64,000 nt of DNA from Patescibacteria group bacterium. GTDB lineage: Bacteria; Patescibacteriota; Gracilibacteria; UM-FILTER-43-11. Positions within the stretch are counted from its first letter, which is position 1. Each line of letters opens with the position of its first letter. This document shows positions 1 through 64,000 of this stretch, piece after piece. The notes beneath the pieces are model-generated. The model worked only from the letters and a program-made list of their open reading frames with translations. It ran no database searches and had not been told where the DNA came from. The stretch is taken from NCBI GenBank assembly GCA_018813295.1, contig JAHJBZ010000002.1, positions 1,935 through 65,934 of the forward strand, given 5' to 3'. The position numbers and the translations under genes were made by a program.

Positions 1-2144
1 TCGCTGCTTGGGGAGTTGATGTCTAAGTGTATGTCGTCTCCGGCTGTAAATATATCCGTCTGGTCTACAAGGGCAATGTAGTACTGCTGGGCAGGGGTGC
101 AGTCTGTGGATTGATTCGGGGTGTAGCCATTGTTTATATCACATGTACAATCGGGGAGGCAGCCTGTACCGCTGTCACATTCTTCATATATCTGGTCATC
201 ATTCGGAGTCTGGAGTATGCCGTCTCCGCAATAAGTTGCTCCTGCCTGTGTTACAGTAATTATAGATGTTGCTTCATTCGTAAGTTCATCATCATTTGTT
301 ACAAGCAGGGAAACCACATAAGTTCCTTCCACATCCGGAGTGAAGTCGGCTGTTTCGTCTGTGGCGTTTAATTGGGAACCGGAGTTCTGGGGTTTGTTTT
401 TAAGTGCCCAGAAGTAGAGTGAATCTCCGGGATCTTTTTCGTTAATTACAGTGGCTGTAAGGTTTATTGCTGATCCTGTTACTCCTGACCTTGGGCCGGA
501 GATGTATGCCTGGAGTGAGAGGCCTGAGGTTATTTCAGGATTTGTATATTCGTATTCTGTTTCCTGCGGGGACTGGATGTCAGACAGGCCGAGAGGAGGC
601 CAGGAGATGTTGGTATATGTGGTGCTTCCGTTTATTTGGAAAGCGCGGAGGACGAAAGATTCACTACCTAGTAGTGTTTCATCGATGGTGAAGTAGTAAT
701 TTTCTCTGGTTTGGTCGTAGGAGACATTTGTTATCTGGATAGGAGTTTCTCCTTCCATTACTTCTTTGGAGGCTGGGCTGATCTGGGATTCAGTGAATAT
801 CTGGAAACCGTTTTGGGGCTGGGTCAGGCCGTAGATGTCATCCACTGTTAATTGGTTGAAGGATATGTAGATGACGGAATCGTCTGTGTTTGCCTGTTCT
901 TCGGCACTTGTTATGTAAGGAAGCATACCGGAATGGATATCTGTGTAGCCCGCGTGAAGAACCTCACCTCCGTAATTGGAGTTGATGTAATCCAGAATAT
1001 CCTGATCTGTTACAGGCGCGCTGTTCTGGGGACCGGATGGGGTTATGTTGGCCTGGTGGGGGGCGGTTGGGGTGGCGGTTATTGTGCTGTTTGGGTCATA
1101 AGTTTCTCCAATCCAGACCTCCCCTGAGTAAACGAATACTTTCACTTCACCCAGGCAGAGGTCGATATCATCTACACATACGCCGAATTCCGTTCCTTTG
1201 GTGCCGGCAACGGCCTCAATTGTTTCTATGTTGAATTCAGATCTGCTGGCAAGGCGGACTACCTTGTTCCAGACTTTACCGGAGAGGAGTTTTGCCTGGA
1301 CTTTGGTGGAAGTGGTGTCTTCGTCGTTTTCAATTACCTCAGAATCCTCCTGAATTCTTAGTTTGCTTTCCGCGGAGAGGGTGGAAAGAGAGCCGTCAGA
1401 AAAATAGATGTCCACATAAGAATCAGCATACGTCTGAATTACATCTCCTGCAAAAAGAGGCTGTGTGTAATCAACGGCTAATATACCATTAGCGGAATCA
1501 CAGTCGGTGATATCAGGATCGTTTAGACCCGGGCAAACATATACTTCTCCGGCTGCATCTGCCAGGCCTGCCGAAATAACCCTGTGATCTGGGTTGTATG
1601 GAAGGTTTGTAGTGCTTTGGTGAACAACAAAATTAGGACTGTTGTAAGCGCGAATCAGGCTTGGTAAAAAAAATCCTTTACCTATATTTTCCTGAGTTTC
1701 AGCCCGGTATTCACCATTTTCATAAACTACGCCGGCCACCTGAGAATACTCACCATCCGCACTTACGCCGTAGACGTAACGGGAATTGGTTCGCGGATCA
1801 GTCGGCACCTCCTGGAGATATTGTTTTGTGAGCAAGTTGTTATCTATCATACCCTGATAAAACGTTGCCGAATCGCAATCATGAACGTAAGTGGCATCCG
1901 CTGCAAAACAAAGCACATTCATACTTCCGCCCGGTTCGGGTATTGGGTAAGTATTGTTGTGATCTTTTTTGTAACGCTCAAGGGCATTGGAAATGGCATT
2001 TAGATCGACGCCTACTCTGTTGTTTTTAAACCAATTACTTGTCCCTCTTATGCCAAAATAAGCTGCAGTGCTAAGCGTGCCGATAATTACGACTACAATC
2101 AGGAGTTCGACAAGAGTAAAAGCTTTTTTGTTGAGAATTTTCAT
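1..2144 (-). CDS. Large type IV pilin-like (class III signal peptide) surface protein; 3' end lies beyond window start
   Basis: Minus-strand ATG at 2144-2142 opens a frame that stays open to position 1. It is absent from the ORF track because it leaves the window. The N-terminus MKILNKKAFTLVELLIVVVIIGTLSTAAYFG is a prepilin leader plus FTLxE plus hydrophobic helix. Hand translation of 141-248 gives QAGATYCGDGILQTPNDDQIYEECDSGTGCLPDCTC, a CGDG..EECD Cys-rich repeat. Confidence 0.75.
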   Translation of the reverse strand, partial: MKILNKKAFTLVELLIVVVIIGTLSTAAYFGIRGTSNWFKNNRVGVDLNAISNALERYKKDHNNTYPIPEPGGSMNVLCFAADATYVHDCDSATFYQGMIDNNLLTKQYLQEVPTDPRTNSRYVYGVSADGEYSQVAGVVYENGEYRAETQENIGKGFFLPSLIRAYNSPNFVVHQSTTNLPYNPDHRVISAGLADAAGEVYVCPGLNDPDITDCDSANGILAVDYTQPLFAGDVIQTYADSYVDIYFSDGSLSTLSAESKLRIQEDSEVIENDEDTTSTKVQAKLLSGKVWNKVVRLASRSEFNIETIEAVAGTKGTEFGVCVDDIDLCLGEVKVFVYSGEVWIGETYDPNSTITATPTAPHQANITPSGPQNSAPVTDQDILDYINSNYGGEVLHAGYTDIHSGMLPYITSAEEQANTDDSVIYISFNQLTVDDIYGLTQPQNGFQIFTESQISPASKEVMEGETPIQITNVSYDQTRENYYFTIDETLLGSESFVLRAFQINGSTTYTNISWPPLGLSDIQSPQETEYEYTNPEITSGLSLQAYISGPRSGVTGSAINLTATVINEKDPGDSLYFWALKNKPQNSGSQLNATDETADFTPDVEGTYVVSLLVTNDDELTNEATSIITVTQAGATYCGDGILQTPNDDQIYEECDSGTGCLPDCTCDINNGYTPNQSTDCTPAQQYYIALVDQTDIFTAGDDIHLDINSPSS

Positions 2145-2230
2145 ATTTTTGTTTTTATTTTTAACTTTAAGTTATTTTAGCACGATGGTAGGGTGGAAGC
2201 AATTTATCTCACATATATTAAATAATATAA

Positions 2231-2773
2231 CTATTCCTCACTTACCGGCGTTAAAAAATAGTAAATTTTCCCTTCGGTTTCATCTGAACTCGTAACTTTG
2301 AACACTGCATTTTCTTTATTGCGCGATATATAATAATGTGCCTCTCCTTCGTCATACTCAAAAAATACTGCTTTATCTGGAGCTCCTTCCCAAGGATTAT
2401 AAAAATTTAATTCCTTATGAACTACTTGGTTATTTTTAACGAAAATAATTCTACGTTTAGAGCCTTCACTTGAGTCAACATTATATTGAAAGTTTAATAT
2501 TTCTTCTACTAGCTCGTTACTAACTGCCTCTCTAAATATGTACATTTTATCCCAATCAAAGTCTGTAACTTCATCTGCTGAAACAATACAGTTCTCGAAA
2601 TTACCATTACATTGTTTCACCATATCCCTAGGCCATTTATCACGGTCATGGAAAAATTTTGGCCAATTCATCACCGTTGACCCAATAATAATAAGTAAAA
2701 CAAATATACTTATTCCGATCAGGAAAAGTTTCAGAATAATTTTTAGGATTTTTTTAATTAACTTCCCCTCCAT
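2231..2773 (-). CDS. Small N-terminally membrane-anchored protein, paralog 1 of a tandem pair (function unknown)
   Basis: 180-aa ORF with one N-terminal TM helix. It shares the blocks KQCNGNFENCIVSA(D/N)EVTDFDWD..YIF and RR.IF(V/I)KNN..VH.EL with the upstream 174-aa ORF. Confidence 0.6.
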   Translation of the reverse strand: MEGKLIKKILKIILKLFLIGISIFVLLIIIGSTVMNWPKFFHDRDKWPRDMVKQCNGNFENCIVSADEVTDFDWDKMYIFREAVSNELVEEILNFQYNVDSSEGSKRRIIFVKNNQVVHKELNFYNPWEGAPDKAVFFEYDEGEAHYYISRNKENAVFKVTSSDETEGKIYYFLTPVSEE

Positions 2774-3278
2774 GAGATAAAGGTATTATGCGATAGAAAT
2801 CCTCAAATATTTGTATGAGAAAATTATCATTATCTTTGTCAATAGATATGTAATGAGGACTTAGCTCTGATCCATATTCATAAAATGCAGTTTTGGAAGG
2901 CGGGCCATCAAATTGTTCATAAGAAAATAATTCTTCATGAACTATATTATTGTTTTTTATAAAAATTGTCCTACGTTTCATCTCTGCCTTTTCATTGCTG
3001 TACTCTATTTGTAGAATTTTGCTTATTTGCGAATTGTTTACACTGTCAGAAAATATATATATTCTATCCCAATCAAAATCTGTAACTTCATTTGCTGAAA
3101 CAATACAGTTTTCAAAATTCCCATTACATTGTTTCACAAGATTCTGCGAGAAACTGTCTTTATCATAAAAGAATTTTGGCCAACTGATAATTAAATATGA
3201 AACAAATAATAAGGAGATAAAACATATTATGACAAATACTAGAATTTTCGCGGTGTTTTTTAGGTTAATTTTAAACAT
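2754..3278 (-). CDS. Small N-terminally membrane-anchored protein, paralog 2 of a tandem pair (function unknown)
   Basis: 174-aa ORF with the same architecture and conserved blocks as 2231..2773. It overlaps that gene by 20 nt. Confidence 0.6.
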   Translation of the reverse strand: MFKINLKNTAKILVFVIICFISLLFVSYLIISWPKFFYDKDSFSQNLVKQCNGNFENCIVSANEVTDFDWDRIYIFSDSVNNSQISKILQIEYSNEKAEMKRRTIFIKNNNIVHEELFSYEQFDGPPSKTAFYEYGSELSPHYISIDKDNDNFLIQIFEDFYRIIPLSHGGEVN

Positions 3279-3304
3279 AATTGGTGTTAGAAAATTAAAT
3301 AACT

Positions 3305-4546
3305 CTATCTTCCGTATTCATCTAAATTACTTACATTATAAAGGACATCCCCATAGACCTCTAAAGACAATTTTTCTAATTTTATTTGAAATAAATCATT
3401 ATCTTGTTTTTCGGCCACCCACAACCCGCTATCTCTGAAGTAATTTAATGTTATTATAGCTAGCTCTTTTGCGCTTTTATCTTTATTAATAAGGCCAATT
3501 GATCTTCCAATAATATTATTTCTCAGATCTACAGACTGATCAGCATCTTTTGCCTTATCAAAATACATTTCATCAACTTCATTGCCATCAATTGCACTAG
3601 AATTTATTTCATGTGCATTGCCAGCATCTATAGCTATCTCCTCTCCAAATTCCTTTGCAATCATAGCTTGCCACAATATATGTCTAAAAGCATTTCTTTT
3701 TGATGCATATCCATTGTTCTCATTAGTTAATTGGCTATTGAGTGCAAATCTGCCTGCAATTGAACTTATGTTATTAAGATCAATTTTATAAATTCCAATC
3801 TCCAAAGCTATCTTCGGCTGATTAACAAAAAACCAGAAATGCTTGATAAGCTGTGTAATCTCCTCCACTGCCTTGTCACTGGAATCTGCTATTGAATCCA
3901 CTATATAGCTCCATATCGATGAAAGGGAATTGTCATCACTCTCATCAATATCACCGCTATCTTCTTCACTTCTATGAATACCATTCATATATAAAAATAT
4001 AGAATCAGTTATACCAGATTCGTCTGAGGGGTCATTTGAAGGTTTATTTTCCAGTGCAGTTATCAGGCACACATCATTATTTAATAATGACTCAAATTCT
4101 TCTTTTGAAATCCCGTAAATTAAATCATTACCACTGGTGCTGACTGGTATGGTTTGCAATGAGTGTTTGCCAGCTATTGACGTGAAATGCAAATAAGCAT
4201 CGGCTGAATTTAAACTGTCCAGCTCACTAAGAATATAGGTATCTTTTTTAGGAACTATGAAAGAAATTAGGCTCTCTGCTTCAATAAAACCATAGCTTCT
4301 TGGCCCTAAAAGTTTATTTTTTACTACTACATTACCGTCAATTTCATCAAGCTCAATTGATCCGGATAAGTAGCTTTCACCCAAACATTCAGATGTTGAT
4401 GAAAATTCGTGTGCAATATCTTCAGCATAAGAGTAATTTATTGCAAAAAAGAGAGTAATCAGAATGATGCATAGGACAAAGTAACTATGAAGAGTGATAG
4501 CCTTTTGGGTAGCTGTGGCATATTGCATGTGTAAAAAGCTTAGCAC
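3305..4546 (-). CDS. Secreted or membrane-anchored protein with a C-terminal NAFRHxxW...AHE...DLRNNxxGR motif domain (function unknown)
   Basis: 413-aa ORF with an N-terminal hydrophobic signal-like segment (VLCIILITLFFAINYSYA). The C-terminal third carries RNAFRHILWQAMIAKEFG..AGNAHE..VDLRNNIIGRSIG. It lies directly upstream of, and co-oriented with, the paralog pair. Confidence 0.6.
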   Translation of the reverse strand: MLSFLHMQYATATQKAITLHSYFVLCIILITLFFAINYSYAEDIAHEFSSTSECLGESYLSGSIELDEIDGNVVVKNKLLGPRSYGFIEAESLISFIVPKKDTYILSELDSLNSADAYLHFTSIAGKHSLQTIPVSTSGNDLIYGISKEEFESLLNNDVCLITALENKPSNDPSDESGITDSIFLYMNGIHRSEEDSGDIDESDDNSLSSIWSYIVDSIADSSDKAVEEITQLIKHFWFFVNQPKIALEIGIYKIDLNNISSIAGRFALNSQLTNENNGYASKRNAFRHILWQAMIAKEFGEEIAIDAGNAHEINSSAIDGNEVDEMYFDKAKDADQSVDLRNNIIGRSIGLINKDKSAKELAIITLNYFRDSGLWVAEKQDNDLFQIKLEKLSLEVYGDVLYNVSNLDEYGR

Positions 4547-4598
4547 GAATATATATTTTATAAAAATTTGTTTTATTGCTTTTTTACCCCTTATTTTA

Positions 4599-4782
4599 TT
4601 GATATTTAAGCCAAAATTTGGTATAATGTATAGATAATATCTACTTACGTGTGGACCAGGGCTAGCGCCCGTAGACCAGCTTCGCGTTGACCTATGCTAG
4701 CGCCTGTGGAATCTACATGAAATAGGTCCACACGAAGTAGGTCTACGCCGTAGGCAGATCGGTCCACAATGAAGTTAGAAAA
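4599..4782 (+). promoter_or_regulatory. Promoter (TTGATA-17-TGgTATAAT) plus ~150-nt structured leader cassette, copy 1
   Basis: -35 TTGATA is at 4599-4604 and the extended -10 TGGTATAAT at 4619-4627. Direct words GTGGACC/GTAGACC/GTTGACC follow, then their complements GGTCCAC/GGTCTAC/GGTCCAC, ending GAAGTTAGAAAAATG. A near-colinear copy is at 20934-21111. Confidence 0.55.
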
Positions 4783-6825
4783 ATGTTTAAAAAAATTGCA
4801 AAATTCATAGGTCTTGGCATTGCTGTGCTTGCAGTAACCGCATTATTTATGCGGCAAGAGTGGCTTATGAGCTTTCAATTAGGTATGCAAAATAAATTTT
4901 ACGACTATGATTTGCCAAGCAGCGAAATAGTGGTTGTGGCAATTGACGAAAAGAGTCTGGAGGAAGATCGATTAGGATTATTTGGACAATGGAAGAGGTC
5001 TTACTACGCAGACGCAATCGAAATATTAAATGATGCTGATGCGGCTGTAGTTGGAATAGACGTTACATTTCCGGACCAGTCATCACATGGTTCAGGCGAT
5101 GATGCAGTGCTGGCCAATGTTTTAGAAAAATACGACAACGTGGTTATGGCCTCCCGTTATTACTTTGAGGACGGAATGAAGGTAATTCAATGGCCCAACA
5201 ACACTTTAATGTCCGCAGATCCGAGTTTAGGATGGATTAATGTGCAGCTTGATGGAGATGGTTTTGTTAGAAGCTTGCCTCTTTTTGCCGCATCTAAGAA
5301 TGAGACTATTGAAGCATTTTCACTTGCCCTTTCTCGCATTTATTTAAATGTTGACCCTGTTGATTATCGTATTGTGGGTGATGAATTTAATTTTTCGGAC
5401 AATATTGTAATACCAACTATTACGCAACGTGATTCCCAGACACAGCAGGATGTTCATTCGATGTACATAAATTATTTTGCGGAACCAAATCGTTTTACGC
5501 ATATTTCTTTCTCGGACGTGCTTGATGGAAATTTTATTGATAAACGCGGTAACCCGATTGATTTTACGGATAAAATTGTATTAATTGGCCCTACTGCAAT
5601 TGATTTGCAAGACGATTATTTATCTCCTGTCAGCCAAGGCGTGCGTATGCCCGGTGTTGAGATCCATGCAAATAATATTCAGACAATAATTACAAAGCAA
5701 TTTTTGCGCGACCAGTCGACTTTAAGCTTGTGGATTACGCTGCTTTCTTTTTTGGCGATAAACATCATTTTATTCTCATTTCTTAAAGTTCGTTTCGCTA
5801 TTCCGCTTGTTCTTGCTGAGGTTTTTGGAGTGCTGGTTGCAGGGATTGTCGGTTATGAGTTCAGGATTTTTGTGAATGTAATTTATCCGATTCTGATAAT
5901 CTTTTTGAGTTTTATCGGAACGTATCTGGTGCGCTTTATTATGGAGCAGAAAGATCGTAAATTTATTGAAGGTGCATTTGGGCATTATGTAAACGAATCA
6001 GTTGTTAAACAAATTCTCCAGAATCCGAATATGCTCGAGCTCGGTGGAGCTAAGAGGGATATAAGTGTGTTCTTTTCGGATATAGCCGGATTCACCACTA
6101 TTTCGGAAGGTATGGAACCGGGAGAACTTGTTTCGTTTCTGAATGAATACTTAAAGGAAATGACGGAGATTATTTTAAAGCATGGCGGAACTCTGGATAA
6201 ATATGAGGGCGATGCAATTATGGCGTTTTGGAATGCACCACTCGCCCAGCACGATCATGCACTGAATACCTGTTTGGCAGCGCTGGAGAGTCAGGAGCAG
6301 TTAGTTAAACTGCGTAAGAAATGGGCAAGTGAAGGAAAGCCGGAAATTCGTGTTCGCATTGGCATTAACACCGGTGATGCTGTAGTTGGCAATATGGGCT
6401 CTGAGGATCGTTTTGATTACACGGCTATTGGAGATAATGTGAATCTGGCCTCCAGGCTTGAGGGCATTAATAAGCAATATGGGACCGGTTTGATTATTTC
6501 CGAATTCACCTTTAAAGAAATTAAAGATCATTTGATTTGCCGTGAACTTGACCTTATCCGGGTAAAAGGTAAAAACGAACCCGTGAGAATTTATGAACTC
6601 ATTAGCAAAAAAGACGCTGCAAAGAAAGATGTAACTGAAAAATTAACTAAGTTTGCAGAAGCGCTTGCGGATTACAGGAAGAAGAACTTTTTGGCTGCTA
6701 AGAAGAAGTTTGAGGAAATTAAGGATGATTTACCTTCACAGGTTTTTGCGAAAAGATGTGATAAGTTTATGGAAAACCCACCAGCTGGAGATTGGGATGG
6801 AGTGTATACGTTTACGACGAAATAA
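4783..6825 (+). CDS. CHASE2 sensor-domain class III adenylate/guanylate cyclase
   Basis: 680 aa with an N-terminal TM helix, a periplasmic CHASE2-like region and three TM helices. The cyclase homology domain carries FFSDIAGFTTISE, YEGDAIMAFWNAP, RIGINTGDAVVGNMGS and GDNVNLASRLE. Confidence 0.9.
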   Translation: MFKKIAKFIGLGIAVLAVTALFMRQEWLMSFQLGMQNKFYDYDLPSSEIVVVAIDEKSLEEDRLGLFGQWKRSYYADAIEILNDADAAVVGIDVTFPDQSSHGSGDDAVLANVLEKYDNVVMASRYYFEDGMKVIQWPNNTLMSADPSLGWINVQLDGDGFVRSLPLFAASKNETIEAFSLALSRIYLNVDPVDYRIVGDEFNFSDNIVIPTITQRDSQTQQDVHSMYINYFAEPNRFTHISFSDVLDGNFIDKRGNPIDFTDKIVLIGPTAIDLQDDYLSPVSQGVRMPGVEIHANNIQTIITKQFLRDQSTLSLWITLLSFLAINIILFSFLKVRFAIPLVLAEVFGVLVAGIVGYEFRIFVNVIYPILIIFLSFIGTYLVRFIMEQKDRKFIEGAFGHYVNESVVKQILQNPNMLELGGAKRDISVFFSDIAGFTTISEGMEPGELVSFLNEYLKEMTEIILKHGGTLDKYEGDAIMAFWNAPLAQHDHALNTCLAALESQEQLVKLRKKWASEGKPEIRVRIGINTGDAVVGNMGSEDRFDYTAIGDNVNLASRLEGINKQYGTGLIISEFTFKEIKDHLICRELDLIRVKGKNEPVRIYELISKKDAAKKDVTEKLTKFAEALADYRKKNFLAAKKKFEEIKDDLPSQVFAKRCDKFMENPPAGDWDGVYTFTTK

Positions 6826-6834
6826 GCTTATCGA

Positions 6835-6897
6835 TTTTTCATTTGAGATTTTTCATTTTACATTTAATTGAAAAATGAAAATTGAAAATTGAAAAAT
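6835..6897. repeat. AT-rich imperfect hairpin (TTTCATTT/AAATGAAA word family) at a convergent gene junction; possible bidirectional terminator
   Basis: tttttcatttgagatttttcattttacattt-aatt-gaaaaatgaaaattgaaaattgaaaaa. It is nearly identical to the element at 11051-11113. Confidence 0.55.
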
Positions 6898-7451
6898 TAG
6901 TAAGCTATCCAATATATCGCAAAAGCTATTGATACAATAAAAACGTTTCGAATCATTGTTTTGTAATCGCGTTTGTAAGGAACTTTCTTTTTTCTTGTAA
7001 GGATGAAATAACGGGTTACATCGTAAAAATAAGTGCTGAGTACTAAAATCAGGATGTAGGAAATAAAGGTTTTATCGGCATATAAACTAATTGGATCGAG
7101 TGATGTGTTTGGGGTGACATTTCCAATATAAAATGCAACTCCCGTAAGTATTAATAAATGAGTTACCTGATCACCTATGTAGAGTTGTAATTTCCATTTT
7201 GGATGTTTTTTATCTAGCTTTACCTTTATTTGGTCGATGATGTTGTGAGTTACAAAAATTACAGTAATTCCTATCCAAACGCTTTTTAGGTGTAAAAATG
7301 GAGATAAAACTGCTACTAGAACCGCCAAATGGATTAGACAATGCAAAAGCACGCCTAAATAAGTTTTATGCTTATATTCAACCAATTTATTTGGCTGCAG
7401 TGGATAATCCGCCAGGAAATGTATTAGGTAAAAATAGAGGAGGAGGTTCAT
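6897..7451 (-). CDS. DUF3307-like integral membrane protein
   Basis: 184 aa and multi-TM. The N-terminal HFLADYPLQ motif is typical of DUF3307. Confidence 0.55.
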   Translation of the reverse strand: MNLLLYFYLIHFLADYPLQPNKLVEYKHKTYLGVLLHCLIHLAVLVAVLSPFLHLKSVWIGITVIFVTHNIIDQIKVKLDKKHPKWKLQLYIGDQVTHLLILTGVAFYIGNVTPNTSLDPISLYADKTFISYILILVLSTYFYDVTRYFILTRKKKVPYKRDYKTMIRNVFIVSIAFAIYWIAY

Positions 7452-7516
7452 TTTTCATTTATCATTTAACATTTTTCATTTAGCACTAAAGCACCGTAGG
7501 GCTACAGCACCCAGAA

Positions 7517-7909
7517 CTAAGAATTGGCGTTTGCCCTTTTTACAACTTCGTAACTGACTATAGAAGCGATGCTGGCGTTGGTTTCCAGTAATCGGCGGAA
7601 GTCTTCTTTGTCCAGAGTGAGCACTTCTACATCTGTAACAGTTTTAAGGGTGGCGTTTCTTGGTTCATCGGACACAAGTGCCATTTCACCAAAAAATTGA
7701 TTGTCGGAAAGAACGGCAACAATGGTGTTGTCGCGTAATACTTGGACTTGACCGCGTTTGATGATGTACATTTTGTCGCCCGTATCACCCTCTTCGAAGA
7801 TTACGTGATCAGCGGCAAAATATTCCATCTGAATTTTGCTAATAATAGCTTGCAGGTCATCATCCCCGAGCTCTGCAAAGAATGGTATGTTTTTTAATAT
7901 TTCTTGCAT
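7517..7909 (-). CDS. Stand-alone cyclic-nucleotide-binding (CAP effector) domain protein
   Basis: 130 aa with a cNMP-binding fold signature (FFGEMALVSDEPRNATLKT and GD..YIIKRGQV). No DNA-binding domain is attached. Confidence 0.8.
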   Translation of the reverse strand: MQEILKNIPFFAELGDDDLQAIISKIQMEYFAADHVIFEEGDTGDKMYIIKRGQVQVLRDNTIVAVLSDNQFFGEMALVSDEPRNATLKTVTDVEVLTLDKEDFRRLLETNASIASIVSYEVVKRANANS

Positions 7910-8059
7910 TGTATTTTTATTTTACGATATAACGATACAACGATATAACGAGACGACTTTTTTTTCAAGGTATTATCAGGGTATTATGTTGTTTCGTCGT
8001 ATCGTTATTAGGAGGGGCTTGACTTTTATGAAATTTCATGAAACGATAAGAAAACTGAT

Positions 8060-8134
8060 ATTCAATTCAAAATTCAAGATTCAAAATTAGAAAATTATTT
8101 TTGAATTTTGAATCTTGAATTTTGATTCTTCTAA
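8060..8134. repeat. AT-rich hairpin (TTCAAAAT/ATTTTGAA word family) upstream of uvrA
   Basis: attcaattcaaaattcaagattcaaaattagaaaa / tttttgaattttgaatcttgaattttgattcttctaat. A related copy is at 25576-25638. Confidence 0.5.
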
Positions 8135-8145
8135 TTAAATATTAA

Positions 8146-11043
8146 ATGAAAACGATCCAAGTTAAAGGCGCCAGAGTACATAATTTAAAAAATATTGACG
8201 TTGAAATACCACGCGATCAGCTTGTGGTTATTACCGGCCTTTCTGGTTCCGGTAAATCCTCTCTTGCTTTTGATACCATTTATGCAGAGGGACAGAGGCG
8301 ATATGTAGAAAGTCTTAGTACTTATGCACGGCAATTTTTGCAGTTGATGGAAAAACCTGATGTGGATTCTATCGATGGTCTTTCTCCTGCAATTTCAATT
8401 GATCAGAAGACCGCAAGCAGAAATCCGCGTTCCACGGTAGGTACAGTTACGGAGATTTATGATTATCTGCGTTTGCTTTTCGCAAAAATCGGCCATCCGC
8501 ATTGCCCTGAGTGCAATAGCGACATCAGCAAGCTTTCGGCTAGTCAGATGGTGGAAATAATCGCTGAAATGCCCGAAGGAAAGAGAATTATGATTCTGGC
8601 TCCGGTTATCAGGGATCGCAAGGGAGAGCATATAAAAGTTTTTGATAAAATTAAAAAAGAGGGGTTTGTCCGTTTAAGGGTTGATGGGGAAATTCATGGC
8701 ATCAATGAAGAAATTGAACTTGATCCGAAGAAAAAACACACTATTGAAATTGTGGTGGATAGGTTGGTTGTTAAGAATTTCAAAAAGAAAATTATTAAAT
8801 TGAAATCCGGGCAGGAGATTGAGGAGAAAAATGAAGATCGTTCCCGCCTTGCTGATTCTATTGAAACGGCTCTGAAACATGGTGAAGGTATTATGATTAT
8901 TTTAGATGCGGATAGTGATGAGGAGCAAATTTTTGCAGAACATTTTGCTTGTGATACACATGGCGTTATTTCACTTCCGGAAGTTGTCCCGCGTTCTTTT
9001 AGTTTCAATTCACCTCATGGTGCATGCCCGGACTGTCATGGGCTTGGCACTAAACTTAAAATAAATTCTAAGCTGGTTATTCCAAATCCTCGCCTGACTA
9101 TTGCTGAAGGTGCAATTTTACCTTGGTCAATTTCTTCTATGAGACTTAATTGGTATAATAATTTGCTCCGTGAAGTTGGTAAAAAACATGGGTTTGATAT
9201 CAATACCCCTGTTGGGAAATTAACTGAAAATCAAATAGACATTATACTAAATGGAACAGGTGACGCGAAATATAAAGCGGAATACACAGGCCAACATTCC
9301 AGCTATGAAACCGAAACTACATATGAAGGTGTTATTCCAAATTTAGAGCGCCGTTATCATGAAAGCGAATCGGATTATATTCGTAAAAATATCGAACGCT
9401 TTATGGAAATCACCACTTGTGAGACTTGTGAGGGCAAAAGACTAAGACCGGAAATACTGGCGATTACTGTTTTGGACAAATCAATTATCGATGCCACCGA
9501 AATGTCCATTGAAGATGCGGAAAAATATTTCAAGCAAATGATTCCTGACGGAAAAAATAAAGTATTGAGTGATTCGGAGTATATAATCGCCCGTTTAATT
9601 ATCCAGGAGATATTAAACCGCCTTCAATTTCTTAAAAATGTAGGTCTTAGTTATTTGACTATGAACAGAACCGCCAACACACTTTCCGGCGGAGAGGCAC
9701 AGAGAATTCGTCTGGCAACTCAAATCGGATCTTCTCTGCAGGGTGTGCTTTATGTTCTTGATGAACCTTCTATTGGCCTTCATCAAAGGGACAATAACAG
9801 GCTAATTACAACTTTGGAGCAATTAAGAGATTTGGGGAATACGGTTATTGTTGTGGAACATGATGAAGAGACTATTAGAAAAGCTGATTATGTGCTTGAT
9901 ATTGGGCCGGGTGCAGGTAAGCATGGCGGAGAAGTTATTTTTGCCGGTTCACCAAAAGAGATTGAAAAAAATAAAAAATCACTTACCGGCCAATATCTTT
10001 CCGGGGAAAAGGAAATTCCTATTCCAAAAGAACGTCGCAAAGGCAGCGGAAAATATTTAGAGATAATTGGAGCTCAGGAAAATAATTTAAAAAATGTCGG
10101 TGTAAAAATTCCTCTAAATACCTTTGTTGGTATAACCGGGGTTTCCGGCTCAGGTAAGTCTTCATTAATTAACTACATCCTTTGCCCGGTTTTGAGCACT
10201 AAATTAAATAGGGCTAAGCAAAGAGCTGGTAAGTATAAAGAAATTAAGGGGACTGAGCATCTGGATAAAATTATCAGCATCGACCAATCCCCTATCGGCC
10301 GTACGCCAAGGAGTAACCCTGCCACTTATACAGGTGTATTTTCGGATATAAGAGAGCTTTTTGCATCTATTACTGAGGCTAAGCTCCGGGGCTACAGAGA
10401 AGGTCGCTTTAGTTTTAATGTAAAAGGCGGCAGGTGTGAAAGCTGTCAGGGCGAAGGAATGGTTAAAATTGAAATGCACTTCCTCCCGGATGTTTATGTG
10501 CCTTGTGAAGTATGTAAAGGTAAACGATATAATTCCGAAACTTTAGAGATTACCTGGCACGGTAAAAATATTTCCGATGTTCTTAATATGACAGTTGAGG
10601 AAGCTTTGGAGTTCTTTGAAGCTATTCCGCAAATTAAAAATAAATTGGGGACATTGAATAGCGTTGGACTTGGCTATATTATGCTCGGCCAAAGCGCGAC
10701 TACGCTATCCGGAGGTGAGGCGCAACGTGTGAAATTATCGACTGAACTCGCTAAACGCTCCACCGGTAATACAATTTATGTTTTGGACGAACCGACAACC
10801 GGCTTACATTTTGAGGACGTTAAAAAGCTACTTGGGGTGCTTCAGGCGCTTGTTGATAAGGGGAACACTGTTCTAACCATTGAACACAACTTGGACGTGA
10901 TTAAATCAGTCGATCATGTAATCGACTTAGGCCCTGAGGGCGGTGATGAAGGCGGTGAAATTATCTGCACCGGTACCCCGGAGGAGGTTGCAAAGTGCAA
11001 GAAGAGTTATACTGGGCAATTTTTAAGTAAGATGCTTAAATAG
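8146..11043 (+). CDS. uvrA: Excinuclease ABC subunit A
   Basis: 965 aa with two ABC ATPase modules ([12 protein letters not shown] and [10 protein letters not shown]; LSGGEAQR twice) and zinc-finger CxxC pairs. Confidence 0.97.
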
Positions 11044-11050
11044 TCCCTAA

Positions 11051-11113
11051 TTTTTCATTTAAGATTTTTCATTTTACATTTAATTGAAAAATGAAAATTG
11101 AAAAATGAAAATT
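11051..11113. repeat. AT-rich hairpin, second copy of the TTTCATTT/AAATGAAA element, at a convergent junction
   Basis: tttttcatttaagatttttcattttacatttaattgaaaaatgaaaattgaaaaatgaaaatt. It differs from the 6835 copy by only a few positions. Confidence 0.55.
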
Positions 11114-12695
11114 AATTCGTCCTCTTAACAACAATAAGCGTAATATCATCCGCTTGCCTGTAATCACCCATGAAATCCTGTACGTCTTTAATTAAAGCGT
11201 CGTGTATTTCCTGTGCGGTAGCAAGCGTGCTGTTCTTTTTAACTGATTCTTTAAAACGGGCTTTTCCATAAGTCTCCTTTTCATTCTTCCAAGCTTCCGG
11301 AATACCATCGGTATAGAAAACTAGTACATCGTTTATGGCGACAGGCTCGGTTGCGGTTTTTGTAATATTGCTAATATCTTCAATCATACCAAGTGCCATA
11401 CCACCACCTGTTTCAAGTTCTACAATATTATTTTCAACTGCTTTATAATGGATAATTGGGTCATGGCCGGCTTGCGCAAAGCGAATGTCGGCTTTTTCCA
11501 CACTCCAGATTGCCATCATCATCGTCATAAATACATTTGGGCGGGTTTTGGCTTTTAGAATGTGGTTAAGGTGGGTGAGAATGTCCCCTGCCCTTTTGTA
11601 TTGTTCGAGGAATGCGGGGACAAGAGCGTTGTTAATTGCAGATACCAGCCCGGCAGAAACACCGTGGCCCGTTACATCTGCCACATAAAAAAGCAATTTA
11701 TCATCATCGATTTTAATAAAGTCATAACAATCACCGCCCACTTCATCCGCGGAGATGAGGGAAGCTGCAATATCCAAATTGCTGATTTTTGGAACATCTT
11801 TTGGAAGTAATTCCTTTTGGATTTGGCCCGCGAGTTCAAGCTCATGAGTTATTTTTTCCTTTTCAATCATGGCCTCGGTACTCTTTTCCAGATCCTCCGC
11901 CATTTTATTAAATGTATTTGCCAGCATGCCGACTTCACTTTTGGATTTAACGTCGATTCTGGTTTTAAGATCACCTGTACCAATTTTGCTGGCACCTTCG
12001 GTTAAAGTTTTAATCGGCGCAGTAATGCGGCCTGCTACTATTCCGCCGATAAAAAGGGCAATAACGATACCAAATAATGCCATCATCGCTATATCTACAA
12101 CAGTCCCCTGGATTCTTGAGATAAGTGCATCGTAAGATACATGATAATGAATTAAGTAGGCTCTTAGTGCATTACTCTGATCGCGAAAAGGATAAAAAAC
12201 ATCTTCAATTTGATCGGTATTTGCTATTGCCTCAACGTCCCGTCCATTTAAATTTGTATATCTGATCTCGTTATTTGTTTTTTCCAAATATACGATTCGT
12301 CCGCTTTTTTTAACTTTAACTGACGGGTAAATGGCCTGAATACGCTCAAGGTCTTCATCACTTAAAGCAGTGTGGTGTTCCTGAATTTTAGGATCGATGT
12401 ACAGCTGATCTCCATTATAATTAAGAATCGCAAGGCCTGTAATGTCGGTATTTAAGCTGTATATATCGGCAAGTTCCCTATCGAAATGAGCGTAAGCCTG
12501 TGTTTTGTAGTTATTTTCGTAATTTGCAACGACCCTCTCATGGGTAAGTTCGGCAAAACTAACTGCTTTAGTAAAAATATCGTGGTTTATTTCTTTGATC
12601 TTTTGATCAATCACAAAATATGCCGTTGCCCCCAGAATCAGAATTATGATTATGGATGTGGCAAAAACAATTTGTGATTTTACTGATCTAAACAT
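11112..12695 (-). CDS. Membrane sensor HAMP-domain PP2C (SpoIIE/RsbU-type) serine phosphatase
   Basis: TM helix, ~190-aa extracytoplasmic region and second TM, then HAMP (PIKTLTEGASKIGTGDLKTRI..NTFNKMAEDL) and PP2C motifs (GGDCYDF, ADVTGHGVSAG, TDG). I place the start at ATG 12695 (MFRSVK..). The 15 upstream codons in the ORF track lie inside an intergenic hairpin. Confidence 0.85.
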   Translation of the reverse strand: MFRSVKSQIVFATSIIIILILGATAYFVIDQKIKEINHDIFTKAVSFAELTHERVVANYENNYKTQAYAHFDRELADIYSLNTDITGLAILNYNGDQLYIDPKIQEHHTALSDEDLERIQAIYPSVKVKKSGRIVYLEKTNNEIRYTNLNGRDVEAIANTDQIEDVFYPFRDQSNALRAYLIHYHVSYDALISRIQGTVVDIAMMALFGIVIALFIGGIVAGRITAPIKTLTEGASKIGTGDLKTRIDVKSKSEVGMLANTFNKMAEDLEKSTEAMIEKEKITHELELAGQIQKELLPKDVPKISNLDIAASLISADEVGGDCYDFIKIDDDKLLFYVADVTGHGVSAGLVSAINNALVPAFLEQYKRAGDILTHLNHILKAKTRPNVFMTMMMAIWSVEKADIRFAQAGHDPIIHYKAVENNIVELETGGGMALGMIEDISNITKTATEPVAINDVLVFYTDGIPEAWKNEKETYGKARFKESVKKNSTLATAQEIHDALIKDVQDFMGDYRQADDITLIVVKRTN

Positions 12696-12761
12696 TATTA
12701 TTTTTGATTTTTGATTCTTGATTTGCGATTCAAAATTCAAAAATCACAAATCAGAAATGTT

Positions 12762-14939
12762 TTAGGCTGTTCTTTCGGCGGATTCTCTTTCTGCAACCTG
12801 AGCTAACATCTGATCGTAAGTAACACTTGATAATCTTGCCTGGCGTTCATCTTCTACACGCACATTAAATGATTTCGACCCCTTTCTGTCTAAACGTTCG
12901 TACATATCATTGGCCAATCTATCAAGATTATTTAGATATATTAGGTTATTAAACACATCAAAAGGATCAATATTACGCGGACCAAAATCTGCAGCTAATT
13001 TACTCTTTTGTGCAGGGGTTAAGCTTTCTTCAAAAGCTTCTCTGTCTTTAAATGTTTTTGTTGGCACCTCAGCTAAGTTTAAATATTTTGAGAAGGCCGT
13101 TGGTGCAAATATTGATATATTTGTATTTCCAGATATACCCAAAGCAGTGCGAGGTAGTGCCATATTTACTGAAGGTAAATAAAGATTATATCTATTAGTG
13201 TCTTTTTTATTGTTATAAAGACTGCGTAGATTTATTTCTGCATCCGATGGGAACTCATATTCTGTAGCCGCACTAACAATTTCATGCGTGATGTCATTGT
13301 ACGCATCTGTGTAAATTTCCTGTTCTATTCTGGTGTATTCTTCAATTGCTGTTTGTAAATTTTTAAATGCTCTACCTTTTTTTTGGTTCAAATCCCTTAA
13401 AGCTATGTAATCTTCTTCTGCGGGTTCCATGTATGCACCTGTCATATTATCTATTTCCTGTTTTTTTGCTGCCCAGTCCTGATATGCAGTTCTGTATTCC
13501 TGATAAGCTCTTCTTGGCCATGATCCATCTGCGCAATATCGATTAATAGTATCATGCCAACCTCCTGAATCGGGATCATGGTATGCAATATAATGAAGGT
13601 CATCTTCAATCATCTCCCTTCTTTTGTTACCTGCTTTTCTATGTTTAGGTTTTACCAATGAATCAAATAATTCCAACCTAAGAAGATCGCCATGCTGTAT
13701 GTTGGCTGGTAAATTTTGTATGTCCAATCTTCTTTCTCTTGCACGCTCAGTTAATTTAGCAGTTTCGGGTCTGGTTTCAGCTGGTATATCAGGGGTGCCA
13801 GCTTCTTCTACCTCAGCAGCCCTGGTATTTTCTGCATTCCACGCATCGGTGTAATCCTGACTAAAATATTCGGCTCCTTCTGTTGTTAAAAGATTATGAA
13901 CTGTGGCCCAGTTTTCTGCTGAATGTGCAATGCCAGTTGGATCCTCTGAATCTTTCGGCACTGTATCTGCGGCAATAGCCTTTAAAACATCTGCCTTTAG
14001 TGTGTCGTTATAACCTTGTGTAAATGCAAAAATCGCTTCATTGCTGGCATTTTGACTTTGTAGTTGTTGCAGAGTTGCCTGTCCGGTTTCATCGAGCTGA
14101 ACTTCTGGTGCTCTACGTGCAACTGGCACTGCACTAAAATTTCCTTCTAATTGTCTTTCAAGGTGATCAATAGCTTTTTTGTATTCCGCGTCTCTTCGAC
14201 CAGTTCTGAAATCTGCATGTAAGGTGGCTCTGAATCTTTGCCATTCTGGTTTTTTATGTTCGTAAATTGTAGTTAAATACGCACCTAAAACGCTTACAGT
14301 GTATCCGCCCATCATTCCGTCGATGTAAGTAAAGCCATTTGTACGGCGCCCCTCCACTAGCTCAAATTTAATACCATATTGCGGATCAGCGAAATCTTCT
14401 GTTAGTATTTCCTGCAAAGCGCCAACGCATTTTCGCTGGTCTCTTTGGTTTAGACCGGTTTTACCTAATACCTGCTCAGCAAATTCGCGGTTCCATTCGC
14501 TCCAATTGCCGTTGTATTCCTGGTGGGTTTTTACAAATTCATACCATTTATTTGGGTTTTCTGCCAACACTTCTCTGACATCGCTGATATATTTTTGTTT
14601 TTCTGCTTCATTATCAAAAATTTCTCTTGTTACCCTTTTTCGAACGGTTTCCAGCCCTGCCTGTGCATCACGGATTGCCGTTTCTGGTGGCGTTGCTAGT
14701 TCTCCGGCAGGAGGAACAACTTCAGCCAAAGCATCATCATCTGCCCCGGGCCTATCCAATGGATCTAGCGGCGTAGGTATATCTTCTTCAAAATCAAGAT
14801 GACCTGTAAGTCCCTCCTGGCGCCCTCTCTGCACCTCAGATGCACCTGCCGGTACGACTCTGGAGGGAGGAGTTTCTTCCGCATAAATCAACCGTTCCGG
14901 CCCAAAGAAATTTGAATTTTCGAATTGATTATATTTCAT
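12762..14939 (-). CDS. Orphan 725-aa soluble protein (no recognisable domain)
   Basis: Long uninterrupted ORF with no TM helix or signal peptide. It has an acidic/Pro-rich N-terminus and lies upstream of, and co-oriented with, the HAMP-PP2C gene. Confidence 0.6.
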   Translation of the reverse strand: MKYNQFENSNFFGPERLIYAEETPPSRVVPAGASEVQRGRQEGLTGHLDFEEDIPTPLDPLDRPGADDDALAEVVPPAGELATPPETAIRDAQAGLETVRKRVTREIFDNEAEKQKYISDVREVLAENPNKWYEFVKTHQEYNGNWSEWNREFAEQVLGKTGLNQRDQRKCVGALQEILTEDFADPQYGIKFELVEGRRTNGFTYIDGMMGGYTVSVLGAYLTTIYEHKKPEWQRFRATLHADFRTGRRDAEYKKAIDHLERQLEGNFSAVPVARRAPEVQLDETGQATLQQLQSQNASNEAIFAFTQGYNDTLKADVLKAIAADTVPKDSEDPTGIAHSAENWATVHNLLTTEGAEYFSQDYTDAWNAENTRAAEVEEAGTPDIPAETRPETAKLTERARERRLDIQNLPANIQHGDLLRLELFDSLVKPKHRKAGNKRREMIEDDLHYIAYHDPDSGGWHDTINRYCADGSWPRRAYQEYRTAYQDWAAKKQEIDNMTGAYMEPAEEDYIALRDLNQKKGRAFKNLQTAIEEYTRIEQEIYTDAYNDITHEIVSAATEYEFPSDAEINLRSLYNNKKDTNRYNLYLPSVNMALPRTALGISGNTNISIFAPTAFSKYLNLAEVPTKTFKDREAFEESLTPAQKSKLAADFGPRNIDPFDVFNNLIYLNNLDRLANDMYERLDRKGSKSFNVRVEDERQARLSSVTYDQMLAQVAERESAERTA

Positions 14940-15051
14940 AATTTTTTAATCTTGAATTTTGAATCTTTTAATTGAATATTAATCTAATAATTATAGCATA
15001 AATAAACAGGAATTGCAAATTGCTTTAGTGGATGATTTTTGGTAATGTAAT

Positions 15052-15168
15052 TGTCTGAACTGTGATTTATGTGATTAAATGATTTTTATGATTTACCATG
15101 CATAAGCTTTGTGCATTCATAAAAAATCTTGTCCATCATTACAATCATAAAAAATCATAGTTCAGACA
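15052..15168. repeat. TGTCTGAAC...GTTCAGACA long hairpin element, copy 1
   Basis: The terminal inverted repeat is tgtctgaactgtgatt...aatcatagttcagaca, and the arms are built from TGATT/AATCA words. Further copies are at 38651-38770 and 39521-39629, with a solo left arm at 37920-37962. Confidence 0.65.
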
Positions 15169-15175
15169 AATTATT

Positions 15176-16201
15176 ATGATAGAAAGAGACAACCAAATCA
15201 CCAGTACAAAAGCCGCAAATCAAGACGATAAACTTGATTTAACTCTGCGCCCGAAAACATTGGAGGAGTATGTGGGGCAAGGTGATACAAAAATGAACTT
15301 AAAAGTGGCTATGCAGGCGGCTAAAAAGCGGGATGAGCCTGTTGAGCATATTCTTTTATACGGCCCTCCAGGGCTTGGTAAAACCACTTTGGCGAATATT
15401 GTTGCCAGAGAGATGGGCGTGAATATTAAGACGACTTCCGGGCCGGCTATTGAAAAGCAGGGAGATCTGGCTTCTATTCTTACGAATCTGCAGGAGAATG
15501 ATATTTTATTTATCGATGAAATTCATAGGCTCAAGACTAATATTGAGGAGATTTTATATAGCGCGATGGAGGATTATGCGCTGGATATTATTATCGGCAA
15601 AGGGCCGGCGGCCCGTTCAATGAGGCTTGATCTGCCTAAATTCACACTTATCGGAGCTACGACGAAGGTGGGTTCACTTTCTGCACCTTTGAGGGACAGA
15701 TTCGGGCATATTTATAAGCTGGATTTTTATCAGGATGATGAAATTCAGGCGATTGTGAAGAGGTCTGCCGGGTTACTCGACGTTCAAATTGATGATGCTG
15801 GTACTGCGGAAATCGCTAAAAGTGCACGAAAAACACCAAGAATTGCAAATAGACTACTTAAGCGAATTCGTGACTTTGCAACAGTTGAAGATTATAAAAA
15901 AATTGACCTTAAATTCACTCAAAAATGCCTGAAAACTATGGGGGTGGACATACTTGGTCTTGATAAAACGGATAGACAAATACTTCTTGCAATTATCGAC
16001 AAATTTAATGGTGGCCCTGTTGGCGTTAATGCCATCGCCGCCGCAACTGCAGAGGAAATAGAGACAATTGAGGATTTATACGAACCATATCTGCTCCAAA
16101 TTGGATTTTTGGATAGAACAAAACGCGGCAGGGTTGTTACGGAAAATGCCTATGTGCATTTGAATTTAGACTACAGTGAAAATCAAAATAGAATGTTTTA
16201 A
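15176..16201 (+). CDS. ruvB: Holliday junction branch migration helicase RuvB
   Basis: 341 aa with LRPKTLEEYVGQ, Walker A GPPGLGKTTLA and ILFIDEIHRL. Confidence 0.95.
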   Translation: MIERDNQITSTKAANQDDKLDLTLRPKTLEEYVGQGDTKMNLKVAMQAAKKRDEPVEHILLYGPPGLGKTTLANIVAREMGVNIKTTSGPAIEKQGDLASILTNLQENDILFIDEIHRLKTNIEEILYSAMEDYALDIIIGKGPAARSMRLDLPKFTLIGATTKVGSLSAPLRDRFGHIYKLDFYQDDEIQAIVKRSAGLLDVQIDDAGTAEIAKSARKTPRIANRLLKRIRDFATVEDYKKIDLKFTQKCLKTMGVDILGLDKTDRQILLAIIDKFNGGPVGVNAIAAATAEEIETIEDLYEPYLLQIGFLDRTKRGRVVTENAYVHLNLDYSENQNRMF

Positions 16202-16206
16202 TTAAT

Positions 16207-16305
16207 TCGGATAGTGGCTCGAATAGTGGCTCGAATAGTGGCTCGAATAGTGGTCCACAATACGAGCCACAGCGAAGCATGAGCCACGATACGAGCCACC
16301 ATTCG
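16207..16305. repeat. Hairpin built from a tandem 12-mer (ATAGTGGCTCGA x3, plus a degenerate fourth) and its complement words (CGAGCCAC)
   Basis: 16211-16258 holds three exact 12-nt units plus atagtggtccac. 16261-16300 holds tacgagccac..gagccac..acgagccacc. Confidence 0.6.
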
Positions 16306-16309
16306 GAAA

Positions 16310-18055
16310 ATGAATCATCTAGAAGAAATCAGGGCAAAACTTGCAATTGAAGAAGTCGTTGGCGGCTATATTCAGCTAAAAAAGGCTGGGCGGAATTTAA
16401 AGGGGCTGTGCCCGTTTCATAATGACTCTCGGCCGAGCTTTACAGTAAGCCCGGAAAAGGGAATTGCATATTGTTTTGCATGTAATACGGGTGGGGATAT
16501 TTTTAAGTTTATCCAGCTGATTGAGAATGTTGAATTTCCGGAAGCCGTGAGGATTCTGGCGCAAAGGGCTAATGTACCACTTCCTGAATTTAAGCCGGAA
16601 GCGCATAACAAACGCCTGCAGATTATTGAAATGAATCGCTCTTCTGCAAAGTTTTTTAGTGAGCAGCTGCAGGATTCAGATAAGCACAAAAAATATTTTT
16701 TAGATCGTGGACTCTCTGAGGAGACAATTCAGAAGTTTAAATTGGGGTATGCGCCGGATTCTTATCATGCATTAAAAGACAATTTGGAAAAAATTGGTTA
16801 TAAGGAAAATGACCTGATTAATTCCGGGCTTCTTAACCAGCGGTCCATTGCGGATAAAAATACGTATGACCGTTTCAGGAACCGTTATATCTTTCCGATT
16901 TATGATCATCAAGACAATCCGGTTGGGTTTGGAGGCCGGATTATTGATGAAGGCGAACCGAAATATTTAAATTCACCGGACACTCCAGCTTACAATAAAA
17001 GCCTTATCCTTTATGGCTTGAATTTTGGAAAAAATGCGGTTAAAAAAGAGGATTTAGCGGTATTCGTAGAAGGGTATATGGATGTTATTGCCGCTCATCA
17101 GGCTGGTACGGAAAATGTAATCGCCACCTCAGGGACCGCGTTAACGGCACCACAATTAAAACTTATTAAACGCTACACCCCAAATGTTGCGTTTGCTTTT
17201 GATCAGGACGCGGCTGGTTTAGAAGCCACTAAAAGATCTATTGAACTTGCCCAGGAAGCGGAACTTAATATAAAAATTGTTACCGTTCCTGAAGGAAAAG
17301 ATCCGGATGAATGTATTAAGAAATCCCCTGAAAAATGGATAGAGGCTATAAAAAATGCTGTGCCTGCTATGGATTTTTATTTTTCTTATGCCCTCAAGCA
17401 ATATGATAAAAATACCCTGGATGGGAAAAAGGGAATTCTTAACTTAATATTACCGCTCATTAAGCAGCATCAGACTGAAATGGAGCAAAATCAATATTTA
17501 GAGCGTTTGGCATTGGAGCTGAAAACCGATATTAAATTACTTTGGAATGATCTTAAAAATTTCAATATAAAAAAGACTTACTCGCAAGCGAAACAAGAGA
17601 CGGATCAGGTTCCAGTCAGGCAGATTTTTAGCCGAGAAGAGTTCCTGCTTGGCTTTATTTTTCATAAACCGGATTTGTACAACCTGGTGCAAGAAAATCT
17701 TATTGATAGTATCCCCTTTGATACGAGGACAGAAAAGTTTTACAAGGCTTGCAGAAAAGTGTACAATCGCTTAAGCACGATTGACCTAGGGGAATTAAAA
17801 AAGGAATTAGAGCCAGATGATCACGAAAAGCTGCAAATTTACCCTCTTCTTATAGAGGAACACTATCCTGATTTTGGGGATGATGCCATGGAGCGAGAGG
17901 TTATTAATCTCATACGCACCATTAATAAAACTAATTTACACAATGTACAAAAGGAATATGAGTTTAAAATTCGCGCAGCAAAAGATGCTGGAGAAAAAAC
18001 TTTGCTTTTAAATCAGTACAATCAAATTTTGAAACTTACTACTAAGATTAATTAA
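16310..18055 (+). CDS. dnaG: DNA primase
   Basis: 581 aa with a zinc-binding CPFHNDSRPSF..CFAC motif and a TOPRIM domain (VEGYMDV, FDQDAAG). Confidence 0.93.
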   Translation: MNHLEEIRAKLAIEEVVGGYIQLKKAGRNLKGLCPFHNDSRPSFTVSPEKGIAYCFACNTGGDIFKFIQLIENVEFPEAVRILAQRANVPLPEFKPEAHNKRLQIIEMNRSSAKFFSEQLQDSDKHKKYFLDRGLSEETIQKFKLGYAPDSYHALKDNLEKIGYKENDLINSGLLNQRSIADKNTYDRFRNRYIFPIYDHQDNPVGFGGRIIDEGEPKYLNSPDTPAYNKSLILYGLNFGKNAVKKEDLAVFVEGYMDVIAAHQAGTENVIATSGTALTAPQLKLIKRYTPNVAFAFDQDAAGLEATKRSIELAQEAELNIKIVTVPEGKDPDECIKKSPEKWIEAIKNAVPAMDFYFSYALKQYDKNTLDGKKGILNLILPLIKQHQTEMEQNQYLERLALELKTDIKLLWNDLKNFNIKKTYSQAKQETDQVPVRQIFSREEFLLGFIFHKPDLYNLVQENLIDSIPFDTRTEKFYKACRKVYNRLSTIDLGELKKELEPDDHEKLQIYPLLIEEHYPDFGDDAMEREVINLIRTINKTNLHNVQKEYEFKIRAAKDAGEKTLLLNQYNQILKLTTKIN

Positions 18056-18129
18056 CATTTAACATTTGACCATTGACTCCCGCTTAGCGCGATCAAATGT
18101 CACATGTCAAATGTCAATTGTAATAAAAT

Positions 18130-19389
18130 ATGGCTAAGAAAATAACTAAGAAATTCATTGCTCAACCGGATGAGAAGACTCTAGCAAAGTACCCAAAGGG
18201 TATTCGCGGGCTTATTCAAAAAGGGCGTGAACAGCGTTTTGTAACGCACCAAGAGCTTCTTAAAGCCATCCCGGAAATCGAGGATAACGTTATCCTTCTT
18301 GATGAAATTTATACACTTTTCCTGGATTTAGGTATTGAAGTTCTCGATGTAAAAAAAGATCTCATCTGGGGGCAGAAGGCTAAAAAGGCAAAGGATGTTT
18401 TTAGCTTGAGTGATGAAGATCTCCTTGATATCGATATTGATGAATTCGCTGAAGATGATGAGGAGGTGGATCTTCAGGAAAAAGATAAGGATAAGGAAAA
18501 AGATCAGGAAGCTGAAGATGAAAAAACCGAACAAGCAAAGAAAAAACAGGCTAATTTAAAAGAGATTGCAAATGATTCCGTTCGCATGTATTTAAGTGAA
18601 ATTGGGCGAGTAGACCTTTTAACTGGTGATGAAGAAATAAAGCTTGCTAAACGAATTGCAAAAGGTGATCCGATATCTAAACAAAAGCTTGCAGAAGCCA
18701 ATCTTCGTCTTGTTGTATCCATTGCTAAAAAGTATATCGGCCGTGGCCTTTCGTTTTTAGATTTGATACAGGAGGGTAATATTGGTCTTTTCCGAGCGGT
18801 TGAAAAGTTCGACCCAAAACGCGGATTTAAATTTTCCACATATGCAACATGGTGGATCAGACAGGCCATAACCCGTGCCATTGCTGATCAGGCAAGAACG
18901 ATCCGTATTCCTGTTCACATGGTGGAAACCATTAATAAACTGACACACACTCAGCGCCGATTGTTACAAGAGTTTGGACGCGAACCTACTGTAGAAGAAC
19001 TTGCTTCTGAAATGGATATGGATATTAAAAAAGTGCGCCATATTCTTAAAATTTCTCAGGATATTGTTTCTCTTGAAGCTCCGGTTGGCGCTGAAGAAGA
19101 CAGTAAATTAGGTGATTTTATTGAAGACGATGATGCAATTTCTCCAAGTGACGCAACGAACCGCCAAATTATGAAGGAGAATATTCATTACATGCTTCAG
19201 TATCTCACTCCTCGTGAGCAGAAGATTATCAGAATGCGTTTTGGTCTGGATGACGGAATTGGCCACACTTTGGAAGAGGTGGGAAAGGAATTCGGAGTTA
19301 CACGTGAACGTATCAGGCAAATTGAAGCAAAAATACTGCAAAAAATGCGCGATCATCCTACTTCTATAAAAATTAAGGATCGACACTAA
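18130..19389 (+). CDS. rpoD: Primary sigma-70 factor
   Basis: 419 aa with region 2 ([29 protein letters not shown]), region 3 and region 4 ([20 protein letters not shown]), plus an acidic N-terminal insert. Confidence 0.95.
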
Positions 19390-19433
19390 TCGAATTTTTA
19401 ATTTTTAATTTTTAATTTTTAATTTATTTATAA

Positions 19434-19913
19434 ATGGCTGATGAAAAAGAAGTTTTAGTTACCAAGGCGGGGCTGGCTAAGCTTAAAGAAGAACTTACGG
19501 AATATAAGGAGGTTCGCCGCAAAGAGGTTGCACAACGTTTAAAGGAAGCTATCGCATATGGTGACCTTTCTGAAAACTCAGAATACGAAGAAGCTAAAAA
19601 TGAACAGGCTTTTGTGGAGGGTAGAATTGTGGAGCTGGAGAGCATGATTAAGAATGCAAAAATTATTACCGATGATAAAAGTGGTCAGGACACTGTGCAG
19701 ATTGGTACAACTGTTACCGTTCAAAATATTACCGAAAATGATGATCCGGAGACTTACACCATTGTGGGTTCAACAGAAGCTGACCCTATCGAATACAAAA
19801 TCTCAAATGAGTCCCCTATCGGTTCTGCAATTTTAGGTAAAACAAAAAATGATATTGTTAAAGTGAAGGTACCGGCTGGGGTTTTTGAGTATAAGATTCT
19901 TAAGATCAAGTAG
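19434..19913 (+). CDS. greA: Transcription elongation factor GreA
   Basis: 159 aa with a coiled-coil N-domain (GDLSENSEYEEAK) and a C-terminal FKBP-like domain (SPIGSAILGK). Confidence 0.93.
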   Translation: MADEKEVLVTKAGLAKLKEELTEYKEVRRKEVAQRLKEAIAYGDLSENSEYEEAKNEQAFVEGRIVELESMIKNAKIITDDKSGQDTVQIGTTVTVQNITENDDPETYTIVGSTEADPIEYKISNESPIGSAILGKTKNDIVKVKVPAGVFEYKILKIK

Positions 19914-20009
19914 TTGAACTAATTGTTGAACTTATAGATGGACTAATAGGTGGACTTATCGATTAGTTCAACAATGGTCCAACAATAGTCCTTCAATTAG
20001 TCCAACAAT
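19914..20009. repeat. Word hairpin (GTTGAAC/TGGACT and their complements GTTCAAC/AGTCCA)
   Basis: gttgaactaattgttgaacttatagatggactaataggtggactt...agttcaacaatggtccaacaatagtccttcaattagtccaaca. Confidence 0.5.
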
Positions 20010-20855
20010 ATGGATATAACAAACATTGCCATCGCATCATTAATCGCCATTATCCCGGCGCTTGCGTGGCTATTTTTGTATTATCATAAGGACTATCGGG
20101 ATCCTGAGCCTAAAAAGGTAATCGTTCAGACTTTTTTGGCAGGAGCGGTTATGGCGTTACCATTTTTGGGGTTACGTTATTTGCTACCAGTAATGGGGGA
20201 AGGATCGATTATTTTGACAGGAATTATTGGGGTGATTATTTTCGCAGCTCTTGAGGAAATAGTTAAACTTTCGGCCAGTATTTTTGTGGTCAGCAGGCAC
20301 AAAATGGACTTTAATCAGGTTATTGATGGAGTTGTTTATGCTGTCACCGCGGCACTTGGGTTTGCGTTTGTGGAAAATACAATTTATCTTACTAACTTTT
20401 TAGCAACTTCCAGTGATATAGGAGATTTGATTTATGTTGTAGGTTTTAGGAGTCTTGGTACCATGCTCGCTCATACTTTATTTTCCGGATTGGCGGGGCT
20501 TATTTGGGCTTATGCATATTTTTCAAAACAGATTAGCCCGTTCCAGAAAAAGCACCTGCTTGCTTTTGAACTGAGGGATTTTATTAACCGAGAAATTTTG
20601 ACCTTACATATAATCAGGCAAAATATTCTTAAGGCCAGGCCTTCCCGTCGCGGCGGTCATGAGAAAAAGATTTTGGTATTTGAAGGGATTGTTTTAGCGA
20701 CTTTTCTTCACATAATTTTTAATTTGGCGACTACTTTTGAATTGTTTGGGAAAAATATGACATTTTTGATTATTCCTGGAATTATTGGAGGATTTTTGTA
20801 TGTGTCGTATTTGTTTACCAAGAAGCTGAATCAGAAGATATTGAAGGTTGTTTAA
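20010..20855 (+). CDS. PrsW-family intramembrane protease-like protein
   Basis: 281 aa and multi-TM, with ALEEIVKL, FAFVENTIY and HTLFSG motifs in the PrsW arrangement. Confidence 0.65.
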   Translation: MDITNIAIASLIAIIPALAWLFLYYHKDYRDPEPKKVIVQTFLAGAVMALPFLGLRYLLPVMGEGSIILTGIIGVIIFAALEEIVKLSASIFVVSRHKMDFNQVIDGVVYAVTAALGFAFVENTIYLTNFLATSSDIGDLIYVVGFRSLGTMLAHTLFSGLAGLIWAYAYFSKQISPFQKKHLLAFELRDFINREILTLHIIRQNILKARPSRRGGHEKKILVFEGIVLATFLHIIFNLATTFELFGKNMTFLIIPGIIGGFLYVSYLFTKKLNQKILKVV

Positions 20856-20878
20856 TTTTTTCAAGGAAACAGGATTCA

Positions 20879-20926
20879 GAAAACAGGAAACAGCTGAATC
20901 CTGAATTCTGTTTCCTGTTTTCTTTT
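20879..20926 (+). terminator. Rho-independent terminator after the PrsW-like gene
   Basis: Perfect 15-bp stem gaaaacaggaaacag (20879-20893) / ctgtttcctgttttc (20908-20922) with a 14-nt loop, followed by TTTT. Confidence 0.75.
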
Positions 20927-20933
20927 AAAATCC

Positions 20934-21111
20934 TTGAGTTTTAGCTGAAAATTTGGTATAATATATAGATAATATTCTGCTACGCGTGGACCTGGGCTAA
21001 CGCCCGTGGATCTAACCTACGGTTGTAGACCTGCTGACGCGTGGAATCCACACGAAGTAGGTCCACATGAAATAGGTCAACGCGAAGCAGGTCAACAACG
21101 AAGTTAGAAAT
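20934..21111 (+). promoter_or_regulatory. Promoter (TTGAGT-17-TGgTATAAT) plus structured leader cassette, copy 2
   Basis: aaaatttggtataatatatagataatat..gcgtggacctgggctaacgcccgtgga...taggtccacatgaaataggtcaacgcgaagcaggtcaacaacgaagttagaaatATG. It is colinear with 4599-4782. Confidence 0.55.
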
Positions 21112-21513
21112 ATGCCAGACCCAAATCAAACAGCGGCAACAAAAAAAAATAAAACGGATATTACCATTCCAGAGGAAACCAAAAAGCAATTTCCCGATCT
21201 TATCGAAATGATTATGGGGAGCCGTTCTATGGATGACGAGGAACGACAGTACTGGGTGGATGTTCTTCCTATTATGTCGGAAGATCAACTCAAAAATCTG
21301 CGAGGTATTTTGGACAATGAAAAAAAACAAATTGAAAAAGCAAACCAGGCATATGCCACAGGTATGAAAGGGGCGGCCCAAAAGGCGGTTAAGACTTTTG
21401 ATGAAGCTTCCTATTTAGAGAAAAAACGCGCGCGTCTTGAGGCTGAGCGTATGCATGAGACAGAGGAAAAAGGGGATGAAGAAAAACTATTGGAGGAATT
21501 AGAAAACCTCTAA
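21112..21513 (+). CDS. Small charged protein with an SDxE(R/K)xxW...(D/E)QL motif (function unknown)
   Basis: 133 aa. The motif MDDEERQYWVDVLPIMSEDQLKNLRGIL resembles LSDQEKKNWLMLGHSLTTEQLSMGERLL in the ORF at 25647. Confidence 0.55.
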   Translation: MPDPNQTAATKKNKTDITIPEETKKQFPDLIEMIMGSRSMDDEERQYWVDVLPIMSEDQLKNLRGILDNEKKQIEKANQAYATGMKGAAQKAVKTFDEASYLEKKRARLEAERMHETEEKGDEEKLLEELENL

Positions 21514-21585
21514 ATAAATAATGAATATCGAACGCTGAATGTTGAATAATGATTTATTAATTCGATGTTCGATATTGGATATTCG

Positions 21586-22275
21586 TTATTCGATATTCAA
21601 TAAATCATTAACCATTTCAAGTGTAACTTCGGTTAGATCGGGGAGAACAGTATCTGCGCCGGCACTTTTGAGTTCGTCGTGTCCTTCCAGGCCGGTAGTG
21701 ACTCCGACAACTTTCATTCCTGCGCCTTTGGCGGAAAGTACACCATTTGTTGAGTCCTCAAAAACAAGGGAGTTTTTGGGAGCGATTTTAAAAAACTTAG
21801 CTGTTATTTCGTAAATTTCAGGATTTGGTTTGGAATGTTTTACCCCATCTGTTCCTGTAATTTTTTTGAAATAATTTCCTATTCCTAACTGCTTTAACTC
21901 TTGTTCAACGACGTAATCTGCATTACTGGAAACGCAGGCAATATTTTCAAAATGTTCTGCTATCAATTCAACCGCTTCCTTCGCACCAGGCAGTAGCGGG
22001 AGATGGACTCCTAATTTTTCTTTTCTGTAATCTTCTAATGCTTTATCGATTTGTTCTTGTGTTATCCCCTTCTCTTCAATTTCGTCTTTCCAGAACATAT
22101 CAAACCGTTCTTTAGCGCTGATGGATAAGTTTTTAGGATCACTTTTAAATGGCTCTGCGTTTAAACCGAGATCTCTTTTAACAATATCGAAAAAAATACG
22201 ATTAGCAATTCGCATTGAACTTATCAATACCCCGTCCATGTCGAAGCAAATGAGGTGGGTTTTGTTTTTGTTCAT
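21586..22275 (-). CDS. HAD-superfamily hydrolase (beta-phosphoglucomutase-like subfamily)
   Basis: 229 aa with motif I FDMDGVLI, motif II SSN and motif III/IV K..FEDSTNGVLSAKGAG. Confidence 0.85.
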   Translation of the reverse strand: MNKNKTHLICFDMDGVLISSMRIANRIFFDIVKRDLGLNAEPFKSDPKNLSISAKERFDMFWKDEIEEKGITQEQIDKALEDYRKEKLGVHLPLLPGAKEAVELIAEHFENIACVSSNADYVVEQELKQLGIGNYFKKITGTDGVKHSKPNPEIYEITAKFFKIAPKNSLVFEDSTNGVLSAKGAGMKVVGVTTGLEGHDELKSAGADTVLPDLTEVTLEMVNDLLNIE

Positions 22276-22296
22276 TGGATGTAATTATTTATTTTA

Positions 22297-22422
22297 TTTT
22301 CGCCACGCTGTGGATGCGGCTAGCGCCTGTGGATGCGTCCCGATTACAGGACTGTGGAGTAATAAGTCCACAGCGAAGCGAAATCCACAGCCCGATAGGG
22401 CGAATCCACAGCATAGCGAAAA
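22297..22422. repeat. MITE/REP-like hairpin element TTTTCGC..CTGTGGAT ... ATCCACAG..GCGAAAA, copy 1
   Basis: Three direct CTGTGGA(T/G) words are followed by three inverted TCCACAG words, with an internal cccgatagggcg. It fills the space between the HAD start codon and the FmdB stop codon exactly. Further copies are at 44254-44382 (inverted) and 56791-56923. Confidence 0.7.
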
Positions 22423-22650
22423 TCATTTTTTATTATGCGGACAATCTTTACACTTATCATCCGAACATCCACCGCCTGATTCCGATTTTTTTGTAAATCC
22501 TTCACTTTTATATTGGACTCCAGGAGCTTCGAGTAATTTTTCTGTTTTTGGATGACCGCATTCCAGGCATTTTTGGTCTTCATGACCTGGGGGAAGTAAT
22601 TTTTCGAAACAGTGGCCGCATTCCAAGCATTTGAATTTATAGTTGGGCAT
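22423..22650 (-). CDS. FmdB-family zinc-ribbon protein
   Basis: 75 aa with an MPNYKFKCLECGHCFE..CLECGH double CxxC motif. Confidence 0.75.
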   Translation of the reverse strand: MPNYKFKCLECGHCFEKLLPPGHEDQKCLECGHPKTEKLLEAPGVQYKSEGFTKKSESGGGCSDDKCKDCPHNKK

Positions 22651-22802
22651 TATTCAATTCAAAATTACAAAATTAAAAATTACAAGATTATTTTATATTA
22701 AGTAAAAATACTTAGCAACGGCTATACAATGTGATAAGATTGACGTCGGCTGTTGCGATTAATTTTGTAATAGCGAAGCGTTTGTAATTTTGTAATTTTG
22801 TA

Positions 22803-25490
22803 ATGGATAAAGCTTACGAGGCCAAAAAATACGAGGATGATATTTATAAGAAATGGGAGGAATCCGGTGCTTTTAAGGCGGACAGTGATTCGGACAAGGA
22901 GTCTTTTACTATTTCCATGCCGCCGCCTAATGCAACTGGAGTTCTGCATTTAGGGCACTCGGTGATGCTTGCGCTTGAGGACATTATGATTCGTCACAGA
23001 AGGATGAAGGGGTACGAAGTTTTATGGCTGCCAGGTACAGATCATGCCGCTATTGCGACGGAAAATGTGGTAATTAGAAAATTGAAGGAAGATCAGGGCA
23101 TTGAAAATCCAAGGAGTTTAGGCAGAAAAAAATTGGTAGATGAAATTAAGAAATATGTAGCAAATAGTCAGGGTACAATTCGTTCTCAGATCAGGAAGAT
23201 GGGGGCAAGTTGTGACTGGGAAAGAGAGCGTTATACGATGGATAAATCCCTTCATAGATGTGTAAATGAGGTGTTTAAAAAAATGTATGATGATGAATTG
23301 ATCTATCGCGGAGAGCGGGTTGTTAACTGGGATGTTGCCCTGCAAACCACTCTTGCAGATGATGAGGTAGAACATGAGGAAAAAGAGGGAATTCTGTATA
23401 CATTCGAATACCTGACAGCTAAGCAGACTGGTGGTGAACCTCTTTATGTTGGTACAAGCAGGCCGGAAACTAAACTGGGCGACAATGCAATCGCAGTACA
23501 TCCGGATGACAAGAGGTATCAGCATTTAATTGGTAAGAATTTTGATGTTGAGTGGCCAGGTGGCCAGACAATTAATGTAACGGTAATTGCTGATCATGAT
23601 ATCGATCCTGAGTTTGGCACAGGTGCTCTTGGAGTTACTCCTTTTCATAGCAAAATAGATTATGATATGTGGCTTCGTCATCGTGAAGATATTAAGGCCA
23701 AACCAATTCATGTAATTGATGAGAATGGAAAAATTACTAACAACATTAAAGGATATGAAGGATTAACAGTTATTGAAGCCCGTAATAAGTTTGTTGGGGA
23801 ATTAAAAAGTGCAGGAAAAATGAAATCGGAGGAAAGATACATACAGCAGATGTCCATTTCATACAGGTCAAAAATGCCCGTTGAACCAATTCCAAAACTT
23901 CAGTGGTTTATTGATGTGAATAAACAGGCAATTGACTGGAAAGGAAAGAAGATGAGCTTAAAAGAGGCAATGCAGGCGGTAATTAAAGATCATGATATAA
24001 GAATTATTCCTGACAGATTTGAAAAAATTTATTTTCACTGGGTAGACAATTTGCAGGACTGGTGTATCAGCCGCCAGATCTGGTGGGGGCATCGCATTCC
24101 TGTTTGGTACAGGCAGGATGAAAAGAGCAGCGATACGCACGTTGGCCTTGAAGCGCCAGAAGGTGATGGATGGAAGCAGGATGAGGACACTCTGGATACC
24201 TGGTTTAGTTCTGCTTTGTGGACATGGAGCACACTTATTGATCCAGATATTGCTGATGATCATTCACTTTCCTTTGATGAACTACTTTCCAAAAGCCCTG
24301 ATTTTATCAAATTCCATCCAACGCAAATAATGGAAACCGGTTATGATATAATCTTCTTTTGGATAGCTCGCATGATACTGGCAACTACTTATGCAACCAA
24401 ACAAATTCCTTTTGAAACAGTTTATCTGCATGGGCTAATCAGGACCAGGGAGGGCAAAAAGATGAGTAAATCTGATCCGGAGACCTGTATTGACCCGCTG
24501 GATATGATTGAGAAATACGGTGCGGATGCGATCAGGCTGAGCATGGTTATCGGTAGCACTCCGGGTAATGATACACGTCTTTATGAAGAGAAAATTCAGG
24601 GGTATCGAAACTTTACCAACAAACTTTGGAATGCTAGTAGGTTTGTTTTAGGAATTTTGGAAGAGAAAAATGTAACGGACGAACCGGTTGTTGATTATGA
24701 TAATTTAACTGATGCGGATCAGTGGATACTGAATAAACTTAATGAAACGATTAAGGATGTTGATGATGGTTTGATGGAATACAAAATTAGTGAAACTGGC
24801 CAAATACTTTATGATTTTTTATGGAATGATTTTTGTGATTGGTATTTAGAGTTAAGCAAGGGTGATAAACAAAATCTTGCTGTTCTGTACCACGCCCTTA
24901 AAAACATTCTGATCCTGCTTCACCCATTCATTCCGTTCGTGACGGAAGTGATCTGGAGCCAGTTACCTGGGCAGAGTGAGATGCTGATCAGACATGATTA
25001 CCCAAAACCTGACGGACGCAAGTATAACTGGAAGTCGCTTGATAATGTAATTGAAGTTATAAAATCAATTCGCCGTCTGCGCGGAGAAAATAAGATTGAA
25101 CCGGCACAAAAAATAGCCGTTAATATTTACAGCGCTAAGCATTATGACGATCTGCAGAATAATCAGGAAGATATTATCCGCCTTGCGAGGATCAGTGATT
25201 TGGTAATTGATAAAAAAGGAGTGAAATTATCCGGTGCTGCTACCGATGTTGTTAATGGAATTGAGATTTTTATCCCACTTGAAGGGCTTGTAGATACGGA
25301 AAAAGAGAAAGTGCGCCTGGGAAAAGAAATTGGGAATTTGGAAGGCTATATCAAAGGCCTTGATGCAAAACTTTCCAACGATAAATTCGCGAAAAACGCA
25401 CCAAAAGAAGTTGTTGATGGGGAAAAAGCAAAACTTTCTGAGGCGGAAAATAAGCTGGAGAAACTGAAGGAGCAGTTGGGTAATTTGTAG
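22803..25490 (+). CDS. valS: Valine--tRNA ligase
   Basis: 895 aa with PPPNATGVLHLGH (HIGH), KMSKS and a C-terminal coiled coil. Confidence 0.97.
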   Translation: MDKAYEAKKYEDDIYKKWEESGAFKADSDSDKESFTISMPPPNATGVLHLGHSVMLALEDIMIRHRRMKGYEVLWLPGTDHAAIATENVVIRKLKEDQGIENPRSLGRKKLVDEIKKYVANSQGTIRSQIRKMGASCDWERERYTMDKSLHRCVNEVFKKMYDDELIYRGERVVNWDVALQTTLADDEVEHEEKEGILYTFEYLTAKQTGGEPLYVGTSRPETKLGDNAIAVHPDDKRYQHLIGKNFDVEWPGGQTINVTVIADHDIDPEFGTGALGVTPFHSKIDYDMWLRHREDIKAKPIHVIDENGKITNNIKGYEGLTVIEARNKFVGELKSAGKMKSEERYIQQMSISYRSKMPVEPIPKLQWFIDVNKQAIDWKGKKMSLKEAMQAVIKDHDIRIIPDRFEKIYFHWVDNLQDWCISRQIWWGHRIPVWYRQDEKSSDTHVGLEAPEGDGWKQDEDTLDTWFSSALWTWSTLIDPDIADDHSLSFDELLSKSPDFIKFHPTQIMETGYDIIFFWIARMILATTYATKQIPFETVYLHGLIRTREGKKMSKSDPETCIDPLDMIEKYGADAIRLSMVIGSTPGNDTRLYEEKIQGYRNFTNKLWNASRFVLGILEEKNVTDEPVVDYDNLTDADQWILNKLNETIKDVDDGLMEYKISETGQILYDFLWNDFCDWYLELSKGDKQNLAVLYHALKNILILLHPFIPFVTEVIWSQLPGQSEMLIRHDYPKPDGRKYNWKSLDNVIEVIKSIRRLRGENKIEPAQKIAVNIYSAKHYDDLQNNQEDIIRLARISDLVIDKKGVKLSGAATDVVNGIEIFIPLEGLVDTEKEKVRLGKEIGNLEGYIKGLDAKLSNDKFAKNAPKEVVDGEKAKLSEAENKLEKLKEQLGNL

Positions 25491-25575
25491 TAAATTCACC
25501 CCCTGCCTTTTCCTTTGCCTTTGCCTTATTTGGCTTGATTTAAAGCCGATTTTTTGCTATAATATAAAGATTAAT

Positions 25576-25638
25576 ATTCAATTCAAGATTCAAAATTAGA
25601 AAATTAAAAAATTAATCTTGAATTTTGAATCTTCTAAT
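25576..25638. repeat. AT-rich hairpin (TTCAAAAT family) between a TGcTATAAT promoter and ORF 25647
   Basis: attcaattcaagattcaaaattagaaaatt / aattaatcttgaattttgaatcttctaat. Confidence 0.5.
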
Positions 25639-25646
25639 CAAATAAA

Positions 25647-25907
25647 ATGATCTCAGCCCCAGCACAATTAGTTGACCCCGGTGCTCTTGTATATGACGAC
25701 AAGCGCCGTGAGCAGCAATCCCGTTATCAGGATGCTGTAAATCGCGCTGGTTTTTTGAGTGATCAGGAAAAGAAGAACTGGCTTATGCTTGGGCATTCGC
25801 TTACTACTGAACAGCTTTCCATGGGCGAAAGACTGCTGACTAAAGAAGGTTTGCGTCGTCTTAGAACACAGCAACAATTAGAAAGAATAAAACCAAAAGA
25901 GCGATAA
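25647..25907 (+). CDS. Small protein sharing the SDxEKxxW...EQL motif (function unknown)
   Basis: 86-aa ORF immediately upstream of the giant gene. Its motif is shared with the ORF at 21112. Confidence 0.5.
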   Translation: MISAPAQLVDPGALVYDDKRREQQSRYQDAVNRAGFLSDQEKKNWLMLGHSLTTEQLSMGERLLTKEGLRRLRTQQQLERIKPKER

Positions 25908-26036
25908 GGATTAAGTCTTAAGTCATAAGCTAGTTTTTAAATTTAATCCTTGCTTAATTCTTACTCCTTAAAACTTAAAACTAAATATAAATCTTAAATC
26001 TAAAATCGCTAATCTCTAATCTTAAATCTTAAAAGT
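25908..26036. repeat. Composite intergenic element: TAAGACTT/AAGTCTTA word hairpin plus an AATCTTAAATCTAAAATCGCTAATC tract
   Basis: It aligns with 37964-38082 (agtcataag..taagctag..ttaatcctt..aaaacttaa.act.aatataaa.tct.aaatctaaaatcgctaatct). The tract recurs at 39661-39699. Confidence 0.6.
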
Positions 26037-29000
26037 ATGGCAGGAGGTCCACAACCATCTCAACACAGGGAGCGAGCAGGACAAGCACCAACCGGTGTGG
26101 AAACTTTTGAAGAACGAGGTGGTGATTATAGTTTTCAGGATTTTCAGGAGGCTGCTGAGCATGTTGAAAAAGATCCAAATGTAGAAGCTACTGAAAAAAT
26201 CAGAATGCTGAGAGGGAATATGAATCGTAATGAGCAATGGGAAGAAATTACCGCATTTACGCAAGCTGTTGTAAAAATTGTTGCTGAAGTACAAAGAAAT
26301 GATGGGAATGTTAAAAGAATTCGTAAAGATCCAACCATCTTAAGGCAGGAGGTTACCCAGGCAGGGGTCTCAGGCAATCTGATGCTTCCTGAGCTTGCAG
26401 CGCTTGATGAATTGCCTCGTATTTTTGGTGAAGTTGGTGATACCAGTAATTATATAAGGCGACTTTGGCCTGAAATAGTAGACGAAGGAGTGGAAGCTGG
26501 TACCGGACTGGTGGGCAGAAGTATAGATAGGGCAAAAAAGTTTATCAAAAAAAATCCTGTCGGTTCGATTTGCTTGCTTGCCGCCGGAGCAGCAGGTATA
26601 TACTTAAGTTTTAAGGCAATCACTACATATCTTAGTGTTAAGGATAAGGGTGTCGGGGAAACCTTTAAAGAGGCCAGAGAGAAGGGAAAAGAATCAAAGT
26701 GGTATGAAAATAAAGTTTTATGGGCTCTCTTGGTTGCAGTTTTAGGTGGAATTATTGGCCAAAAAGCACTCAAAAACCTACTAAAAGGGTTAAATTTAGA
26801 AGAACTTCAGGAATTACTTGATAGAGGTGAAGATATCCCCGAAGAAATGCAAAGGCAAATGGAAGAACAGGCTGCCAGGCTTGAAGAGTTGGAGAGAAAG
26901 GCAGAGGGAGTAGTAGGAGTAAGTGGTGCTATAGAAGGAGGCAGGGAAATGGTAACGGAAGGAATTGAAATAGTAAGTGAAGCTTCAAAATTTGAGGGTC
27001 AGTGTGAGGCACTTCTTGCAGTATATTGTTTTAATGAATATCGTTATGATCCACGACGTGACAAAAATAAGATTAAAAAGGTTTTTGAAGACCTAAGAGA
27101 AGAGCGTGTAATAGACATAATAGCATTGTGGGAAGATCATAAAACAGAAGATGAAGAAGGCACTATTCCAAGAAATACTGATTTGTATAATTTTGGTGGA
27201 GATATTGATCCAAAACATATTTATACAGCCTGCTGGATTATTAGCCAGACTTTTGATCAATATAAAAGACATCTTGGTGCTACCAATTATTCAAGTTTAA
27301 CATTGGATCAATTTTTCGGTGAGCATCTAGCTCAGGATCCAGTTTATAAAATTCATTCCTCAGTACAAACTACAATAACTGCCGCTCTTGAAGACGGGGA
27401 TCTTGAGGATATGAGCCTGGAGGGAATCGCAGCTTCAATTGAAGATGACAAAAATGAATTTTTGATGAAATTGGCAAAGGATTTGAATTTAACGGGTTAT
27501 AGTGATTTAAGCAGAGAACAAAAAATAGATTTTGGAAACATTGCTTTAAAGCTATATCGTGATGCAAATTTGGATGAAACTCCAGATAGAGCAATGCGAA
27601 ATATTGATAGAAGCCAGCATTTTGATGAATCGTTTGATCTGGCAAAAAGATTTTATGAAGCAGTTAGGGAAAACACCCTGAACCCCGAAACAGGTATTAT
27701 CTCAAGATGTGTCGATAGGTTTAATTTAGGACCTGATGTTGTTCCTAGATTAAGTAATGCCGATATTATAAAAAATGAATTAAGTGAAGAAATTGAATTT
27801 GGAAAAGCAGTTCAGCTGAACATCGTTGCCCAAAGAATTGATTTTAGTAAAAGCCCACAAGAAGGTAGTGATCCTATGACTGAACTTGCCTTGCTTTATG
27901 TGGTACTAAATAGCATTACGCCATCAGGCAAAAGGCGATATTTAAGTGAGCTTTCAAATTATGTATTGCAAAAACCTGTGAATATTAATTTGCCAAGTCT
28001 CGAGTTAATCAGACCATATTTAAAAACATTATTAGATTTTGGTATTGATGTCGGTGCAAATAAAATCAGGGCAGGAAAAGATTGGATTTCTGCTTATACT
28101 GCAGATCGAACACCTGAAGAGCAAGAGGCATTTTTACGCGAAATCCGAACTTCTAATATAATTGAATTTGGAGCTGAGACAGGAAAAGAAGCAGGGCTCG
28201 GAACAATTAGAATTGGTGCAGATGTTATGGAAACCATTTGGCAAAGCGGCAGGGTGGCCAAAGAGGATCTTCAAAGTGTTGAAACCACAGGTGATTTTCT
28301 TGCTTTGCTTTGGGCGGTAGGTGGCAGTTTAATTATTTCTAAAAATCCAGATGAACAGCATACAGGAGTGATTTATTTATTTGGAAAATATTTTTATGTT
28401 AAACCGCTTGGTATATTAAGAGATACATTAACGGCTTGGGCTGTAGGTGATGAAACAGGGAAAACCTCACCATCGGTATGTGGCGCAAAAGTATATCTTG
28501 CAACCACATCTCCTTTTGTTGTTATTGGTACAGCACATGGCTATTACCGCAATAGAATGATCGGAAGGACCGGTTGGAGGCTTATTGGTGGAGCGCTTGA
28601 GGGGACTGCTAGAGGACTCGCTGCACCTATTACTTTACCTGTAACAGGAACATCATGGATATATCGTGCTGGTAGGGCAGGTAAAGAAACTGTGCAGACT
28701 GGATTTAACTGGACATGGGATGCGGCTAAATACAAAGCTAGACCTGCTAGAAATATAAATATCATGATGCGTGATGCACAATTTGTTAAAAGGTATTTTC
28801 AAATAAGGCCAATAGAATCTACTGGGGTTTATGAAGAAATGCAGAGGGCATGGGCTCAAGGTCCCAGGGCAACTGCACAAAGACTTGCTATGCCATATTG
28901 GAATCAAAGAATGCTAGAAAAATATGCCATAAAATTTAATAGACGGTATAACAGTTATTTTGGGAAATATGTCAGTACGGATATTACCACTCTATCTAGG

Positions 29001-31343
29001 TTGCCAGGAATGCCAATACCGGCAAGTGAATTAAAAAGCGTTTTCCATGCTGCACAGCGTACGGAGCTATTTTTTCAGAGATTAATAAACCATCCAGAAT
29101 ATAAACATGCTACAACTCCTACGAAAATAGCAGAACTTATTGAAGAAGTTGGTACTACAAAGCCAAAACATAAAGGAGAAACAACATTACTTAGCACACA
29201 AGAAAGATCTCACTTGATTAAAAAAGTGACTACTGAAAATAAATTACATGGTATAAGTGCTGAACAAAATGTCAGAAATTTCCGATCTATGATTCATGAT
29301 GCCAGGGGAAATATTTTCCTAGAAGCCGAAGTGGCAGCAAAAGTGCCAAAGGGAGCCACAGCAGTGCTTTCAGCGGAAGGTGCAATTATGAAACCAGTGG
29401 AAATACGCAAAGGTGTTTATAATTATTTGGGTGAAGAGTTCACATTCAGACAAGATCAAATTGATGCTGAAGCAAGGAGACTTGGAGGAGACCAAGGGAA
29501 AGCTATTGAAAAGCTTTGCCATCAGGAATGGAGTAAACCAAGAAAAATCGGGGAAAGTGCTAAAGGCAGAACTTATCGATATCGAGGTGCTGAATTTACA
29601 CTCACTGAAGCCGAATATACCGGTAAAAATGCAACTGAAATTAAGGCAGCTTGCGAAGCTAAGTTTATTGAATCAGTTCAAATAACAGATGCACGAACTA
29701 TAAATGGAAAAACACAATTTAAAGTGGGTGAAACATGGGTTGAGCTTGCTCAGGATCCAAAATCTATTGAGCATGTTAAAACCCAATATCTGGATCAGCT
29801 CAAACAGGCAGGCAAGCCGATTGAATATGTGGGCAGAAATCCTGCACTGCTTGAATATATGCCGGTTATGGAAAGGGTTTTTGGCTCAGCAGTTGCAGCT
29901 TTGATTCTTTACCATTTAGAAACTGCTGAGGATAAAAGGAAGGCTATATTTGAATGTACAGTTGGGCTAGGTACTTTTATGGCAGGTGCTGCAGCTACTG
30001 AAAAAGCTTTAAGTGTATGGAAACCTAAAACAATTAAAGGATTTTTAGGAAAGAAGGGGCTGGTACTTTTGGGTGGACTAGGAACAGCCATTGGTGTTAC
30101 TGAGCCTATTTCGGATATCCTTGACGATCTTTGGCCGCATTTTATTGGTGAACAACAGCTTTACACTGAAATTATCGATATTGTTGAAAAATCAACAGGG
30201 CGTAGCTTTGTAAGAACGGGCTTTTCTTTAGCAGAGAGAAAAATAGTTAGAACGGGTGTTGAAAGAATGGGCTTGAAAAGTTTAAGCAGTCTTATGACTA
30301 GGAAAGTAGAATCAACTGCTCTTAAAAAAATAGCTACATTTACCAGTAAGTCACTTATGAGGAAACTTGCTGTCAGCCTTGGTGTAAAAGGTACTACTAT
30401 TGCTTTACTTATTGCTGATGATGCCACCTGGATTGGTGTACTTGATGATATTGTAGCTGTCGGTATGGCTGTGTGGATGGCAAAAGATATATATGATATT
30501 GCGGTTCTTGCCAGAAAGGCACTGAAAATTAAAGTTGCCTTGGAGGATTATAATGAAATGCCTATTGCAAGTATTGAACCAAGTACAGAAGTGGACAGAA
30601 ATGCAATCGAAGCAGAGTTAGCTGTCCGAGGAAAAACGTTGGAGGAAATGACTGATGAAGAAATGATGGAAATGATTCAATCTATGCCCGATATTCGTTT
30701 AAAAATTACAAGAGAGGGTGCAACCGGGTATGAGGAGTATCGTTTTGTTAGAGGTGAAATTTGGTCTACAACAATTAAGAATGAGGCAGGGGAAATTTAT
30801 GAACTTTCCGATGAAGAGCTTAATCAGGAAATTTCAGTATCACCACCTGAAGAGTTTAGACCTTGGGAAATTGATTACAATTTAGCGGAAGATGATTTGC
30901 TTGCCAATTATCGACTAGCGATCATGTATACAAAAAGCGAGTGCGCATGGACAAAAATGGATCATGAATTTACTGATACTAATAATGTTGTAATTAAACG
31001 ATTAGATGGCAATGCTCAGTTAAATCTAACACGTACGGGTGAGACCTGGGCAATTGAAGGATTTAAGAGCGGACTGGATTTTTTCCAAGCTATAGCCTTG
31101 GCTAATTTGATAAATAAAGTGAATGTGATATTGGAAAATGAGAAACACGTTGGTGCTAATCCTCATCCTTTTGAACTTCAGGGTATACATATTGACTTTG
31201 ATCGAAACTGGAACCCTGTTGATTTAAGAATAATAAGTGGTAAAGGCGAATGGGCCAAGTTTTACGAAAAAATCGGCATTAGTAATCAGGAATTGGTTGA
31301 TGTTCTTAATGCCTGGTATGCTGCTGAGCGCATTATTGCCTAA
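26037..31343 (+). CDS. Giant 1768-aa orphan integral membrane protein
   Basis: Single uninterrupted ORF. Several hydrophobic helices are present (SICLLAAGAAGIYLSF, VLWALLVAVLGGIIG, FLALLWAVGGSLII, VAALILYHL, LVLLGGLGTAIGV, TTIALLIADDATWIGVLDDIVAVGMAVWMA). I recognise no catalytic motif. Confidence 0.75.
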   Translation: MAGGPQPSQHRERAGQAPTGVETFEERGGDYSFQDFQEAAEHVEKDPNVEATEKIRMLRGNMNRNEQWEEITAFTQAVVKIVAEVQRNDGNVKRIRKDPTILRQEVTQAGVSGNLMLPELAALDELPRIFGEVGDTSNYIRRLWPEIVDEGVEAGTGLVGRSIDRAKKFIKKNPVGSICLLAAGAAGIYLSFKAITTYLSVKDKGVGETFKEAREKGKESKWYENKVLWALLVAVLGGIIGQKALKNLLKGLNLEELQELLDRGEDIPEEMQRQMEEQAARLEELERKAEGVVGVSGAIEGGREMVTEGIEIVSEASKFEGQCEALLAVYCFNEYRYDPRRDKNKIKKVFEDLREERVIDIIALWEDHKTEDEEGTIPRNTDLYNFGGDIDPKHIYTACWIISQTFDQYKRHLGATNYSSLTLDQFFGEHLAQDPVYKIHSSVQTTITAALEDGDLEDMSLEGIAASIEDDKNEFLMKLAKDLNLTGYSDLSREQKIDFGNIALKLYRDANLDETPDRAMRNIDRSQHFDESFDLAKRFYEAVRENTLNPETGIISRCVDRFNLGPDVVPRLSNADIIKNELSEEIEFGKAVQLNIVAQRIDFSKSPQEGSDPMTELALLYVVLNSITPSGKRRYLSELSNYVLQKPVNINLPSLELIRPYLKTLLDFGIDVGANKIRAGKDWISAYTADRTPEEQEAFLREIRTSNIIEFGAETGKEAGLGTIRIGADVMETIWQSGRVAKEDLQSVETTGDFLALLWAVGGSLIISKNPDEQHTGVIYLFGKYFYVKPLGILRDTLTAWAVGDETGKTSPSVCGAKVYLATTSPFVVIGTAHGYYRNRMIGRTGWRLIGGALEGTARGLAAPITLPVTGTSWIYRAGRAGKETVQTGFNWTWDAAKYKARPARNINIMMRDAQFVKRYFQIRPIESTGVYEEMQRAWAQGPRATAQRLAMPYWNQRMLEKYAIKFNRRYNSYFGKYVSTDITTLSRLPGMPIPASELKSVFHAAQRTELFFQRLINHPEYKHATTPTKIAELIEEVGTTKPKHKGETTLLSTQERSHLIKKVTTENKLHGISAEQNVRNFRSMIHDARGNIFLEAEVAAKVPKGATAVLSAEGAIMKPVEIRKGVYNYLGEEFTFRQDQIDAEARRLGGDQGKAIEKLCHQEWSKPRKIGESAKGRTYRYRGAEFTLTEAEYTGKNATEIKAACEAKFIESVQITDARTINGKTQFKVGETWVELAQDPKSIEHVKTQYLDQLKQAGKPIEYVGRNPALLEYMPVMERVFGSAVAALILYHLETAEDKRKAIFECTVGLGTFMAGAAATEKALSVWKPKTIKGFLGKKGLVLLGGLGTAIGVTEPISDILDDLWPHFIGEQQLYTEIIDIVEKSTGRSFVRTGFSLAERKIVRTGVERMGLKSLSSLMTRKVESTALKKIATFTSKSLMRKLAVSLGVKGTTIALLIADDATWIGVLDDIVAVGMAVWMAKDIYDIAVLARKALKIKVALEDYNEMPIASIEPSTEVDRNAIEAELAVRGKTLEEMTDEEMMEMIQSMPDIRLKITREGATGYEEYRFVRGEIWSTTIKNEAGEIYELSDEELNQEISVSPPEEFRPWEIDYNLAEDDLLANYRLAIMYTKSECAWTKMDHEFTDTNNVVIKRLDGNAQLNLTRTGETWAIEGFKSGLDFFQAIALANLINKVNVILENEKHVGANPHPFELQGIHIDFDRNWNPVDLRIISGKGEWAKFYEKIGISNQELVDVLNAWYAAERIIA

Positions 31344-31906
31344 TCCGCAACCTCCTCAAAAGATTTTCTTCTTCCTTTTGCGTTAAAATATTTTACGTAC
31401 ACCTCTTTGATGAAATCGTAAGTGGCTGTAAATAAAGTAGCCAACAGGTTTTTAAGTCTGCGAATGCGGGCAATTGAGGAGTTGTATTCCTGTGCGCCGC
31501 CTGTCGTAAGATTCTTTTTGAGTTTTTTTGCCTTTTTCATCTCCATTTTTATCTGGGCCTGTACGGCGGAACGGATTTTTTTCACCATTATTTCCTCCAC
31601 AGGAATCATAACTGCTGCCATTGTGGTTTGGACTTGGACACCTTCGTCTTTTGTAGCTCCGCCGCCTTTTATATCACCTTTTTCACCGCTTTCCCCCTTC
31701 TTTTCGGACACGTATTCTTTTGGCTTTTCAACACCAGCCATCACTTCGGTTACCTCCCCTTTTATCCCTTCTGTTTTTTCCTGAATTTCCGCTTCGCCTT
31801 CAGCGGCTTTTTCTGATTTTTTTTTGGATATCAAATCCTCAACCGATTCAACCGGGGTTGGTTTTTTTGGAACAGCCTCTGCATTTTGGTCTGAGCCTGG
31901 GGTCAT
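31340..31906 (-). CDS. Lys/Glu-rich 188-aa protein (function unknown)
   Basis: The ORF is convergent with the giant gene. The stop codons interlock in CTAA (31340-31343). Confidence 0.5.
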   Translation of the reverse strand: MTPGSDQNAEAVPKKPTPVESVEDLISKKKSEKAAEGEAEIQEKTEGIKGEVTEVMAGVEKPKEYVSEKKGESGEKGDIKGGGATKDEGVQVQTTMAAVMIPVEEIMVKKIRSAVQAQIKMEMKKAKKLKKNLTTGGAQEYNSSIARIRRLKNLLATLFTATYDFIKEVYVKYFNAKGRRKSFEEVAD

Positions 31907-32067
31907 ACTGAGGAGAGTTTAGCATTTTTTAGCTGCCTATACAATCTGCATACTGATTTAATAATATTGAATGATGATTTTATATTTTATAAGTATTTCA
32001 AAATTATAAAATCCATGTTCGATATTAGTAAATCATGTGATAAATTATAAAGGTATGATTTAAATAT

Positions 32068-32736
32068 ATGAAATTCTATTCCTCTACATTTCTGAGCATA
32101 ATACTGGCCTTTTTGGTCTTTTTAGGGGTGCAAGGAGGCCCTGTCGAAGTTACAGATGATCAGGGGCTTCAGTATCATTTTTCAAATATTATCAGACCGG
32201 TACCGGAAGTTTTACTTGATGAATTTGGTGAAGCGATTGAGGAAAAAAAGCCAGAAAAAGTTACTGTGGAAGTATTTACTACTTTTGATTGCAGTGAGTG
32301 TGACAGGTTTGCAATTGATACTTTTTTGCCGCTCAGGGAGAAGTATTTGGAGGATGAATCCGTTGAAGTTAAGCTTTTTGTAGTACCAGACAGAGAAAGC
32401 GAAGCGGAATATTATTCGGCAGTTGGTATTCAGTGTGCAGCGGAACAAAATAGTTATTGGGAAATGTATCGAGCACTTCATGAAACGCCTGACCCGCTTA
32501 ACAAACGTGAAGTGGATTTAAATGCTCAGGGTTTAGGACTGGAAATAGTTCCATTTCGCAATTGTTTGAACAGCGGTAAGTACGATGAAATGATTGAAGC
32601 TGATATCGCTTATGCGGAAGGAAGAGGCGCTACTACAAAGCCTATTGTTTTTATTGGGGGCTATGTACTACTCGGAAATCAGCCAATTGAAAATATTGAA
32701 AAAATAATTAAAGAAGCTTTAAGTCCTAAGTCTTAA
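32068..32736 (+). CDS. DsbA-family thiol:disulfide oxidoreductase (exported)
   Basis: 222 aa with signal peptide MKFYSSTFLSIILAFLVFLGVQG and a thioredoxin-like CSEC active site in FTTFDCSECDRF. Confidence 0.7.
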   Translation: MKFYSSTFLSIILAFLVFLGVQGGPVEVTDDQGLQYHFSNIIRPVPEVLLDEFGEAIEEKKPEKVTVEVFTTFDCSECDRFAIDTFLPLREKYLEDESVEVKLFVVPDRESEAEYYSAVGIQCAAEQNSYWEMYRALHETPDPLNKREVDLNAQGLGLEIVPFRNCLNSGKYDEMIEADIAYAEGRGATTKPIVFIGGYVLLGNQPIENIEKIIKEALSPKS

Positions 32737-32809
32737 GGATTAAGCTGGCTACCAAGCTTAAAACTAGCTTAAGACTTACTCCTTAAAACTTAAGACTAAA
32801 AAAAATATT

Positions 32810-33133
32810 ATGGATAACTGTATTTTTTGCAAAATTATAAATAAGGAAATTCCTTCAGAATTCATTCATGAGGATAATGAGATTATTGCATTTAACGATA
32901 TTAATCCGGCGGCGAAACACCACGTTCTCATTGTTCCTAAAAAACATATTCCAACAATTAATGATTTAAATGAGAGCGAGGAAGATGAGCTTCTTGTTGG
33001 AAAAATGACTGTAATAGCTCGAAATATCGCTAAAGAAAGGGAATTGAGTGGATATAGATTACAATTTAATGTAGGTAGATCCGCTGGGCAAATAATTTTT
33101 CATATTCATTTACACCTTACGTCTGATGGCTGA
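32810..33133 (+). CDS. HIT-family (histidine triad) nucleotide hydrolase
   Basis: 107 aa with CIFCKI and the histidine triad HIHLHL. Confidence 0.9.
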   Translation: MDNCIFCKIINKEIPSEFIHEDNEIIAFNDINPAAKHHVLIVPKKHIPTINDLNESEEDELLVGKMTVIARNIAKERELSGYRLQFNVGRSAGQIIFHIHLHLTSDG

Positions 33134-33288
33134 AACCTTTAAAAAAGGTTTCAGTACTTCCAAAATATCTGTCTTCGCTCAAAATTTTCTTCGCTTAGCT
33201 TCGCGAGCTTCTCGCGGGCACCCACGAGACCCGCGTCGACTCCTCGCTACGCTCGCTCATATAAATTTTTCACTCAACTATTATATTT

Positions 33289-33957
33289 ATGGAGAAAGGA
33301 AGTCTGTATATCGTAGCTACTCCGATTGGAAATCTTGGTGACTTAACCTTTAGGGCCAAGGAGATTTTGGAGTCAGTTGACCTGATTGCATGCGAAGATA
33401 CCCGCCATGCATCGATTTTGCTGAATCATTATAAAATCAATAAGCCGAGGCTCTCATTCCATAGCCATAGTGGACGGACGAAGGTGGATAAAATTATGGA
33501 TTATCTGAAAAACGGCAGTGATGTGGCGCTTATTTCAGATGCCGGGACACCGGGGATTTCGGATCCTGGTTATGTTTTGATTCAAGCTGCATTGGATGAT
33601 GGGGTTGAGGTAATTCCAATACCAGGGCCTAGTGCAGTTATTACAGCTCTGTGTGCTTCGGGACTTCCCACGGATAAATTTTTATATCTTGGCTTTCTGC
33701 CAACAAAAAAAGGCAGGCAGACTTTATTTAAGAAGATTGCAGATAGTGAGTATACGGTGGTGTTTTACGAATCCCCTCACCGATTAATTAAGACGCTGAC
33801 GCAGTTAAAGGATTTTTTGAGTCCGGACTCCAAAGTTGTTGTAGCCAAAGAGCTCACCAAGATTTATGAAACGTTTTATCGGGGCAGTATTTCGGACGTA
33901 ATTAAACAAATCCCTGAAAAACCAAAGGGGGAATACGTCATCATGATAAAATCATGA
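33289..33957 (+). CDS. rsmI: 16S rRNA (cytidine1402-2'-O)-methyltransferase
   Basis: 222 aa with LYIVATPIGNLGDLT, ACEDTR, SDAGTPGISDPG and FYESPHR. Confidence 0.9.
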   Translation: MEKGSLYIVATPIGNLGDLTFRAKEILESVDLIACEDTRHASILLNHYKINKPRLSFHSHSGRTKVDKIMDYLKNGSDVALISDAGTPGISDPGYVLIQAALDDGVEVIPIPGPSAVITALCASGLPTDKFLYLGFLPTKKGRQTLFKKIADSEYTVVFYESPHRLIKTLTQLKDFLSPDSKVVVAKELTKIYETFYRGSISDVIKQIPEKPKGEYVIMIKS

Positions 33958-33960
33958 TGC

Positions 33961-34024
33961 AATTTTAAATTTACAATTTTAAATTTTCAAACATTTGTAA
34001 ATTGTGAATTGTAAATTGAAAATT
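33961..34024. repeat. AT-rich hairpin (TTTACAATTT/AAATTGTAAA family) at the convergent rsmI/M23 junction
   Basis: aattttaaatttacaattttaaattttcaaaca / tttgtaaattgtgaattgtaaattgaaaatt. Related copies are at 53096-53170 and 57221-57300. Confidence 0.5.
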
Positions 34025-35618
34025 ATTGAAGTTCCTTCAAATATTCATCCGGAACATACTCAATTGGCATTTCCTCAAGCGGCAAGTAATCCAGTGGGTT
34101 TACCGGTTCGCCTTTGTAGTGGACCTCAAAATGCAAGTGCGGGCCGGTTGTCTGCAGACCAGCACCTTTTGTTCCAGGTGTACCGCCACTTAGACCGATC
34201 AATTCCCCTTCCTGAACAATGGTTCCCGGCTGGGCAATAATTTCTGCAACGTGGCCGTAAACGGTTACGAGGTTTCCTTTGTGGGCAAGAATGATGTAGC
34301 TGTATCCGCTGCCGTTATCCTTGGTCTGGAAAACATAACCGTTTGCCGGTGCGACAATGTTTGTAAATTGTTTGGCGCGAATATCTATTGCATTATGCTC
34401 TCCCCATTTTGCCGGGTAATCCGGGTCGTGGAAGTAGGCAGTAATTTTGTTGGCCGGAACAGGCCAGATAAATGGTTGTCTGTTTTCATCTGCATCTTCT
34501 GGTATCCGTACTACCTCTTCGATGGCCTCTTCTACATCTTCCAAATCTCCTTCGACTTCAGCTTCTTCCACCATCTCAAGACCTTCATCTAAAGTCGCTA
34601 ATTTACTTTCAATAAGATCGAGATTTTCCTGAAGGTTCTGGACGGCGATTGCAGTGGCGAGCTGTTCCTGGATGGCTTCATCGAGAAGTTCCTGGTATTT
34701 TTCCTCCTCCCCCTTGGTCTCTTCAAGCAGTTCCTTTTTGGAAAGACGGGTTTCCTCTAAGGTTCTTTTGTCTTTTAGGAGTTCATCGTATAAAAATTCC
34801 AATTCTCTTTGCTCATCTTCAATTGTGTCCTGTTTTTCGATAAGTTCCTGATGGGTGCGCTCTAAATCATAAAAAACCTGACGACCGGTTTCTTCCATCA
34901 CGGCAAGGTATTCCTGCCCCATTAAATTTTCACTAACACTCGCATCAGCAAGTAAAAGTTTTATAGTGCTTGATCCCTCTGAGTATAAATCAAAATATTG
35001 ATCTTCTTCTGCATAAAGTAATTTTACATAATCGAGGACGATTTTTTTCTGTATCTCAAGTTCGACTTCGCTTCTCTGTAAATTCAGCATCAGATCTTTA
35101 ATTTCTATTTGCTTCTCGGCGATTAATATTTCCACACTTGTAACTTTATCTTTTGTTGTTTGGATTTGTGTATTTATTAACCTGATTACATTTTCCAAAG
35201 TGGAAACCTCTTCGCGGATAGGAGACAGCTTATCTTGTGCTTCTTCAATTTGCGCTTCTAATTCTGTAAAACGTTCCATTTGGTCACTTAGATTCTCTTT
35301 TACAACTTCCAATCTTTTTTCCGTGTAGTCTTTTTTACTCCCCCAGCTTTCGATAATGGTTTGTCGATATTCCTCAAAAGGATCGAGTTCCTCGTCACCT
35401 TCCATAGACGCCCCGCTTAGCGGGGCTGTCTCTACAGGCTCCTCGATTGGGATTTCTTCATAATACTCCCCTTCTCCATCATAAAAACCCTGATCGGTAA
35501 TTTCCCAAAGATCTTCGGTATAATCAATAGTGCGATCAAGCTCTTCAATAATTGGTTCAATTGGAATTTCAACTTCAGGAATTTCCGGTTTACTAAAAGC
35601 GCTTTGAGTGACTGCCAT
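34023..35618 (-). CDS. Coiled-coil M23-family metallopeptidase (EnvC-like); true start probably upstream of 35618
   Basis: 531 aa with a long coiled coil and a C-terminal M23 domain (HNAIDI.., GHV.., GPHLHFEV). The in-frame upstream codons 35619-35711 encode a signal peptide, FKTKQRLVSILATIAIISAN, with no ATG/GTG/TTG. Confidence 0.85.
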   Translation of the reverse strand: MAVTQSAFSKPEIPEVEIPIEPIIEELDRTIDYTEDLWEITDQGFYDGEGEYYEEIPIEEPVETAPLSGASMEGDEELDPFEEYRQTIIESWGSKKDYTEKRLEVVKENLSDQMERFTELEAQIEEAQDKLSPIREEVSTLENVIRLINTQIQTTKDKVTSVEILIAEKQIEIKDLMLNLQRSEVELEIQKKIVLDYVKLLYAEEDQYFDLYSEGSSTIKLLLADASVSENLMGQEYLAVMEETGRQVFYDLERTHQELIEKQDTIEDEQRELEFLYDELLKDKRTLEETRLSKKELLEETKGEEEKYQELLDEAIQEQLATAIAVQNLQENLDLIESKLATLDEGLEMVEEAEVEGDLEDVEEAIEEVVRIPEDADENRQPFIWPVPANKITAYFHDPDYPAKWGEHNAIDIRAKQFTNIVAPANGYVFQTKDNGSGYSYIILAHKGNLVTVYGHVAEIIAQPGTIVQEGELIGLSGGTPGTKGAGLQTTGPHLHFEVHYKGEPVNPLDYLPLEEMPIEYVPDEYLKELQ

Positions 35619-35810
35619 ATTTGCGGAAATAATGGCAATTGTAGCCAGTATTGAGACAAGCCTCTGTTTTGTTTTAAATAAAGCCAGGGAAATAGAGTTA
35701 CAAATATCATATTATTATACCAAATTCTGGACTAAAAAACAAGGGTTTTTGGCTAAAGTATAAGGAAAACTTTATTGTGTACAAATATTGTTTTATGATA
35801 GAGTTGTATT

Positions 35811-35906
35811 AATCATATTGTGACTATTACGACTATTAGGACTATTACGACTATTATGATGAAATCTTAAAAGTCCTAAATATCGTAAAAGTCTTAAAAG
35901 TCGTAA
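35811..35906. repeat. Word hairpin (GACTATTACGACTATTA / AAAAGTCNTAA family)
   Basis: gtgactattacgactattaggactattacgactatta...aaaagtcctaaatatcgtaaaagtcttaaaagtcgtaa. A related copy is at 42985-43095. Confidence 0.5.
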
Positions 35907-35910
35907 TTTT

Positions 35911-36480
35911 ATGATCGGATATATAAATGGACTCATTATAGACAAGGACGAGAAGTGGCTTTTGGTGTTAGCCCAAAACATTGGTTATAAAGTTTTTACA
36001 ACAACCGACCTTGCCGCAAATGCAAAAGTAGACAGCAAAATTCAGCTCTATATCCATACCGCTGTCCGCGAAGATGATATTAGTTTGTATGGTTTTTCCA
36101 GCAAAGAAGAGCTTCAGTTTTATGAACAGCTTTTGGGTGTTTCTGGGGTTGGGCCAAAAGTGGCCTTGGATATTCTTACTACCCCAATTCATTTGACGCA
36201 GTCAGCAATTATTAATAGTGACACGGGACTGCTTACTAAGATTAAAGGGCTTGGCAAAAAAACCGCTGAACGTATTATTTTAGAGTTAAAAAATAAAATC
36301 ATTCCATCCACTACAAAAGACGGTAAACCTGCTATTTCCCATGTTAATGAAGATGCAGTTTTGGCGCTTGAGAGCCTTGGCTACGAGAAGTTCCAAATAA
36401 TTAAGGCTATGGTGGATTTACCAAGTGATATTACTGAGACCGAGGATATAGTTAAGTACTTTTTAAAGACTTCGTCTTAA
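35911..36480 (+). CDS. ruvA: Holliday junction DNA helicase subunit RuvA
   Basis: 189 aa with MIGYINGLI, a LYGF motif and the HhH pair LLGVSGVGPKVALDIL / IKGLGKKTAERI. Confidence 0.9.
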   Translation: MIGYINGLIIDKDEKWLLVLAQNIGYKVFTTTDLAANAKVDSKIQLYIHTAVREDDISLYGFSSKEELQFYEQLLGVSGVGPKVALDILTTPIHLTQSAIINSDTGLLTKIKGLGKKTAERIILELKNKIIPSTTKDGKPAISHVNEDAVLALESLGYEKFQIIKAMVDLPSDITETEDIVKYFLKTSS

Positions 36481-36652
36481 ATAACCAAATTCCAAATCCC
36501 AAACAATATTCAATAACCAAATTACAAATTTCAAAAAAAATTAGGAATAAAAAAACAATAATTCAAATTAATTTGGAATTTGAACATTGTAAATTGTAAT
36601 TTGTTTGGTCCGCCTCAGGCGGAGGTGCTTGTAATTTGAAAATTACACCTTT

Positions 36653-37933
36653 ATGATCCAAATCAACCCTTCCAATATATTAAAGGATAAAATTGGTGCA
36701 ACTCATGGAATAAGTCAGCAAGCTCTAGACAACCTATGCACTAAATATCAACCTCTTACTCAAGAGGTTTTTCGGGCCAAGAATAAAGTTGGTTATGATT
36801 TTTTGAATTTGCCCGATGATAGTGAGCTTCTTCGTAAAATCAAAAAGTTTGTTACGAATCAAAATAGATATAAGTGGGAAAATATCGTGGTTTTGGGGAT
36901 TGGTGGGTCAGCTCTTGGCACAATTGCTGTTCGCAGTGCGCTTATTTCTAATTACAAAAGACCTAGGGTGTTTGTGGTTGATAATATTGATCCGCAGTCT
37001 ATTTCTGACTTACTTTCTTCCATTAATCTTTCCAAAACATTATTTTTGGTTATTTCAAAATCAGGAGGAACAACTGAACCGATGGCGCTTTATGGGCTAA
37101 TGAGGAGTGAGCTAGTCAAAAAGAAAATAAGGAATTTTAAAAAGCATTTTGTTTTTATTACCGATCCAAAAAAAGGACTTTTGAGGAAAATTGCAAAAAA
37201 GGACGGAATACAGACTTTTGATATTCCGTCTAAAATTGGTGGTCGTTTTTCAGTTCTTTCGAGTGCTTGTTTGGTACCTTTAGTCCTTGCTGGCGTGGAC
37301 GTAAATGGTCTTTTAAAAGGTGCGAGGGTGATGCGAGAGGTTATTAAAAGCACAAAGGGAACTGTGAATCCCGCATTGCTTTTGGCGGTTTCACAATTTG
37401 TTATGGATAGGAAAAAAGGCAAAACAATGACCGTTTTAATGCCATATAGTAATGCGCTATTTAGAGTTGGTGATTGGTATAGGCAATTACTTGCGGAGAG
37501 CATTGGGAAGAATGAAAAAACCGGACCAACTCCAATTAATGCATTGGGTACGACTGATCAGCATTCTCAACTTCAGCTTTATACAGATGGGCCGAATAAT
37601 AAATTAATCATTTTCTTACGAGTTTTGAAATTTAATGAAGATCCGGAAACTGGTGACCAGCTGCCAAAGGAACTTAGCTTTTTGAATAACAGAAAGATGA
37701 GTACGCTTTTGGATGCAGCATATTTTGGAACAGCAGGCTCTCTTACTCACAGCAAAAGGCCTAATCTGACTATTGAAGTTCCAAAGGTTGATGCAAAGAA
37801 TATTGGTGCATTATTTATGCTCTTTGAATTCCAAATAGCCTTACTTGGACTTCTTTATAAAGTTGATGCTTTTGATCAACCTGGAGTTGAACACAGCAAA
37901 CAAATTACTAAACAACTATTGTCTGAACTGTGA
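36653..37933 (+). CDS. pgi: Glucose-6-phosphate isomerase
   Basis: 426 aa with GIGGSALG, ISKSGGTTEP, GGRFSVLS and DQHSQLQLY. Confidence 0.9.
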   Translation: MIQINPSNILKDKIGATHGISQQALDNLCTKYQPLTQEVFRAKNKVGYDFLNLPDDSELLRKIKKFVTNQNRYKWENIVVLGIGGSALGTIAVRSALISNYKRPRVFVVDNIDPQSISDLLSSINLSKTLFLVISKSGGTTEPMALYGLMRSELVKKKIRNFKKHFVFITDPKKGLLRKIAKKDGIQTFDIPSKIGGRFSVLSSACLVPLVLAGVDVNGLLKGARVMREVIKSTKGTVNPALLLAVSQFVMDRKKGKTMTVLMPYSNALFRVGDWYRQLLAESIGKNEKTGPTPINALGTTDQHSQLQLYTDGPNNKLIIFLRVLKFNEDPETGDQLPKELSFLNNRKMSTLLDAAYFGTAGSLTHSKRPNLTIEVPKVDAKNIGALFMLFEFQIALLGLLYKVDAFDQPGVEHSKQITKQLLSEL

Positions 37934-38082
37934 TTTATCTGATTAAATGATTGATCATGATTCAAATTCTAAAGTCATAAGTTGTAAGCTGTAAGCTAGC
38001 TTAATCCTTAAGACTTAAAACTTAAGACTGAATATAAAATCTAAATCTTAAATCTAAAATCGCTAATCTTAAATCTAAAATC
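37920..38082. repeat. Solo left arm of the TGTCTGAAC element (overlapping the pgi stop) followed by a copy of the composite TAAGACTT / AATCTTAAATCTAAAATCGCTAATC element
   Basis: 37920-37962 (tgtctgaactgtgatttatctgattaaatgattgatcatgatt) nearly matches 15052-15094 but has no GTTCAGACA partner. 37964-38082 aligns with 25908-26036. Confidence 0.55.
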
Positions 38083-38649
38083 AAGGGGGGTTTTACATTA
38101 TCGGAGTTAATAATAGTCATCTCTATTATAGGGGTTATTACGGCTATTGCCTCAAATACATACCGTAATCAACGCGTTCAGGTTGAATTTACCGATTCTC
38201 TGACAACAGTTGTGAGTATGATTAAGACAGCGCGCAACTATGCTGTTACAAGTAGAATGGCTTATGACGGTGGCGAGCTTTCTGTACCACCGGAAGGCTA
38301 TGGAATTTATATAAATTCCAACACCGGGGAATTTATTTTATTTGCAAATGTTGGGTCTGATCCTAATGCTTATGATGGGAGCAATGATGATGTTATTGAA
38401 GAGGAATACACTCTGCCAAATAACACGGTATTTGAAGATATGTTATCGGATAGTTGTGATGGAAGCTCTGGGGTTGATGAGGTGGTAATAATTTTCCGTC
38501 CACCTCTTGCTGATGCCTCAATTATAGATGGTGTTGGCGACACAATGAATACTCTTTACATGCGTCTTTCCCGCGCTGGCAGCCCTGCTGGTGTTTATAA
38601 ATGTATTCATATGAATCGCACAGCTGGATTCCCGGAGATCGATCTTTAA
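38080..38649 (+). CDS. FimT/GspH-like minor (pseudo)pilin; start codon unresolved (ATC 38080 proposed)
   Basis: The frame is open from 38038 and reads ..KSKIKGGFTLSELIIVISIIGVITAIA.. followed by TVVSMIKTARNYAVTS, which is GspH/FimT-like. The first canonical start (GTG 38212) would delete the pilin helix. Confidence 0.65.
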   Translation: MKGGFTLSELIIVISIIGVITAIASNTYRNQRVQVEFTDSLTTVVSMIKTARNYAVTSRMAYDGGELSVPPEGYGIYINSNTGEFILFANVGSDPNAYDGSNDDVIEEEYTLPNNTVFEDMLSDSCDGSSGVDEVVIIFRPPLADASIIDGVGDTMNTLYMRLSRAGSPAGVYKCIHMNRTAGFPEIDL

Positions 38650-38650
38650 T

Positions 38651-38770
38651 TGTCTGAACCGCAGATTACGCAGATTAAATGATTTCACAGAATTTGATTG
38701 CGCAGATTGTAATCAGTGAAATCAAAGTCAGCGTAATCCGAAAAATCAGTGTAAATCAGCGGTTCAGACA
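38651..38770. repeat. TGTCTGAAC...GTTCAGACA long hairpin element, copy 2 (between pilin genes)
   Basis: tgtctgaaccgcagattacgcagatt...aatcagtgtaaatcagcggttcagaca, followed by an A-rich tract. Confidence 0.65.
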
Positions 38771-38844
38771 AAAAAAATAAAAAATAAACAAAAAAATTCC
38801 TAATTCTTAATCTTCAATTTTCAATCCTTAATCCTTTTAAGCAC

Positions 38845-39519
38845 ATCAAAGGAGAAACAATAGCCGAGACAATTATTGCTCTTACGATTCTGGCTGTTGG
38901 TATTACGCTAAGCAGTACTATGATGGCCAATTCTCTGCGCAATGTGAATGTTTCTAAGAATAGGGTGATTGCTGTTAACATCGCCCGCGAAGGAATTGAG
39001 GCAGTGCGTAATATTCGTGATACAAACTGGCTTAAGTTTAGTGGTAATAGGAGGATATGCTGGAATAGTTTGCCGGATGAAGACATTAATGAACCTTGTG
39101 ACGGAACCGATTTAATTGATTACGAAGCTGATGGTTATATCGTTTACAAAGCCAGTGATCATCGCTGGCGCTTGCAGGATGTAACTGCAGCTGATGAAAC
39201 TGCCCTTTCTACCGTAGATATTGATTTAACAGTGAACACAGATGGTGACAATGATCCTAATGGAGATGAAAATGATTCAGATATGTATAACCATACTGAT
39301 CCTGCCGATGCATTAGGAAGAGACTATGCACAAAATACTAACTTTTATCGTGTTATTACCATCGAGTATTTGGATGAAGATGGAAATTATACCAATAACC
39401 CTTATGATAACCGCATCGAGGTAAGCTCCACCGTTACCTGGATAAAAGGCAGTGCTGAACACAGCGTGGAACTTAAAACCCATTTAACCGATTATCTTGG
39501 AAGGGATAATTTGGATTAA
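38845..39519 (+). CDS. PilV-like minor pilin; start codon unresolved (ATC 38845 proposed)
   Basis: The frame is open from 38788 and reads ..HIKGETIAETIIALTILAVGITLSSTMMANSL..NIAREGIEAVRNIRDTNW. The first ATG (38920) lies after the hydrophobic helix. Confidence 0.6.
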   Translation: MKGETIAETIIALTILAVGITLSSTMMANSLRNVNVSKNRVIAVNIAREGIEAVRNIRDTNWLKFSGNRRICWNSLPDEDINEPCDGTDLIDYEADGYIVYKASDHRWRLQDVTAADETALSTVDIDLTVNTDGDNDPNGDENDSDMYNHTDPADALGRDYAQNTNFYRVITIEYLDEDGNYTNNPYDNRIEVSSTVTWIKGSAEHSVELKTHLTDYLGRDNLD

Positions 39520-39520
39520 C

Positions 39521-39629
39521 TGTCTGAACCGTGATTTATAGGATTAAAAGATGGCCATGATTATAAATAGATAAACACATTATAAATAATCAAGTAATCA
39601 AGCTAATCAGGTAAATCATGGTTCAGACA
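39521..39629. repeat. TGTCTGAAC...GTTCAGACA long hairpin element, copy 3 (between pilin genes)
   Basis: tgtctgaaccgtgatttataggatt...aatcaggtaaatcatggttcagaca. Confidence 0.65.
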
Positions 39630-39696
39630 AAAAATAAAAAACAAAAAAAGTTAATAACTTAATCTTAAATCGCTAATCGCTAATCTTAAATCTAAA

Positions 39697-42600
39697 ATCA
39701 AAGGAGGTTTTACCTTGGCGGAATTAGTAATTTCAGTAACTATACTAGCCCTGATAATAACAACCGCATCTGCTGTTTATGTAAACTTTTTCGGTTCTGT
39801 CAGGAATTTGAAGGCAGCGAATTTGGTTTATGAGGAAGCGCGTTTTGTAATGGAACGGATTGTAAAGGAGGTTAGGAATGGGACAATAGATTATGAGGAA
39901 TATTACAATCAAAGCGTAATCAAGCAAGGCTATAGGGATCAAGGTCTACCAGAAGATTATTATGAAGCCGCTAGGAATCCTTCTTATGCACTCGATTATT
40001 GTAAGTATAGTTTACAATTTTATAGTGAGGGACCCGACGGGGAAATTGGTACATTTGATGATGAAAGTTTAGGCGTTCGTAATACAGTGGACGTAGATGG
40101 TGATTATTTGCCTCCTGCTATTGGGTATGTAGAACCTGATGGAGACATTGTTTCCAGCCCAATTCAAAATGATTTGTTTTTAATAAACATTAATGGAGAT
40201 CGTCGTAGTTATGTTAGACGGATTGAAAGGGAAGGCATTGGTAAAATTGGCTTACTTAAGCTCGTAGGGCATGATTTTGGTGTAGATAATATTAATGCTT
40301 CTGATCCTGATCTTGATCCTGCTACTGCGGACTCTTGTGAAACTGACCCTGGCGAAAATGATGGACGTATTGATACCTGGTTATGTGAAGATGGTTTTAC
40401 TTGCTTAGATAGAGCCATTACAAATGCGGATGCCTCTTGTACCGGTATAACACACGATATAATTTATAACCCAGGAGACCCTACGGAAAATAGTTATATA
40501 GATATCACGCCTGCATCACTTGATATTGTGGATGTTAAATTTATTGTTTCTCCAATGGATGATCCACGTAAAGCGTATAGCAATAACAGTGTTCAAATTC
40601 AACCACATGTGACTATAAAGCTTATCGCCCGTGCCAGCCCGAGTATCGCTAATCAATTTACAACTGGTAATACGCCGGATATTGTACTTGAATCCACTGT
40701 TTCTGCCCGGGCATATAATGAGATAATTACTGAATGTAATTTAAAGCAATGCAGTGAGTTTAGCCCACCGGAACCTTGTCTGTTAACTCTGGGTGTTTGT
40801 GGACCTACAGACCCAGCTAATGATCCAGCACTTCAAACTTGTGAAAATTTTGTATGGTCAGGATGTACTGAAGAAACATATCAAGATTACGCCTTAAGTG
40901 AGTGGGGTAATGCGGATTTTTATCAGCATACTACTGAATATGCCTCTTGTGACCCAACTGATCCGCCAGAAACTTATGATGCCTGCAGGCAAAGCTATTG
41001 TGAAGATGATCATGATAATGATTGTGATGGATTTACGGATGAGGAAGATGTGGATTGCCAATCTATACTTTGCGATAACGGAATATATGATGGAGTTGAT
41101 GTAGAAGAGGTAGATAATTGTATCGATGTAGGTGGTGTTTGCTGGCAATTCCATCCATATGAAGAAGGCGAGGAGACCTTATGTTTTGATGAACATGATA
41201 ACGACTGTGACGGAAATGCAGATGAATTTGATCCTGACTGTATCGCCAATGTTATTTGTCAAAACGGTGTACAGGATAGTAATTTTATAAATTTCTTTGA
41301 TTACACTGGACCTTCTACTGGCTATCTTGTTGGTTATACAACTTTTGATGATGATCTTAATGAAGAGGCGGAAGATGTTGGCGGAATCTGTGAGACATAT
41401 GCTGATTTAACTGTAGACGCCCTTATGGGTGATGGCTATGCGGAGGGAATTATTACCGGTTATGATCCGGATAACCCACCTGCCACTGGGGAAAGGCTTG
41501 TACCAGATGCTACATTCGCTGATCATGAAACAGGCAGTTTATGTTATGACGGATTGGATAATGACGGAGATGGTTTTGCGGATGAGTTGGATGGTGCTGA
41601 TACTCCTAGCGACTTAACGGATGATGATTGTTTAGAAGTTATTTGTAACAATGCAGTTCAGGATTGTGATTTGGTTCGTCCAGATTACAGCCCAGCCAAC
41701 TATTTGGTTGGTTTCATTGATACGGATAGTCCGCCATGCTCGGGACTATTTAATGACGAATACTGCACCGATGTGGGTGGAGTTTGTGATGGTCTTCGTG
41801 ATGTTGTTGACCTGAAATATGTTGACCATACAAAAATCAGCAATGAGAACAATCCTCATTCTTATACACCGCCAACACCTGCAAGCAATACCTGTACGGA
41901 TGAATTGGATAATGACTGTGATGGTGATATTGACTGGGAGGATGGCGATTGTTGTATTGACGGAGATAATGATAGTTATGTTGGCGATAGCGAGACATGT
42001 GAGCCTCCTGAACTAACTATAATAGACTGTAATGACAGCGATGCTGCTATTCATCCCGGTGCAACCGAAATATGTGACGGCGTAGCAGATGAAGATTGTG
42101 ATGGGTATGCGGATGAGGATGACTTTGACTGCTGTGATGATGGGGATGGGGATAATTTTGGTACGGTTGATGCATATTTAAATTGTATTGGTGGTTATCC
42201 AAATCCACCTGAGCCGGATTGTGATGATGCGGATGTAAATATATATCCAGGAGCGCCAGAGAACACCGAGGCACTTTGTGATAATCAAATTGATGCAAAT
42301 ACGCCAATAAATGACAACTGCCACACTGAAGTAATTGATGATCCTGGTAATCCTGGAAATGACCTAACGGTTGAAAGGGCGAATCATATTGATTGGTACA
42401 AAGCGACAGTTGGAATTGCTACCGCTTTTGAATATAAATACTTTGAACCAGCTTGTTGTGATCTTTATTCAGTTGAAATTTGTAATGATGCTGGCGATAG
42501 TGATGAGAATTGTGATGGTTTGGAGGGCTATGACGATCATCAGTGTGTAACGGAGGATGGATCTGCATTCCGGGATAACTTTACAAGCAATTCGTTTATA

Positions 42601-42981
42601 GGTGCGACTGAATTTGGTGCAACACAAATTGTAGGCAGTGGTGTTATTACACTTGAACTACCGACTGATGTTGGCATGGTTACAAGTGATAACATAAATC
42701 CTCTCGATCCATCTACATGTGGTGCTAGTGATTTTAGAGTTTCCATTTCAAAATCTGACAGTACTCCTGGCAGTAGCACAATTAAATATCAATTAAGTAA
42801 TGATGGTACAACCTGGTATGGAGATGCTGGGCAGGGAGATTGGATTGAAGCTGGTGATCTGCTTGAATATACATTTACCACATCTGACTACGATATTTAC
42901 TGGCGTGCAGAACTTGAAGGCGATGGCTCCTCTTCTCCATCTATTACTTATGTTAATTTGACTTATAACTGCGTTCCATAA
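39697..42981 (+). CDS. Giant PilW-like minor pilin with Cys/Asp-rich DNDCDG metal-binding-type repeats; start codon unresolved (ATC 39697 or TTG 39715)
   Basis: In-frame ..KSKIKGGFTLAELVISVTILALIITTASAVYVNFFGS..EEARFVMERIVKEVRNGT is PilW-like. About seven repeats of the C..(D/E)..DNDCDG..DE.D.DC / DC.D.D..I.PGA.E type lie between roughly 40990 and 42545. Confidence 0.7.
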   Translation: MKGGFTLAELVISVTILALIITTASAVYVNFFGSVRNLKAANLVYEEARFVMERIVKEVRNGTIDYEEYYNQSVIKQGYRDQGLPEDYYEAARNPSYALDYCKYSLQFYSEGPDGEIGTFDDESLGVRNTVDVDGDYLPPAIGYVEPDGDIVSSPIQNDLFLININGDRRSYVRRIEREGIGKIGLLKLVGHDFGVDNINASDPDLDPATADSCETDPGENDGRIDTWLCEDGFTCLDRAITNADASCTGITHDIIYNPGDPTENSYIDITPASLDIVDVKFIVSPMDDPRKAYSNNSVQIQPHVTIKLIARASPSIANQFTTGNTPDIVLESTVSARAYNEIITECNLKQCSEFSPPEPCLLTLGVCGPTDPANDPALQTCENFVWSGCTEETYQDYALSEWGNADFYQHTTEYASCDPTDPPETYDACRQSYCEDDHDNDCDGFTDEEDVDCQSILCDNGIYDGVDVEEVDNCIDVGGVCWQFHPYEEGEETLCFDEHDNDCDGNADEFDPDCIANVICQNGVQDSNFINFFDYTGPSTGYLVGYTTFDDDLNEEAEDVGGICETYADLTVDALMGDGYAEGIITGYDPDNPPATGERLVPDATFADHETGSLCYDGLDNDGDGFADELDGADTPSDLTDDDCLEVICNNAVQDCDLVRPDYSPANYLVGFIDTDSPPCSGLFNDEYCTDVGGVCDGLRDVVDLKYVDHTKISNENNPHSYTPPTPASNTCTDELDNDCDGDIDWEDGDCCIDGDNDSYVGDSETCEPPELTIIDCNDSDAAIHPGATEICDGVADEDCDGYADEDDFDCCDDGDGDNFGTVDAYLNCIGGYPNPPEPDCDDADVNIYPGAPENTEALCDNQIDANTPINDNCHTEVIDDPGNPGNDLTVERANHIDWYKATVGIATAFEYKYFEPACCDLYSVEICNDAGDSDENCDGLEGYDDHQCVTEDGSAFRDNFTSNSFIGATEFGATQIVGSGVITLELPTDVGMVTSDNINPLDPSTCGASDFRVSISKSDSTPGSSTIKYQLSNDGTTWYGDAGQGDWIEAGDLLEYTFTTSDYDIYWRAELEGDGSSSPSITYVNLTYNCVP

Positions 42982-42984
42982 AAA

Positions 42985-43095
42985 TTAGGACTTTTAAGAT
43001 TATTATGACTATTACGACTATTAAGAAACAATAAATAATGTTGATCCTAAAAGTCGCAAAAGTCATAAAAGTCCTAATAGTCTTAAATCCAAAAA
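42985..43095. repeat. Word hairpin (GACTATTACGACTATTA / AAAAGTCNTAA family), second copy
   Basis: aggacttttaagattattatgactattacgactattaag...cctaaaagtcgcaaaagtcataaaagtcctaatagtc. Confidence 0.5.
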
Positions 43096-43101
43096 AATTA
43101 A

Positions 43102-44253
43102 ATGATAAATATAATTAAAAACAATAGGGGTGTTTCACTTCCACTGGTTATAGGTCTGGTGATGCTGCTGATGATTGCTTCAGTTGGGGTGAATGAATTG
43201 ATTTTAAGAACACTTCGTTCCGCTCATCAAATTGAAGCGGCGGATCGGGCATATTTTGCTGCTGAGGCGGGTATTGAAGATGCTCTTTATGAACTCACCC
43301 CTCATTTTGCAGGATATGAAACGCCTGATTTGGATAGCGCTGACGTGAGAAGTAATAATTTTGGCGGAAGTGTTCAGTGGGATAACAATTGGGCAATTGA
43401 AAGTATAAGCGATAGTGACACATTTGATGGTTATTTTTATTCAAAGCAAAAATTAATCATTAGTTTGTATAACGATGAAGCGGGTGACACAGTAAAAGCC
43501 GCGAATTTTATTAATACAGACCCAGCAGATATTAGCACTCTTGGCGTAGGTTCATTTTTAATGACTTTCCGCGTTCCTTATGACCAGGAAGATCAATATT
43601 CTACGCCCTTTTTAAACAACGGCCTTGTTATTGATAATGATAGCGATGGACGAATTAATGAGGATGGGCCTGAGAACAATGGTTCCTGCCCGGGGGTCGT
43701 CGGCACTTCCAGGGATGCGGATTGTGACAGAAGGGAAGATGAGGATAGTAATCAGGATCCTGTAATTTACTGGAAGATTATAGATGATGAAGGGCGGTAT
43801 TTAGAGCCTAAAACGGGTTGTTTTACCGGCGTAGGAACTCCTGAGGATCCGCAGGGCAGCGAAATGTGCGAAAAGGACTTTATAAATACCGGCACTGATA
43901 TATACATAGAATTAAATGATTCGGATTTAGGGGTAAATCAAGACGGAGATGAGGTGTCGATTGGAACATTTATAACCAATGGTTATGACAATAGATCTAC
44001 GAAAAGTAAACTTCAGATTGAATTCCAAATCGTCGCTCCTCTGGAGCAGGCATATGAGGATAATGGAGTTAAGGAAATAATCATTCCTTACCTTGAATAC
44101 ACGGTAGAAACCGGAAGTGATTATGTTCCGCTTCCTAGATTTACCATTAAATCAGATGGTTATTACAAGGATTTTAAACAATCAATAACCACAACGATTA
44201 CGCCGAAGACGATTGCGCCGTTGTTTGACTTTACGATTATTCAGCAGCAATAA
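43102..44253 (+). CDS. PilX-like minor pilin with an Asp-rich calcium-binding-like insert
   Basis: 383 aa. NRGVSLPLVIGLVMLLMIASVGV..ADRAYFAAEAGIEDALYEL is a PilX N-terminal pattern. An internal DNDSDGRINEDG..DADCDRREDEDSNQD segment is present. Confidence 0.65.
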   Translation: MINIIKNNRGVSLPLVIGLVMLLMIASVGVNELILRTLRSAHQIEAADRAYFAAEAGIEDALYELTPHFAGYETPDLDSADVRSNNFGGSVQWDNNWAIESISDSDTFDGYFYSKQKLIISLYNDEAGDTVKAANFINTDPADISTLGVGSFLMTFRVPYDQEDQYSTPFLNNGLVIDNDSDGRINEDGPENNGSCPGVVGTSRDADCDRREDEDSNQDPVIYWKIIDDEGRYLEPKTGCFTGVGTPEDPQGSEMCEKDFINTGTDIYIELNDSDLGVNQDGDEVSIGTFITNGYDNRSTKSKLQIEFQIVAPLEQAYEDNGVKEIIIPYLEYTVETGSDYVPLPRFTIKSDGYYKDFKQSITTTITPKTIAPLFDFTIIQQQ

Positions 44254-44382
44254 TTTTCGCTTCGCTGTAGATTCGCCCTATCGGGCGTGGATGCGCTAAC
44301 GCTGTGGTTTTTTTGGAATTCCCTAAAACATCCACAGCGAAGCGAATCCACAGGCGAAGCCGCATCCACAGCGAAGCGAAAA
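44254..44382. repeat. MITE/REP-like hairpin element TTTTCGC..CTGTGGAT family, copy 2 (inverted orientation)
   Basis: ttttcgcttcgctgtagattcgccctatcgggcgtggat...atccacagcgaagcgaaaa. The internal cgccctatcggg is the reverse complement of the cccgatagggcg seen in copies 1 and 3. The element abuts the leuS stop codon. Confidence 0.7.
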
Positions 44383-46881
44383 TTATTTAACAACTATATT
44401 CACCAACTTCCCCGGAATATATATTTCCTTAATTATTTTCTTGCCATTGATATATCGTTTGATGGTTTCGTCTTTAAGGGCGGCGGATATGGCTTCATCT
44501 TTCGTGATATCTGTAGAAACCTCCTTTTTTGCCCGCACTTTTCCGTTGACGGAAAAAACCAATTCAAATGTGTTGTCGACTACTAATTCTGGATCAAATT
44601 CTGGCCACTTTTCATAGGCTATGGTTTTTTTATGACCTAATTTTTCCCAAATTTCTTCGGCTAAGTGAGGTGCGAATGGGGATAAAATTATGGCGAATTG
44701 TTTCATCAATGGCTTGCTTACATCTTTTCCTTTTTGGACTTCGTTGGCCAGGATCATCATTTGAGAAAGCGCGGTGTTAAAGCGGAAATTCTCTATATCT
44801 TCACCTACTTTTTTGATGGTTTTGTGGAGCAAGCGTTCGAGTTCTTCATCTGGTTTTTTGTTGATCACTTTCATTTCTTCGACAATACGATAGACTTTTT
44901 GCAAAAAGCGGAAGCTGCCCTCGATAGATTTTGTACTCCATGGTTTTACGGCTTCGAATGGCCCCATAAACATTTCATAAGCGCGGAGGGTGTCGGCACC
45001 GTATTTCTTTATTACATCATCTGGATTAATTACGTTGCCACGGGATTTACTCATTTTTTCTCCATCTTCGCCAAGGATAAGACCTTGGTTCATTAATTTT
45101 TGAAAAGGTTCTTTGTCTTTTACAAATTCCAGATCAAATAAAACCTTATGCCAAAAGCGGGCATAAAGCAGGTGGAGTACGGCATGTTCAGCGCCGCCAA
45201 CATATAAATCAACGTTCATCCAATAATCTTGATCTGCAATACTAATAAATCTTTTGCTATCTTTTGGGCTGAGGTAGCGGAGATAATACCAGCAACTACC
45301 AGCCCATTGCGGCATTGTGTTGGTTTCGCGTTTTGCAGGACCACTGCATTTTGGGCATTCGGTATTCACCCATTCATCTATGCCGGCAAGCGGTGATTCG
45401 CCAGTTCCGGTTGGTTCATATTTTTTAACGTCGGGGAGAAGCAGTGGGAGTTCGCTTTCATCAAGGGGTAAAGTCCCACAATGGTTACAGTGGACAACTG
45501 GAATTGGTTCTCCCCAGTAACGCTGACGGGAAAAAACCCAATCCTTTAATTTATAATTTACCGCACCTTCCCCTACTCCTTTTTCCTCAAGCCAGCGAAT
45601 AACTTCGTAGCGAGCCTTATCCTCTTCGTCATCGCTGGACCACAGGCCATTGAATTGAGCGGATTGCATCAAATAGCCGTAAGTGATGTAAGGAAGGTAA
45701 TTGTGCTCCTTCATATAAGCCTCAACTACTTTTTCATCTTCCGAGGAGAGTCTTGGTTTTATTTCTTTTGGGTTACCCTCCTCATCCGTGAATTTTTTAG
45801 GGCGTACAACAACACGCACGGGAAGACCATATTTCTTTGCAAATTCGTAATCCCTTTCATCATGAGCCGGCACACACATAATCGCGCCTGTACCGTAGCT
45901 TGCGAGTACGTAGTCGGCTATCCATATGGGTATTTCTTCGTTATTTACGGGATTGATGGCATAAGCGCCTGTAAATTGACCTGATTTTTCCTTATTTAGA
46001 TCTGTGCGCTCAAGATCGCTCTTCATCATCGCAAACTCCTTGTACTTTTCGACCTCTTTTTTGTATTCATTGGTTGTAATTTTGTAGACCAAAGGGTGTT
46101 CGGGCGAAAGCACCATATATGTTGCACCGAATAATGTATCTGGACGGGTTGTGTATACGCGTATTTTTTTCTCTGAATCCTTAACTTTAAAATCCACATC
46201 AGCTCCGTAACTCTTGCCGATCCAGTTGCGCTGCATAATTTTGATTGGTTCCGGCCAATCCACATCGTGTAAATCCTCTAGCAGACGATCGGCATATTCG
46301 GTGATTTTTAAAACCCACTGGCGAAGTAGTTTTTTAGTAGTCTGCTCTCCGCACCTTTCACATTTTCCGTCGACTACTTCTTCATTCGCAAGGCCTGTTT
46401 TGCAGCTTGGGCACCAGTTAATTGGTAATTCTGACTCATATGCAAGCCCCTTATTGTAAATCTGCAAAAATATCCACTGTGTCCATTTGTAGTAGTCGGG
46501 ATCTGTTGTATCCACTTCCCTATCCCAATCGTAGCTAAAGCCAATGGACTTAATTTGCTTTTTGAAGATTTTAATGTTTTCTTCCGTTACTTCGCGCGGG
46601 TGGCGGCCGGTTTTAATAGCGTAATTCTCTGCCGGCAGTCCAAAAGCATCCCAGCCCATTGGATGGAGGACGTTATAGCCTTTCATTCTTTTATAGCGGG
46701 AGATTATATCGGTAGCTGTATACCCCTCAGGATGGCCAACATGAAGCCCTGCCCCGCTTGGATACGGGAACATATCCAGAATATAGAATTTTTCTTTCTT
46801 TTTATCTAAATCTGCTTTAAAAGTTTTGTTTCTTTCCCAATATTTTTGCCATTTTGGTTCTATCTTGCTAGGATCGTACAT
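44383..46881 (-). CDS. leuS: Leucine--tRNA ligase
   Basis: 832 aa with [14 protein letters not shown] (HIGH), KMSKS and a CP1 editing domain. Confidence 0.97.
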
Positions 46882-47053
46882 CTGAACTCGGAGTTAAGGG
46901 GCATATCAAGGAATATTTTAGTTTAAATGGAGAGAATCGGCAACGCGTTTGTTTGAGTTTTTTTATAAATAATCCGCTGTCGCAAAAACTGGTGTCTACT
47001 ATTTGTATTTACGAAAATGAGTATTTTTAAGAATTATTTTAATTTATTTGTTC

Positions 47054-47302
47054 TTATATCCTCTTTATTTGTCTTGCCTTAACGCTTTTAATGGCCTTGG
47101 TATGATCTTTTAAAATATCATCTGATGGCATAAATCGTGCATCATTACGTATGAAATCTATTGCCGCGAAACGAAAGAATTCAGCACGGCTTTCAAAACC
47201 CCACTTTTTAATAGTTTTATTAATTTGTTTCATAAGCTCTTCGCTTATGTTAAATATGGTTTTTGGCATATATATACGATTGGTTATATTGAATGGTATC
47301 AA
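47054..47302 (-). CDS. Ribbon-helix-helix (CopG-like) small protein, orphan
   Basis: MPKTIFNISEELMKQINKTIKKWGFESRAEFFRFAAIDFI fits a strand-helix-helix pattern. The start may be the internal ATG at 47269. No partner gene is adjacent. Confidence 0.45.
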   Translation of the reverse strand: MIPFNITNRIYMPKTIFNISEELMKQINKTIKKWGFESRAEFFRFAAIDFIRNDARFMPSDDILKDHTKAIKSVKARQIKRI

Positions 47303-47513
47303 TTGTATATCTATTATATATACCTTGTAAACTTTGAAATATTATAACTAAGAAAATGATGTTTTTGTTACTAATTACGTAAGCTGAGATTGGTGAAGTC
47401 TAATAAAATTTAGTCCGCCGCGGCGAATTAATTTTTTCAAATTGTAATCAATTGCAGTCAACCAAGGCTTCAGCAAAATAGACTAAGCGTAAGTATACTT
47501 TTTTATAAATCTT

Positions 47514-48584
47514 AAATTCTAATCCAAAGTGCAATTTTTGATGAAGACTTCGTGGGGGGTCAGATAGCCTAATCGTTTTCGTGGTCTGTGGTTAATTAAA
47601 TTTACCACTTTTTCCAGTTTTTCCTGAGTAACTTCAGAAAATGAACTCTTTTTTGGAAAAAACTGCCTTAATAATCCGTTGGTATTCTCATTTGTTCCAC
47701 GCTCCCATGAATGGTAAGGGTATGCATGGTAAACATCCATTTCTGTTTCACGTTCAATTAATTCATACTCTCCAAATTCCGAACCGTTATCATAAGTAAT
47801 CGTGAATTTTTTCTTTTTGGGTAAACTTTTAAATTGTCTGACAGTTGTTTTTCGGGTAATTTCAGCCAATCCTCTTTCCAGTTTGTCTGCCAGTAAATAA
47901 CCGCTCATTCGATCTACATGAGTCAGTATTCTTTCCTTACGGTTTAATCCGACAATGGTATCTCCTTCAAAATCTCCGAGACGTCCTCGTTTTTCAACAA
48001 TGTCAGGTCTTGTATCTATACGTTTCTTTTTGCCTTCTTCACGAGCTTTTTCCAGTTTTTTAGTTCCATATCTTTTTCTGTATTTACCCTTTTGACATTT
48101 CATATATCTTTTAAGATCCTCTCTTTGTTTGTAGATAAATTGGTAAATAGTTTCATGACAAAGAATAGTTTTGCCATATCTAAGCCTTAGCCTGCCTGCT
48201 ATCTGTTCAGGCGACCAGTATTTCCTTAGCTTTCGTTCAATGTAGCGTTTAAGCTTTTTGTTGGCTCTTAGCTTTCTGAATCTTTTATTTGCATTCAGAC
48301 GTTTTGCCTTAACATTACGTTTGGCTAAAAAACAATTATATCTGCCTTCATTTGTACTATTTCTTTTTATTTCTCTCGAAATAGACGAAGGATGTTTGTC
48401 TAAAATCTCAGCGATTTCAGACTGTTTGTGGCCAGCCCGGAGTAATACGGCTAGCTCAACCCGCTCGTCGGGTTTAATATGTGTGTAGGACATCATATGT
48501 GGTGGGGTTAAGGTGTAAGTTTGCTTACTACTATCTTACCTCACCCTTTGATGTCTTCATTTGTTGCACTTCGGTCTAGAATTC
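47514..48584 (-). mobile_element. IS30-family insertion sequence (~1.07 kb)
   Basis: It contains a single transposase ORF. The imperfect terminal inverted repeats are aaattctaatccaaagtgcaa (47514-) and the reverse complement of ttgcacttcggtctagaattc (-48584). One repeat overlaps the transposase stop, as is usual for IS30. Confidence 0.8.
47519..48496 (-). CDS. IS30-family transposase
   Basis: 325 aa with an N-terminal HTH (ERVELAVLLRAGHKQSEIAEILDKHPSSISREIKRN) and a DDE/rve core (GDFEGDT.., TYDNGSEF.., WERGTNENTNGLLRQ). Confidence 0.9.
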   Translation of the reverse strand: MMSYTHIKPDERVELAVLLRAGHKQSEIAEILDKHPSSISREIKRNSTNEGRYNCFLAKRNVKAKRLNANKRFRKLRANKKLKRYIERKLRKYWSPEQIAGRLRLRYGKTILCHETIYQFIYKQREDLKRYMKCQKGKYRKRYGTKKLEKAREEGKKKRIDTRPDIVEKRGRLGDFEGDTIVGLNRKERILTHVDRMSGYLLADKLERGLAEITRKTTVRQFKSLPKKKKFTITYDNGSEFGEYELIERETEMDVYHAYPYHSWERGTNENTNGLLRQFFPKKSSFSEVTQEKLEKVVNLINHRPRKRLGYLTPHEVFIKNCTLD

Positions 48585-48670
48585 AGGAATAGACCCTTGC
48601 ATTATGATTTTTTTTATGTTATAATGGTACATAAACCTAAAATAAAATATTAAAAAACAAAACAAATATT

Positions 48671-48820
48671 ATGTCTATATTCAAAAAAAGTCCCGACCGA
48701 GAACCCGTTCCTAATAACCCAACATTTAATGACTTTAACAATGTCGCTGATAACTGCAGAGGTTATTGCAATGATGTCTTAAATATGGGAAATAATCCCG
48801 TTTCAAGAAGAAGAGCTCTA
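48671..48820 (+). CDS. Micro-ORF copy 1 (MSIFKK..., 49 codons), possibly a frameshifted pseudogene
   Basis: My translation is MSIFKKSPDREPVPNNPTFNDFNNVADNCRGYCNDVLIWEIIPFQEEEL*. An Arg-rich tail homologous to copy 2 (NMGNNPVSRRRALRRKLRGL) appears only in the +2 frame from 48781. It has its own TTGCAT-N17-TGtTATAAT promoter. Confidence 0.35.
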
Positions 48821-48867
48821 AGACGCAAATTGAGAGGATTGAACTCTTAAAAAAATTTTTTAAAACT

Positions 48868-48895
48868 ATACGTATTATTTGATACGTATTTTTTT
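48868..48895 (+). terminator. Rho-independent terminator after micro-ORF copy 1
   Basis: ATACGTAT (48868-75), a 6-nt loop and ATACGTAT (48882-89), followed by TTTTTT. Confidence 0.6.
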
Positions 48896-48977
48896 GCCTT
48901 TATAACCTTGCGTAATTAATAAAATTATGTTATAATAATACATAAACTTAATAAAAGTAAGCAATAAAATAAATAAT

Positions 48978-49175
48978 ATGTCTATATTTAAAAAGAATTC
49001 CGCTTCAGCGTCTCCTTCTGATTCTGATCAGCCATCTCTTGATGAATTTCGTAAAATCGGAAACAGTCTTATAGAAGATAGCAGGCTTGCTTTAGGTGGG
49101 GTTTTAGGAGAAGGAAGAAAACGCTTGCTCAGAAGGCAGGCATTTATGAATAGATTGCGAGGATTAAGTTCCTAA
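48978..49175 (+). CDS. Micro-ORF copy 2 (65 aa, MSIFKK...RKRLLRRQAFMNRLRGLSS)
   Basis: The ORF is intact and has a duplicated promoter (ccttgcgt..atgttataat). Its 3' end overlaps the convergent 312-aa gene by 12 nt. Confidence 0.45.
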   Translation: MSIFKKNSASASPSDSDQPSLDEFRKIGNSLIEDSRLALGGVLGEGRKRLLRRQAFMNRLRGLSS

Positions 49176-50102
49176 AAGCAGGTTTTTTTGAATTCTGGTA
49201 TTGTTAATTACACGTATTATTCTAACCACTACATCCAATATATATTCCAGTTGCTGCAGGGCGTCTTCATTGAGACATTCTAAATTACGTTTATACCTTT
49301 CACTGCCCTTAAATTCAGCAAAAAGAATTCCTGTCTGGCCAGCCAGATCATCACTCATATGAGTAATCATACTTTTAGCGAGTTTAATCATTCTGTGGGT
49401 AAGTTCTTCGACAGATCCGCCATTTTCAAGCATTTCAAAAATCTGATCGAGTTCCAAATTCTCACTATCAAATTCCACTGCATCTGCAGTTAGTCTTCCT
49501 GGTATATCAATATCTTCTCTCAATCCGTTTCTTAAATCAATTTGCCTGTAGGCAGGAGAAATTTGTGCTAATGCCTGTTTACTTACCACTTCATACCCCC
49601 TCCTCATTTCATTTAAAATTCCTTCTATTTCAGCTACAGCCTGGTCGTAATATTTACCTTCATTATCAACTAAATAATTAACTCCCTGGAGTTGTAATTC
49701 GTGTATTAAAGTGCTAACTCTTCTTTCTAATCTTTGGTAATACCCAGCTAAGGCGGATATAAATTCCTCACCAATAGCTCCACGCACCTCCCCCATTTTC
49801 TGTATGCCATCAGGGGTAAGGGGGAATTCCGGTTTGTCAAAAAATTCAGCTTCTGCCTGAACTCGAGCTGCATGCCCCAATAAAAATTCCACTCTTCCTC
49901 TTGCGCCTTCAACTATTTCCGGCTTGCCTGTTTGGAACACCTCTAAAAATGTCTCCATATCACCAAAAAAGTCCATAGATTCATCACTTACTAACGCCTT
50001 AGGTGTTGGGATTTCATTTCCTGCTAAAGAAACAGACATATGTTCGTTTTTGTTTTGATTAGAGGGCCTTCTTGATAAGTCTACAACACAATTGGATTTC
50101 AA
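49164..50102 (-). CDS. Orphan 312-aa soluble protein
   Basis: Uninterrupted ORF, predicted helical, with no recognisable motif. Confidence 0.55.
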   Translation of the reverse strand: MKSNCVVDLSRRPSNQNKNEHMSVSLAGNEIPTPKALVSDESMDFFGDMETFLEVFQTGKPEIVEGARGRVEFLLGHAARVQAEAEFFDKPEFPLTPDGIQKMGEVRGAIGEEFISALAGYYQRLERRVSTLIHELQLQGVNYLVDNEGKYYDQAVAEIEGILNEMRRGYEVVSKQALAQISPAYRQIDLRNGLREDIDIPGRLTADAVEFDSENLELDQIFEMLENGGSVEELTHRMIKLAKSMITHMSDDLAGQTGILFAEFKGSERYKRNLECLNEDALQQLEYILDVVVRIIRVINNTRIQKNLLLGT

Positions 50103-50117
50103 TGCAAGTTTTAATTA

Positions 50118-51032
50118 TTATTTCAATAATCTTTGGGCTTTTTTCATTTGTCTGATTGCAATTATGCATTGTTTGTATATGCTGATGACTCGCTGTATTT
50201 TTTCGGCATCACTATTGCCTAATACAGCGAATTTTTCGTCCATTCTGAAAGCATTTATTATCTGTGCGGCCAATCCAGTATTCATAAGTGCTAATTGCCC
50301 TGCTGTATATAATAAAATCATCTGGGCCAGCTGATCGGCAGGCTCATTAACTAAAGCTTCCGCTATTCTTTTTTCTATTATTTCCTGTATATGCAAACGA
50401 ACATCAAATTCACTGCCGCCAATTTCGTTGCGCACTGCAAAAGTATGATCATGTTTAATTTCTGAAAAATCGGTTTTAAAACCTAATTCACTTGTAACTA
50501 TTGACTGTTTCAAGCTTACGACCCCCACCATTAAGTTTAATAATTCTTCAACTTCAAACCTAAGTGAGCCAGGCTGATCTTTAATGCTGATTAAATATGC
50601 CGGGCCATTTTCGGGGTCAACGGTTTTGGCGATCATTTCCTGTGCTTTATCATCAATTCCGGCAAAGGTGGACTGGATTCCGGCAAGTAATTCCGGACTA
50701 ATTAATTTTTTGACTTCAGCTAAACGGGCTTGGGCTTCTGGTGAAGTATTAAATTCATTTATGTCGGTAACCATATCCTGAATATAGGCTACTATAAAAC
50801 TGCAGCTCAATAAAACACTGGGCATGAGATCCTCACCTTGCGTATTTTGCAAAGTGCCTAAAAGTTCTTTCACCTTGTCGGGCAAATCGGATATCAAAGA
50901 TGACAAGGCATCTTCTGTAAGATGTCTTGTGCCCAGCATTAAAGCTGTAAGTTCACCTTGTTTAGAATCTTCAGCTGGCGCAATGCTGACAGCATCCGGA
51001 CTGTCATCTTGTTTTAAACTATTGGAGGGCAT
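50118..51032 (-). CDS. Orphan 304-aa soluble protein
   Basis: Uninterrupted ORF 15 nt upstream of, and co-oriented with, the 312-aa gene. No recognisable motif. Confidence 0.55.
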   Translation of the reverse strand: MPSNSLKQDDSPDAVSIAPAEDSKQGELTALMLGTRHLTEDALSSLISDLPDKVKELLGTLQNTQGEDLMPSVLLSCSFIVAYIQDMVTDINEFNTSPEAQARLAEVKKLISPELLAGIQSTFAGIDDKAQEMIAKTVDPENGPAYLISIKDQPGSLRFEVEELLNLMVGVVSLKQSIVTSELGFKTDFSEIKHDHTFAVRNEIGGSEFDVRLHIQEIIEKRIAEALVNEPADQLAQMILLYTAGQLALMNTGLAAQIINAFRMDEKFAVLGNSDAEKIQRVISIYKQCIIAIRQMKKAQRLLK

Positions 51033-51086
51033 GATAAAAAACGTTAGGCGGTTATTATTGCCTTATAACGTAATTTTTGTCAAGCT

Positions 51087-51800
51087 TTACCTGACGACTT
51101 TATCTTTTTTATGCTCTCTGATTTCAACTTTCTTAATAGCCTCAAGAAGTTCTTTGACGACATCCTTGCCTCCTAATCCGAATGCAAGACCACCGGCAAT
51201 TGTAAGCATTGCAACGAACCCGATGAACAGAGTTTGAATTAGGATTTCCGCAATTTCAAGCTCTGTAAGAGCGGCCAATACCGCAAAAGCTATAACTGTA
51301 CCTTTAGCGGCAATACCCAATATATTTGCGGTATTGGTTTTCGCAAAACTCAGTGATGTGGAAATCAGTATCTGCATGGTGTTTCCTATGCGAATGCCGA
51401 CCAGCATAATAAAAATAGCTACGATCACATCCGGAACATAATTTATAACCTTTGTTAAGAATTCTGCGATTCGTGTCAGTTGTGCTACTTTTGTCGCTTC
51501 GATAAAGAAAAGGAAAATAAGATATCCTTTAACACCCTTGGCTACTATATGGGAAGCCCCGAATTTTGATTTAATTCGCTTCAAAAAATGCTCAAGCCCC
51601 AATTTGTCCGCAAGCCATTCCAGTCTGATTTTTTTCGACATCTTTATAATCGCGCGAGATACAAGTTCAGCCAAGATCCATCCAAACAGAAAAAGGGCGA
51701 TTGCACCCAGAATATATGGAGCCATATTCGCAAAGTTTTCATATTTAGTCTGAATCGCATCTGTAATGCTTCCTATAATTTTGAAAAATAGATCGTCCAT
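51087..51800 (-). CDS. Multi-pass membrane protein (TM-helix-repeat / small mechanosensitive-channel-associated type?)
   Basis: 237 aa with four to five hydrophobic helices and a charged C-terminal tail. The functional assignment is weak. Confidence 0.5.
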   Translation of the reverse strand: MDDLFFKIIGSITDAIQTKYENFANMAPYILGAIALFLFGWILAELVSRAIIKMSKKIRLEWLADKLGLEHFLKRIKSKFGASHIVAKGVKGYLIFLFFIEATKVAQLTRIAEFLTKVINYVPDVIVAIFIMLVGIRIGNTMQILISTSLSFAKTNTANILGIAAKGTVIAFAVLAALTELEIAEILIQTLFIGFVAMLTIAGGLAFGLGGKDVVKELLEAIKKVEIREHKKDKVVR

Positions 51801-51979
51801 GTTTTGTTTTTATTCACATATCAGAAGGGAAATGCTTTTTTTTGTAAAAATTTTCATTTCAGAATTTTTCGCTACTTTCGTCTGAATTATATCAGACTCA
51901 ATTCGCTTCAGCACGCATTTCTCGCTTCTATCTATTATACCAAAAAAAGCCTTATAAAACAAGTCAATAAGCTAAAAAG

Positions 51980-52057
51980 TGGGGCGAACGATGGGTCTTG
52001 AACCCATGACCTTCCGGACCACAACCGGACGCTCTAACCAACTGAGCTACGTTCGCC
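51980..52057 (-). tRNA. tRNA-His (anticodon GTG) with encoded G-1 and 3' CCA
   Basis: The reverse complement reads G-GCGAACG-TA-GCTC-AGTTGGTTA-GAGC-G-TCCGG-TTGTGGT-CCGGA-AGGTC-ATGGG-TTCAAGA-CCCAT-CGTTCGC-C-CCA. All four stems pair, and G-1 lies opposite C73. Confidence 0.9.
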
Positions 52058-52156
52058 ATAGCATTTCGCTTCGAAAGTTTATATTTTATCATCAAAAAAA
52101 GCAAGAAATGGGATCGAAAATATGGTAGAATCCTTTTGCTGTTTTTTTTTAAGAAT

Positions 52157-53095
52157 ATGCGAATACTTGTTACCGGAGGAGCGGGGTTTATCGGCTCCAA
52201 TTTCATCCGTTATATGCTAGGCAGATACCCTGATTACCAGATTATCAATCTGGATAAACTGACGTACGCGGGTAATTTGGATAATTGTAAGGATTATGAA
52301 AGCAACCCCAATTACACTTTTGTGCAAGGTGATATTGCGGATGAGAAAGTGGTGGATGAATCGGCGCAAAAAGTAGACGTGATTATAAATTTCGCTGCGG
52401 AAACTCATGTGGATAGGAGCAATAATGAGTCGGCTCCTTTTTTGCAGACAAATATTATTGGAGTTAAGACGCTAATGGAGGCTGCGTTAAAGCATAATCA
52501 TGAACGCTTTTTTCAGATTTCTACGGATGAGGTTTATGGGGACATAATGGAAGGACACTTCAGCGAAGAATCCGTTTTAAAACCAAGTAACCCTTATTCC
52601 GCTTCCAAAGCCGCTGCGGAGATGCTGGCTATGGCTTATCACAGAACTCACAAACTTCCTGTGGTGATTTCCCGTTGCTCTAATAATTATGGACCATATC
52701 AATATCCTGAAAAAATCGTTCCGTTTTTCATTAAAAAACTGATGAATGGTGAAAAGGTTCCGGTTTATGGTGATGGTGCAAATGTCAGGGACTGGTTACA
52801 TGTAGATGATCACAGCCGTGCTATTGATTTGATTCTGCATAAAGGTAAAATTGGAGAGGTATACAATATCAGTGCAAACGAAGAACATTCGAATCTGGAT
52901 ATTACAAAAAGAATACTCAACATCCTCGGATATCTGGAGGATAGAATTGAATTTGTAAAAGACCGCCCTGGGCACGATGTTCGTTATGCAATTGATGCCA
53001 GTAAAATACGGAATGAATTGGGGTGGGAACCCTCTGTGAAGTTTGAGATGGGGTTTGAGGAGGTTGTGAATTGGTATAAAAATAATTTTATTTAA
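52157..53095 (+). CDS. rfbB: dTDP-glucose 4,6-dehydratase
   Basis: MRILVTGGAGFIGSNF Rossmann motif, YSASKAA catalytic YxxxK and DRPGHDVRYAID. I place the start at ATG 52157 rather than the TTG at 52136. Confidence 0.9.
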   Translation: MRILVTGGAGFIGSNFIRYMLGRYPDYQIINLDKLTYAGNLDNCKDYESNPNYTFVQGDIADEKVVDESAQKVDVIINFAAETHVDRSNNESAPFLQTNIIGVKTLMEAALKHNHERFFQISTDEVYGDIMEGHFSEESVLKPSNPYSASKAAAEMLAMAYHRTHKLPVVISRCSNNYGPYQYPEKIVPFFIKKLMNGEKVPVYGDGANVRDWLHVDDHSRAIDLILHKGKIGEVYNISANEEHSNLDITKRILNILGYLEDRIEFVKDRPGHDVRYAIDASKIRNELGWEPSVKFEMGFEEVVNWYKNNFI

Positions 53096-53170
53096 TTTAC
53101 AATTTTAAATTTTAAATTTTCAAACATTGAAATTTGTTTGTAAATTGTAAATTGTAAATTTAAAATTTTT
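53096..53170. repeat. AT-rich hairpin (TTTACAATTT/AAATTGTAAA family) between rfbB and glmS
   Basis: tttacaattttaaattttaaattttcaaaca..tttgtttgtaaattgtaaattgtaaatttaaaatt. Confidence 0.5.
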
Positions 53171-53175
53171 AAAAC

Positions 53176-54939
53176 ATGTGTGGAATCTTCGGCTATTTAG
53201 GCCCTAAAACCAACAGTCTTGAGCTCGTAATTAAGGGCTTACAAAAGCTTGAATACCGCGGATATGATTCCTGGGGTGTTGCTACGGATCTGAATGGGGA
53301 ATTATTTGTCGACAAAAAGGTAGGTAAGATTTCCGAAGCTAAATTGGATAATTTTAAGGATAAAAGTTCCAACATTGCAATTGGCCACACTCGCTGGGCT
53401 ACGCATGGCGGGGTTACGGATATTAATGCGCATCCTCATTTCAGCAGTGATAAAACCATTGCCGTTGTTCACAATGGAATCATTGAAAATTATCAGGAGA
53501 TCAGAGAAGAGCTTGGTAAGGAGAATTTTATTACCGAAACCGATACGGAAGTAATCCCTCAATTGATAGCCAAATACCGTAAGGATAATAGTTTTAAGGA
53601 TGCGGTATTTAAAGCTGTGCAGAGATTGGAGGGCAGGTATGCAATTGTAGTGCTGAATGTTGGAGAAAACTATTTGATTGCAGCCCGCCGTGGTTCACCG
53701 CTGATTGTGGGGGTCGGGAAGGACGAGTATTTTCTCGCATCGGATATTCCAGCATTTTTGGAATATACCAAAGATGTTAATTATCTGGATGATGATGAGA
53801 TGGTGGTTGTGGATGGCGGGGTTGAGTTTATTAATCTGACTACAGGGAAGCCGGTTAAAAAACGTCTGATTAATATCGACTGGCAGGCGGAAAGCGCAGA
53901 AAAAGGCGAATATGACCACTATATGCTCAAGGAAATCATGGAGCAAAAGGAGACGATTTTGCGCGCGATAAATCAGGATACCGATGAAATTATGCATATC
54001 GCCCAGATGATCAAAGATTCGCGTGGCTGTTTTCTTTCCGGGTGTGGGACGGCAGGCAAGGTTTGCATGGCTGGTGAGTATTTCTTTTCCATTATTGCGA
54101 ATCGGCATGTAAATTTTGCACCATCTTCTGAATTTCCTGTTTACCACCACTTTTTAAGACCGGAAAGTTTGCTTATTATAGTTTCACAAAGCGGTGAGAC
54201 AGCGGATGCTCTGGAGGCAATGGAGGCTGCAAAAAAGAAGGGGTGTAAGGTTTTTTCAATTGTAAATGTGGAAGGATCCACAATTGCTAGACAATCAGAC
54301 TTTTCACTTCATATCAAGGCAGGGCCGGAAAAAGCCGTGGCATCTACAAAGGCTGCAACTTCGCAAATGGCGCTTTTGCTTTTAATTGCAACTGCGATGA
54401 TTGGAGAACTTCAGGAAGGAAGAAGATTGCTTGCGGAAGTTGCCAGCCAAATTAACGATATGCTTAACCCGAGATTCCTGAATTACATTAAGGAAGTGGC
54501 TGAAAAAATTAAGGATCAGGAAAATTCCTACATAATTGGTAAAGCGGAGAACTATCCAATGGCACTTGAAGCTGCAATTAAAATTCAGGAAGTTTCTTAT
54601 GTTCATGCAGAAGGCTTTGCAGCTGGCGAGCTCAAACATGGGCCTATTGCACTTGTTACCGAGGGGACTCCATGTATTTCTTTGGTCGCAAACGATGAAG
54701 TTAAGAAAGATATAATTAATAATACACTTGAACTGAAAGCCCGCGGTGCTCATATTATTGGAATCAGTCCGGAAAAACATGATGTGTTTGATGACTGGAT
54801 TAAGGTACCGGATGTAGGAATCGCCTCCCCTCTTGTGAATATTATTCCAACTCAGTTATTGGCTTATTATATTGCGGTGCTTAGGGGGCTGGATCCGGAT
54901 ATGCCGAGGAATTTGGCTAAAAGTGTAACTGTAAAATAA
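53176..54939 (+). CDS. glmS: Glutamine--fructose-6-phosphate aminotransferase
   Basis: 587 aa with an N-terminal MCGIFGY Ntn-amidotransferase domain, two SIS domains and the C-terminal KSVTVK. Confidence 0.96.
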   Translation: MCGIFGYLGPKTNSLELVIKGLQKLEYRGYDSWGVATDLNGELFVDKKVGKISEAKLDNFKDKSSNIAIGHTRWATHGGVTDINAHPHFSSDKTIAVVHNGIIENYQEIREELGKENFITETDTEVIPQLIAKYRKDNSFKDAVFKAVQRLEGRYAIVVLNVGENYLIAARRGSPLIVGVGKDEYFLASDIPAFLEYTKDVNYLDDDEMVVVDGGVEFINLTTGKPVKKRLINIDWQAESAEKGEYDHYMLKEIMEQKETILRAINQDTDEIMHIAQMIKDSRGCFLSGCGTAGKVCMAGEYFFSIIANRHVNFAPSSEFPVYHHFLRPESLLIIVSQSGETADALEAMEAAKKKGCKVFSIVNVEGSTIARQSDFSLHIKAGPEKAVASTKAATSQMALLLLIATAMIGELQEGRRLLAEVASQINDMLNPRFLNYIKEVAEKIKDQENSYIIGKAENYPMALEAAIKIQEVSYVHAEGFAAGELKHGPIALVTEGTPCISLVANDEVKKDIINNTLELKARGAHIIGISPEKHDVFDDWIKVPDVGIASPLVNIIPTQLLAYYIAVLRGLDPDMPRNLAKSVTVK

Positions 54940-54945
54940 TTTTAA

Positions 54946-55569
54946 ATGAAAGAGTTACTATTAATTGCATTAATTCATTTGCTTGCTGTCATGTCTCCCG
55001 GGCCGGATCTTATTATGATCGCTAAAAATAGTGTTGTTTATTCAAGAAAAACTGGTGTTTATACTGCGATTGGTCTTGCCTTGGGCATTCTTACGCATGT
55101 GACTTATACGCTAATTGGAATTGGAATCATTATTTCACAATCGATTATTCTGTATAGCGTAATAAAAATTGCTGGTGCATTTTATTTGATTTATTTGGGG
55201 CTAAAGGCATTGCTGTCAAAATCTTCAATGGTCAGTAATAAGAGTTTAGTGAAGGCAGAAAAAGATATGTCTAAATTTCAGGCGGTAAAAATAGGATATT
55301 TAACAAATATACTGAATCCAAAAGTTACAATTTTCTTTCTTAGTATATTCTCACAAGTAGTTTCACCTGAAACTGGTTTGGGTATGAAAATTTTATATGG
55401 AGCTGAAATGTCTATGGCTACATTCGTCTGGTTTAGTTTTGTAGCTAATGTATTAACAATTCAAGCAATTAAGCAACATTATGACCGTTTTTCCGGGCAT
55501 ATTGAAAAAACCATGGGAGTGATACTCACTGCATTAGGATTAAAAATAATATTTTCAGGCAGAGATTAG
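54946..55569 (+). CDS. LysE/RhtB-family amino-acid exporter
   Basis: 207 aa with six TM helices and an N-terminal SPGPD motif. Confidence 0.8.
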   Translation: MKELLLIALIHLLAVMSPGPDLIMIAKNSVVYSRKTGVYTAIGLALGILTHVTYTLIGIGIIISQSIILYSVIKIAGAFYLIYLGLKALLSKSSMVSNKSLVKAEKDMSKFQAVKIGYLTNILNPKVTIFFLSIFSQVVSPETGLGMKILYGAEMSMATFVWFSFVANVLTIQAIKQHYDRFSGHIEKTMGVILTALGLKIIFSGRD

Positions 55570-55898
55570 TAAGTAAGTATGTCATTTAGCCCCTGAAAAA
55601 TTGATTTTAACTCATCATCTGTAATTGTACCTATTTTTTTGGTAAGTCTATCTTTTGAAACAGTACGAATCTGAAAGGTAATGATTTCGGAGTTATGCTT
55701 AAGCCCATTTAATTTTGATGGTTTCAGGGAGACACATCCAATATAATTTTTTATTTTTGAGGAAATTGGACATACGATTAAAACATCAAAATTTCTTACC
55801 ATTGTTTTGCCTGACACAATAACAACAGGACGCTTGCCTCTCTGTTCTTTGCCTTTTGATGGATTTAAATTAGCCCAATATATATCTTTTTGATTCAT
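55566..55898 (-). CDS. MazF/PemK-family toxin (endoribonuclease)
   Basis: 110 aa with DIYWANLNPSKGKEQRGKRPVVIVS..LIVCPISS. It overlaps the antitoxin gene by 4 nt. Confidence 0.8.
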   Translation of the reverse strand: MNQKDIYWANLNPSKGKEQRGKRPVVIVSGKTMVRNFDVLIVCPISSKIKNYIGCVSLKPSKLNGLKHNSEIITFQIRTVSKDRLTKKIGTITDDELKSIFQGLNDILTY

Positions 55899-56137
55899 GC
55901 TTCAAGTGCATTTAATTGCTCTACATAATCATCCAAACCTTCTTCTGCCATCTCCCGCATTTCTTTATCCAGCTTTGCAAGCTTAAAGGATTTAATTAAT
56001 TCCTGTTCTTTGAGATCGCGCAATGCCTCTTCAACAAGTGCACTTTTACTTGTATTATATTTTTTCGCCATTTCCTCAAGCATTTTTGCTAATTGAGGTA
56101 TAATGGTGACTGAAATTCTTGTTTTAGCTAAGCTCAT
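55895..56137 (-). CDS. Ribbon-helix-helix antitoxin partner of the MazF-like toxin
   Basis: 80 aa with TRISVTIIPQLAKMLEEMAKKYNTSKSALVEEALRDL (RHH). It is translationally coupled to the toxin gene. Confidence 0.7.
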   Translation of the reverse strand: MSLAKTRISVTIIPQLAKMLEEMAKKYNTSKSALVEEALRDLKEQELIKSFKLAKLDKEMREMAEEGLDDYVEQLNALEA

Positions 56138-56200
56138 GATATTACTAATTAGTATTACGTATTAATATTACTAAATTATATTACTAAAGTCAACATAATA

Positions 56201-56830
56201 ATGGAATATATTCTCCAGCTCGACATCCATGGATACCCCCTACTAATGATTCCATGGAATATTATTTTGGCATTGGTGCCTTGCGCCATCGTCTACTATT
56301 TGGCGAAAGGGGTTGGTAAGAAAAAATGGAAACAGCTAAAAAATGACAGGTTTGCTTTTATGCTGATCTTTTTGATCTGGCTTTTTGTGCTGCCTAACAC
56401 TGCTTATCTTTTTATGATACCGAGGCATTTGGTGAATTATTGTGACAATCTTAGTATGTACCGAGTGTGTCTGGATGGATCGTGGTTGGTGATGTTCTTT
56501 TTTGCATATGCGCTTATCGGACTGCCGACTTTTTATTATGGACTTAATAAAATGGTTCGTATTTTTAAGACGATGTGTGGTGATTTGGCCGCGAAACTTT
56601 TGCCTATTTTTACGATCCCATTAATATCGATAGCTGTAATGTTTGGGCTGTATTCGCGTTATAACAGCTGGGACGTAGTGTTTCGGCCGAATTGTTTATT
56701 GAAGACTGTTGCTTCGTATTTTTCTGAGACCCATCTTTTGATTGATTTTGTTGTATTTACTCTGGGGCTTTATTTGATTTACTATGTAACTCGCTACGCT
56801 GTGGATGCGTCCCGATTACGGGACTGTTGA
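56201..56830 (+). CDS. DUF1361-like integral membrane protein; the last ~13 codons are supplied by a repeat element
   Basis: 209 aa and multi-TM with an LPNTAYLF..RHL motif. The C-terminal TRYAVDASRLRDC* is encoded by the left arm of the CTGTGGAT element. Confidence 0.55.
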   Translation: MEYILQLDIHGYPLLMIPWNIILALVPCAIVYYLAKGVGKKKWKQLKNDRFAFMLIFLIWLFVLPNTAYLFMIPRHLVNYCDNLSMYRVCLDGSWLVMFFFAYALIGLPTFYYGLNKMVRIFKTMCGDLAAKLLPIFTIPLISIAVMFGLYSRYNSWDVVFRPNCLLKTVASYFSETHLLIDFVVFTLGLYLIYYVTRYAVDASRLRDC

Positions 56831-56923
56831 TTCGGCTAACGCCTGTGGCTGAATTCAGTATACTTATTACATCCACAGCGTAGCGCATACATGCCCGATA
56901 GGGCGAATCCACAGCGTAGCGAA
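56791..56923. repeat. MITE/REP-like hairpin element (CTGTGGAT family), copy 3
   Basis: tcgctacgctgtggatgcgtcccgattacgggactgt...cccgatagggcgaatccacagcgtagcgaaa. It shares ctgtggatgcgtcccgattac.ggactgt with copy 1. Confidence 0.7.
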
Positions 56924-56939
56924 ATAAAATAGGAGAACC

Positions 56940-57215
56940 ATGATAAGAGTTCACTTAAAAATCAGAGGCAAAGTACAAGGCGTGTTCTTCCGCGCCCATA
57001 CTCAGGAAAAAGCTGAGAAGCTTGGTGATATAACTGGCTGGGTTGCGAATAATGCGGATGGAACTGTTGATGTGGTGGCAGAGGGGCCGGAGAATAAAAT
57101 TAATGATTTAATTGATTGGTGCCATAGTGGCCCGAGTACTTCTCAGGTAGAAAAAGTTGAGGTTGAAAAATTGACTTATAATGGCGAGTTTGATAGCTTT
57201 GGTATCCGGTACTGA
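56940..57215 (+). CDS. acyP: Acylphosphatase
   Basis: 91 aa with VHLKIRGKVQGVFFR and GWV.N..DG.V motifs. Confidence 0.9.
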   Translation: MIRVHLKIRGKVQGVFFRAHTQEKAEKLGDITGWVANNADGTVDVVAEGPENKINDLIDWCHSGPSTSQVEKVEVEKLTYNGEFDSFGIRY

Positions 57216-57220
57216 TAAGT

Positions 57221-57300
57221 AATTTACAATTCACAATTTACAATTTACAAATAAACTTCAAAACCTTTTAAAATTTAAAATTGTAAATTTAAAATTAAAA
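57221..57300. repeat. AT-rich hairpin (TTTACAATTT/AAATTGTAAA family)
   Basis: aatttacaattcacaatttacaatttacaaa...aaaatttaaaattgtaaatttaaaatt. Confidence 0.5.
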
Positions 57301-57304
57301 TAAA

Positions 57305-58093
57305 ATGGCTTCAGAAAAATATCCAATACTAATCACAATCCCCCACTGTTCTACCTTTGTTCCTGCGGATTTAAGGCGCATGATGGAGTTAACAGATGCG
57401 CAAATAAGGAGGCAGTGCGATCCTTTTACGGATGTTATTTTTGATGTGCCAAAAGTTCATGTTGTTAAGGCAAAAATTTCCAGGCTGGTGACTGATTTGA
57501 ATCGCGCACCGGATGATATTGAGATGGAGTATAAACTTTCCAACGATGGTGTTGTGGTGAGTGTAGATTTGGATGGTAACCAGATTTACAAAACACCGCC
57601 TTCTATTAAAACAATTTTTGATCGTGTTAAAAGATATCACGATACATTTCATGAAAAAATTGAGGAAATAAAGCCAAATATTAAATTTTTGATAGACGGT
57701 CACTCCCTGCGTAGTGTTTCCCCGCCTACGAGATCAGATGCGGGTACAGAGCGCGCGGATATTGTTCTCGGTAATCGCGATTTTACAACTTGCACCCGCA
57801 ATATGACTAAAAAGGTCATGAGATTTTTTCAAGACCGCGGTTATTCCGTTGCGATAAATGATCCGTATAAAGGCAGGTATTTAATTGGCTATCATTGTTC
57901 CCGCCGCCATCTTCCTGGTATCCAGATTGAGATTAATGAAAGGCTTTATATAAACGAAAAAACCCACCGCCCACATCAGGATAAAATGTATGATCTTCGT
58001 ACCATTATGGCAAAACTTGTGGATGAGATTGATGAAGAAATAGAAAAAATCGGCGTACCAGCTGGATCGAGGGGGCAGGAGAGGTTGTTTTGA
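57305..58093 (+). CDS. N-formylglutamate amidohydrolase-family protein
   Basis: 262 aa with IPHCST, DLNR and DGHS motifs in the order typical of the FGase family. Confidence 0.65.
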   Translation: MASEKYPILITIPHCSTFVPADLRRMMELTDAQIRRQCDPFTDVIFDVPKVHVVKAKISRLVTDLNRAPDDIEMEYKLSNDGVVVSVDLDGNQIYKTPPSIKTIFDRVKRYHDTFHEKIEEIKPNIKFLIDGHSLRSVSPPTRSDAGTERADIVLGNRDFTTCTRNMTKKVMRFFQDRGYSVAINDPYKGRYLIGYHCSRRHLPGIQIEINERLYINEKTHRPHQDKMYDLRTIMAKLVDEIDEEIEKIGVPAGSRGQERLF

Positions 58094-58186
58094 TTGATTT
58101 CTGCCTACGGCGGTGGTCTAATTGGAGGCCTAATTGGTGTAATGCACCCATAAGGTCACCTATTAGAACCTCAATTAGAAATACTC

Positions 58187-58228
58187 TTGACTTTTATTTT
58201 CATGTTCGATATAATTCTAGTATACTAG
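58187..58228 (+). promoter_or_regulatory. Sigma-70 promoter (TTGACT-17-TATAAT) with an overlapping CTAG-TATA-CTAG palindrome (TrpR-type operator candidate)
   Basis: -35 is at 58187-58192 and -10 at 58210-58215, with a 17-nt spacer. The perfect 12-bp palindrome CTAGTATACTAG at 58217-58228 covers the expected transcription start. Confidence 0.65.
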
Positions 58229-58253
58229 TATATTGTTATATTACTTTTTTCTT

Positions 58254-58502
58254 ATGAACCTATATTTAAGAAAGCTGGTGGATAAATTAGTAAAAACTAA
58301 TAACAAAAGAGATATGGTTGACCTGCTTGAAGCTCTGTTTACCCCTCAGGAACTTAGGTCAATCCCACGTAGACTTGAAATAATTCATTTGATAAAAAAA
58401 GGCATGCCACAACACGACATCGCAAAAAAGCTTGGCGTAGGTGTTGCAACTGTGTCACGTGGTGCAAATGAAGTAAAACTTGGACGCTTTAAAAATGTTT
58501 AA
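58254..58502 (+). CDS. TrpR/YerC-family trp repressor-like protein
   Basis: LFTPQELRSIPRRLEIIHLIKKGMPQHDIAKKLGVGVATVSRGANEVK parallels the E. coli TrpR segment LTPDE..R..I...L..G..SQR.I...LG.GIATITRGSN.LK. ATG 58254 is preferred over the TTG at 58233. Confidence 0.75.
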   Translation: MNLYLRKLVDKLVKTNNKRDMVDLLEALFTPQELRSIPRRLEIIHLIKKGMPQHDIAKKLGVGVATVSRGANEVKLGRFKNV

Positions 58503-58551
58503 AATTATAAACAATTGGTGGGAGTTGCAAAAAAGCCGTTATCAACGGTAG
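58495..58551 (+). CDS. trpL: trp leader peptide with tandem Trp codons (MFKIINNWWELQKSRYQR*)
   Basis: The 18-codon ORF was read by hand, with TGG TGG at 58516-58521. Its ATG overlaps the end of the TrpR-like gene. Its 3' end contains the antiterminator strand. Confidence 0.65.
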   Translation: MFKIINNWWELQKSRYQR

Positions 58552-58580
58552 TTTTGTAGTAATCGCTAAAACTATTTGAT

Positions 58581-58603
58581 GACGGCCAACGGGCCGTTTT
58601 TTT
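58581..58603 (+). terminator. Attenuator terminator immediately upstream of the trp fusion gene
   Basis: Stem ACGGCC (58582-87) / GGCCGT (58592-97) with loop AACG and a U-tract to 58603. The alternative pairing of AGCCGTTATC (58534-43) with GATGACGGCC (58578-87) is an antiterminator. Confidence 0.7.
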
Positions 58604-58623
58604 AATATTTAATTTATTTAACA

Positions 58624-61600
58624 ATGTTAACCGAAGAAAATTTCAATCAGCCATATGCACTTATCTCGAAAGGGGATAATATTCATTTTTACAGCGGAAA
58701 ATTCTTTCGTTTCGATAAATTAGACGATCTTGAGAAGTTTTATAACGAAAGCGACTCTCCTCTAATTTTTATAACTCCATTTTCCGTCGCAAAAGAGAAG
58801 GGATTCAAGGTGGTTGGCGACGAAAAAATACTCATATTACAGGCTGAGCTTAATCAAAAAATAACAGTTGAGTATCTTGATCAATTTATTTCAGACAAAT
58901 CGATTGAGTTAGATGGGGAAATATCTCCTTCCAAGTCAAATGAAGATTTTGCAAATGAGGTCAAACGGATCCAAAGTGAGGAAATTGCCGAAGGAAATGC
59001 TTGTCAGGTGGTTTTGTCTCGTAAATTTCAGGGCAGGATCGACGATATGACTCCAGGGGATCCACTTGTACTGTTTAGACGTTTGCTTTTACAAAAGGGG
59101 CAGTATATGACCTTTTTATTTTCGGACGGGCAAGGGCATTTCTTTGTTGGTGCTTCACCTGAGAGGCAATTGGAGATAAGGGGTGGCAATGTAGTAAAGA
59201 ACCCAATTGCAGGCACCATGCCTAAAGGTGAAAGGGGTGGGTTTAAGGAGAGATTGATAGAGTTTTTAAATGATCCAAAAGAGACTAATGAGTTATCACA
59301 AGTGTTAGATGAAGAACTAAAAATGATGGCTCAAATTTGCCCTGAGGGTGGGAAGATATTTGGACCATATTTACGTGAAACCGGAGCTGTTATACACAGC
59401 GAATATCATTTGGTAGGCCGCAGCAGCAAGCCTCCAATTCAGGCGCTAAAGGAATCTTTTCATGCTCCTACTTTGGTAGGCAGCCCACTTGAGAGTGCTT
59501 TTAGAATTATCGCAAAACGAGAACAGGAATCGCGACGTTATTATGGAGGTGAATTTGGGATAATGGAGCCAAATGGTGATATTGATAGCGCAATTATGAT
59601 CCGCACTGCTGAGATTGATAAGGATGGCAGTTTTGTCATTCAGGCTGGTGCTGGTATTGTGCGTGATTCACTTCCTGAGAAAGAGGCAAATGAAACACGC
59701 ATAAAAGCGGCCGGTATGATTAGTGCTTTAATGGGCGATCAGCGCTTTTCTAAATCTTATTTAGACGATATAGATAAAAAAGCTATTGAGCCAATTCTTA
59801 AAAAACGAAATCAGCGTTTTTCTCGTTTTCATTTCGAAGATCAGTTTGATTTTGTGGAAGAAGGCAAATTAAAAGGATTGAACATTACAATTGTAAATAA
59901 TGAGGATAATTTTGCGCATATGTTGGGACATATAGTTCGTCATATGGGATGCATCTACAAGGTTATTGATACTTTTGATTATTCACCTCAAGATGACACT
60001 AGTGATGTGGTGATTCTTGGACCTGGACCAGGAAATATTAATGATGAAGCGGATCCTCGCATGCAAAAATTATTGACAATCACCAGACAGCTATTGGACG
60101 AAAGTAGGCCTGTGCTAGGGATTTGTCTTGGTAACCAGGCACTTGGCAAGAGCTTGGGGATGATTGTAGAAAAGCAAAAGATCTCCACTCAAGGTGTTCA
60201 AATTCCAATTAATTATTTTGGGAAAAAGGAAAAAGTCGGTTTTTATAATTCGTTTATTCCTCGCTACAAAAAAACTGAACAGCAGATTGAAACTAGCTTG
60301 AACGAGGAAGAGCAAGTCGTTGCTATGAAAGGTAAAGGTATGGCTGGTTTGCAATTTCATCCTGAATCCGCGATGAGCCAGAATGGATATGGAATTCTGA
60401 AGGATGCGCTCTTTTTTCTCGCCCCAAAAAAATCCCTTCCCAAAGATCAAATTAAACAATTTGTTAAGCAGAGCGTTTCAGGAGCGATGACGCTTGATGA
60501 ACAAAAAGAGTTTCTGGTTGATTTGAATGAAAAAGGCTATACCGGAACTGATATTGCTAATTTTATAAAAGCTTTATACAAAGAAATGTCGAAGGAGGTT
60601 TGCGCAAAAGATGCAATTGATATTTGCGGTACCGGAGGGTCTAATCTTCCAAGAATTAACACTTCGACCTTGGCTGCTTTTGTTTGTGCTACTTGTGGGA
60701 TCTCAATTGCTAAACATGGAAACCGAGCTGCCAGTGGTAGGTTTGGTAGTTTTGATTTATTGGAAGCTTTGGGGGTTAACATTGAGGCAAATCACAAGCG
60801 ATTAGAACTGCTTTATAAAAATACGAATTTGGCATTTATTTTCGCACAAAAATTCCATCCCGTTATGAAGCATTTTGCCAAAGCTCGAAAAGAGATAGGG
60901 CAGAAAACGATCTTTAATCTTCTCGGACCACTTCTTAATCCTGCAAATCCAGGTAGGCAGATTATTGGTGTATCGAGTGTCGATGATATGGAGCTTATTA
61001 TCGAAGCAGCAAAGGGGCTTGGCAAAAAACATGTGATGGTCGTTTGTGGATCTGACGGGCTTGATGAGGTTACGATTACCGGACCCACTGATGTGATGGA
61101 GTTAAAAAACGGGGAAATTGCCAAATACACCATTAGGCCTGAGGATTTTGGAGTCAAATCTACAGCTTTTGACTCAATTGCAGGGGGCACTCCTGAGATA
61201 AATACGGAATTAGCAAAAGAAATTTTAGCCGGAACTTGTAAATCTAAACATTTGGATTTGATTTTAGTAAACGTTGCACTAATTTTGAAGTTTGACGGAA
61301 AGGTAAAAGATCTAAAATCCGGCATAAAAATGGCAAGAGAAGTTATAGAAAATGGATCTGTTCAGGCTGTTTTTGAGAAGTATAAGGAGATGAGCTGCAG
61401 CCCTAGCTTCTTACAAAAAGTCGTAAATTCAAAAATGGAGGAAGTTGCAAAATTAAAAAAACAATACCCTCTTGAGCAAATAAAAAAAGACCTCAAACCA
61501 TCTGATCGGGATTTTAAGTCTGCCCTCAGAGGAAAAGATAAATTAAGCCTGATTGCCGAAATTAAACTATCTTCCCCTAGCTTGCCGGACTTATATAAAG

Positions 61601-62775
61601 GCGATCTGAGTGTTGAGGAAATAGCCGTCTGTTATGAAAAAAATGGAGCTTCGGCTATTTCTGTACTCAGTGATAAGGAATTCTTTAAAGGCTCATATGA
61701 CAATTTGAATAAGGCGAGTAAGGCGACTTTAAAGACTCCGATCCTTATGAAGGATTTTGTAATTGATCCGTATCAGATTTATTTGGGGCGTTATTTTGGG
61801 GCTGATGCTGTGTTGCTTATCGCTGCGCTTTTAGACTTAGATACACTGAATTATTTGATAAAACTCGCGCACAGTTTGAATATGGATGCCCTTGTTGAAA
61901 TTCATGATGAAGATGAATTAAAAACCGTGCTTGATAGTTCTGCAGATATTATTGGTATTAACAATCGGGATCTTGAAACGCTGGAAGTAAGCACCAAAAT
62001 AACCTTGAGACTTTCTTCATCAATTCCAACTGACAAAGTGATTGTGGCGGAAAGCGGGTATGACGAAAGCAATGTAAGTCTGATTTCAGGAAAAACTGAT
62101 GCTGTTTTAATTGGCACATCTATTTTAAAAAGGACTGACATATCATCAGCAGTAGACCGTCTGGTTAATCCCGCTAAGGCTATTAAAATTTGTGGGGTAA
62201 CGGACTGTGAAACCGCTAAACTCTGTGATGAAAATGGAGTAACAATGATTGGTTTAAATTTTGTACCAAGCAGTAAAAGATATGTTAACTTTGACGAAGC
62301 CAGAAAAATCAGACCCTATATTAACCGAGCTGCTGTAGTTGGAATTTTCCAGGATCGCCCTGCTGAAGAAGTAAATCGGATCGCAGATGAATTGGACTTG
62401 GATTATGTTCAGCTTGCTGGAAGTGAATTACCTGCATATTGCAGCCAAATAAAAAAACCTGTGATTAAGACTATTAGGATTGATGATATGCTGCCTGATG
62501 ATATGCTTGATTCATTTAATAAATGCGTTGAAATGTTTGTATTGGACGGCCAAAAACCAGGTTCCGGCAAACCTTATGATTACAAAACTATAGATGGTAA
62601 TAAGTTTAAAAAACCTTTTTTAGTTGCTGGCGGAATAGCTTCAAAAAATGCCTCAGACGCTTTAAGGAGCACATCTGCTATTGGAATTGATGTGGCTAGT
62701 GGAGTTGAATCTAAGGGGAAAAAGGACCCTAAATTAATTAAACAACTTATTCAGACTTTAACCTTAAAATTATGA
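58624..62775 (+). CDS. trpEGDCF: Pentafunctional tryptophan-biosynthesis fusion protein TrpE-TrpG-TrpD-TrpC-TrpF
   Basis: 1383 aa in five domains.
- aa 1-370: chorismate-utilising domain (PIAGTMPKG, GSPLESAFRII, RRYYGGEFG, AGAGIVRDSLPEKEANET).
- aa ~419-598: GATase (GICLGNQAL, QFHPES).
- aa ~605-922: TrpD (ICGTGGSN..NTST, KHGNRAASGRFGSFDLLEALG).
- aa ~928-1180: TrpC (IAEIKLSSPS, LMKDFVIDPYQI, GINNRDLETL).
- aa ~1186-1383: TrpF (IKICGVT, IGLNFVPSSKRYV). Confidence 0.9.
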   Translation: MLTEENFNQPYALISKGDNIHFYSGKFFRFDKLDDLEKFYNESDSPLIFITPFSVAKEKGFKVVGDEKILILQAELNQKITVEYLDQFISDKSIELDGEISPSKSNEDFANEVKRIQSEEIAEGNACQVVLSRKFQGRIDDMTPGDPLVLFRRLLLQKGQYMTFLFSDGQGHFFVGASPERQLEIRGGNVVKNPIAGTMPKGERGGFKERLIEFLNDPKETNELSQVLDEELKMMAQICPEGGKIFGPYLRETGAVIHSEYHLVGRSSKPPIQALKESFHAPTLVGSPLESAFRIIAKREQESRRYYGGEFGIMEPNGDIDSAIMIRTAEIDKDGSFVIQAGAGIVRDSLPEKEANETRIKAAGMISALMGDQRFSKSYLDDIDKKAIEPILKKRNQRFSRFHFEDQFDFVEEGKLKGLNITIVNNEDNFAHMLGHIVRHMGCIYKVIDTFDYSPQDDTSDVVILGPGPGNINDEADPRMQKLLTITRQLLDESRPVLGICLGNQALGKSLGMIVEKQKISTQGVQIPINYFGKKEKVGFYNSFIPRYKKTEQQIETSLNEEEQVVAMKGKGMAGLQFHPESAMSQNGYGILKDALFFLAPKKSLPKDQIKQFVKQSVSGAMTLDEQKEFLVDLNEKGYTGTDIANFIKALYKEMSKEVCAKDAIDICGTGGSNLPRINTSTLAAFVCATCGISIAKHGNRAASGRFGSFDLLEALGVNIEANHKRLELLYKNTNLAFIFAQKFHPVMKHFAKARKEIGQKTIFNLLGPLLNPANPGRQIIGVSSVDDMELIIEAAKGLGKKHVMVVCGSDGLDEVTITGPTDVMELKNGEIAKYTIRPEDFGVKSTAFDSIAGGTPEINTELAKEILAGTCKSKHLDLILVNVALILKFDGKVKDLKSGIKMAREVIENGSVQAVFEKYKEMSCSPSFLQKVVNSKMEEVAKLKKQYPLEQIKKDLKPSDRDFKSALRGKDKLSLIAEIKLSSPSLPDLYKGDLSVEEIAVCYEKNGASAISVLSDKEFFKGSYDNLNKASKATLKTPILMKDFVIDPYQIYLGRYFGADAVLLIAALLDLDTLNYLIKLAHSLNMDALVEIHDEDELKTVLDSSADIIGINNRDLETLEVSTKITLRLSSSIPTDKVIVAESGYDESNVSLISGKTDAVLIGTSILKRTDISSAVDRLVNPAKAIKICGVTDCETAKLCDENGVTMIGLNFVPSSKRYVNFDEARKIRPYINRAAVVGIFQDRPAEEVNRIADELDLDYVQLAGSELPAYCSQIKKPVIKTIRIDDMLPDDMLDSFNKCVEMFVLDGQKPGSGKPYDYKTIDGNKFKKPFLVAGGIASKNASDALRSTSAIGIDVASGVESKGKKDPKLIKQLIQTLTLKL

Positions 62776-64000
62776 ACTACAAGAAAGCAATTTTTAACAA
62801 AGATGGTCATTTTGGAACTTATGGCGGCAGGTATGTGCCGGAACTTCTCGTGCCAATTATGGATGATTTGGCAGACACTTTTTTCAAAGCCATTAAAGAC
62901 AAGGAATTTTTGGAGGAGCTGAATAATCTTTACAAAAATTATATCGGCAGGCCTTCGCCGCTTGTTCATCTAAAAAACCTATCAGATAAGTTAGGTGGCG
63001 CCCAGATTTATTTAAAAAATGAGGGGCTTAATCATACCGGTGCCCATAAAATTAATCACTGCCTTGGGCAAGGATTACTAGCAAAAAGAATGGGCAAAAA
63101 ACGTATTATTGCAGAAACCGGTGCAGGCCAGCATGGCCTGGCTACCGCTACTATATGCGCTAAATTTGGACTGGGGTGTACTGTTTATATGGGTGCTAAG
63201 GATTATGACCGCCAAAGACCGAATGTATTTTGGATGGAACAGTTGGGTGCACAGGTTATTCCAGTTTACGAAGGTGGACAGATTTTGAGAGATGCGATTA
63301 ATGCAGCCTTGCGTGACCTCATTTCTAATCCGATAGATAGTCATTATTTACTAGGAACAGTTTGTGGACCGCATCCTTATCCTGTCATGAATACATATTT
63401 TCAAAGAGTGATAGGAGGGGAAGTTCGTAAACAATTAAAAATTAAACCGGACTACCTTGTTGCTTGTGTGGGCGGAGGTAGTAATGCGATAGGACTTTTT
63501 TATGAATTTCTGGATGACAAGAACATTACAATGATCGGAGTTGAAGCTGGCGGGAAAGGAATAAAAAGCAAGAAGCACGCCGCTCGTTTTCAAGGTGGCA
63601 GTAAAGGTGTTGCGGAAGGTTTCAAATCCTTCTTTTTGCAAGACGATGATGGTCAGCTAGCTGAAACCCACAGTATTTCCGCCGGACTTGATTATTCTGG
63701 TGTCGGACCACAAATGGCTTATTTAAAGGAAAAAGGGCGTATTAAATTTACTTATTCGACGGATAAAGATGTTCTTAAGGCCTATAAAACACTCGCCAAA
63801 ACGGAAGGTATTTTAGCCGCTCTGGAATCCTGCCATGCAGTGGCGGAAGTTATTAAACTAGCACCGACCTTAAAACCCAAGCAGACAATTGTGGTGAATG
63901 GTTCCGGGAGAGGTGATAAGGATTTATTTATTGTCACGAAGGAGCTGAAGGATGAGGGATTTAGGGAATTTCTGAGGGAGCAGGGTTGTACCTTGGTTCC
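62772..64000 (+). CDS. trpB: Tryptophan synthase beta chain (3' end beyond window)
   Basis: Read by hand: MNYKKAIFNKDGHFGTYGGRYVPELL.., LNHTGAHKINH (PLP lysine), ETGAGQHG, GGGSNAIG, SISAGLDYSGVGP. The ATG overlaps the fusion-gene stop in ATGA. The frame is still open at 64000, past the usual TrpB C-terminus. Confidence 0.93.
   Translation, partial: MNYKKAIFNKDGHFGTYGGRYVPELLVPIMDDLADTFFKAIKDKEFLEELNNLYKNYIGRPSPLVHLKNLSDKLGGAQIYLKNEGLNHTGAHKINHCLGQGLLAKRMGKKRIIAETGAGQHGLATATICAKFGLGCTVYMGAKDYDRQRPNVFWMEQLGAQVIPVYEGGQILRDAINAALRDLISNPIDSHYLLGTVCGPHPYPVMNTYFQRVIGGEVRKQLKIKPDYLVACVGGGSNAIGLFYEFLDDKNITMIGVEAGGKGIKSKKHAARFQGGSKGVAEGFKSFFLQDDDGQLAETHSISAGLDYSGVGPQMAYLKEKGRIKFTYSTDKDVLKAYKTLAKTEGILAALESCHAVAEVIKLAPTLKPKQTIVVNGSGRGDKDLFIVTKELKDEGFREFLREQGCTLV

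Follow-up and report, generated by a model that had tools for sequence, protein, structure and literature searches.

The question raised by this locus is what the long hairpins in its intergenic spacers are, how they arose and whether they act in DNA or in RNA. The window, the whole 64-kb stretch of DNA analyzed here, comes from an ultra-small CPR bacterium (Patescibacteria, Peregrinibacteria-like). Most of its spacers are occupied by long imperfect hairpins in which short tandem words, mostly of 7 bases, are paired with inverted copies of themselves, an architecture that appears not to have been described before. The explanation favored here, with a probability of about 0.5, is that they are REP-/MITE-like palindromic tandem-repeat elements that originated at the DNA level, persist at transcript boundaries and probably form stem-loops at RNA ends.

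Hairpin Abundance and Architecture

The minimum free energies of spacers of 40-310 nt were compared with 50 dinucleotide shuffles each, with length-matched coding segments as controls. The z score is below -2 in 23 of 29 spacers and below -3 in 19, compared with 2 and 0 of the 58 coding controls (Mann-Whitney p = 7.5e-10, spacers versus controls). Of the 35 spacers of at least 40 nt, 29 contain an inverted repeat with a score of 30 or more, and in 20 the score is 40 or more. The pervasive hairpin architecture described in the first-pass annotation as genome-wide is well above chance within the 64 kb covered. Its statement that nearly every spacer is a hairpin holds for most but not for those at 2145, 3279 and 52057, which have no hairpin, or for 51033-51086 and 58581-58598, where a canonical terminator is found instead. 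The words it listed are present at every site quoted, but the element at 7441 departs from its direct-plus-inverted description, being a direct array alone.

Hairpins or word arrays account for ~42% of the intergenic bases in the 64-kb window. Tandem Repeats Finder (TRF) detects ~100 tandem arrays, nearly all intergenic, with a dominant period of 7. The hairpin arms (25-70 nt) are tandem arrays of 7-12-nt words and are equal in length, contiguous and almost loopless. Their periodicity exceeds the 95th percentile of shuffled arms in 26 of 42 cases, compared with 34 of 420 coding controls, and the period is mostly 7 or 14. At least 15 unrelated words occur in the 64 kb. The features are as follows (unstranded unless marked +).

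4599-4782 (+): d module copy 1; extended -10 promoter TTGATA-17-TGgTATAAT, ~130-nt GC-richer GTGGACC/GGTCCAC hairpin, then GAAGTTAGAAAAATG
6825-6906: family a hairpin, TTTTTCATTT / AAATGAAAA words; convergent spacer, outermost pairs touching both stop codons
7447-7481: TTCATTT direct array, inverted partner absent
7924-8011: ACGATATA-word hairpin adjoining the start of a minus-strand cNMP-binding gene; the array also occurs in relative L011
8060-8130: family f hairpin, TTCAAAAT / ATTTTGAA; uvrA 5' UTR, just behind a promoter that is conserved in relatives
11048-11114: family a hairpin, near-identical to 6825-6906; convergent uvrA / SpoIIE-phosphatase spacer
12695-12756: f-like hairpin, TTTTTGA / TCAAAAT, flanked by two minus-strand genes
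14941-14992: TTTTGAA-type array, between promoter 15018-14990(-) and minus-strand gene 12762-14939, in the 5' UTR of the latter
15048-15173: family e hairpin, termini TGTCTGAAC...GTTCAGACA, 2 nt upstream of the ruvB ATG
16208-16305: ATAGTGGCTCGA x3.9 plus inverted copies, filling the ruvB-dnaG spacer (stop +6 nt, ATG -4 nt)
18050-18119: CATTTGAC / GTCAAATG hairpin, dnaG-rpoD spacer; orthologous in L095, strain-polymorphic (L001)
19393-19425: (AATTTTT)x4.7 direct array, rpoD-greA spacer
19913-20006: GTTGAAC/TGGACT hairpin, 12-nt words, greA-PrsW spacer
20857-20930: GGAAACAG / CTGTTTCC hairpin, immediately 3' of the PrsW stop codon
20934-21111 (+): d module copy 2; promoter, GC-richer hairpin and leader, upstream of ORF 21112
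21517-21590: CGATATTC / GAATATCG hairpin, convergent spacer
22296-22423: family c hairpin, CTGTGGAT / ATCCACAG words, conserved ends TTTTCGC...GCGAAAA
22647-22813: AATTACAA / TTTGTAAT inverted arrays with 101 nt between them, up to the valS start
25576-25636: family f hairpin, beginning at the transcription start predicted for promoter 25535-25563
25905-25985: family h hairpin, TAAGTCTTAAG...CTTAAAACTTAA
25967-26033 (+): heptamer leader array CTTAAAT x9.9, upstream of a 1768-aa gene
31954-32035: AT-rich hairpin, divergent spacer
32727-32778: family h hairpin, left arm beginning within gene 32068-32736, 10 nt from its 3' end
33961-34024: family g hairpin, TTTACAATTT / AAATTGTAAA, convergent spacer
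35811-35907: family b hairpin, GACTATTAC / GTAAAAGTC, A·A mismatch recurring per unit; 3 nt upstream of the ruvA ATG
36499-36608: imperfect hairpin, 44-nt arms, g-type words, ruvA-pgi spacer
37968-38082: family h hairpin, then AAATCTT heptamer leader array and Shine-Dalgarno sequence
38650-38796: family e hairpin, then A-rich tract; the hairpin's first base is the base after the stop codon
39521-39699: family e hairpin, A-rich tract and AATCGCT/AATCTTA leader array, upstream of 39715
42985-43086: family b hairpin, 3 nt past a stop codon and 15 nt ahead of the next ATG
44249-44387: family c hairpin, orientation opposite to the other two copies, covering both stop codons of a convergent pair
53094-53167: family g hairpin, spacer between rfbB-like gene 52136-53095 and glmS
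56791-56922: family c hairpin, extending into the 3' end of gene 56201-56830
57221-57301: family g hairpin, orientation opposite to 33961 and 53094, 8 nt upstream of ATG 57305
58117-58167: CTAATTGG-word hairpin, downstream of gene 57305-58093

Families and Position Relative to Genes

Some hairpins are dispersed copies that fall into eight families, in keeping with the recurring families noted in the first-pass annotation, and the copies of a family share loops and idiosyncratic mismatches with both orientations represented. The similarity of the elements at 6835 and 11051 extends to 60 of 63 bases with the loop included (6834-6896 versus 11050-11112). In families c and e the inverted termini are conserved and the interiors variable, and the diverged interiors of the family e copies each remain self-complementary. 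Some words recur in other genera, next to start codons at sites that are not orthologous, and an e-family-like hairpin with identical 12-nt termini is present on a terminase-encoding (phage) contig. No mobilizing enzyme was found in the window, where the sole transposase is IS30-like with ends unlike the hairpins; no target-site duplications were seen at the hairpins.

Hairpins occur in convergent, divergent and co-directional spacers alike, as first noted. In most co-directional pairs the hairpin starts at -6 to +6 nt relative to the stop codon, and it ends 2-15 nt ahead of the next ATG. All five convergent spacers contain one gap-spanning hairpin, and two more convergent pairs overlap. At four extended -10 promoters and the conserved uvrA promoter the hairpin begins within ~10 nt of the predicted transcription start. 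Many hairpins lie within conserved operons (ruvB-dnaG-rpoD-greA, ruvA-pgi onward).

Comparison with Relatives

The median spacer of 21 orthologous adjacent gene pairs is 108 nt here compared with 33 nt in relatives. The ruvA-pgi-pilin-like operon has spacings of -14 to +9 nt in L091 and L093 versus 120-278 nt here, and in a relative with 87% RuvB identity the ruvB-dnaG-rpoD-greA-PrsW spacers are just 6-36 nt. These differences fit a recent acquisition of the hairpins in some lineages, by insertion into operons whose counterparts in relatives are compact. Among the relatives compared the hairpins have a patchy distribution, so that the trait is not a general property of the clade.

Changes in word number, one outcome envisaged in the first-pass annotation for orthologous spacers, are seen together with wholesale replacement, and some hairpins are retained across relatives. 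Two strains 99.97% identical elsewhere differ at one hairpin in word number and loop. The ruvB 5'-UTR hairpin differs at 95% RuvB identity with the promoter conserved. At the uvrA 3' spacer the word hairpins of the window, L011, L017 and L023 are unrelated to one another, and L006, L028, L067, L015 and L009 have none. The dnaG-rpoD hairpin is retained in the window, L001 and L095 (~90% RuvB identity), and some sites always have a hairpin, though of different sequence; these retained and always-occupied sites could equally reflect selection for structure. In L023 two inverted arrays lie ~430 nt apart flanking a divergent spacer, so that neither transcript would hold both arms.

Alternative Explanations

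A possible but unlikely alternative is that the hairpins are selected RNA punctuation, structure-only and sequence-independent signals at every transcript boundary whose DNA-level origin is incidental. Polycistronic RNA would be cut, and the pieces stabilized, through an RNase III-like structure-specific RNase or an exonuclease block. The precise placement past stop codons, 2-15 nt before an ATG and at predicted 5' ends favors this, as do the fact that several lineages keep a hairpin at the uvrA 3' end and in the ruvB 5' UTR despite sequence replacement, the self-complementarity of each family e copy and the duplication of promoter, hairpin and leader as one unit in the d module. Against it, same-family copies occur in both orientations relative to transcription, identical operons in close relatives are entirely without hairpins and the separated arms in L023 would fall on separate transcripts. 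The sense-strand G·U excess of control terminator hairpins is also absent: in the sense orientation, G·T and A·C mismatches number 28 and 34 in the hairpins here (62 mismatches only), compared with 22 and 8 in ordinary hairpins from non-CPR loci run through the same pipeline (Fisher p = 0.014). Transversion-type mismatches make up ~70% of the stem mismatches, and the pattern suggests a DNA-level rather than an RNA-level signature.

It is rather improbable that the hairpins are U-tract-independent, often bidirectional terminators replacing the canonical ones in an AT-rich lineage. The stems are long and stable, each of the five convergent spacers is bridged by a single one, and canonical terminator-like sites are no more frequent than in shuffles, which leaves room for another means of ending transcription. 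Good canonical terminators nevertheless occur in the window (58581-58598 followed by T7, and 51033-51086), and polymerase thus appears to use the normal signal. The intra-operon hairpins end 2-15 nt from an ATG, too close for a promoter to fit in between, others occupy 5' UTRs right behind promoters, and relatives lack hairpins. Like canonical Rho-independent terminators the hairpins are stem-loops downstream of stop codons, but their AT-rich imperfect stems are 3-5 times longer, they also lie in 5' UTRs and inside operons and they show no sense-strand G·U bias. A U-tract, scored as at least 6 T within 10 nt past the stem, follows 1 of 15 hairpins in the window and 5 of 35 overall, confirming that most lack one at their 3' side, as had been pointed out. 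We do not think that the hairpins are canonical intrinsic terminators, and the earlier view that they are not simply terminators stands on the U-tract, the shuffles and the lack of wobble bias.

Still harder to sustain is the proposal that the words are DNA sites for a nucleoid-associated protein, gyrase or a regulator, with folding irrelevant and the layout reflecting cooperative or dimeric binding. The symmetry is strand-neutral, the 7-nt period gives a 21-bp super-period of about two helical turns, and some word families are common to several genera at non-orthologous sites beside start codons; REP/BIME elements, which bind gyrase and IHF, are a precedent. This is opposed by at least 15 unrelated words per 64 kb, freely replaced at orthologous sites, by matched, contiguous, near-loopless arms that indicate fold-back, unlike operator arrays, and by relatives wholly without hairpins. 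An assembly or chimera artifact of metagenomic short reads can be practically dismissed: contigs of the organism often end within hairpins, indicating that the repeats disturb assembly, but the hairpins are identical in two NCBI MAGs and three Logan runs, which are independent as assemblies and as read sets (loci L002, L084 and L085-L089), and similar ones occur in many unrelated CPR MAGs.

Comparison with Known Systems

The REP/BIME elements of enterobacteria and pseudomonads are, like the hairpins here, imperfect extragenic palindromes of lineage-patchy distribution that lie past stop codons and between operon cistrons, without a U-tract and in both orientations. REP elements stabilize upstream mRNA rather than end transcription, and REP/BIME elements are mobilized by RAYT transposases; the window showed no RAYT gene. 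REPs differ in forming one or a few families of 20-40 nt with hundreds of near-identical copies and a conserved GTAG head, whereas the hairpins here form many low-copy families with 25-70-nt arms of tandem 7-12-nt words. The MITE-like Correia elements of Neisseria have conserved inverted termini and variable interiors, matching families c and e, and can carry a promoter, as the d module does. Correia hairpins are transcribed and then cut by RNase III. Unlike Correia/MITE elements, the hairpins here have no target-site duplication or matching autonomous IS, and the whole element folds back rather than two terminal repeats around a unique core.

The hairpin-forming repeat elements (RHE) of sponge mitochondria (PMC2800124), fungal mitochondrial double-hairpin elements and the short dispersed repeats of the Chlamydomonas plastid likewise comprise several families invading compact intergenic DNA, with no element-encoded enzyme known, patchy distribution and fast turnover. 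They differ in belonging to organelle genomes and being mostly GC-rich, and a tandem-word build is not described for them. The cyanobacterial STRR and the TAACTGA heptanucleotide repeats of Beggiatoaceae (PMC4679880) are also period-7, intergenic-only and present at many loci per genome, but use one or a few genome-wide direct words, whereas the words here are many and every array has an inverted partner.

Origin and Possible Role

Under the favored explanation of palindromic tandem-repeat elements of DNA-level origin, the hairpins would have arisen in some CPR (Peregrinibacteria-like) lineages and not in others. The comparisons support their addition to spacers that are 0-20 nt long or overlapping in relatives, as several families with copies dispersed in both orientations. 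Copies gain or lose 7-12-nt words and have the hairpin center replaced, and at a given spacer one family can give way to another between close relatives. Replication slippage probably multiplies the words within each arm, as suggested by the period-7 arrays and by 16208-16305, where one arm is 97% homogeneous and its partner diverged. Short-range template switching or DNA-level inversion may create the arms or keep them complementary, and whole hairpins may occasionally be copied to other spacers and to phage. Of the two readings first proposed, hairpin generation survives in part, since a generating process fits the lineage-limited gains, swaps and resizing. A dedicated system and punctuation recognized by protein or RNA are both conjectural, and no candidate enzyme was found in the window.

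In a compact genome such elements would survive only where noncoding DNA is tolerated, at transcript boundaries just past stop codons, between cistrons and just past transcription starts. Their transcripts would fold into long, imperfect, AT-rich stem-loops that lack a U-tract. The REP elements of E. coli and the 3' inverted repeats of chloroplasts act as RNA-end structures or leaky terminators. From position we infer that the hairpins would serve mainly in the protection or processing of 5' and 3' RNA ends, with at most leaky termination.

Structure of the Intergenic Hairpins

Folding of the window spacers of 40-310 nt against 50 dinucleotide-preserving shuffles each gives z < -2 in 23 of 29 spacers and z < -3 in 19 of 29, compared with 2 and 0 of 58 length-matched coding controls (p = 7.5e-10). 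The first-pass annotation, which had named composition-matched shuffles as a test of its claim, is upheld on this point, and every site it quoted carries the words it named. An inverted repeat scoring at least 30 is present in 29 of the 35 window spacers of 40 nt or more, and hairpins or word arrays cover ~42% of the intergenic bases. The arms are 24-71 nt long and 70-93% complementary with periodic mismatches, A·T accounts for ~72% of the Watson-Crick pairs, and the loops in the alignments are 0-1 nt. The typical stem consists of perfect 5-9-bp helices separated by mismatches of 1-4 nt that recur at the word period. TRF detects ~100 tandem arrays in the window, almost all intergenic, with period 7 dominating and periods of 8, 9, 12, and 15-17 also present; the 95% level of shuffled arms in periodicity is exceeded by 26 of the 42 hairpin arms and by 34 of the 420 coding controls.

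Independent assemblies yield identical hairpins, which therefore are not artefacts, the probability of such an origin being negligible. The reported near-identity of the elements at 6835 and 11051 is borne out, with 6834-6896 and 11050-11112 matching at 60 of 63 positions including the loop. Short-read contigs of the organism repeatedly stop within hairpins or arrays (L002, L084, L086, and L088 among the comparison loci, with ends at 6859, 11091, 19398, 33976, and 38036), and the word repeats are a practical cause of broken short-read assemblies and fragmented CPR MAGs.

Placement Relative to Genes and Promoters

Hairpins are found in convergent, divergent, and co-directional spacers, as had been claimed. 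Between co-directional genes the hairpin is essentially the whole spacer, its start mostly lying between -6 and +6 nt of the stop codon, its end in most cases 2-15 nt upstream of the next ATG; examples are ruvB-dnaG, dnaG-rpoD, greA-PrsW, 39715-43102, and rfbB-glmS, and along ruvB, dnaG, rpoD, and greA the distance to the next ATG is 2-10 nt. A single hairpin bridges the gap in all five convergent spacers that exist, and in divergent spacers each gene start tends to adjoin its own hairpin or array. The strongest promoter matches of the window are that of uvrA, which is conserved across relatives, and four of the extended -10 type; each is followed, no more than ~10 nt from its predicted transcription start, by a hairpin or array. 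The extended -10 promoters and two hairpins discussed below are as follows.

4599-4627, extended -10 promoter
20934-20962, extended -10 promoter
25535-25563, extended -10 promoter
15018-14990, minus strand, extended -10 promoter
16208-16305, ruvB-dnaG hairpin built from ATAGTGGCTCGA words
18050-18119, dnaG-rpoD hairpin built from CATTTGAC words

From the placement by stop codon, ATG, and promoter, the elements are therefore predicted to occupy transcript 5' ends, transcript 3' ends, and the gaps between cistrons. Matches to σ70-like promoters inside the window's hairpin arms are no commoner than in shuffles, and there is no consistent arm polarity among the hairpins as to whether the T-rich or the A-rich arm comes first.

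Two further arrangements are seen next to hairpins or genes. Both family e hairpins trailing + strand genes are followed by a sense-strand A-rich tract of 20-30 nt (38772-38796 and 39630-39650), the reverse of a terminator U-tract. Upstream of four surface or pilin-like genes (26037, 38212, 38920, and 39715) lie heptamer arrays of AATCTTA/AATCTAA/AATCGCT (25967-26033, 38037-38082, 38801-38836, and 39660-39699) with an AAGGAGG Shine-Dalgarno sequence behind them. This layout resembles the contingency loci with 7-nt repeats such as H. influenzae hmw (PMC12721329), and by this analogy expression may depend on copy number.

Hairpin Families and Their Dispersal

The recurring families noted at first reading are recovered as eight groups (a-h) with two to four copies each in the window, common loops, and idiosyncratic mismatches; both copies of family b, for example, carry the recurring A·A mismatch of GACTATTAC/GTAAAAGTC. 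Copies of families c and e are 0.70-0.87 identical in the outer quarters and 0.57-0.61 in the inner half; their interiors differ, yet every copy stays self-complementary. Orientation relative to transcription is mixed, with the family c copy at 44254 opposite to those at 22290 and 56791 and the family g copy at 57221 opposite to those at 33958 and 53094.

Family d forms a complete promoter-hairpin-leader module, present in two copies (4599-4782 and 20934-21111) before unrelated genes and seen elsewhere among the fetched loci only in L001, a strain of the same species. The module comprises an extended -10 promoter, a GC-richer hairpin of ~130 nt, and GAAGTTAGAAAwATG, and the genes it precedes are a CHASE2 cyclase and a 133-aa ORF. 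Its duplication looks like copy-and-paste of a mobile promoter.

Word families also reappear in other genera at non-orthologous sites. In L023 the CATTTGAC words form a pair of inverted arrays separated by 430 nt, each touching a start codon, and ATAGTGG/GTGGCTCG words are present in L094 and L017. Scanning a viral collection with the pattern of family e termini gives one convincing match, at 2775-2880 of the phage contig L099 (IMG/VR UViG_2932071980_000001), where a hairpin with the 12-nt termini TTGTCTGAACCG...CGGTTCAGACAA has a word-built interior. This contig encodes a phage terminase and a prohead protease, which hints that family e, at least, moves horizontally. In the same collection, 17-mers of the CATTTGAC hairpin and of family c match only in unrelated coding sequence.

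No target-site duplications flank the family copies in the window, and no Y1/RAYT transposase is present among the window ORFs scanned against Pfam. The IS30-like gene has ends that resemble no hairpin family, and a search for clear terminal inverted repeats of this element found none.

Host and Gene Content

The window has 39% G+C and a coding density of ~88%, with the majority of genes on the + strand. Identical copies of its UvrA occur in two NCBI MAGs and one Logan assembly, and the closest species-level relatives by UvrA (76-89% identity) are all "Candidatus Peregrinibacteria" or "Patescibacteria group" MAGs; the host is therefore a CPR bacterium, and it uses the standard genetic code. 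Look-ups by exact protein match led to sub-contigs of the window and to nothing beyond its ends. Housekeeping genes (uvrA, ruvB, dnaG, rpoD, greA, valS, leuS, ruvA, pgi, glmS, and a trp cluster) are accompanied by genes for pilin-like and giant surface proteins, one IS30-like transposase, and a MazF toxin. A tRNA-His is the sole match to Rfam in the window at gathering thresholds, with no known RNA family at the hairpins. Three regions have features of their own.

44383-51800, minus strand, the window's only long minus-strand block, with negative GC skew
47519-48496, minus strand, IS30-like transposase with HTH_38 and rve domains
46882-47518 and 48497-49163, flanks of the IS30-like gene, long and AT-rich with small ORFs
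55566-56200, minus strand, region of the MazF/PemK toxin gene (55566-55898)
58254-64000, trp region, including an ORF of 1383 aa at 58624-62775

The toxin gene overlaps the end of a LysE gene by 4 nt, and the 302-nt stretch upstream of it, a large spacer that unlike most has no word hairpin, probably encodes the antitoxin. The 1383-aa ORF is a fusion of TrpE, TrpG, TrpD, TrpC, and TrpF domains and is followed by trpB; a complete tryptophan pathway is unusual in a CPR genome, above all as a five-domain fusion. A TrpR-like ORF of 82 aa lies upstream of the fusion, together with a canonical hairpin that has a T7 tract (58581-58598) and could be an attenuator or terminator.

Probable Gain and Turnover among Relatives

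The trait of long inverted repeats is patchy among the loci compared. It is strong in the window, where a score of at least 40 is reached in 17 of 29 spacers, and is also present in the CPR loci L004, L005, L013, L017, L023, L059, and L016, in the Parcubacteria MAG L046, and in the unclassified MAG L026. It is missing from the equally close relatives L006, L009, L015, L028, L067, and L074 and from the non-CPR controls, whose hairpins combine A- and T-tracts with stems that are short, GC-rich, and perfect. The conserved gene order makes spacers directly comparable: for 21 orthologous pairs of neighboring genes they have a median length of 108 nt in the window versus 33 nt in the relatives. The junctions of ruvA-pgi-(three surface genes)-next gene measure -14 to +9 nt in L091 and L093 and 120-278 nt in the window, and a relative at 87% RuvB identity has spacers of 6-36 nt across ruvB-dnaG-rpoD-greA-PrsW. 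The simplest reading of these comparisons is that the hairpins have been added to compact operons in some lineages. The metagenome loci retrieved with PGI are 65-66% identical and serve for synteny rather than for fine-scale evolution; a search for RuvB homologues provided two useful intermediates, L094 and L095.

At orthologous spacers the hairpins differ to varying degrees. The uvrA 3' spacer carries hairpins of unrelated words in the window, L011, L017, and L023, and the spacer between DUF3307 and a cNMP-binding gene carries different hairpins in the window, L004, and L005 and is only 9 nt in L011. The ruvB 5'-UTR contains a family e hairpin in the window versus a hairpin of GTGGCGC words in L094 (95% RuvB identity), with the upstream promoter conserved. 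The window, L001, and L095 (90% RuvB identity) share an orthologous dnaG-rpoD hairpin, with CATTTGAC words common to all and variation in unit number, unit variants, and loop. In the ruvB-dnaG hairpin the left arm contains 3.9 units of ATAGTGGCTCGA at 97% homogeneity and the right-arm units are diverged, which indicates recent slippage within one arm.

The window and L001 are 99.97% identical over 19.4 kb, excepting a 110-bp patch centered on the dnaG-rpoD hairpin. This patch (18019-18128; 19248-19375 in L001) takes in the hairpin and the 3'-terminal 35 nt of dnaG, has ~50 differing positions, and could be a short recombination tract or hairpin-centered local hypervariability.

Comparison with Intrinsic Terminators

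The absence of a 3' U-tract from most hairpins, reported from inspection, is confirmed by counting, as at least six T in the 10 nt past the stem occur in 1 of 15 hairpins in the window and 5 of 35 when relatives are included. Canonical sites combining a stem with a T-tract are not enriched over shuffles (11 vs 16.4, 17 vs 16.4, and 17 vs 16.3). Good canonical terminators are few but present in the window (58581-58598 followed by T7, and minus-strand 51033-51086), so this host appears to use the normal terminator signal. A canonical terminator has a short GC-rich stem of about 5-14 bp with a loop of 3-8 nt and lies at the end of a transcription unit, whereas the window stems are longer, A·T-rich, and periodically mismatched and occur also within operons and after predicted starts. 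The operons that hold them are conserved and translationally compact in relatives.

Non-Watson-Crick stem positions were counted in DNA-scored alignments oriented by the sense strand. The co-directional word hairpins have 13 G·T versus 17 A·C in the window and 15 versus 17 in CPR relatives (28 versus 34 in sum). The control hairpins from 65 co-directional spacers of non-CPR loci, passed through the same pipeline, have 22 G·T versus 8 A·C, the expected RNA signature, and the two ratios differ (Fisher p = 0.014). By the tests of U-tract, stem type, position, and G·U pairing, the word hairpins are not canonical intrinsic terminators. About 70% of the stem mismatches are of transversion type, which is the pattern of random juxtaposition and not of transition decay of once-perfect pairs. 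Together with the G·T/A·C balance and the occurrence of families in both orientations, this share points to hairpins that arose and are maintained symmetrically on both strands, i.e. at the DNA level, and speaks against strong selection of individual base pairs in a single RNA strand.

Comparison with Known Repeat Systems

The closest known kinds are REP/BIME, hairpin-forming repeats of mitochondria and plastids (PMC2800124), MITEs such as Correia elements, and intergenic heptamer arrays, namely cyanobacterial STRR and TAACTGA (PMC4679880). Like REP/BIME, the window hairpins are extragenic imperfect palindromes after or between genes. The RAYT-associated REP/BIME form one or few high-copy families with a conserved GTAG head, whereas the 64 kb contain at least eight families of two to four copies plus singletons with no common head. 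The conserved terminal inverted repeats of MITEs are matched by families c and e but not by all families, and the target-site duplication of each MITE copy is not seen at the window's family copies. STRR-type repeats are likewise heptanucleotide arrays confined to intergenic DNA, but use few genome-wide words in direct orientation, whereas the window has more than 15 words and pairs most arrays with an inverted array.

Several other identities were rejected. TIGR arrays, which are found in CPR, are clustered beside a Nop-domain Tas gene and have box C/D motifs and dual spacers (PMC12045711); the window has no Tas/Nop gene, and its hairpins are single, one per spacer, and unclustered. Integron attC sites trail mobile promoterless cassettes of variable content near intI, whereas the hairpins are flanked by housekeeping genes in synteny conserved across genera, with no integrase in the window. 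Paired DNA-uptake sequences of the Neisseria or Haemophilus type are excluded by the lack of a single genome-wide word. DnaA boxes match only partially (ATCCACA in family c), and GC skew shows no origin in the window.

A survey of 118,019 genomes places CPR phyla above all other phyla in the density of perfect inverted repeats, the nature of these repeats being unstated (PMC13155455). It is the nearest report in a literature search that found no description of word hairpins in CPR. The combination of arms made of tandem word arrays, many low-copy families saturating the spacers, and insertion into conserved CPR operons is apparently undescribed.

Discussion

The observations are best fitted by REP/MITE-like palindromic elements of short tandem repeats, formed and remodeled at the DNA level. 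The sequence comparisons support gain in some lineages, dispersal of families in two orientations, change of word copy number, replacement of centers, and swapping of families. The words would come from slippage, arm complementarity would be created and maintained by short-range template switching or inversion, and whole hairpins would spread by a copy-and-paste route. Template switching is known to homogenize and expand inverted repeats (PMC13100816, PMC5941160). Confinement to transcript boundaries may have no other cause than that a compact genome tolerates DNA there.

Despite swapped sequence, a hairpin recurs at a given 5'-UTR or 3' end, and this makes it likely that the transcribed hairpins serve as RNA-end structures, either end-protecting or processing stem-loops or leaky terminators. 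E. coli REPs and chloroplast 3' inverted repeats act in these ways. That the hairpins are instead selected RNA punctuation is rather unlikely, given the strand symmetry of their mismatches. Termination independent of a U-tract is an unlikely explanation of the elements. A broader proposal, which we regard as speculative and improbable, is that some CPR lineages run an active, possibly enzyme-driven process installing and swapping sequence-variable word stem-loops at every transcript boundary, and that factors specific to structure would interpret them as a grammar, independent of U-tracts, for forming RNA 5' and 3' ends and segmenting operons. If true, bacteria would have a kind of gene punctuation that is as yet undescribed in them. 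Arrays of protein-binding DNA are a very unlikely identity for the hairpins.

The pattern is striking and well supported, analogous repeat invasions are known elsewhere, and its function is putative. Word hairpins will mislead predictors of terminators and small RNAs. CPR/Patescibacteria make up a large part of bacterial diversity, and transcript start, end, and processing in them are almost unknown. The window provides the anatomy of CPR inverted repeats in one lineage as palindromic tandem-repeat elements that have invaded once-compact operons, turn over quickly, and are unlike ordinary terminators. If the hairpins shape RNA ends, they would offer reduced genomes a cheap, sequence-free punctuation of genes; if they are selfish, they would represent a rare proliferation of repeats in genomes under strong streamlining.

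Follow-up and report, generated by a model that had tools for sequence, protein, structure and literature searches.

We analysed a 64,000-nt stretch (hereafter the window; G000:C62:1935-65934) of the draft genome of a Patescibacteria group bacterium (1.53 Mb, 38% GC), whose closest orthologues come from Candidatus Peregrinibacteria or Peribacteria. Two regions of the window, 4599-4782 and 20934-21111, lie directly upstream of a cyclase gene and of a gene for a 133-aa protein (Table 1). The original prediction read them as two copies of one portable cassette, made of a promoter, a foldable leader and a ribosome-binding context, that could act as a riboswitch-like or protein-bound leader. The two regions are indeed colinear. 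They align with a mean column identity of 81% over ~240 columns, and the window has two exact occurrences of the 27-mer AAATTTGGTATAATRTATAGATAATAT (4614 and 20949), and no more, where none would be expected. Each region has a predicted sigma-70-type promoter with the extended TG (4599-4627 with 11 of 12 matches, 20934-20962 with 10 of 12), and transcription of the cyclase gene is predicted to start at ~4634. GAARTAGGTCCAC-type (GGTCCAC-type) words are concentrated at both sites, and the ending GAAGTTAGAAA(A/T)ATG merges into the start codons at 4783 and 21112. The proposed kinship of the leaders with the CTGTGGAT elements of the window also held up, since the block GCTARCGCCYGTRGA, expected zero times, is present in such elements at 22319 and 56835.

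Table 1. Genes, promoters and repeat copies. Plain positions are those of the window; positions with a contig name refer to other contigs of the same draft genome.
Feature	Position	Strand	Remarks
CHASE2 + class III adenylate/guanylate cyclase gene	4783-6825	+	680 aa; same start codon in orthologues
133-aa protein gene	21112-21513	+	no Pfam family; conserved in 37/41 related genomes
Cyclase gene promoter (predicted)	4599-4635	+	-35 TTGATA 4599-4604; extended -10 TGGTATAAT 4619-4627; ATAGAT box 4630-4635
133-aa gene promoter (predicted)	20934-20970	+	-35 TTGAGT 20934-20939; TGGTATAAT 20954-20962; ATAGAT 20965-20970
Hairpin repeat copy A	4640-4780	+	~141 nt; ends GAAGTTAGA(A), 3 nt before ATG
Hairpin repeat copy B	20975-21109	+	~135 nt; TTCTGCTACGC to GAAGTTAGAA; stops 2 nt before ATG
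Hairpin repeat copy C	C69:12704-12870	-	promoter-hairpin-ATG arrangement; before 146-aa T4SS-pilin-like gene
Hairpin repeat copy D	C68:1015-1168	-	promoter-hairpin-ATG arrangement; before DUF389 (membrane protein) gene
Hairpin repeat copy E	C1:49305-49427		no promoter-hairpin-ATG context; 3'-located
Hairpin repeat copy F	C56:2839-2907		no promoter-hairpin-ATG context
Hairpin repeat copy G	C23:26484-26656		no promoter-hairpin-ATG context
Pure unit array inside long ORF	C20:11022-11121		
Pure unit array inside long ORF	C72:24135-24208		16-nt GGGTCCACAGCGAAGC unit x4; in-frame linker FPREAGPQRSGSTAKRVHSEAVNV
Pure unit array inside long ORF	C15:13185-13250		three 16-nt GGGTCCACAGCGAAGC units + partial; 60-nt in-frame insert
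Type-2 modular palindrome (CTGTGGAT)	22293-22423		module GCTAGCGCCTGTGGA common with copy A
Type-2 modular palindrome, related	44249-44387		between convergent genes
Type-2 modular palindrome, related	56791-56922		between tandem genes; 14 nt ahead of next start codon

The hairpin repeat is imperfectly palindromic, and its copies measure 127-172 nt. GT(G/A/T)GACC heads follow one another along the left arm, and behind each head comes a 4-bp mini-hairpin (GGGC-TAGC-GCCC or AGGC-TTT-GCCT) or a GCTTCGC-type linker; the apex is GTGGAATCCAC; and the right arm mirrors the left with 15-nt GAAGNAGGTCNAC(G/A)C units. Copy A is built of three GTNGACC units with small hairpins or linkers, an apical GTGGAATCTAC and mirrored GGTCNAC units. 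The heptamer is the best-conserved part of every unit, and the number and order of the units vary among the four leader copies (A to D). Three units in the right arm of copy D are identical, suggesting local tandem duplication. The element ends in terminal inverted repeats (TTCTGCTTACGC ... GCGAAGCTAGAA in copy D) that pair to the last bases, and thus the ending GAAGTTAGAA is the right terminus of the element and not a ribosome-binding site. The conserved ribosome-binding context of the original prediction is the terminal inverted repeat of the element itself, which stops 2-4 nt from the ATG.

As had been predicted from the sequence, both leaders fold far beyond their shuffles (copy A, -64.3 kcal/mol, z = -6.4; copy B, -55.8 kcal/mol, z = -5.1). 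The two strands fold equally well, with similar G-U pair counts (copy A, -61.2 kcal/mol in sense and -60.9 kcal/mol in antisense). Covariation across copies, which had been proposed as a check for a conserved fold, gave no support: the RNAalifold covariation term was 0 for the aligned copies, most pairs are invariant repeat words, and the paired heptamers often fail to match at their variable central base (copy D has three such G.A pairs). Permissive and gathering-threshold Rfam searches found no family for the leaders, the best match being a miRNA model (E = 0.33) far under its gathering score, and at the gathering threshold the window gave only a tRNA. We rejected an intrinsic terminator or attenuator in the leader, as no U-tract follows the stems and no terminator was predicted at either leader. 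A restriction-site idea, based on the GGWCC inside GTGGACC, was also rejected; the observed/expected ratio was 0.78, equal to that of GGSCC, and gave no signal.

When the whole genome was searched with blastn and with an nhmmer profile, the repeat was found at ~10 loci, namely four leaders, three 3' or convergent positions and three positions inside ORFs. Copies E, F and G lie directly past stop codons or between convergent genes. Of the seven intergenic copies, the four in leaders share one orientation. The alignments indicate that the relationships among the copies are modular and cut across these contexts. The closest relative of copy A is the 3'-end copy E (89% over 82 nt), copies D and G have 33 identical nt in common, and copy B is nearest to copy C (81% over 151 nt). 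A riboswitch-like leader is unlikely, given the lack of an Rfam match, the zero covariation, the equal folding of the antisense strand, and the copies at 3' ends and inside coding sequences. Judged from its sequence organisation, the repeat is a dispersed DNA-level palindrome of the REP/BIME or MITE kind and not an RNA selected for a specific fold.

Two of the arrays inside ORFs are placed as follows. The C72 array forms the linker that joins two D-Ala-D-Ala-ligase-like halves of a 798-aa ORF, and hence it marks the junction of two ddl genes or is what fuses them. The C15 insert adds STAKRVHSEAGPQRSGSTIG to a TsaE-like P-loop domain, at a point between ...SPTFAYVNKYPIG and NLYHYDLYRL; CAATTGG is found on both of its flanks.

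The type-2 palindrome at 22293-22423 is 18 nt from the start codon of a minus-strand HAD-hydrolase gene (21586-22275), in the divergent spacer toward valS, and thus it also has a 5'-region placement. Short tandem repeats of many different motifs, arranged as mirror (inverted) arrays, make up most intergenic spacers of the window, and each array can fold into a long hairpin (6825-6906, 8064-8125, 11050-11111, 12695-12756, 16208-16305, 20857-20930, 33961-34024, 35822-35907, 36499-36608, 42984-43078, and 53096-53172).

The promoter has a different history from the hairpin. Promoters of the family follow TTGA-N17-TGnTATAAT-N3-ATAGAT, often with TTTAGC in the spacer, and an extended consensus beyond the hexamers, CTTGAnTTTTAGCnnAAATTTGGTATAAT-N3-ATAGAT(A/T)A, is kept across genera. 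In the genome, 14 promoters have a TGnTATAAT-N(1-3)-ATAGA box, and 10 of them precede ordinary, hairpin-free leaders. When 40 relatives were searched with the whole region, only query positions 1-40, which are the promoter, had matches, and these were in many genera of the same family. In the -35 and spacer sequence, pairwise identity was 0.57 between promoters of hairpin leaders, 0.54 between these and other promoters, and 0.51 among the other promoters, and the best-matching partner of each of promoters A, B and C is a hairpin-free promoter. By these comparisons, the promoter is the general consensus promoter of the Peregrinibacteria family and separate from the repeat. The arrangement TATAAT-N6-ATG is seen at several genes in the genome, implying that their mRNAs are leaderless.

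Orthologues of all four genes in other genera keep the promoter and have hairpin-free leaders of ~5-30 nt. The cyclase orthologues have ~5-nt leaders; in L015, and similarly in L014, TGTGCTATAATATATAGATATT stands immediately before the ATG, giving TATAAT-ATATAGATATT-ATG. The 133-aa orthologues have the same promoter class and hairpin-free leaders of ~30 nt, and one of these loci (L095) is syntenic, lying downstream of prsW as in the window, and has the same promoter class. The DUF389 orthologue (81% identity) shares with copy D the unusual -35 region CCTTTATT and the GATTAT box, followed by a hairpin-free leader of 25 nt. The pilin-like orthologues have short leaders without a hairpin. Since the orthologous genes keep the promoter without the hairpin, copies B and D probably sit behind ancestral promoters to which the hairpin was added. 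The orthologous promoters of the DUF389 and 133-aa genes, together with the identity statistics, were the main grounds for rejecting a joint movement of promoter and hairpin, and the promoter can no longer be counted as a component of a cassette, being a family-wide consensus.

Filled and empty orthologous sites were thus found for all four genes, in a comparison made across genera, at 52-81% protein identity, and not between strains. Because the nearest relatives are only ~66-81% identical in the flanking proteins, insertion is deduced across genera and is not seen as a polymorphism. For the 133-aa protein, no homologue above 67% identity was found among 5.8 billion sequences. Five other assemblies of the same population have the 133-aa gene, and in all of them the 259-nt upstream region is identical to that of the window.

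The leader copies are placed with precision. Copies A to D have the same orientation, begin right after ATAGAT(A/T)ATA(T), at ~+8 from the predicted transcription start, and stop 2-4 nt before the ATG. In the set of 133 TGnTATAAT promoters that have an ORF downstream, the -10 box and the ATG are a median of 42 nt apart, and only five of these 133 leaders are long and strongly folded, four of which are the hairpin repeat. The probability that at least four of the seven intergenic copies land in such leaders is P ~6e-6 to 4e-5, if each of the 133 leaders is taken to offer a 25-40 nt target and non-ORF DNA to total 160 kb. The original prediction of a portable hairpin-forming sequence in the 5' leaders of unrelated genes is therefore supported by four leaders with uniform orientation, as is its tie to one promoter type. 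Because the placement behind this promoter type is non-random, target preference or selection is likely. The copies may insert preferentially there, for instance into single-stranded DNA at strong promoters; alternatively, similar promoter regions may have recombined, or selection may have acted. The targets look like genes with very short leaders, since TATAAT-N6-ATG genes exist in the genome and the cyclase orthologues have ~5-nt leaders.

Of 401 genomes of the class, only two have the unit dimer. In the family, the core TCCAC(N)GCGAAGC has a patchy distribution, with 23 hits in G000, 14 in G023, five in G002 and four in G013, against 0, 0, 1 and 0 hits for the reversed-pattern controls in the same genomes and at most two in any family genome. 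In the other family genomes, the core lies in similar GTGGA-anchored mosaics. G023, which is of another genus, has large modular palindromes (L190-L198) with GTGGAT heads, interchangeable mini-hairpins (GTTGGTCTGAGTACAGACC, TATGCTCGGAGTACCTCAC, and GAGCTTCGC) and a conserved AT-rich loop, TTCCTATTTTATTATAGTAGG...; they form a well-populated sister family of the CTGTGGAT elements of the window. A metagenome scan with the unit dimer gave 61 contigs, none of which has the full element. A few unrelated metagenome contigs with 43-55% GC carry long plain tandem arrays of 15-nt GCGAAGCAGGTCCAC and variants (L124 2650-2870, L150 290-500, and L167 1-190), and one contig has a small mirrored GTGGACC array (L152 10870-10990).

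The genome encodes five Y1_Tnp/RAYT-like genes (PF01797 hits). The flanks of these genes contain other palindromes (CGACGGAGCCCCGC..., GGAGTCCGGACTCC), with no GTNGAYS clusters or GCTTCGC words, and a RAYT linkage of the repeat was rejected because no Y1 gene is flanked by its units. One of the RAYT-like genes, on the same contig as the window but outside it (C62:81672-81959), is flanked by its own palindrome family of the CGACGGAGCCCCGCTGAGCGGG type, and another, also outside the window (C18:43115-43471), is flanked by GGAGTCCGGACTCC and lies beside a tRNA. The three other paralogues are on C65, C17 and C1, and one is apparently broken. Searches of the whole genome with the element, using blastn and nhmmer, returned short elements only and no parent IS with the same ends. 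AATAT is found on both sides of copy B and could be a 5-bp target duplication, but its flanks are AT-rich, and chance matches in such flanks are likely. Copies A, C, D, E, F and G have no clear target duplication.

The repeat resembles REP and BIME sequences in several ways. GTAG- or GTGG-tagged REPs cluster as mosaic BIMEs and are associated with RAYTs (PMC2817692, PMC3733652). The repeat is in part like them: its short palindromic units open with a head of the GT(A/G)G type, which reads GTGG, GTAG or GTTG before ACC, and a 4-bp mini-hairpin comes next (PMC2817692, PMC3733652). The units GTGGACC-A-GGGC-TAGC-GCCC and GTGGACC-T-AGGC-TTT-GCCT fit a palindrome with a GT(A/G)G head; other units have the GCTTCGC linker in place of a hairpin, and T can stand third in the head. 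The likeness extends to opposed units that fold into larger hairpins, to mosaic and interchangeable linkers, to some intragenic copies and to the presence of Y1 (RAYT-like) genes in the genome. Left units are followed by mirrored right units (LLLRRR), an alternating orientation with mosaic linkers, and the copies combine common modules in different ways. The differences are that the repeat is at ~10 loci and not hundreds, that no RAYT gene is flanked by its units, and that its right arm consists of regular 15-nt tandem units. Moreover, REPs are reported to lie predominantly downstream of coding regions (PMC3733652), whereas four of the seven intergenic copies here are upstream of genes.

The repeat also has the build of a MITE, with terminal inverted repeats, no coding capacity and a length below ~300 bp. 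It resembles the Correia elements (CREE) of Neisseria and other MITEs (ERIC, RUP, BOX) in being non-coding, ~100-170 nt long, and bounded by terminal inverted repeats, with long hairpins (PMC2649163, PMC2229807, PMC10969869), and it resembles BOX in its variable number of internal modules. CREE and related MITEs are often co-transcribed with neighbouring genes, and CREE are reported to bind RNase III and to be cleaved or protected by it, so that they affect expression (PMC2649163, PMC2229807, PMC10969869). In contrast to these elements, with which it shares no sequence similarity, the repeat lacks a consistent target duplication, has no full-length IS related to it, brings no promoter with it and sits behind an existing one, and has its insertions concentrated at a single position of a single promoter class.

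We consider it probable, from the comparative sequence evidence, that the feature is a generic family promoter plus an independent, species-specific, selfish or neutral hairpin repeat (~135 nt) that favours one spot, and that it is not a riboswitch. The promoter is a strong one, used family-wide before short AU-rich leaders without a Shine-Dalgarno sequence or for leaderless mRNAs. The repeat is a lineage-specific, non-coding modular palindrome of ~130-170 nt, REP/BIME- or MITE-like, whose copies entered the pre-existing leaders of the cyclase, 133-aa, pilin-like and DUF389 genes ~8 nt past the predicted start. Further copies reached 3' gene ends, and arrays of units came to lie in frame within coding sequences. 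New copies may arise by copying or insertion (transposition-like or by template switching) with a promoter-proximal preference, or with selective retention there, and the arms also grow by local tandem duplication of units.

The hairpin is probably co-transcribed with the genes, since there is no space for another promoter before the ATG and no terminator after it. The insertion may be tolerated because the closed stem would bring the 7-nt 5' tail and the AUG together. The genome encodes RNase III (C45:6920-7306), and the ~60-bp double-stranded RNA would be a plausible substrate for it, as reported for Correia elements (PMC2649163). Such processing could make the mRNA more or less stable, affect its translation, or expose the start codon. 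This explanation implies neither ligand sensing nor a dedicated regulator. A bolder version, which we regard as speculative and rather unlikely, is that the hairpin homes to ~+8 of consensus-promoter genes with very short leaders and gives mRNAs that had been near-leaderless a double-stranded leader of 135 nt, making a small de facto regulon (cAMP cyclase, pilin-like, DUF389, and 133-aa genes) dependent on RNase III or on a GTGGACC-binding protein.

A selected function would also be in keeping with four leader copies placed so tightly and all in one orientation. The cyclase, 133-aa, pilin-like and DUF389 genes might be coupled by a dedicated cis-regulatory RNA leader, such as a riboswitch, a protein-bound leader or an RNA thermometer, with the other copies decayed or exapted. 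As with the leaders of Rfam riboswitch families, a long and stable predicted structure lies between promoter and start codon and is common to several genes; the orientation and the distances to promoter and ATG are the same in all four, which is highly non-random; and a hairpin that abuts the start codon could control initiation. We nevertheless hold such a leader to be quite unlikely. The repeat differs from riboswitches in having no family match, no covariation and no strand asymmetry, in its variable modules and non-leader copies, and in not being conserved beyond one species. The mismatches in the centre of the stems, including the three G.A of copy D, and the changing number and order of units also argue against such a leader, and the hairpin is missing from the orthologous leaders in every other genus examined. 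Leader copies can have their nearest relatives among 3'-end copies, and unit arrays are read in frame within genes.

Growth in place is another explanation, which we find unlikely. The arrays would not be mobile; they would have grown by replication slippage and hairpin-templated copying and been homogenised by gene conversion between similar promoter-leader regions. The many unrelated mirror tandem-repeat hairpins in most spacers of the window fit this process, as do the identical tandem units in the right arm of copy D and the pure tandem arrays in coding sequences, and the conserved promoter would offer ~45 nt of homology on the left side. However, the right side of the leader copies has essentially no homology except A-rich sequence and the ATG, and long, complex, non-tandem blocks are common to unlinked loci with unrelated flanks (the A-E and D-G blocks described above), which would require copying between sites. 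It is very improbable that the repeat is a DNA operator or iteron array, in which GTGGACC/GGTCCAC heptamers 15-20 bp apart serve as binding sites for a protein, so that transcription of the four genes is blocked or modulated. The conservation of the heptamer, the GTGGA core retained in related arrays of other genera and a position just past the start site, suitable for a roadblock, are consistent with it. Against it, the arrays have no linked candidate for a binding protein, they also occur behind genes and within coding sequences, the heptamer varies freely at its centre (G, A or T), and neither GGWCC nor GTGGA is biased genome-wide.

The reading as a generic promoter plus a dispersed repeat corrects a tempting misreading. 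Identical promoter boxes on unrelated genes in these tiny candidate-phyla genomes are the consensus promoter of the lineage, and GC-rich foldable leaders can be dispersed palindromic repeats instead of riboswitches. The four hairpin-free orthologous leaders document across-genus empty sites for such a repeat. Its unusual trait, compared with known REP, BIME and MITE kinds, is the concentration at a single position of one promoter class. The four loci thus offer a natural experiment on how a hairpin of 60 kcal/mol can be tolerated, or put to use, when it lies 2-4 nt ahead of an AUG that lacks a Shine-Dalgarno sequence.

Follow-up and report, generated by a model that had tools for sequence, protein, structure and literature searches.

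The window analysed here, a stretch of 64,000 nucleotides, corresponds to C62:1935-65934 in a 1.53-Mb assembly of 87 contigs with 38% G+C (genome label G000). Three copies of a palindromic repeat lie in the window: copy 1 between a Zn-ribbon gene and a HAD hydrolase gene, copy 2 between two convergent genes, and copy 3 at the junction of a DUF1361 gene and an acylphosphatase gene (Table 1). The original prediction had placed three copies with shared termini and internal blocks at these coordinates, and all of these were present. The copy at 44254 had been read as inverted, and its CGCCCTATCGGG block is indeed located on the opposite arm.

Table 1. Positions of the palindromic elements, their neighbouring genes and related features. 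Numbers without a prefix are window positions; C numbers denote contigs.
Feature	Position	Strand	Remarks
Copy 1, 126 bp	22297..22422		words, termini, fold
Copy 1, outer-to-inner words (CTGTGGAG)	22308-22315, 22327-22334, 22352-22359		
Copy 1, inverted words	22366-22373, 22383-22390, 22404-22411		loop TAATAA
HAD hydrolase gene	21586..22275	-	downstream of copy 1
Zn-ribbon (PF09723) gene	22423..22650	-	TGA stop abuts copy 1 terminus
Copy 2, 129 bp	44254..44382		fills entire gap between convergent stops
Convergent genes bounding copy 2	43102-44253; 44383-46881	+; -	
Copy 3, 133 bp	56791..56923		long AT-rich loop, two degenerate words
DUF1361 gene	56201..56830	+	last ~10 residues (AVDASRLRDC) and TGA from copy 3
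Acylphosphatase gene	56940..57215	+	immediately 3' of copy 3
Window copies in contig numbering	C62:24242, C62:46199, C62:58733		
Fourth copy on contig C62	C62:70924		
Family copies	C1:86015; C23:2951; C55:21542; C61:42154; C72:44182		
Family copy split across contig end	C2:44062 + C29:60		one locus
Family copies, contig C52	C52:6604, C52:10053		
Family copies, contig C65	C65:5086, C65:12263, C65:27884, C65:41824		
Linker hairpin repertoire, part 1			GC-TTC-GC; GC-TAC-GC; GCCC-TATC-GGGC
Linker hairpin repertoire, part 2			GGC-TAAC-GCC; GTCCCG-ATTA-CGGGAC; GCG-CTAA-CGC
IVP cassette	L150		between small gene and tuf
IVP cassette	G023:C43 (L177)		between orthologues of G000 C13 and C82 genes
IVP cassette	L313		beside FG-GAP protein gene
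IVP cassette	L314		after tRNA synthetase gene
Shared promoter/leader sites of RAYT and IVP genes	G000:C65:44780-44884, C17, C1:16500, C8:25540-25618; L150:470-551		

Each arm of the element is a tandem array of about three modules, and the second arm is the inverse array. In a module, the word CTGTGGAT is followed by G or T and by one of a limited set of small GC hairpins. The element runs from TTTCGCYWCG-CTGTGGAT to ATCCACAG-CGWRGCGAAA, and the terminal inverted repeats of the copies read TTTCGCYWCGCTGTGGAT and ATCCACAGCGWRGCGAAA. The word occurs 11 times in the window against 1.5 times expected, a count that none of 100 shuffles reached. Three words per arm were found as predicted, but the predicted spacing of 20 to 23 bp is only a rough value, as the start-to-start distances measured were 16 (20 times), 17 (6 times), 19 (11 times), 21 (9 times), and 25 nt (10 times). 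Each of these values is set by the linker hairpin between the words, and the spacing is thus not fixed at about two helical turns, as had been proposed, but varies with the linker. The linkers are self-complementary, with a mean best stem of 2.92 bp versus 1.94 ± 0.13 bp, above that of every shuffle, and one hairpin type has a compensatory variant in which GCCC/GGGC is replaced by GTCC/GGAC. The two arms of one copy hold different hairpins; for example, GCCCTATCGGGC usually stands opposite GGCTAACGCC. Folding of the copies as RNA and DNA, proposed with the original prediction as a check, gave strong hairpins (z of -7 to -10): the predicted RNA folds range from -65.7 to -74.7 kcal/mol (z -7.1 to -10.2), and the predicted DNA fold has -36.9 kcal/mol (z -7.6). 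In the predicted fold-backs, the words pair with each other and the mini-hairpins extrude as branches.

A search for further copies by BLASTN and word clustering, likewise proposed at the outset, identified 16 full copies in G000, with lengths of 100 to 133 bp (about 120 bases) and pairwise identities of 74 to 97%. A two-word pattern scan of the genome contigs was too loose and returned only single chance matches, an Rfam scan of the window found one tRNA and no family matching the element, and a literature search found no description of such an element type or arrangement. The element is discrete, since pairwise similarity between copies ends 10 to 15 nt beyond the outermost words. The best pairs are 92 to 97% identical, and those with unrelated flanks are 92 to 94% identical, AT-rich loops included. 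Copy 1 matches G000:C29:60 with 92% identity over 136 nt in inverted orientation, and copy 3 matches G000:C62:70924 with 94% identity over 138 nt. In two pairs, C65:5086/12263 and C52:6604/10053, the similarity runs on into the start of the neighbouring gene, and these are therefore segmental duplications, not transpositions. The copies C72:44182 and C65:41824 have termini in direct orientation and an inner segment in inverted orientation, their identity being 93.4% with the inner part flipped versus 82.6% in direct comparison, which points to recombination or template switching between inverted words as the event that flips the core. Module exchange and flipping of the inner segment between inverted words are shown to be ways in which the copies evolve.

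The 16 copies occupy 12 tandem and 4 convergent spacers and no divergent spacer. By a crude ORF map, divergent spacers make up 24% of the G000 spacers of at least 80 nt, and the chance of finding none among 16 copies is approximately 0.01 to 0.07; the copies avoid promoter-only (divergent) spacers. Almost all copies have one terminus directly next to T(A/G)A, which as a rule is the stop of the gene upstream, and in most copies this stop codon lies 10 to 12 nt from the first word, i.e., at the terminus. An exact fit between the codons of neighbouring genes had been claimed for two copies. This is correct for copy 2, which is flanked by TAA on one side and TTA on the other, two convergent stops, but copy 1 abuts the Zn-ribbon stop and leaves 21 nt before the HAD ATG, where a native-like spacer is kept. 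Copy 3, inside the DUF1361 ORF, immediately follows a TAA that is out of frame (GTA ACT) and replaces the native tail with AVDASRLRDC and a stop. The claim that it provides the last 13 codons and the TGA of this ORF (56201-56830) was borne out, and about 10 of these residues are element-derived, as an alignment of 12 homologues shows ...YYVTRY to be native. It is the only 1 of the 16 copies that overlaps an ORF. TA or TAA can be read at many copy ends, not at all of them; the flanks are about 80% A+T, so TA at these ends is uninformative, and no consistent target-site duplication was readable in the AT-rich flanks of the copies.

The order of DUF1361, acylphosphatase, and FGase genes is kept in relatives, with 68 to 72% protein identity. 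In one relative (L132), the DUF1361 and acylphosphatase genes overlap at ATGA, which is an empty site, and DUF1361 ends with ...TRYLLKKI. In another (L131), this junction is occupied by a palindrome from another family, that of TGTCTGAAC, which likewise donates C-terminal codons. The Zn-ribbon/HAD junction is empty in G008, where the spacer is 18 nt, and it is filled by other word palindromes in G020 and G015. The search for empty sites that accompanied the original prediction was thus successful at two junctions. With both orthologous junctions empty or differently occupied in relatives, the copies are insertions and the loci are not ordinary conserved spacers; the copies were inserted independently of the neighbouring genes. 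We found no strain-level insertion polymorphism, copy 1 being identical in two sister MAG assemblies, and an exact-protein look-up with the acylphosphatase gave no match. Taken together, these results show the element to be a discrete, dispersed, inserted palindrome built of REP-like modules.

Longer relatives of the element carry a gene. One of them, at G000:C8:25473-26046, has inverted arms that combine three CTGTGGA words with hairpins of varying type, and these arms enclose a gene of 123 aa whose product matches PF05635 (23S_rRNA_IVP, a four-helix-bundle protein) with 78 bits. The closest relative of known structure is 2GSC (E = 1.4e-4). The IVP gene is the sole ORF of such cassettes, and the C8 cassette is a diverged relative of the gene-less copies within G000. 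Proteins 79 to 87% identical to the C8 IVP led to four further cassettes with readable DNA (Table 1). The five C8-type IVP genes occupy five different sites, and at each of them the gene is enclosed by arms of CTGTGG(A/T) words that follow one and the same grammar. Two of these cassettes, L150 and L313, start with TATTTCG.../AAATTTCGCTTCGCTGTGGAT and end with ATCCACAGCGTCAGCGAAAA, which are the termini of the gene-less copies. L150 was the only relevant match in a three-word metagenome scan, the rest being mostly unrelated tandem repeats. In copy 2, the central sequence CTGTGGTTTTTTTGGAATTCCCTAAAACATCCACAG (CTGTGGTTTTTTT...TAAAAC) is similar to the inner ends of IVP cassettes, as would be left by an internal deletion. 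No transposase domain was found in the IVP cassettes. IVP genes lie inside inverted word arms in 4 of 5 testable cases in G000 and in about 19 of 30 cases in family relatives, and members of the C63-type IVP clade are almost always flanked, at varied sites, by inverted arms of heptamers such as GGACTAAG, GGATTCAG, or GTAAGCA. A long inverted repeat encloses the PF05635 ORF in the gene-bearing relatives; the three window copies have no ORF. All copies and cassettes lie between protein-coding genes and not in an rRNA helix.

Within the family, the element and the IVP clade also occur in the same genomes. Of the 31 family genomes, G000 (24 matches) and G023 (31 matches) are the only ones in which a three-word GTGG(AT) pattern is frequent, and only these two have the C8-type IVP clade (E values of 9e-81 and 4e-65), the next-best family match having an E value of 2.5e-41. 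G015, a member of the same genus as G023, has neither word arrays nor the C8-type clade. In 401 sampled genomes of the class, G000 and G023 were the only ones in which matches to a stricter three-GTGGAT pattern were dispersed and lay on both strands, and the other genomes with multiple matches showed one-strand tandem repeats among the loci listed. The modules of G023 share the grammar and have a mostly different hairpin repertoire that is also significantly self-complementary.

The element shares its termini and grammar with IVP cassettes that have moved between sites, and these shared features make it a MITE-like relative of an IVS-type cassette and not a relative of Correia elements or RPEs. 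The original description of a dispersed, codon-donating palindrome present in both orientations was accurate, but the likeness to Correia and Rickettsia elements that came with it gives way to the closer likeness to an IVS-type cassette. On balance, the three window copies are probably gene-less, MITE-like members of a palindromic cassette family that has IVP-bearing relatives, and we infer that the gene-less copies are miniature derivatives of the IVP cassette. The absence of a transposase gene from the IVP cassette speaks against such a derivation, and IVP genes might instead prefer the loops of pre-existing palindromes, which would make the miniatures targets and not derivatives. As members of a mobile cassette family, the copies would spread by copy-and-paste of a folded single strand, catalysed in trans. 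RAYT-type Y1/HUH transposases insert without duplications, 3' of short motifs, and one of the many enzymes of this type in G000 would be the best candidate; the linked IVP protein could be an alternative or accessory mobilising factor. Once inserted, the element would be co-transcribed with the upstream gene to give a long branched hairpin, a putative intercistronic or 3'-end processing and stability structure of the RNase III type, comparable to rRNA intervening sequences.

RAYT-like genes, whole or fragmentary, number at least 12 in G000, and two of these score above the NCBIfam cut-off (NF047646, 94 and 91 bits). A C65-type family (NF047646, 94 bits) accounts for about 5 copies or fragments and a C8:18391-type family for about 6, and two singletons, C62:81672 and C18:43115, are each flanked by their own GC-rich REPs. 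The former (C62:81672-81959; NF047646, 91 bits), approximately 16 kb past the end of the window, has REPs on both sides, composed of CGACGGAGC and hairpins of which CCCGCTGAGCGGG is an example; it is a textbook REPtron and belongs to another family. Two C65-type copies, at G000:C1:15887-16507 and C55:11620-12254, are decaying, one with a TGA at a conserved Trp codon and another with four stops. The RAYTs of G000 behave like multicopy insertion sequences, not like single-copy domesticated genes. The gene at G000:C8:18391-19026 encodes a 211-aa RAYT-like protein (HVH motif, WQARFYDHIIR; NF047646, 59 bits). It lies between an 88-aa gene and tuf, the site of the L150 IVP cassette, and a one-sided array of GTGGCTCG words precedes the gene. 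A promoter, TTGAC-N17-TGATATAAA, and a conserved leader, TTTTGTATTTAA(A/G)TGAAT..., are common to RAYT and IVP genes (Table 1); the leader is conserved upstream of RAYT homologues across the family as well and may represent a common regulatory RNA or operator. A genome-wide search for the TTAATGAATAA leader motif was too noisy in the AT-rich G000.

An alternative is a classical REP/BIME/REPIN system, in which each word with its hairpin is a REP, the element is a 3 + 3 cluster mobilised by a RAYT encoded elsewhere, and the IVP gene is occasional cargo. The short GTGG head beside a GC hairpin resembles the GT(A/G)G-plus-palindrome design of REPs (heads GTAG/GTGG), the clustered inverted units are extragenic and form a larger hairpin without a clear duplication, and their mosaic structure is like that of BIMEs. 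Such a system is further favoured by the RAYT-like copies or fragments in G000, by the two singletons with REPs of their own, and by the RAYT that stands behind the GTGGCTCG array at L150's IVP site with the same promoter and leader. However, the search for a cognate RAYT proposed with the original prediction, while it did find RAYT genes, found none flanked by element words: no CTGTGGAT or other GTGGAT modules flank any of the approximately 12 G000 copies or approximately 45 homologues in relatives, four RAYT types having been covered. Neither multicopy RAYT family co-occurs specifically with the element; RAYT families are widespread in the family, and the element is confined to 2 of 31 genomes. 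The hairpin stems of 2 to 6 bp are far shorter than those of typical REPs, the copy number is only 16, the units are arranged as three direct and three inverted ones and not as doublets, and the RAYTs are multicopy and decaying and not single-copy. We regard a REP/BIME/REPIN system as unlikely. We give a lower probability to an ordinary MITE of an insertion sequence with a DDE transposase, for example an IS630/Tc1-like one with TA duplication and 19- to 20-bp terminal inverted repeats. The element is indeed small, multicopy, and ORF-less with terminal inverted repeats, and the flanks of many copies allow a reading as TA...TA or TAA...TAA, but TA carries no information in flanks of this composition and is missing at copy 1, C29, and C61. 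Moreover, its only longer relatives encode IVP; a transposase is not encoded by any longer element that has these termini.

A non-mobile, locally evolved structured spacer, with the likeness between copies due to gene conversion or to selection for a terminating or stabilising hairpin, appears more improbable still. Most spacers of the window are inverted arrays of short words, and two copy pairs lie within segmental duplications, as such a spacer would allow. Against it stand the sharp common boundaries, the 92 to 94% identity, AT-rich loops included, between copies with unrelated flanks, the orthologous sites that are empty or differently occupied, and the same termini around IVP genes in other organisms. 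The hairpin-plus-U-tract signature of a terminator is absent as well. An intrinsic bidirectional terminator was rejected because the T-run lies 5' and the A-run 3' of the hairpin (5'-TTTT...AAAA-3'), which is the reversed polarity. Terminator and promoter consensus scans found no whole-element terminator and no promoter inside any element, and their matches occurred at the rate seen in shuffles; the sole terminator match within an element was in copy 3, where one linker hairpin (56809-56824) has a weak T tail. Least probable of all, and very much so, is an array of protein-binding sites on duplex DNA, for example for DnaA titration. The original prediction had noted a resemblance to such an array, and there are six similarly spaced 8-nt words per element; ATCCACA is the core of the DnaA box TTATCCACA, matching 7 of 9 positions. 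In this most obvious concrete form, however, the proposal found no support, as the element word (G/A)(A/C)ATCCACAG is without the TT of the box, TTWTNCACA has no match in the dnaA contig, and no box clusters were found genome-wide. The region upstream of dnaA uses TTTTTCAC words, and related families in G000 and its relatives have the same architecture with entirely different words. Upstream of dnaA, at G000:C44:34995-35217, there are three TTTTTCAC(C/T) words with GC hairpins and no canonical boxes, and these words may be a local form of the DnaA box.

Several known systems resemble a mobile palindromic cassette family with gene-less members in one respect or another. In 23S rRNA intervening sequences of the Leptospira/Coxiella type, the ORF encodes an S23p or 23S_rRNA_IVP protein of PF05635. 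The cassettes are similar to these in having a PF05635 gene in the loop of a long inverted repeat, a sporadic distribution, and evidence of movement between sites. They differ in lying between protein-coding genes and not in rRNA helices, in having arms of short words and mini-hairpins, and in being accompanied by a 16-copy population of gene-less miniatures; RNase III excision is only putative for them. Like MITEs, the element is shorter than 300 bp, non-coding, and multicopy, with terminal inverted repeats and with termini in common with a longer gene-bearing element (L150, L313), but that longer element encodes no recognised transposase. Correia elements of Neisseria and RPEs of Rickettsia are similar in their length of 100 to 150 bp, terminal inverted repeats, lack of an ORF, strong hairpin, intergenic location in co-transcribed regions, and occasional gift of codons to a host gene. 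Correia elements (CREE) have specific 26-bp inverted repeats, a TA duplication, and an IHF site; the termini found here presumably bear no resemblance to those repeats, and a TA duplication is not demonstrable for the element. RPEs typically lie in frame inside genes, in contrast to the 1 of 16 copies that overlaps an ORF here, and have no sequence relation to the element. BOX elements of Streptococcus pneumoniae also consist of a few subunits in variable number and are stably structured, intergenic, and co-transcribed; the element differs in its modules of 16 to 25 nt (word plus mini-hairpin) arranged as a palindrome and has no boxA/B/C homology.

IVP ORFs in rRNA insertions of CPR bacteria have been reported as uncharacterised (PMC11270868). 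What is new here is that a clade of PF05635 is linked to a gene-less palindrome population in the spacers of protein-coding genes. PF05635 is a large family of uncharacterised proteins that has been met mainly in rRNA intervening sequences, and the cassettes, with their clade-specific arms and miniatures, offer a testable handle on what these proteins do and on the movement of intervening sequences. A bolder proposal, which we consider speculative and rather doubtful, is that PF05635 proteins are more than passive cargo and are the specific trans-acting partners of word-plus-hairpin palindromes, in their binding, processing, or copying. Each IVP clade would then keep its own miniatures, the C8 type with CTGTGGAT and the C63 type with GGACTAAG-like heptamers, and this partnership would have given rise both to rRNA intervening sequences and to the spacers of Peregrinibacteria that are filled with hairpins. 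The element helps to explain the hairpin-filled intergenic spacers of the streamlined CPR genome G000, and such insertions can rewrite the C termini of host proteins; in annotation, the element is a marker of gene ends and accounts for unusual C-terminal extensions.

A reverse-transcriptase partner for the IVP protein (compare Avd in DGRs) was considered and rejected, since the only reverse transcriptase gene is set among defence-island genes, with no IVP gene there. This cluster, at G000:C48:36146-46268, includes a large type IIG-like methyltransferase/restriction protein, a Cas4-like PD-(D/E)XK protein, a 418-aa reverse transcriptase, a metacaspase-like protein, and a TIR-like protein.

Other palindromes and word arrays were seen along the way. 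The TGTCTGAAC palindrome at L131:655-750 has an arm that is identical in 34 of 35 positions to window positions 15050-15084, unlike the DUF1361 protein of L131, which is only about 72% identical; this suggests that the TGTCTGAAC palindrome family was recently transferred or is strongly homogenised. Related palindromes of GTGGAC/GTCCAC words with small linkers, about 79% identical, occur at 4599-4785 and 20934-21111 of the window. Both lie directly between a near-consensus promoter (TTGATA or TTGAGT, N17, TATAAT) and the next ATG and would thus form a hairpin 5' UTR. Tandem arrays of 3 to 4 copies of a 16-nt unit, GGGTCCACAGCGAAGC, were found at G000:C15:13190-13229 and C72:24146-24185; the unit combines the element word with a GCGAAGC mini-hairpin in one orientation only, and the arrays are apparently inside long ORFs. 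The IVP protein encoded at G000:C1:39668-39976 has a C-terminal tail, NPNDPNIPSNPNTPN, whose codons lie in the right word arm of the cassette that carries the gene.

Follow-up and report, generated by a model that had tools for sequence, protein, structure and literature searches.

Three adjoining minor-pilin genes in a Peregrinibacteria-type bacterium most likely start at near-cognate ATC codons

The window analyzed here, a stretch of 64,000 nucleotides from contig JAHJBZ010000002.1, comes from an uncultivated Peregrinibacteria-type bacterium in which each of three adjoining minor-pilin genes almost certainly has a near-cognate start. Taken as a whole, the best explanation, which we consider probable, is that the class III signal peptides of these genes are translated as leaders and that initiation would occur at a near-cognate AUC, most likely the distal of two in-frame ATC codons. 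Because no ATG, GTG or TTG is available, the AUC would be read by the initiator tRNA with a third-position mismatch. All three genes are on the forward strand. Gene 1 (38059–38649) encodes a GspH/FimT-like minor pilin of 196 residues, gene 2 (38824–39519) a PilV-like minor pilin of 231 residues, and gene 3 (39676–42981) a giant pilin-like protein of 1101 residues, when counted from the distal ATCs at 38059, 38824 and 39676, respectively. They are followed on the same strand by gene 4 (43102–44253; MINIIKNNRG/VSLPLVIGLV...), which has an ordinary ATG start and encodes a putative PilX-like protein, for which a family profile search gave no match. Genes 1–3 are best explained as the leading pilin genes of a minor-pilin cluster conserved in Peregrinibacteria, with the order M23 peptidase, ruvA, pgi, GspH-like pilin, PilV-like pilin, giant pilin-like adhesin and PilX-like protein.

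Each of the three genes has its prepilin signal, with K-G-(G) before the cleavage site and F/E-T-L/I-x-E after it, in frame and 5' of the first ATG, GTG or TTG, as an earlier note on this DNA had described; the sequence, the list of open reading frames and the translations agree on this point. The frame of gene 1 is open from 38038, after a TAA at 38035, and reads NLNLKSKIANLKSKIKGG followed by FTLSELIIV. In gene 2, it is open from 38788 (TAA at 38785) and ends in FSILNPFKHIKG before ETIAETIIA, the predicted mature N-terminus. The open frame of gene 3 begins at 39658, behind a TAA at 39655, with LNLKSLIANLKSKIKGG preceding FTLAELVIS. The first canonical starts, GTG 38212, ATG 38920 and TTG 39715, are located where the note had placed them according to the list of open reading frames and the translations, and none of them can serve the signal peptides. 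The open stretches, previously given as 15–19 codons, are corrected to 14, 19 and 13 codons before the proximal ATC in genes 1, 2 and 3, or 18, 22 and 17 codons when counted to the glycine of the cleavage site.

Profile searches support translation of the signal-peptide codons, since the pilin HMM matches begin at Gly-Phe. Gene 1 scores 23.7 bits against PF07963 (N_methyl; cut-off 21.2) and 27.0 bits against TIGR02532 (cut-off 16.3), with a weak GspH match, and gene 3 scores 17.6 bits against TIGR02532 (cut-off 16.3); the prepilin motif exceeds chance. Gene 2 has weak PilV and ComGE matches, and its AF2 model (pLDDT 89.5) consists of coil (residues 1–10), a helix (residues 11–71) and a β-sheet, with no significant neighbor in the PDB. 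Synonymous differences between genes 1 and 3 also argue for translation: in line with the earlier claim, the K-G-G-F-T-L-x-E codons differ synonymously at aag/aaa, ggg/gga, aca/acc, tta/ttg and gag/gaa, but this does not extend to the x codon (tcg/gcg).

These observations bear on the existing annotation. Gene 1 is represented in NCBI by protein P0001, an exact CDS called from ATC 38059, while the GenBank versions of gene 2 (called from ATG 38920, 199 aa, hypothetical protein) and gene 3 (called from TTG 39715, 1088 aa) are truncated. Gene callers have chosen downstream starts for these two genes and for many homologues, and such starts, together with GTG 38212, could be real if the genes were decaying or repurposed, lacking the pilin helix and retaining the motif as a relic. 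We consider this barely credible, as relatives of 45–74% identity retain an unbroken frame, a hydrophobic helix and the pilin motif in the upstream segments, no stops or frameshifts were seen in the helix-coding segment of close relatives, the bodies are long intact reading frames (1091 codons in gene 3), and the arrangement is kept in at least six genomes for gene 1. Nor is the absence of an ATG an assembly artefact, since a 74%-identical relative, found in three independent assemblies (L019, L020 and L021), shares the ATC codons and likewise lacks an ATG.

A competing reading, raised in the earlier note for AAGGAGG, takes AAGGAGG, AAGGGGGG and AAAGGAG for Shine-Dalgarno sequences, with initiation 5–7 nt further on at TTA 38098, ATA 38860 and TTG 39715. 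The products would then begin with M-[S/A]-E and have no leader that could be cleaved. The spacing is indeed Shine-Dalgarno-like, TTG 39715 is a canonical codon used by GenBank for gene 3, and gene 1 of L007 has an ATG at the same +3 position. However, the +3 codon encodes the conserved Leu/Ile/Met within F-T-L-x-E and is free to vary among orthologues that start with ATG, and a start at this position would drop Gly-Phe-Thr, which is conserved at the protein level through synonymous changes, and move the glutamate from +5 to +3. TTA is, to our knowledge, not a known start codon. Moreover, the genome gives no sign of Shine-Dalgarno use, as GGAG, GAGG or AGGA was found at −22 to −4 in none of the 30 ATG-started genes in the window, where the G content of the upstream bases is 8%. 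AARGGNGG is the mere codon appearance of Lys-Gly-Gly, and we judge initiation of this kind most improbable. The lineage is likewise reported to lack CCUCC, with Candidatus Peribacter riflensis (Peregrinibacteria) listed as Shine-Dalgarno-scarce and without this anti-Shine-Dalgarno sequence (PMC10783764).

Pilin genes without a canonical start recur among relatives. Fourteen of 75 distinct pilin 5' ends have no ATG, GTG or TTG, and all 14 carry ATC, ATT, ATA or CTG at −9 to −16; among the remaining 61, 29 have their nearest canonical start 9–10 codons upstream. At the same loci, pgi (18/18) and ruvA (17/17) start with ATG (35/35 together), and near-cognate start use is gene-specific (Fisher p = 0.0044). 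Orthologues also show canonical and near-cognate codons at equivalent positions, with aag GTG aag in L012–14 and aag CTG aaa in L039. Gene 1 has ATC or ATT at −11 in L019, L007, L009/L004, L037 and L023, and its leader is fixed at 11 residues in the window, L019, L007, L009, L037 and L023, while its sequence varies (ANLKSK, TNLKSK, SNLKSK, KIHKSQ and KKDRFK). A stop is located only two codons upstream of the ATC or ATT in L009, L037 and L023. In gene 3 of L007, a canonical start is likewise missing and −11 is occupied by ATT. In gene 2 of L019, the changes 3' of the distal ATC are mostly at third positions (synonymous ttt/ttc, aag/aaa, gga/ggc), in contrast to the divergence 5' of it. Initiation at a near-cognate codon in genes 1–3 is strongly supported by these sequence comparisons.

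An ATC (Ile) codon, as the earlier note had proposed, is most likely the initiation codon. The note chose the proximal ATC within ATC-AAR-GG, a motif that does occur at 38080, 38845 and 39697, and missed a second in-frame ATC located exactly 21 nt 5' of it in each gene, at 38059, 38824 and 39676. Initiation at these distal codons would produce basic leaders of 10–11 residues that are removed by prepilin peptidase after Gly: (M)ANLKSKIKGG in genes 1 (predicted cleavage before Phe 38092) and 3, and (M)LNPFKHIKG in gene 2. ATG-started homologues of gene 2 have the leader M-x-x-F-F-K-N-I-[KR]-G, with 9–10 residues in 83 of 109 and never fewer than nine, and position −3 is most often Ile (33/109). 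The proximal ATC of gene 2 (38845–38847) is therefore probably an internal leader codon for this conserved Ile, and the distal ATC (38824–38826) aligns with the ATG of homologues such as MNPFRNIKG and MNLFKNIKG. In gene 1, the distal ATC (38059–38061) is the first near-cognate codon past the upstream TAA, and the proximal ATC (38080–38082) most likely encodes the leader Ile at −4 (K-I-K-G-G), with a possible role as a secondary start. Two homologues (P0034, MIKKILKIKG; P0056, MRYKKNKIKG) have ATG-started leaders of 10 residues that end in K-I-K-G and begin 6–7 residues before that Ile, and none of the 44 homologues has a four-residue leader. The candidate ATC in gene 1 of L011 is at −6, not −4.

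Initiation at the proximal ATCs, with MKG(G) leaders of 3–4 residues, nevertheless has points in its favor. All three genes carry ATC-AAR-GG, as do L007, L009, L019, L023 and L037, AAR is a favored second codon, and some gene 1 homologues have five-residue leaders (MIKKG, MNKKA). For the proximal ATC of gene 3 (39697–39699), the gene 3 family offers one precedent for a four-residue leader (gene 3 of L028, ATG at −4). Weighed against the homologue leaders, this alternative seems unlikely, and ATC-AAR-GG is probably not the start codon site; it would represent the Ile-Lys-Gly end of the leader, being neither a start signal nor a Shine-Dalgarno site. The distal ATC remains the most likely start in each gene.

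The leader of gene 1 is encoded by a tandem array of the heptamer AAATCTT (38037–38082, forward strand, 6.7 copies), and similar arrays are found at 38801–38836 (gene 2) and 39660–39699 (gene 3). The two in-frame ATCs result from the heptamer periodicity (3 × 7 = 21 nt). In genes 1 and 3, the distal ATC sits in an array of intergenic type, and the same module is found 5' of an unrelated ATG-started gene at 26037. Conservation of the ATC could therefore be at the DNA level rather than coding. Similarly, since non-coding upstream DNA is also well conserved among close relatives, the argument from synonymous changes at −11 to −5 rests on few sites. If transcription begins inside the array, the proximal ATC would be the sole ATC on the mRNA, and the distal one might lie off it; a promoter scan found nothing above chance.

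The pattern extends to a nearby peptidase gene. The M23 peptidase gene (34023–35687, reverse strand) has its signal peptide 5' of the first ATG (35618), and likely starts at CTG 35687–35685, judging from its position at the TTG of orthologues. The window reads tcc CTG gct tta ttt aaa aca aaa cag agg, compared to TTG-GCT in L004, L007, L023 and L029, and the resulting product of 554 residues compares with 555–561 in orthologues. A share of four in about 40 window genes greatly exceeds the E. coli rate. This could suggest that initiation is independent of the codon as such, with ribosomes arriving by termination-reinitiation or by 70S scanning out of the preceding gene, or that the lineage has relaxed start-codon proofreading (altered IF3 or initiator tRNA) and uses several AUH/CUG codons efficiently. 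In relatives, the ATC or ATT of gene 1 lies 1–20 nt past the pgi stop (L011, 1 nt; L007, 7 nt; L004, 11 nt; L023, 20 nt), and gene 2 of L019 begins only about 20 nt after gene 1, where a hairpin element seen in the window is absent. This palindromic element, GTCTGAACCG...CGGTTCAGAC, separates genes 1 and 2 (38652–38769; dG −49.8 kcal/mol, z = −10), with a second copy between genes 2 and 3 (39522–39628). Coupling cannot operate in the window because the spacers are 125–300 nt long and contain these hairpins, and genome-wide relaxation is at odds with the invariant ATG of pgi and ruvA and with the complete N-termini from ATG of the other window genes. We therefore give codon-independent initiation only a slim chance, and near-cognate initiation at the distal ATCs remains preferred.

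The cluster resembles fimU-pilVWXY1E of P. aeruginosa and GspH-I-J-K in its consecutive GspH/FimT-like, PilV-like, very large pilin-like and PilX-like proteins, and in its class III signal peptides with Gly at −1 and Glu at +5. It differs in that gene 2 has Glu instead of Phe at +1 and a model lacking a significant PDB neighbor, and in that gene 3 is about 1100 residues long with Cys-rich MopE-type repeats; for the cluster proteins, membership in individual minor-pilin families is below curated cut-offs. The minor-pilin priming clusters known to us use canonical starts.

Near-cognate starts at AUA, AUC, AUU and CUG, all part of translation table 11, are already known, and such codons are here unusually clustered and conserved. 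E. coli infC and pcnB use AUU start codons, and likewise have an initiator-tRNA mismatch (at the third position; at the first for CUG) as the only start of an intact, conserved gene. In contrast, AUC rather than AUU is the main codon here, three adjacent genes and a neighbor are involved, the near-cognate state persists across genomes at about 45–50% protein identity, and the host lacks Shine-Dalgarno-led initiation. The A/T-rich, G-poor upstream regions, without a Shine-Dalgarno motif in 30 genes, are reminiscent of Shine-Dalgarno-independent initiation in Bacteroidota and some CPR, for which AUG selection is described; that literature does not report near-cognate starts as frequent or as particular to pilins (PMC10783764).

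As these genes have near-cognate codons in place of ATG, GTG or TTG, gene finders clip their export signals. Low expression would be expected, as in E. coli, where AUA, AUC, AUU and CUG initiate at 1–2% of AUG, with an N-terminal Met (bioRxiv 10.1101/063800). Near-cognate starts may thus serve to tune expression, holding low-stoichiometry pilus-priming proteins and, through CTG, the M23 peptidase at low levels, while housekeeping neighbors use ATG.

Genes 1–3 of the pilin cluster encode a GspH/FimT-like minor pilin (38059–38649), a PilV-like protein (38824–39519) and a giant pilin-like protein (39676–42981), all on the plus strand. We read the region directly, listed all ORFs and translated the three frames. 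All of these agree with the earlier note that the prepilin motifs lie in frame upstream of the first canonical start (ATG, GTG or TTG) in all three genes. The gene 1 frame is open from 38038 and reads NLNLKSKIANLKSKIKGG/FTLSELIIV (slash, predicted cleavage site), with GTG 38212 as its first canonical start. The gene 2 frame, open from 38788, reads ...ILNPFKHIKG/ETIAETIIA and first offers ATG 38920, and that of gene 3, open from 39658, reads LNLKSLIANLKSKIKGG/FTLAELVIS and first offers TTG 39715. The ATC-AAR-GG sequences are indeed located at 38080, 38845 and 39697 (proximal ATC). A second in-frame ATC, missed previously, is found exactly 21 nt upstream in every gene, at 38059, 38824 and 39676 (distal ATC). 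In these genes, as in a nearby M23 peptidase gene, no ATG, GTG or TTG occurs in frame after the upstream stop and ahead of an N-terminal element that the protein cannot do without.

The GenBank annotation of gene 1 already begins at ATC 38059 (P0001, MANLKSKIKGGFTL..., 196 aa). Gene 2 is cut to a 199-aa "hypothetical protein", and gene 3, at 1088 aa, lacks the cleavage site. Of 67 retrieved gene 1 homologues, 22 (about a third) are likewise called from inside the pilin helix. However, in the related locus L010 the GenBank start is an internal Met despite an ATG at −9 (counted back from the predicted cleavage site, with Gly as −1); thus, shortened database calls alone are no evidence of non-canonical starts.

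Proteins with class III signal peptides are cleaved and N-methylated by the prepilin peptidase (PilD) and assembled by the type IV pilus machine. The pattern consists of a short basic leader, Gly at −1, a hydrophobic residue (usually Phe) at +1 and Glu at +5, followed by ∼20 hydrophobic residues. The translations of genes 1 and 3 conform to it, with KIKGG/FTL[S/A]EL preceding a hydrophobic helix. In HMM searches, gene 1 scores 23.7 bits with PF07963 (cut-off 21.2) and 27.0 bits with TIGR02532 (cut-off 16.3), while gene 3 scores 17.6 bits with TIGR02532, above the cut-off of 16.3, and 17.8 bits with PF07963, below that of 21.2. The scores above cut-off in these two genes establish the prepilin motif statistically. 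A profile of the gene 1 family matches solely the N-terminal helices of solved pilins. Gene 2 is matched by neither model in the HMM search, and its PilV (E = 4.8e-4) and ComGE matches are weak and under cut-off. It departs from the pattern at +1 (G/ETIAETIIA), yet retains Gly −1 and Glu +5, and G/E[TS]xxE is common to all 109 motif-bearing homologues. The pilin "lollipop" fold consists of a long N-terminal α-helix packed on an antiparallel β-sheet. In an AF2 model of gene 2 (pLDDT 89.5), a coil (residues 1–10) is followed by a helix (residues 11–71) and then a β-sheet region, and a Foldseek comparison with the PDB returned no match with E below 0.2; a pilin fold is only suggested by this model.

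The cluster order (M23 peptidase, ruvA, pgi, pilin 1, pilin 2, giant pilin 3) is kept in MAGs labelled Peregrinibacteria, Peribacteria, Gracilibacteria or Patescibacteria and in metagenome contigs. The gene 3 product (∼1100 aa) carries MopE-type Cys repeats, and a fourth gene, at 43102, is PilX-like in appearance and starts with ATG. A domain and gene survey of the 64 kb found no pilD, pilB or pilC. Downstream of the cluster is an IS-type transposase (HTH_38 and rve integrase core; 47519–48496, minus strand).

Other explanations were considered and rejected. An ATG hidden by assembly error would have to be missing repeatedly, as three independent assemblies of a relative (L019, L020 and L021) carry identical codons. 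An alternative genetic code is at odds with pgi, which ends at TGA with 426 aa compared to 425–429 aa in its orthologues, and with ATC being ordinary Ile throughout. An out-of-frame ATG followed by a frameshift does not account for gene 1, where no ATG is present within ∼120 nt upstream. As for a structured RNA, an Rfam scan of the window gave tRNA-His only.

To locate the starts, we gathered the 5′ end of every pilin gene in the related loci (75 distinct). Fourteen have no ATG, GTG or TTG from the upstream stop to the cleavage-site Gly, and each of these 14 carries ATC, ATT, ATA or CTG within −9 to −16; among the remaining 61, the nearest canonical start is commonest at −9 or −10 (29 cases). 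For gene 1, ATC or ATT is found at exactly −11 in the window and in the related loci L019, L007, L009/L004, L037 and L023, compared to a modal homologue leader of 10. This leader length is fixed though the sequence varies (ANLKSK, TNLKSK, SNLKSK, KIHKSQ, KKDRFK). In L009, L037 and L023, an in-frame stop is located just two codons further upstream, and gene 1 of L023 reads ATT-AAA-AAA (MKK...), 20 nt after the pgi stop.

Among the 109 homologues of gene 2 found in a database search with the G/E-T-x-x-E motif, leaders have the consensus M-x-x-F-F-K-N-I-[KR]-G, are never shorter than 9 residues and are 9 or 10 residues long in 83, with the ATG at −9 or −10. The distal ATC, at −10, occupies this position, and the leader read from it, (M)LNPFKHIKG, resembles MNPFRNIKG and MNLFKNIKG of homologues P0095 and P0076. 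Compared to the 74%-identical relative L019, the sequence past the distal ATC differs mainly at third positions (ttt/ttc, aag/aaa, gga/ggc), whereas the two codons preceding it are unrelated. Ile is the commonest residue at −3 (33/109), and leaders of 10 residues that start with ATG and end in K-I-K-G occur in the gene 1 homologues P0034 and P0056. The earlier note had suggested initiation at the proximal ATC; these leaders argue against it, and the ortholog alignment that it called for places the ATG of gene 2 homologues on the distal, not the proximal, ATC. Based on homologue leader lengths and the L019 codon comparison, the proximal ATC is most likely a conserved internal Ile of the leader. 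The distal ATC is very probably the start of gene 2 and probably that of genes 1 and 3, for which a 4-residue leader, with one precedent in gene 3 of the related locus L028, is less likely. The mature protein is the same with either ATC. In the orthologues of L032 (2450–2510, 4140–4195) and L018 (2230–2320), an array of heptanucleotide repeats abuts the ...N-K-K-G/F site and the nearest ATG is 29–41 codons upstream; these genes would have either very long repeat-encoded leaders or further hidden non-canonical starts.

A competing reading takes AAGGAGG as a Shine-Dalgarno sequence, with initiation at TTA, ATA or TTG. The motif is present, but AARGGNGG is no more than Lys-Gly-Gly coding sequence, and AGGAGG occurs 33 times in the window, all but a few inside coding sequence. 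None of the 30 clearly ATG-started window genes has GGAG, GAGG or AGGA at −22 to −4, where G makes up only 8% of bases. The window contains no rRNA, and a Peregrinibacteria genome is listed as being without CCUCC (PMC10783764). Moreover, the proposed start codon is the +3 codon, the variable Leu/Ile/Met of F-T-L-x-E, many forms of which occur in ordinary ATG-started orthologues. On the basis of the upstream sequences of the 30 genes and the published listing, Shine-Dalgarno-led initiation was rejected.

A scan of the window for N-termini upstream of the first canonical start, of the kind proposed previously for the whole genome, yielded one more case, the M23 peptidase (34023–35687, minus strand). 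Its signal peptide (ALFKTKQRLVSILATIAIISANMAVTQSAFS/KPE) lies upstream of the first ATG (35618), with CTG 35687–35685 as the candidate start. Orthologues have TTG-GCT where the window has CTG-GCT, and public gene calls shorten the protein to 531 aa compared to 555–561 aa in orthologues. An out-of-frame ATG at 35710 was rejected, as orthologues align in frame from CTG-GCT. Upstream open-frame lengths and Pfam N-terminal coverage revealed no other beheaded genes in the window. A similar swap is seen between related loci L012–14 (GTG) and L039 (CTG). Canonical and near-cognate codons have thus repeatedly replaced each other at the same start positions in this neighbourhood.

Near-cognate start use is a property of particular genes rather than of the genome. 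Across the related loci, ATG is the start of pgi in 18/18 cases and of ruvA in 17/17 (Fisher p = 0.0044 versus pilin genes), and the remaining window genes have complete N-termini from ATG. A large pilin-like ORF at 1–2147 (minus strand; >715 codons, running off the left end) starts with ATG at 2147, with the leader MKILNKKA/FTLVELLIVVVIIG; the GC content of this region is 0.47, compared to ∼0.38 elsewhere in the window. Elsewhere, a 1383-aa ORF (58624–62775, plus strand) fuses chorismate-binding (TrpE), GATase (TrpG), TrpD, IGPS (TrpC) and PRAI (TrpF) domains, which makes the tryptophan-pathway fusion unusually complete by the standards of CPR-type genomes. Near-cognate starts would account for ∼10% of window genes and ∼19% of pilin-cluster genes across relatives. 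It is unlikely that AUC, AUU, AUA and CUG starts are a regular, selected gene-expression feature of Peregrinibacteria-type CPR rather than rare accidents. Such lineage-wide use could be enabled by Shine-Dalgarno-independent initiation together with a change in start-codon proofreading (at IF3, initiator tRNA or the 16S P-site), and could serve to fix or control how much of the surface and pilus-tip proteins is made; if so, standard gene callers would systematically behead exported proteins in these genomes.

Almost every intergenic region of the window contains an A/T-rich 7-nt unit in 3–11 tandem copies (for example, 6834–6895, 8064–8130, 19393–19425, 21560–21602, 25967–26033, 38037–38082, 53096–53169 and 57221–57301). 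The unit varies by locus (ATTTTAC, AATTCAA, AATTTTT, ATTCGAT, CTTAAAT, AAATCTT, TTTAAAT and others), and we found no report of these arrays in the literature. They may have a promoter role or serve as Shine-Dalgarno-independent ribosome landing sites. In genes 1 and 3, the leader-coding sequence is such an array, and some orthologue pilin leaders, such as NSPNSLNSLNSPKSLN and SRVTSHESRVT, resemble translated arrays. At 26037, an ATG-started gene (1768 aa, without a Pfam match; region 25967–26060) is preceded by a module common with genes 1 and 3 (...TATAAATCTTAAATCTAAAATCGCTAATCT...), where ATC-GCT-AAT-CTC-TAA would make just a 4-codon out-of-frame mini-ORF. Since leaders are array-encoded and the module precedes this unrelated gene, leader conservation may be partly at the DNA level; flanking non-coding DNA is likewise conserved in close relatives.

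The window also contains hairpin elements of ∼110 nt (38652–38769, 39522–39628 and 15053–15167, with a partial copy from 37921), with termini GTCTGAACCG...CGGTTCAGAC and an RNA fold of −49.8 kcal/mol (z = −10). L019 lacks the copy that separates genes 1 and 2, so the elements act as insertions of the MITE/REP palindrome type; being followed by an A-run, they are not intrinsic terminators of the plus strand. A scan of 37900–39760 found no terminators, and its 9 sigma-70 sites, against 7.8 expected, are uninformative on the transcription start.

Initiator tRNA can read the near-cognates AUC, AUU, AUA and CUG, and no new mechanism is needed to explain the starts proposed here. The ATC or ATT of gene 1 persists across genomes with only ∼45–50% protein identity although one C-to-G change would give ATG, which suggests tolerance of, or selection for, a weak start. 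In the FimU-PilVWX and GspHIJK systems, minor pilins act in few copies, where the fibre begins or at its tip. By analogy with E. coli, where AUA, AUC, AUU and CUG yield 1–2% of AUG output with an N-terminal Met (bioRxiv 10.1101/063800), initiator tRNA would initiate at the near-cognate codon with low output. Termination-reinitiation may help in several relatives, as the ATC sits 1–20 nt past the upstream stop; however, hairpin elements separate the genes in the window, and therefore it is not the whole story.

Near-cognate starts are already known, and the NCBI pipeline uses one for gene 1. In the literature searched, neither Patescibacteria nor pilin genes are reported to have non-canonical starts. 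To our knowledge, only two such starts have been confirmed genome-wide in E. coli, which makes four in 64 kb notable, as are their conservation and the consequence for annotating CPR surface proteins. Type IV pili are believed to be key to host attachment and DNA uptake by the ultrasmall CPR bacteria. If their minor pilins start at AUC, AUU, AUA or CUG, automatic annotation strips the signal peptides, so that pilus components are undercounted or misassigned in surveys. The pilin cluster would then provide a naturally occurring case, conserved in evolution, in which to test near-cognate initiation without Shine-Dalgarno pairing, and weak starts may set the stoichiometry of the pilus-priming complex.
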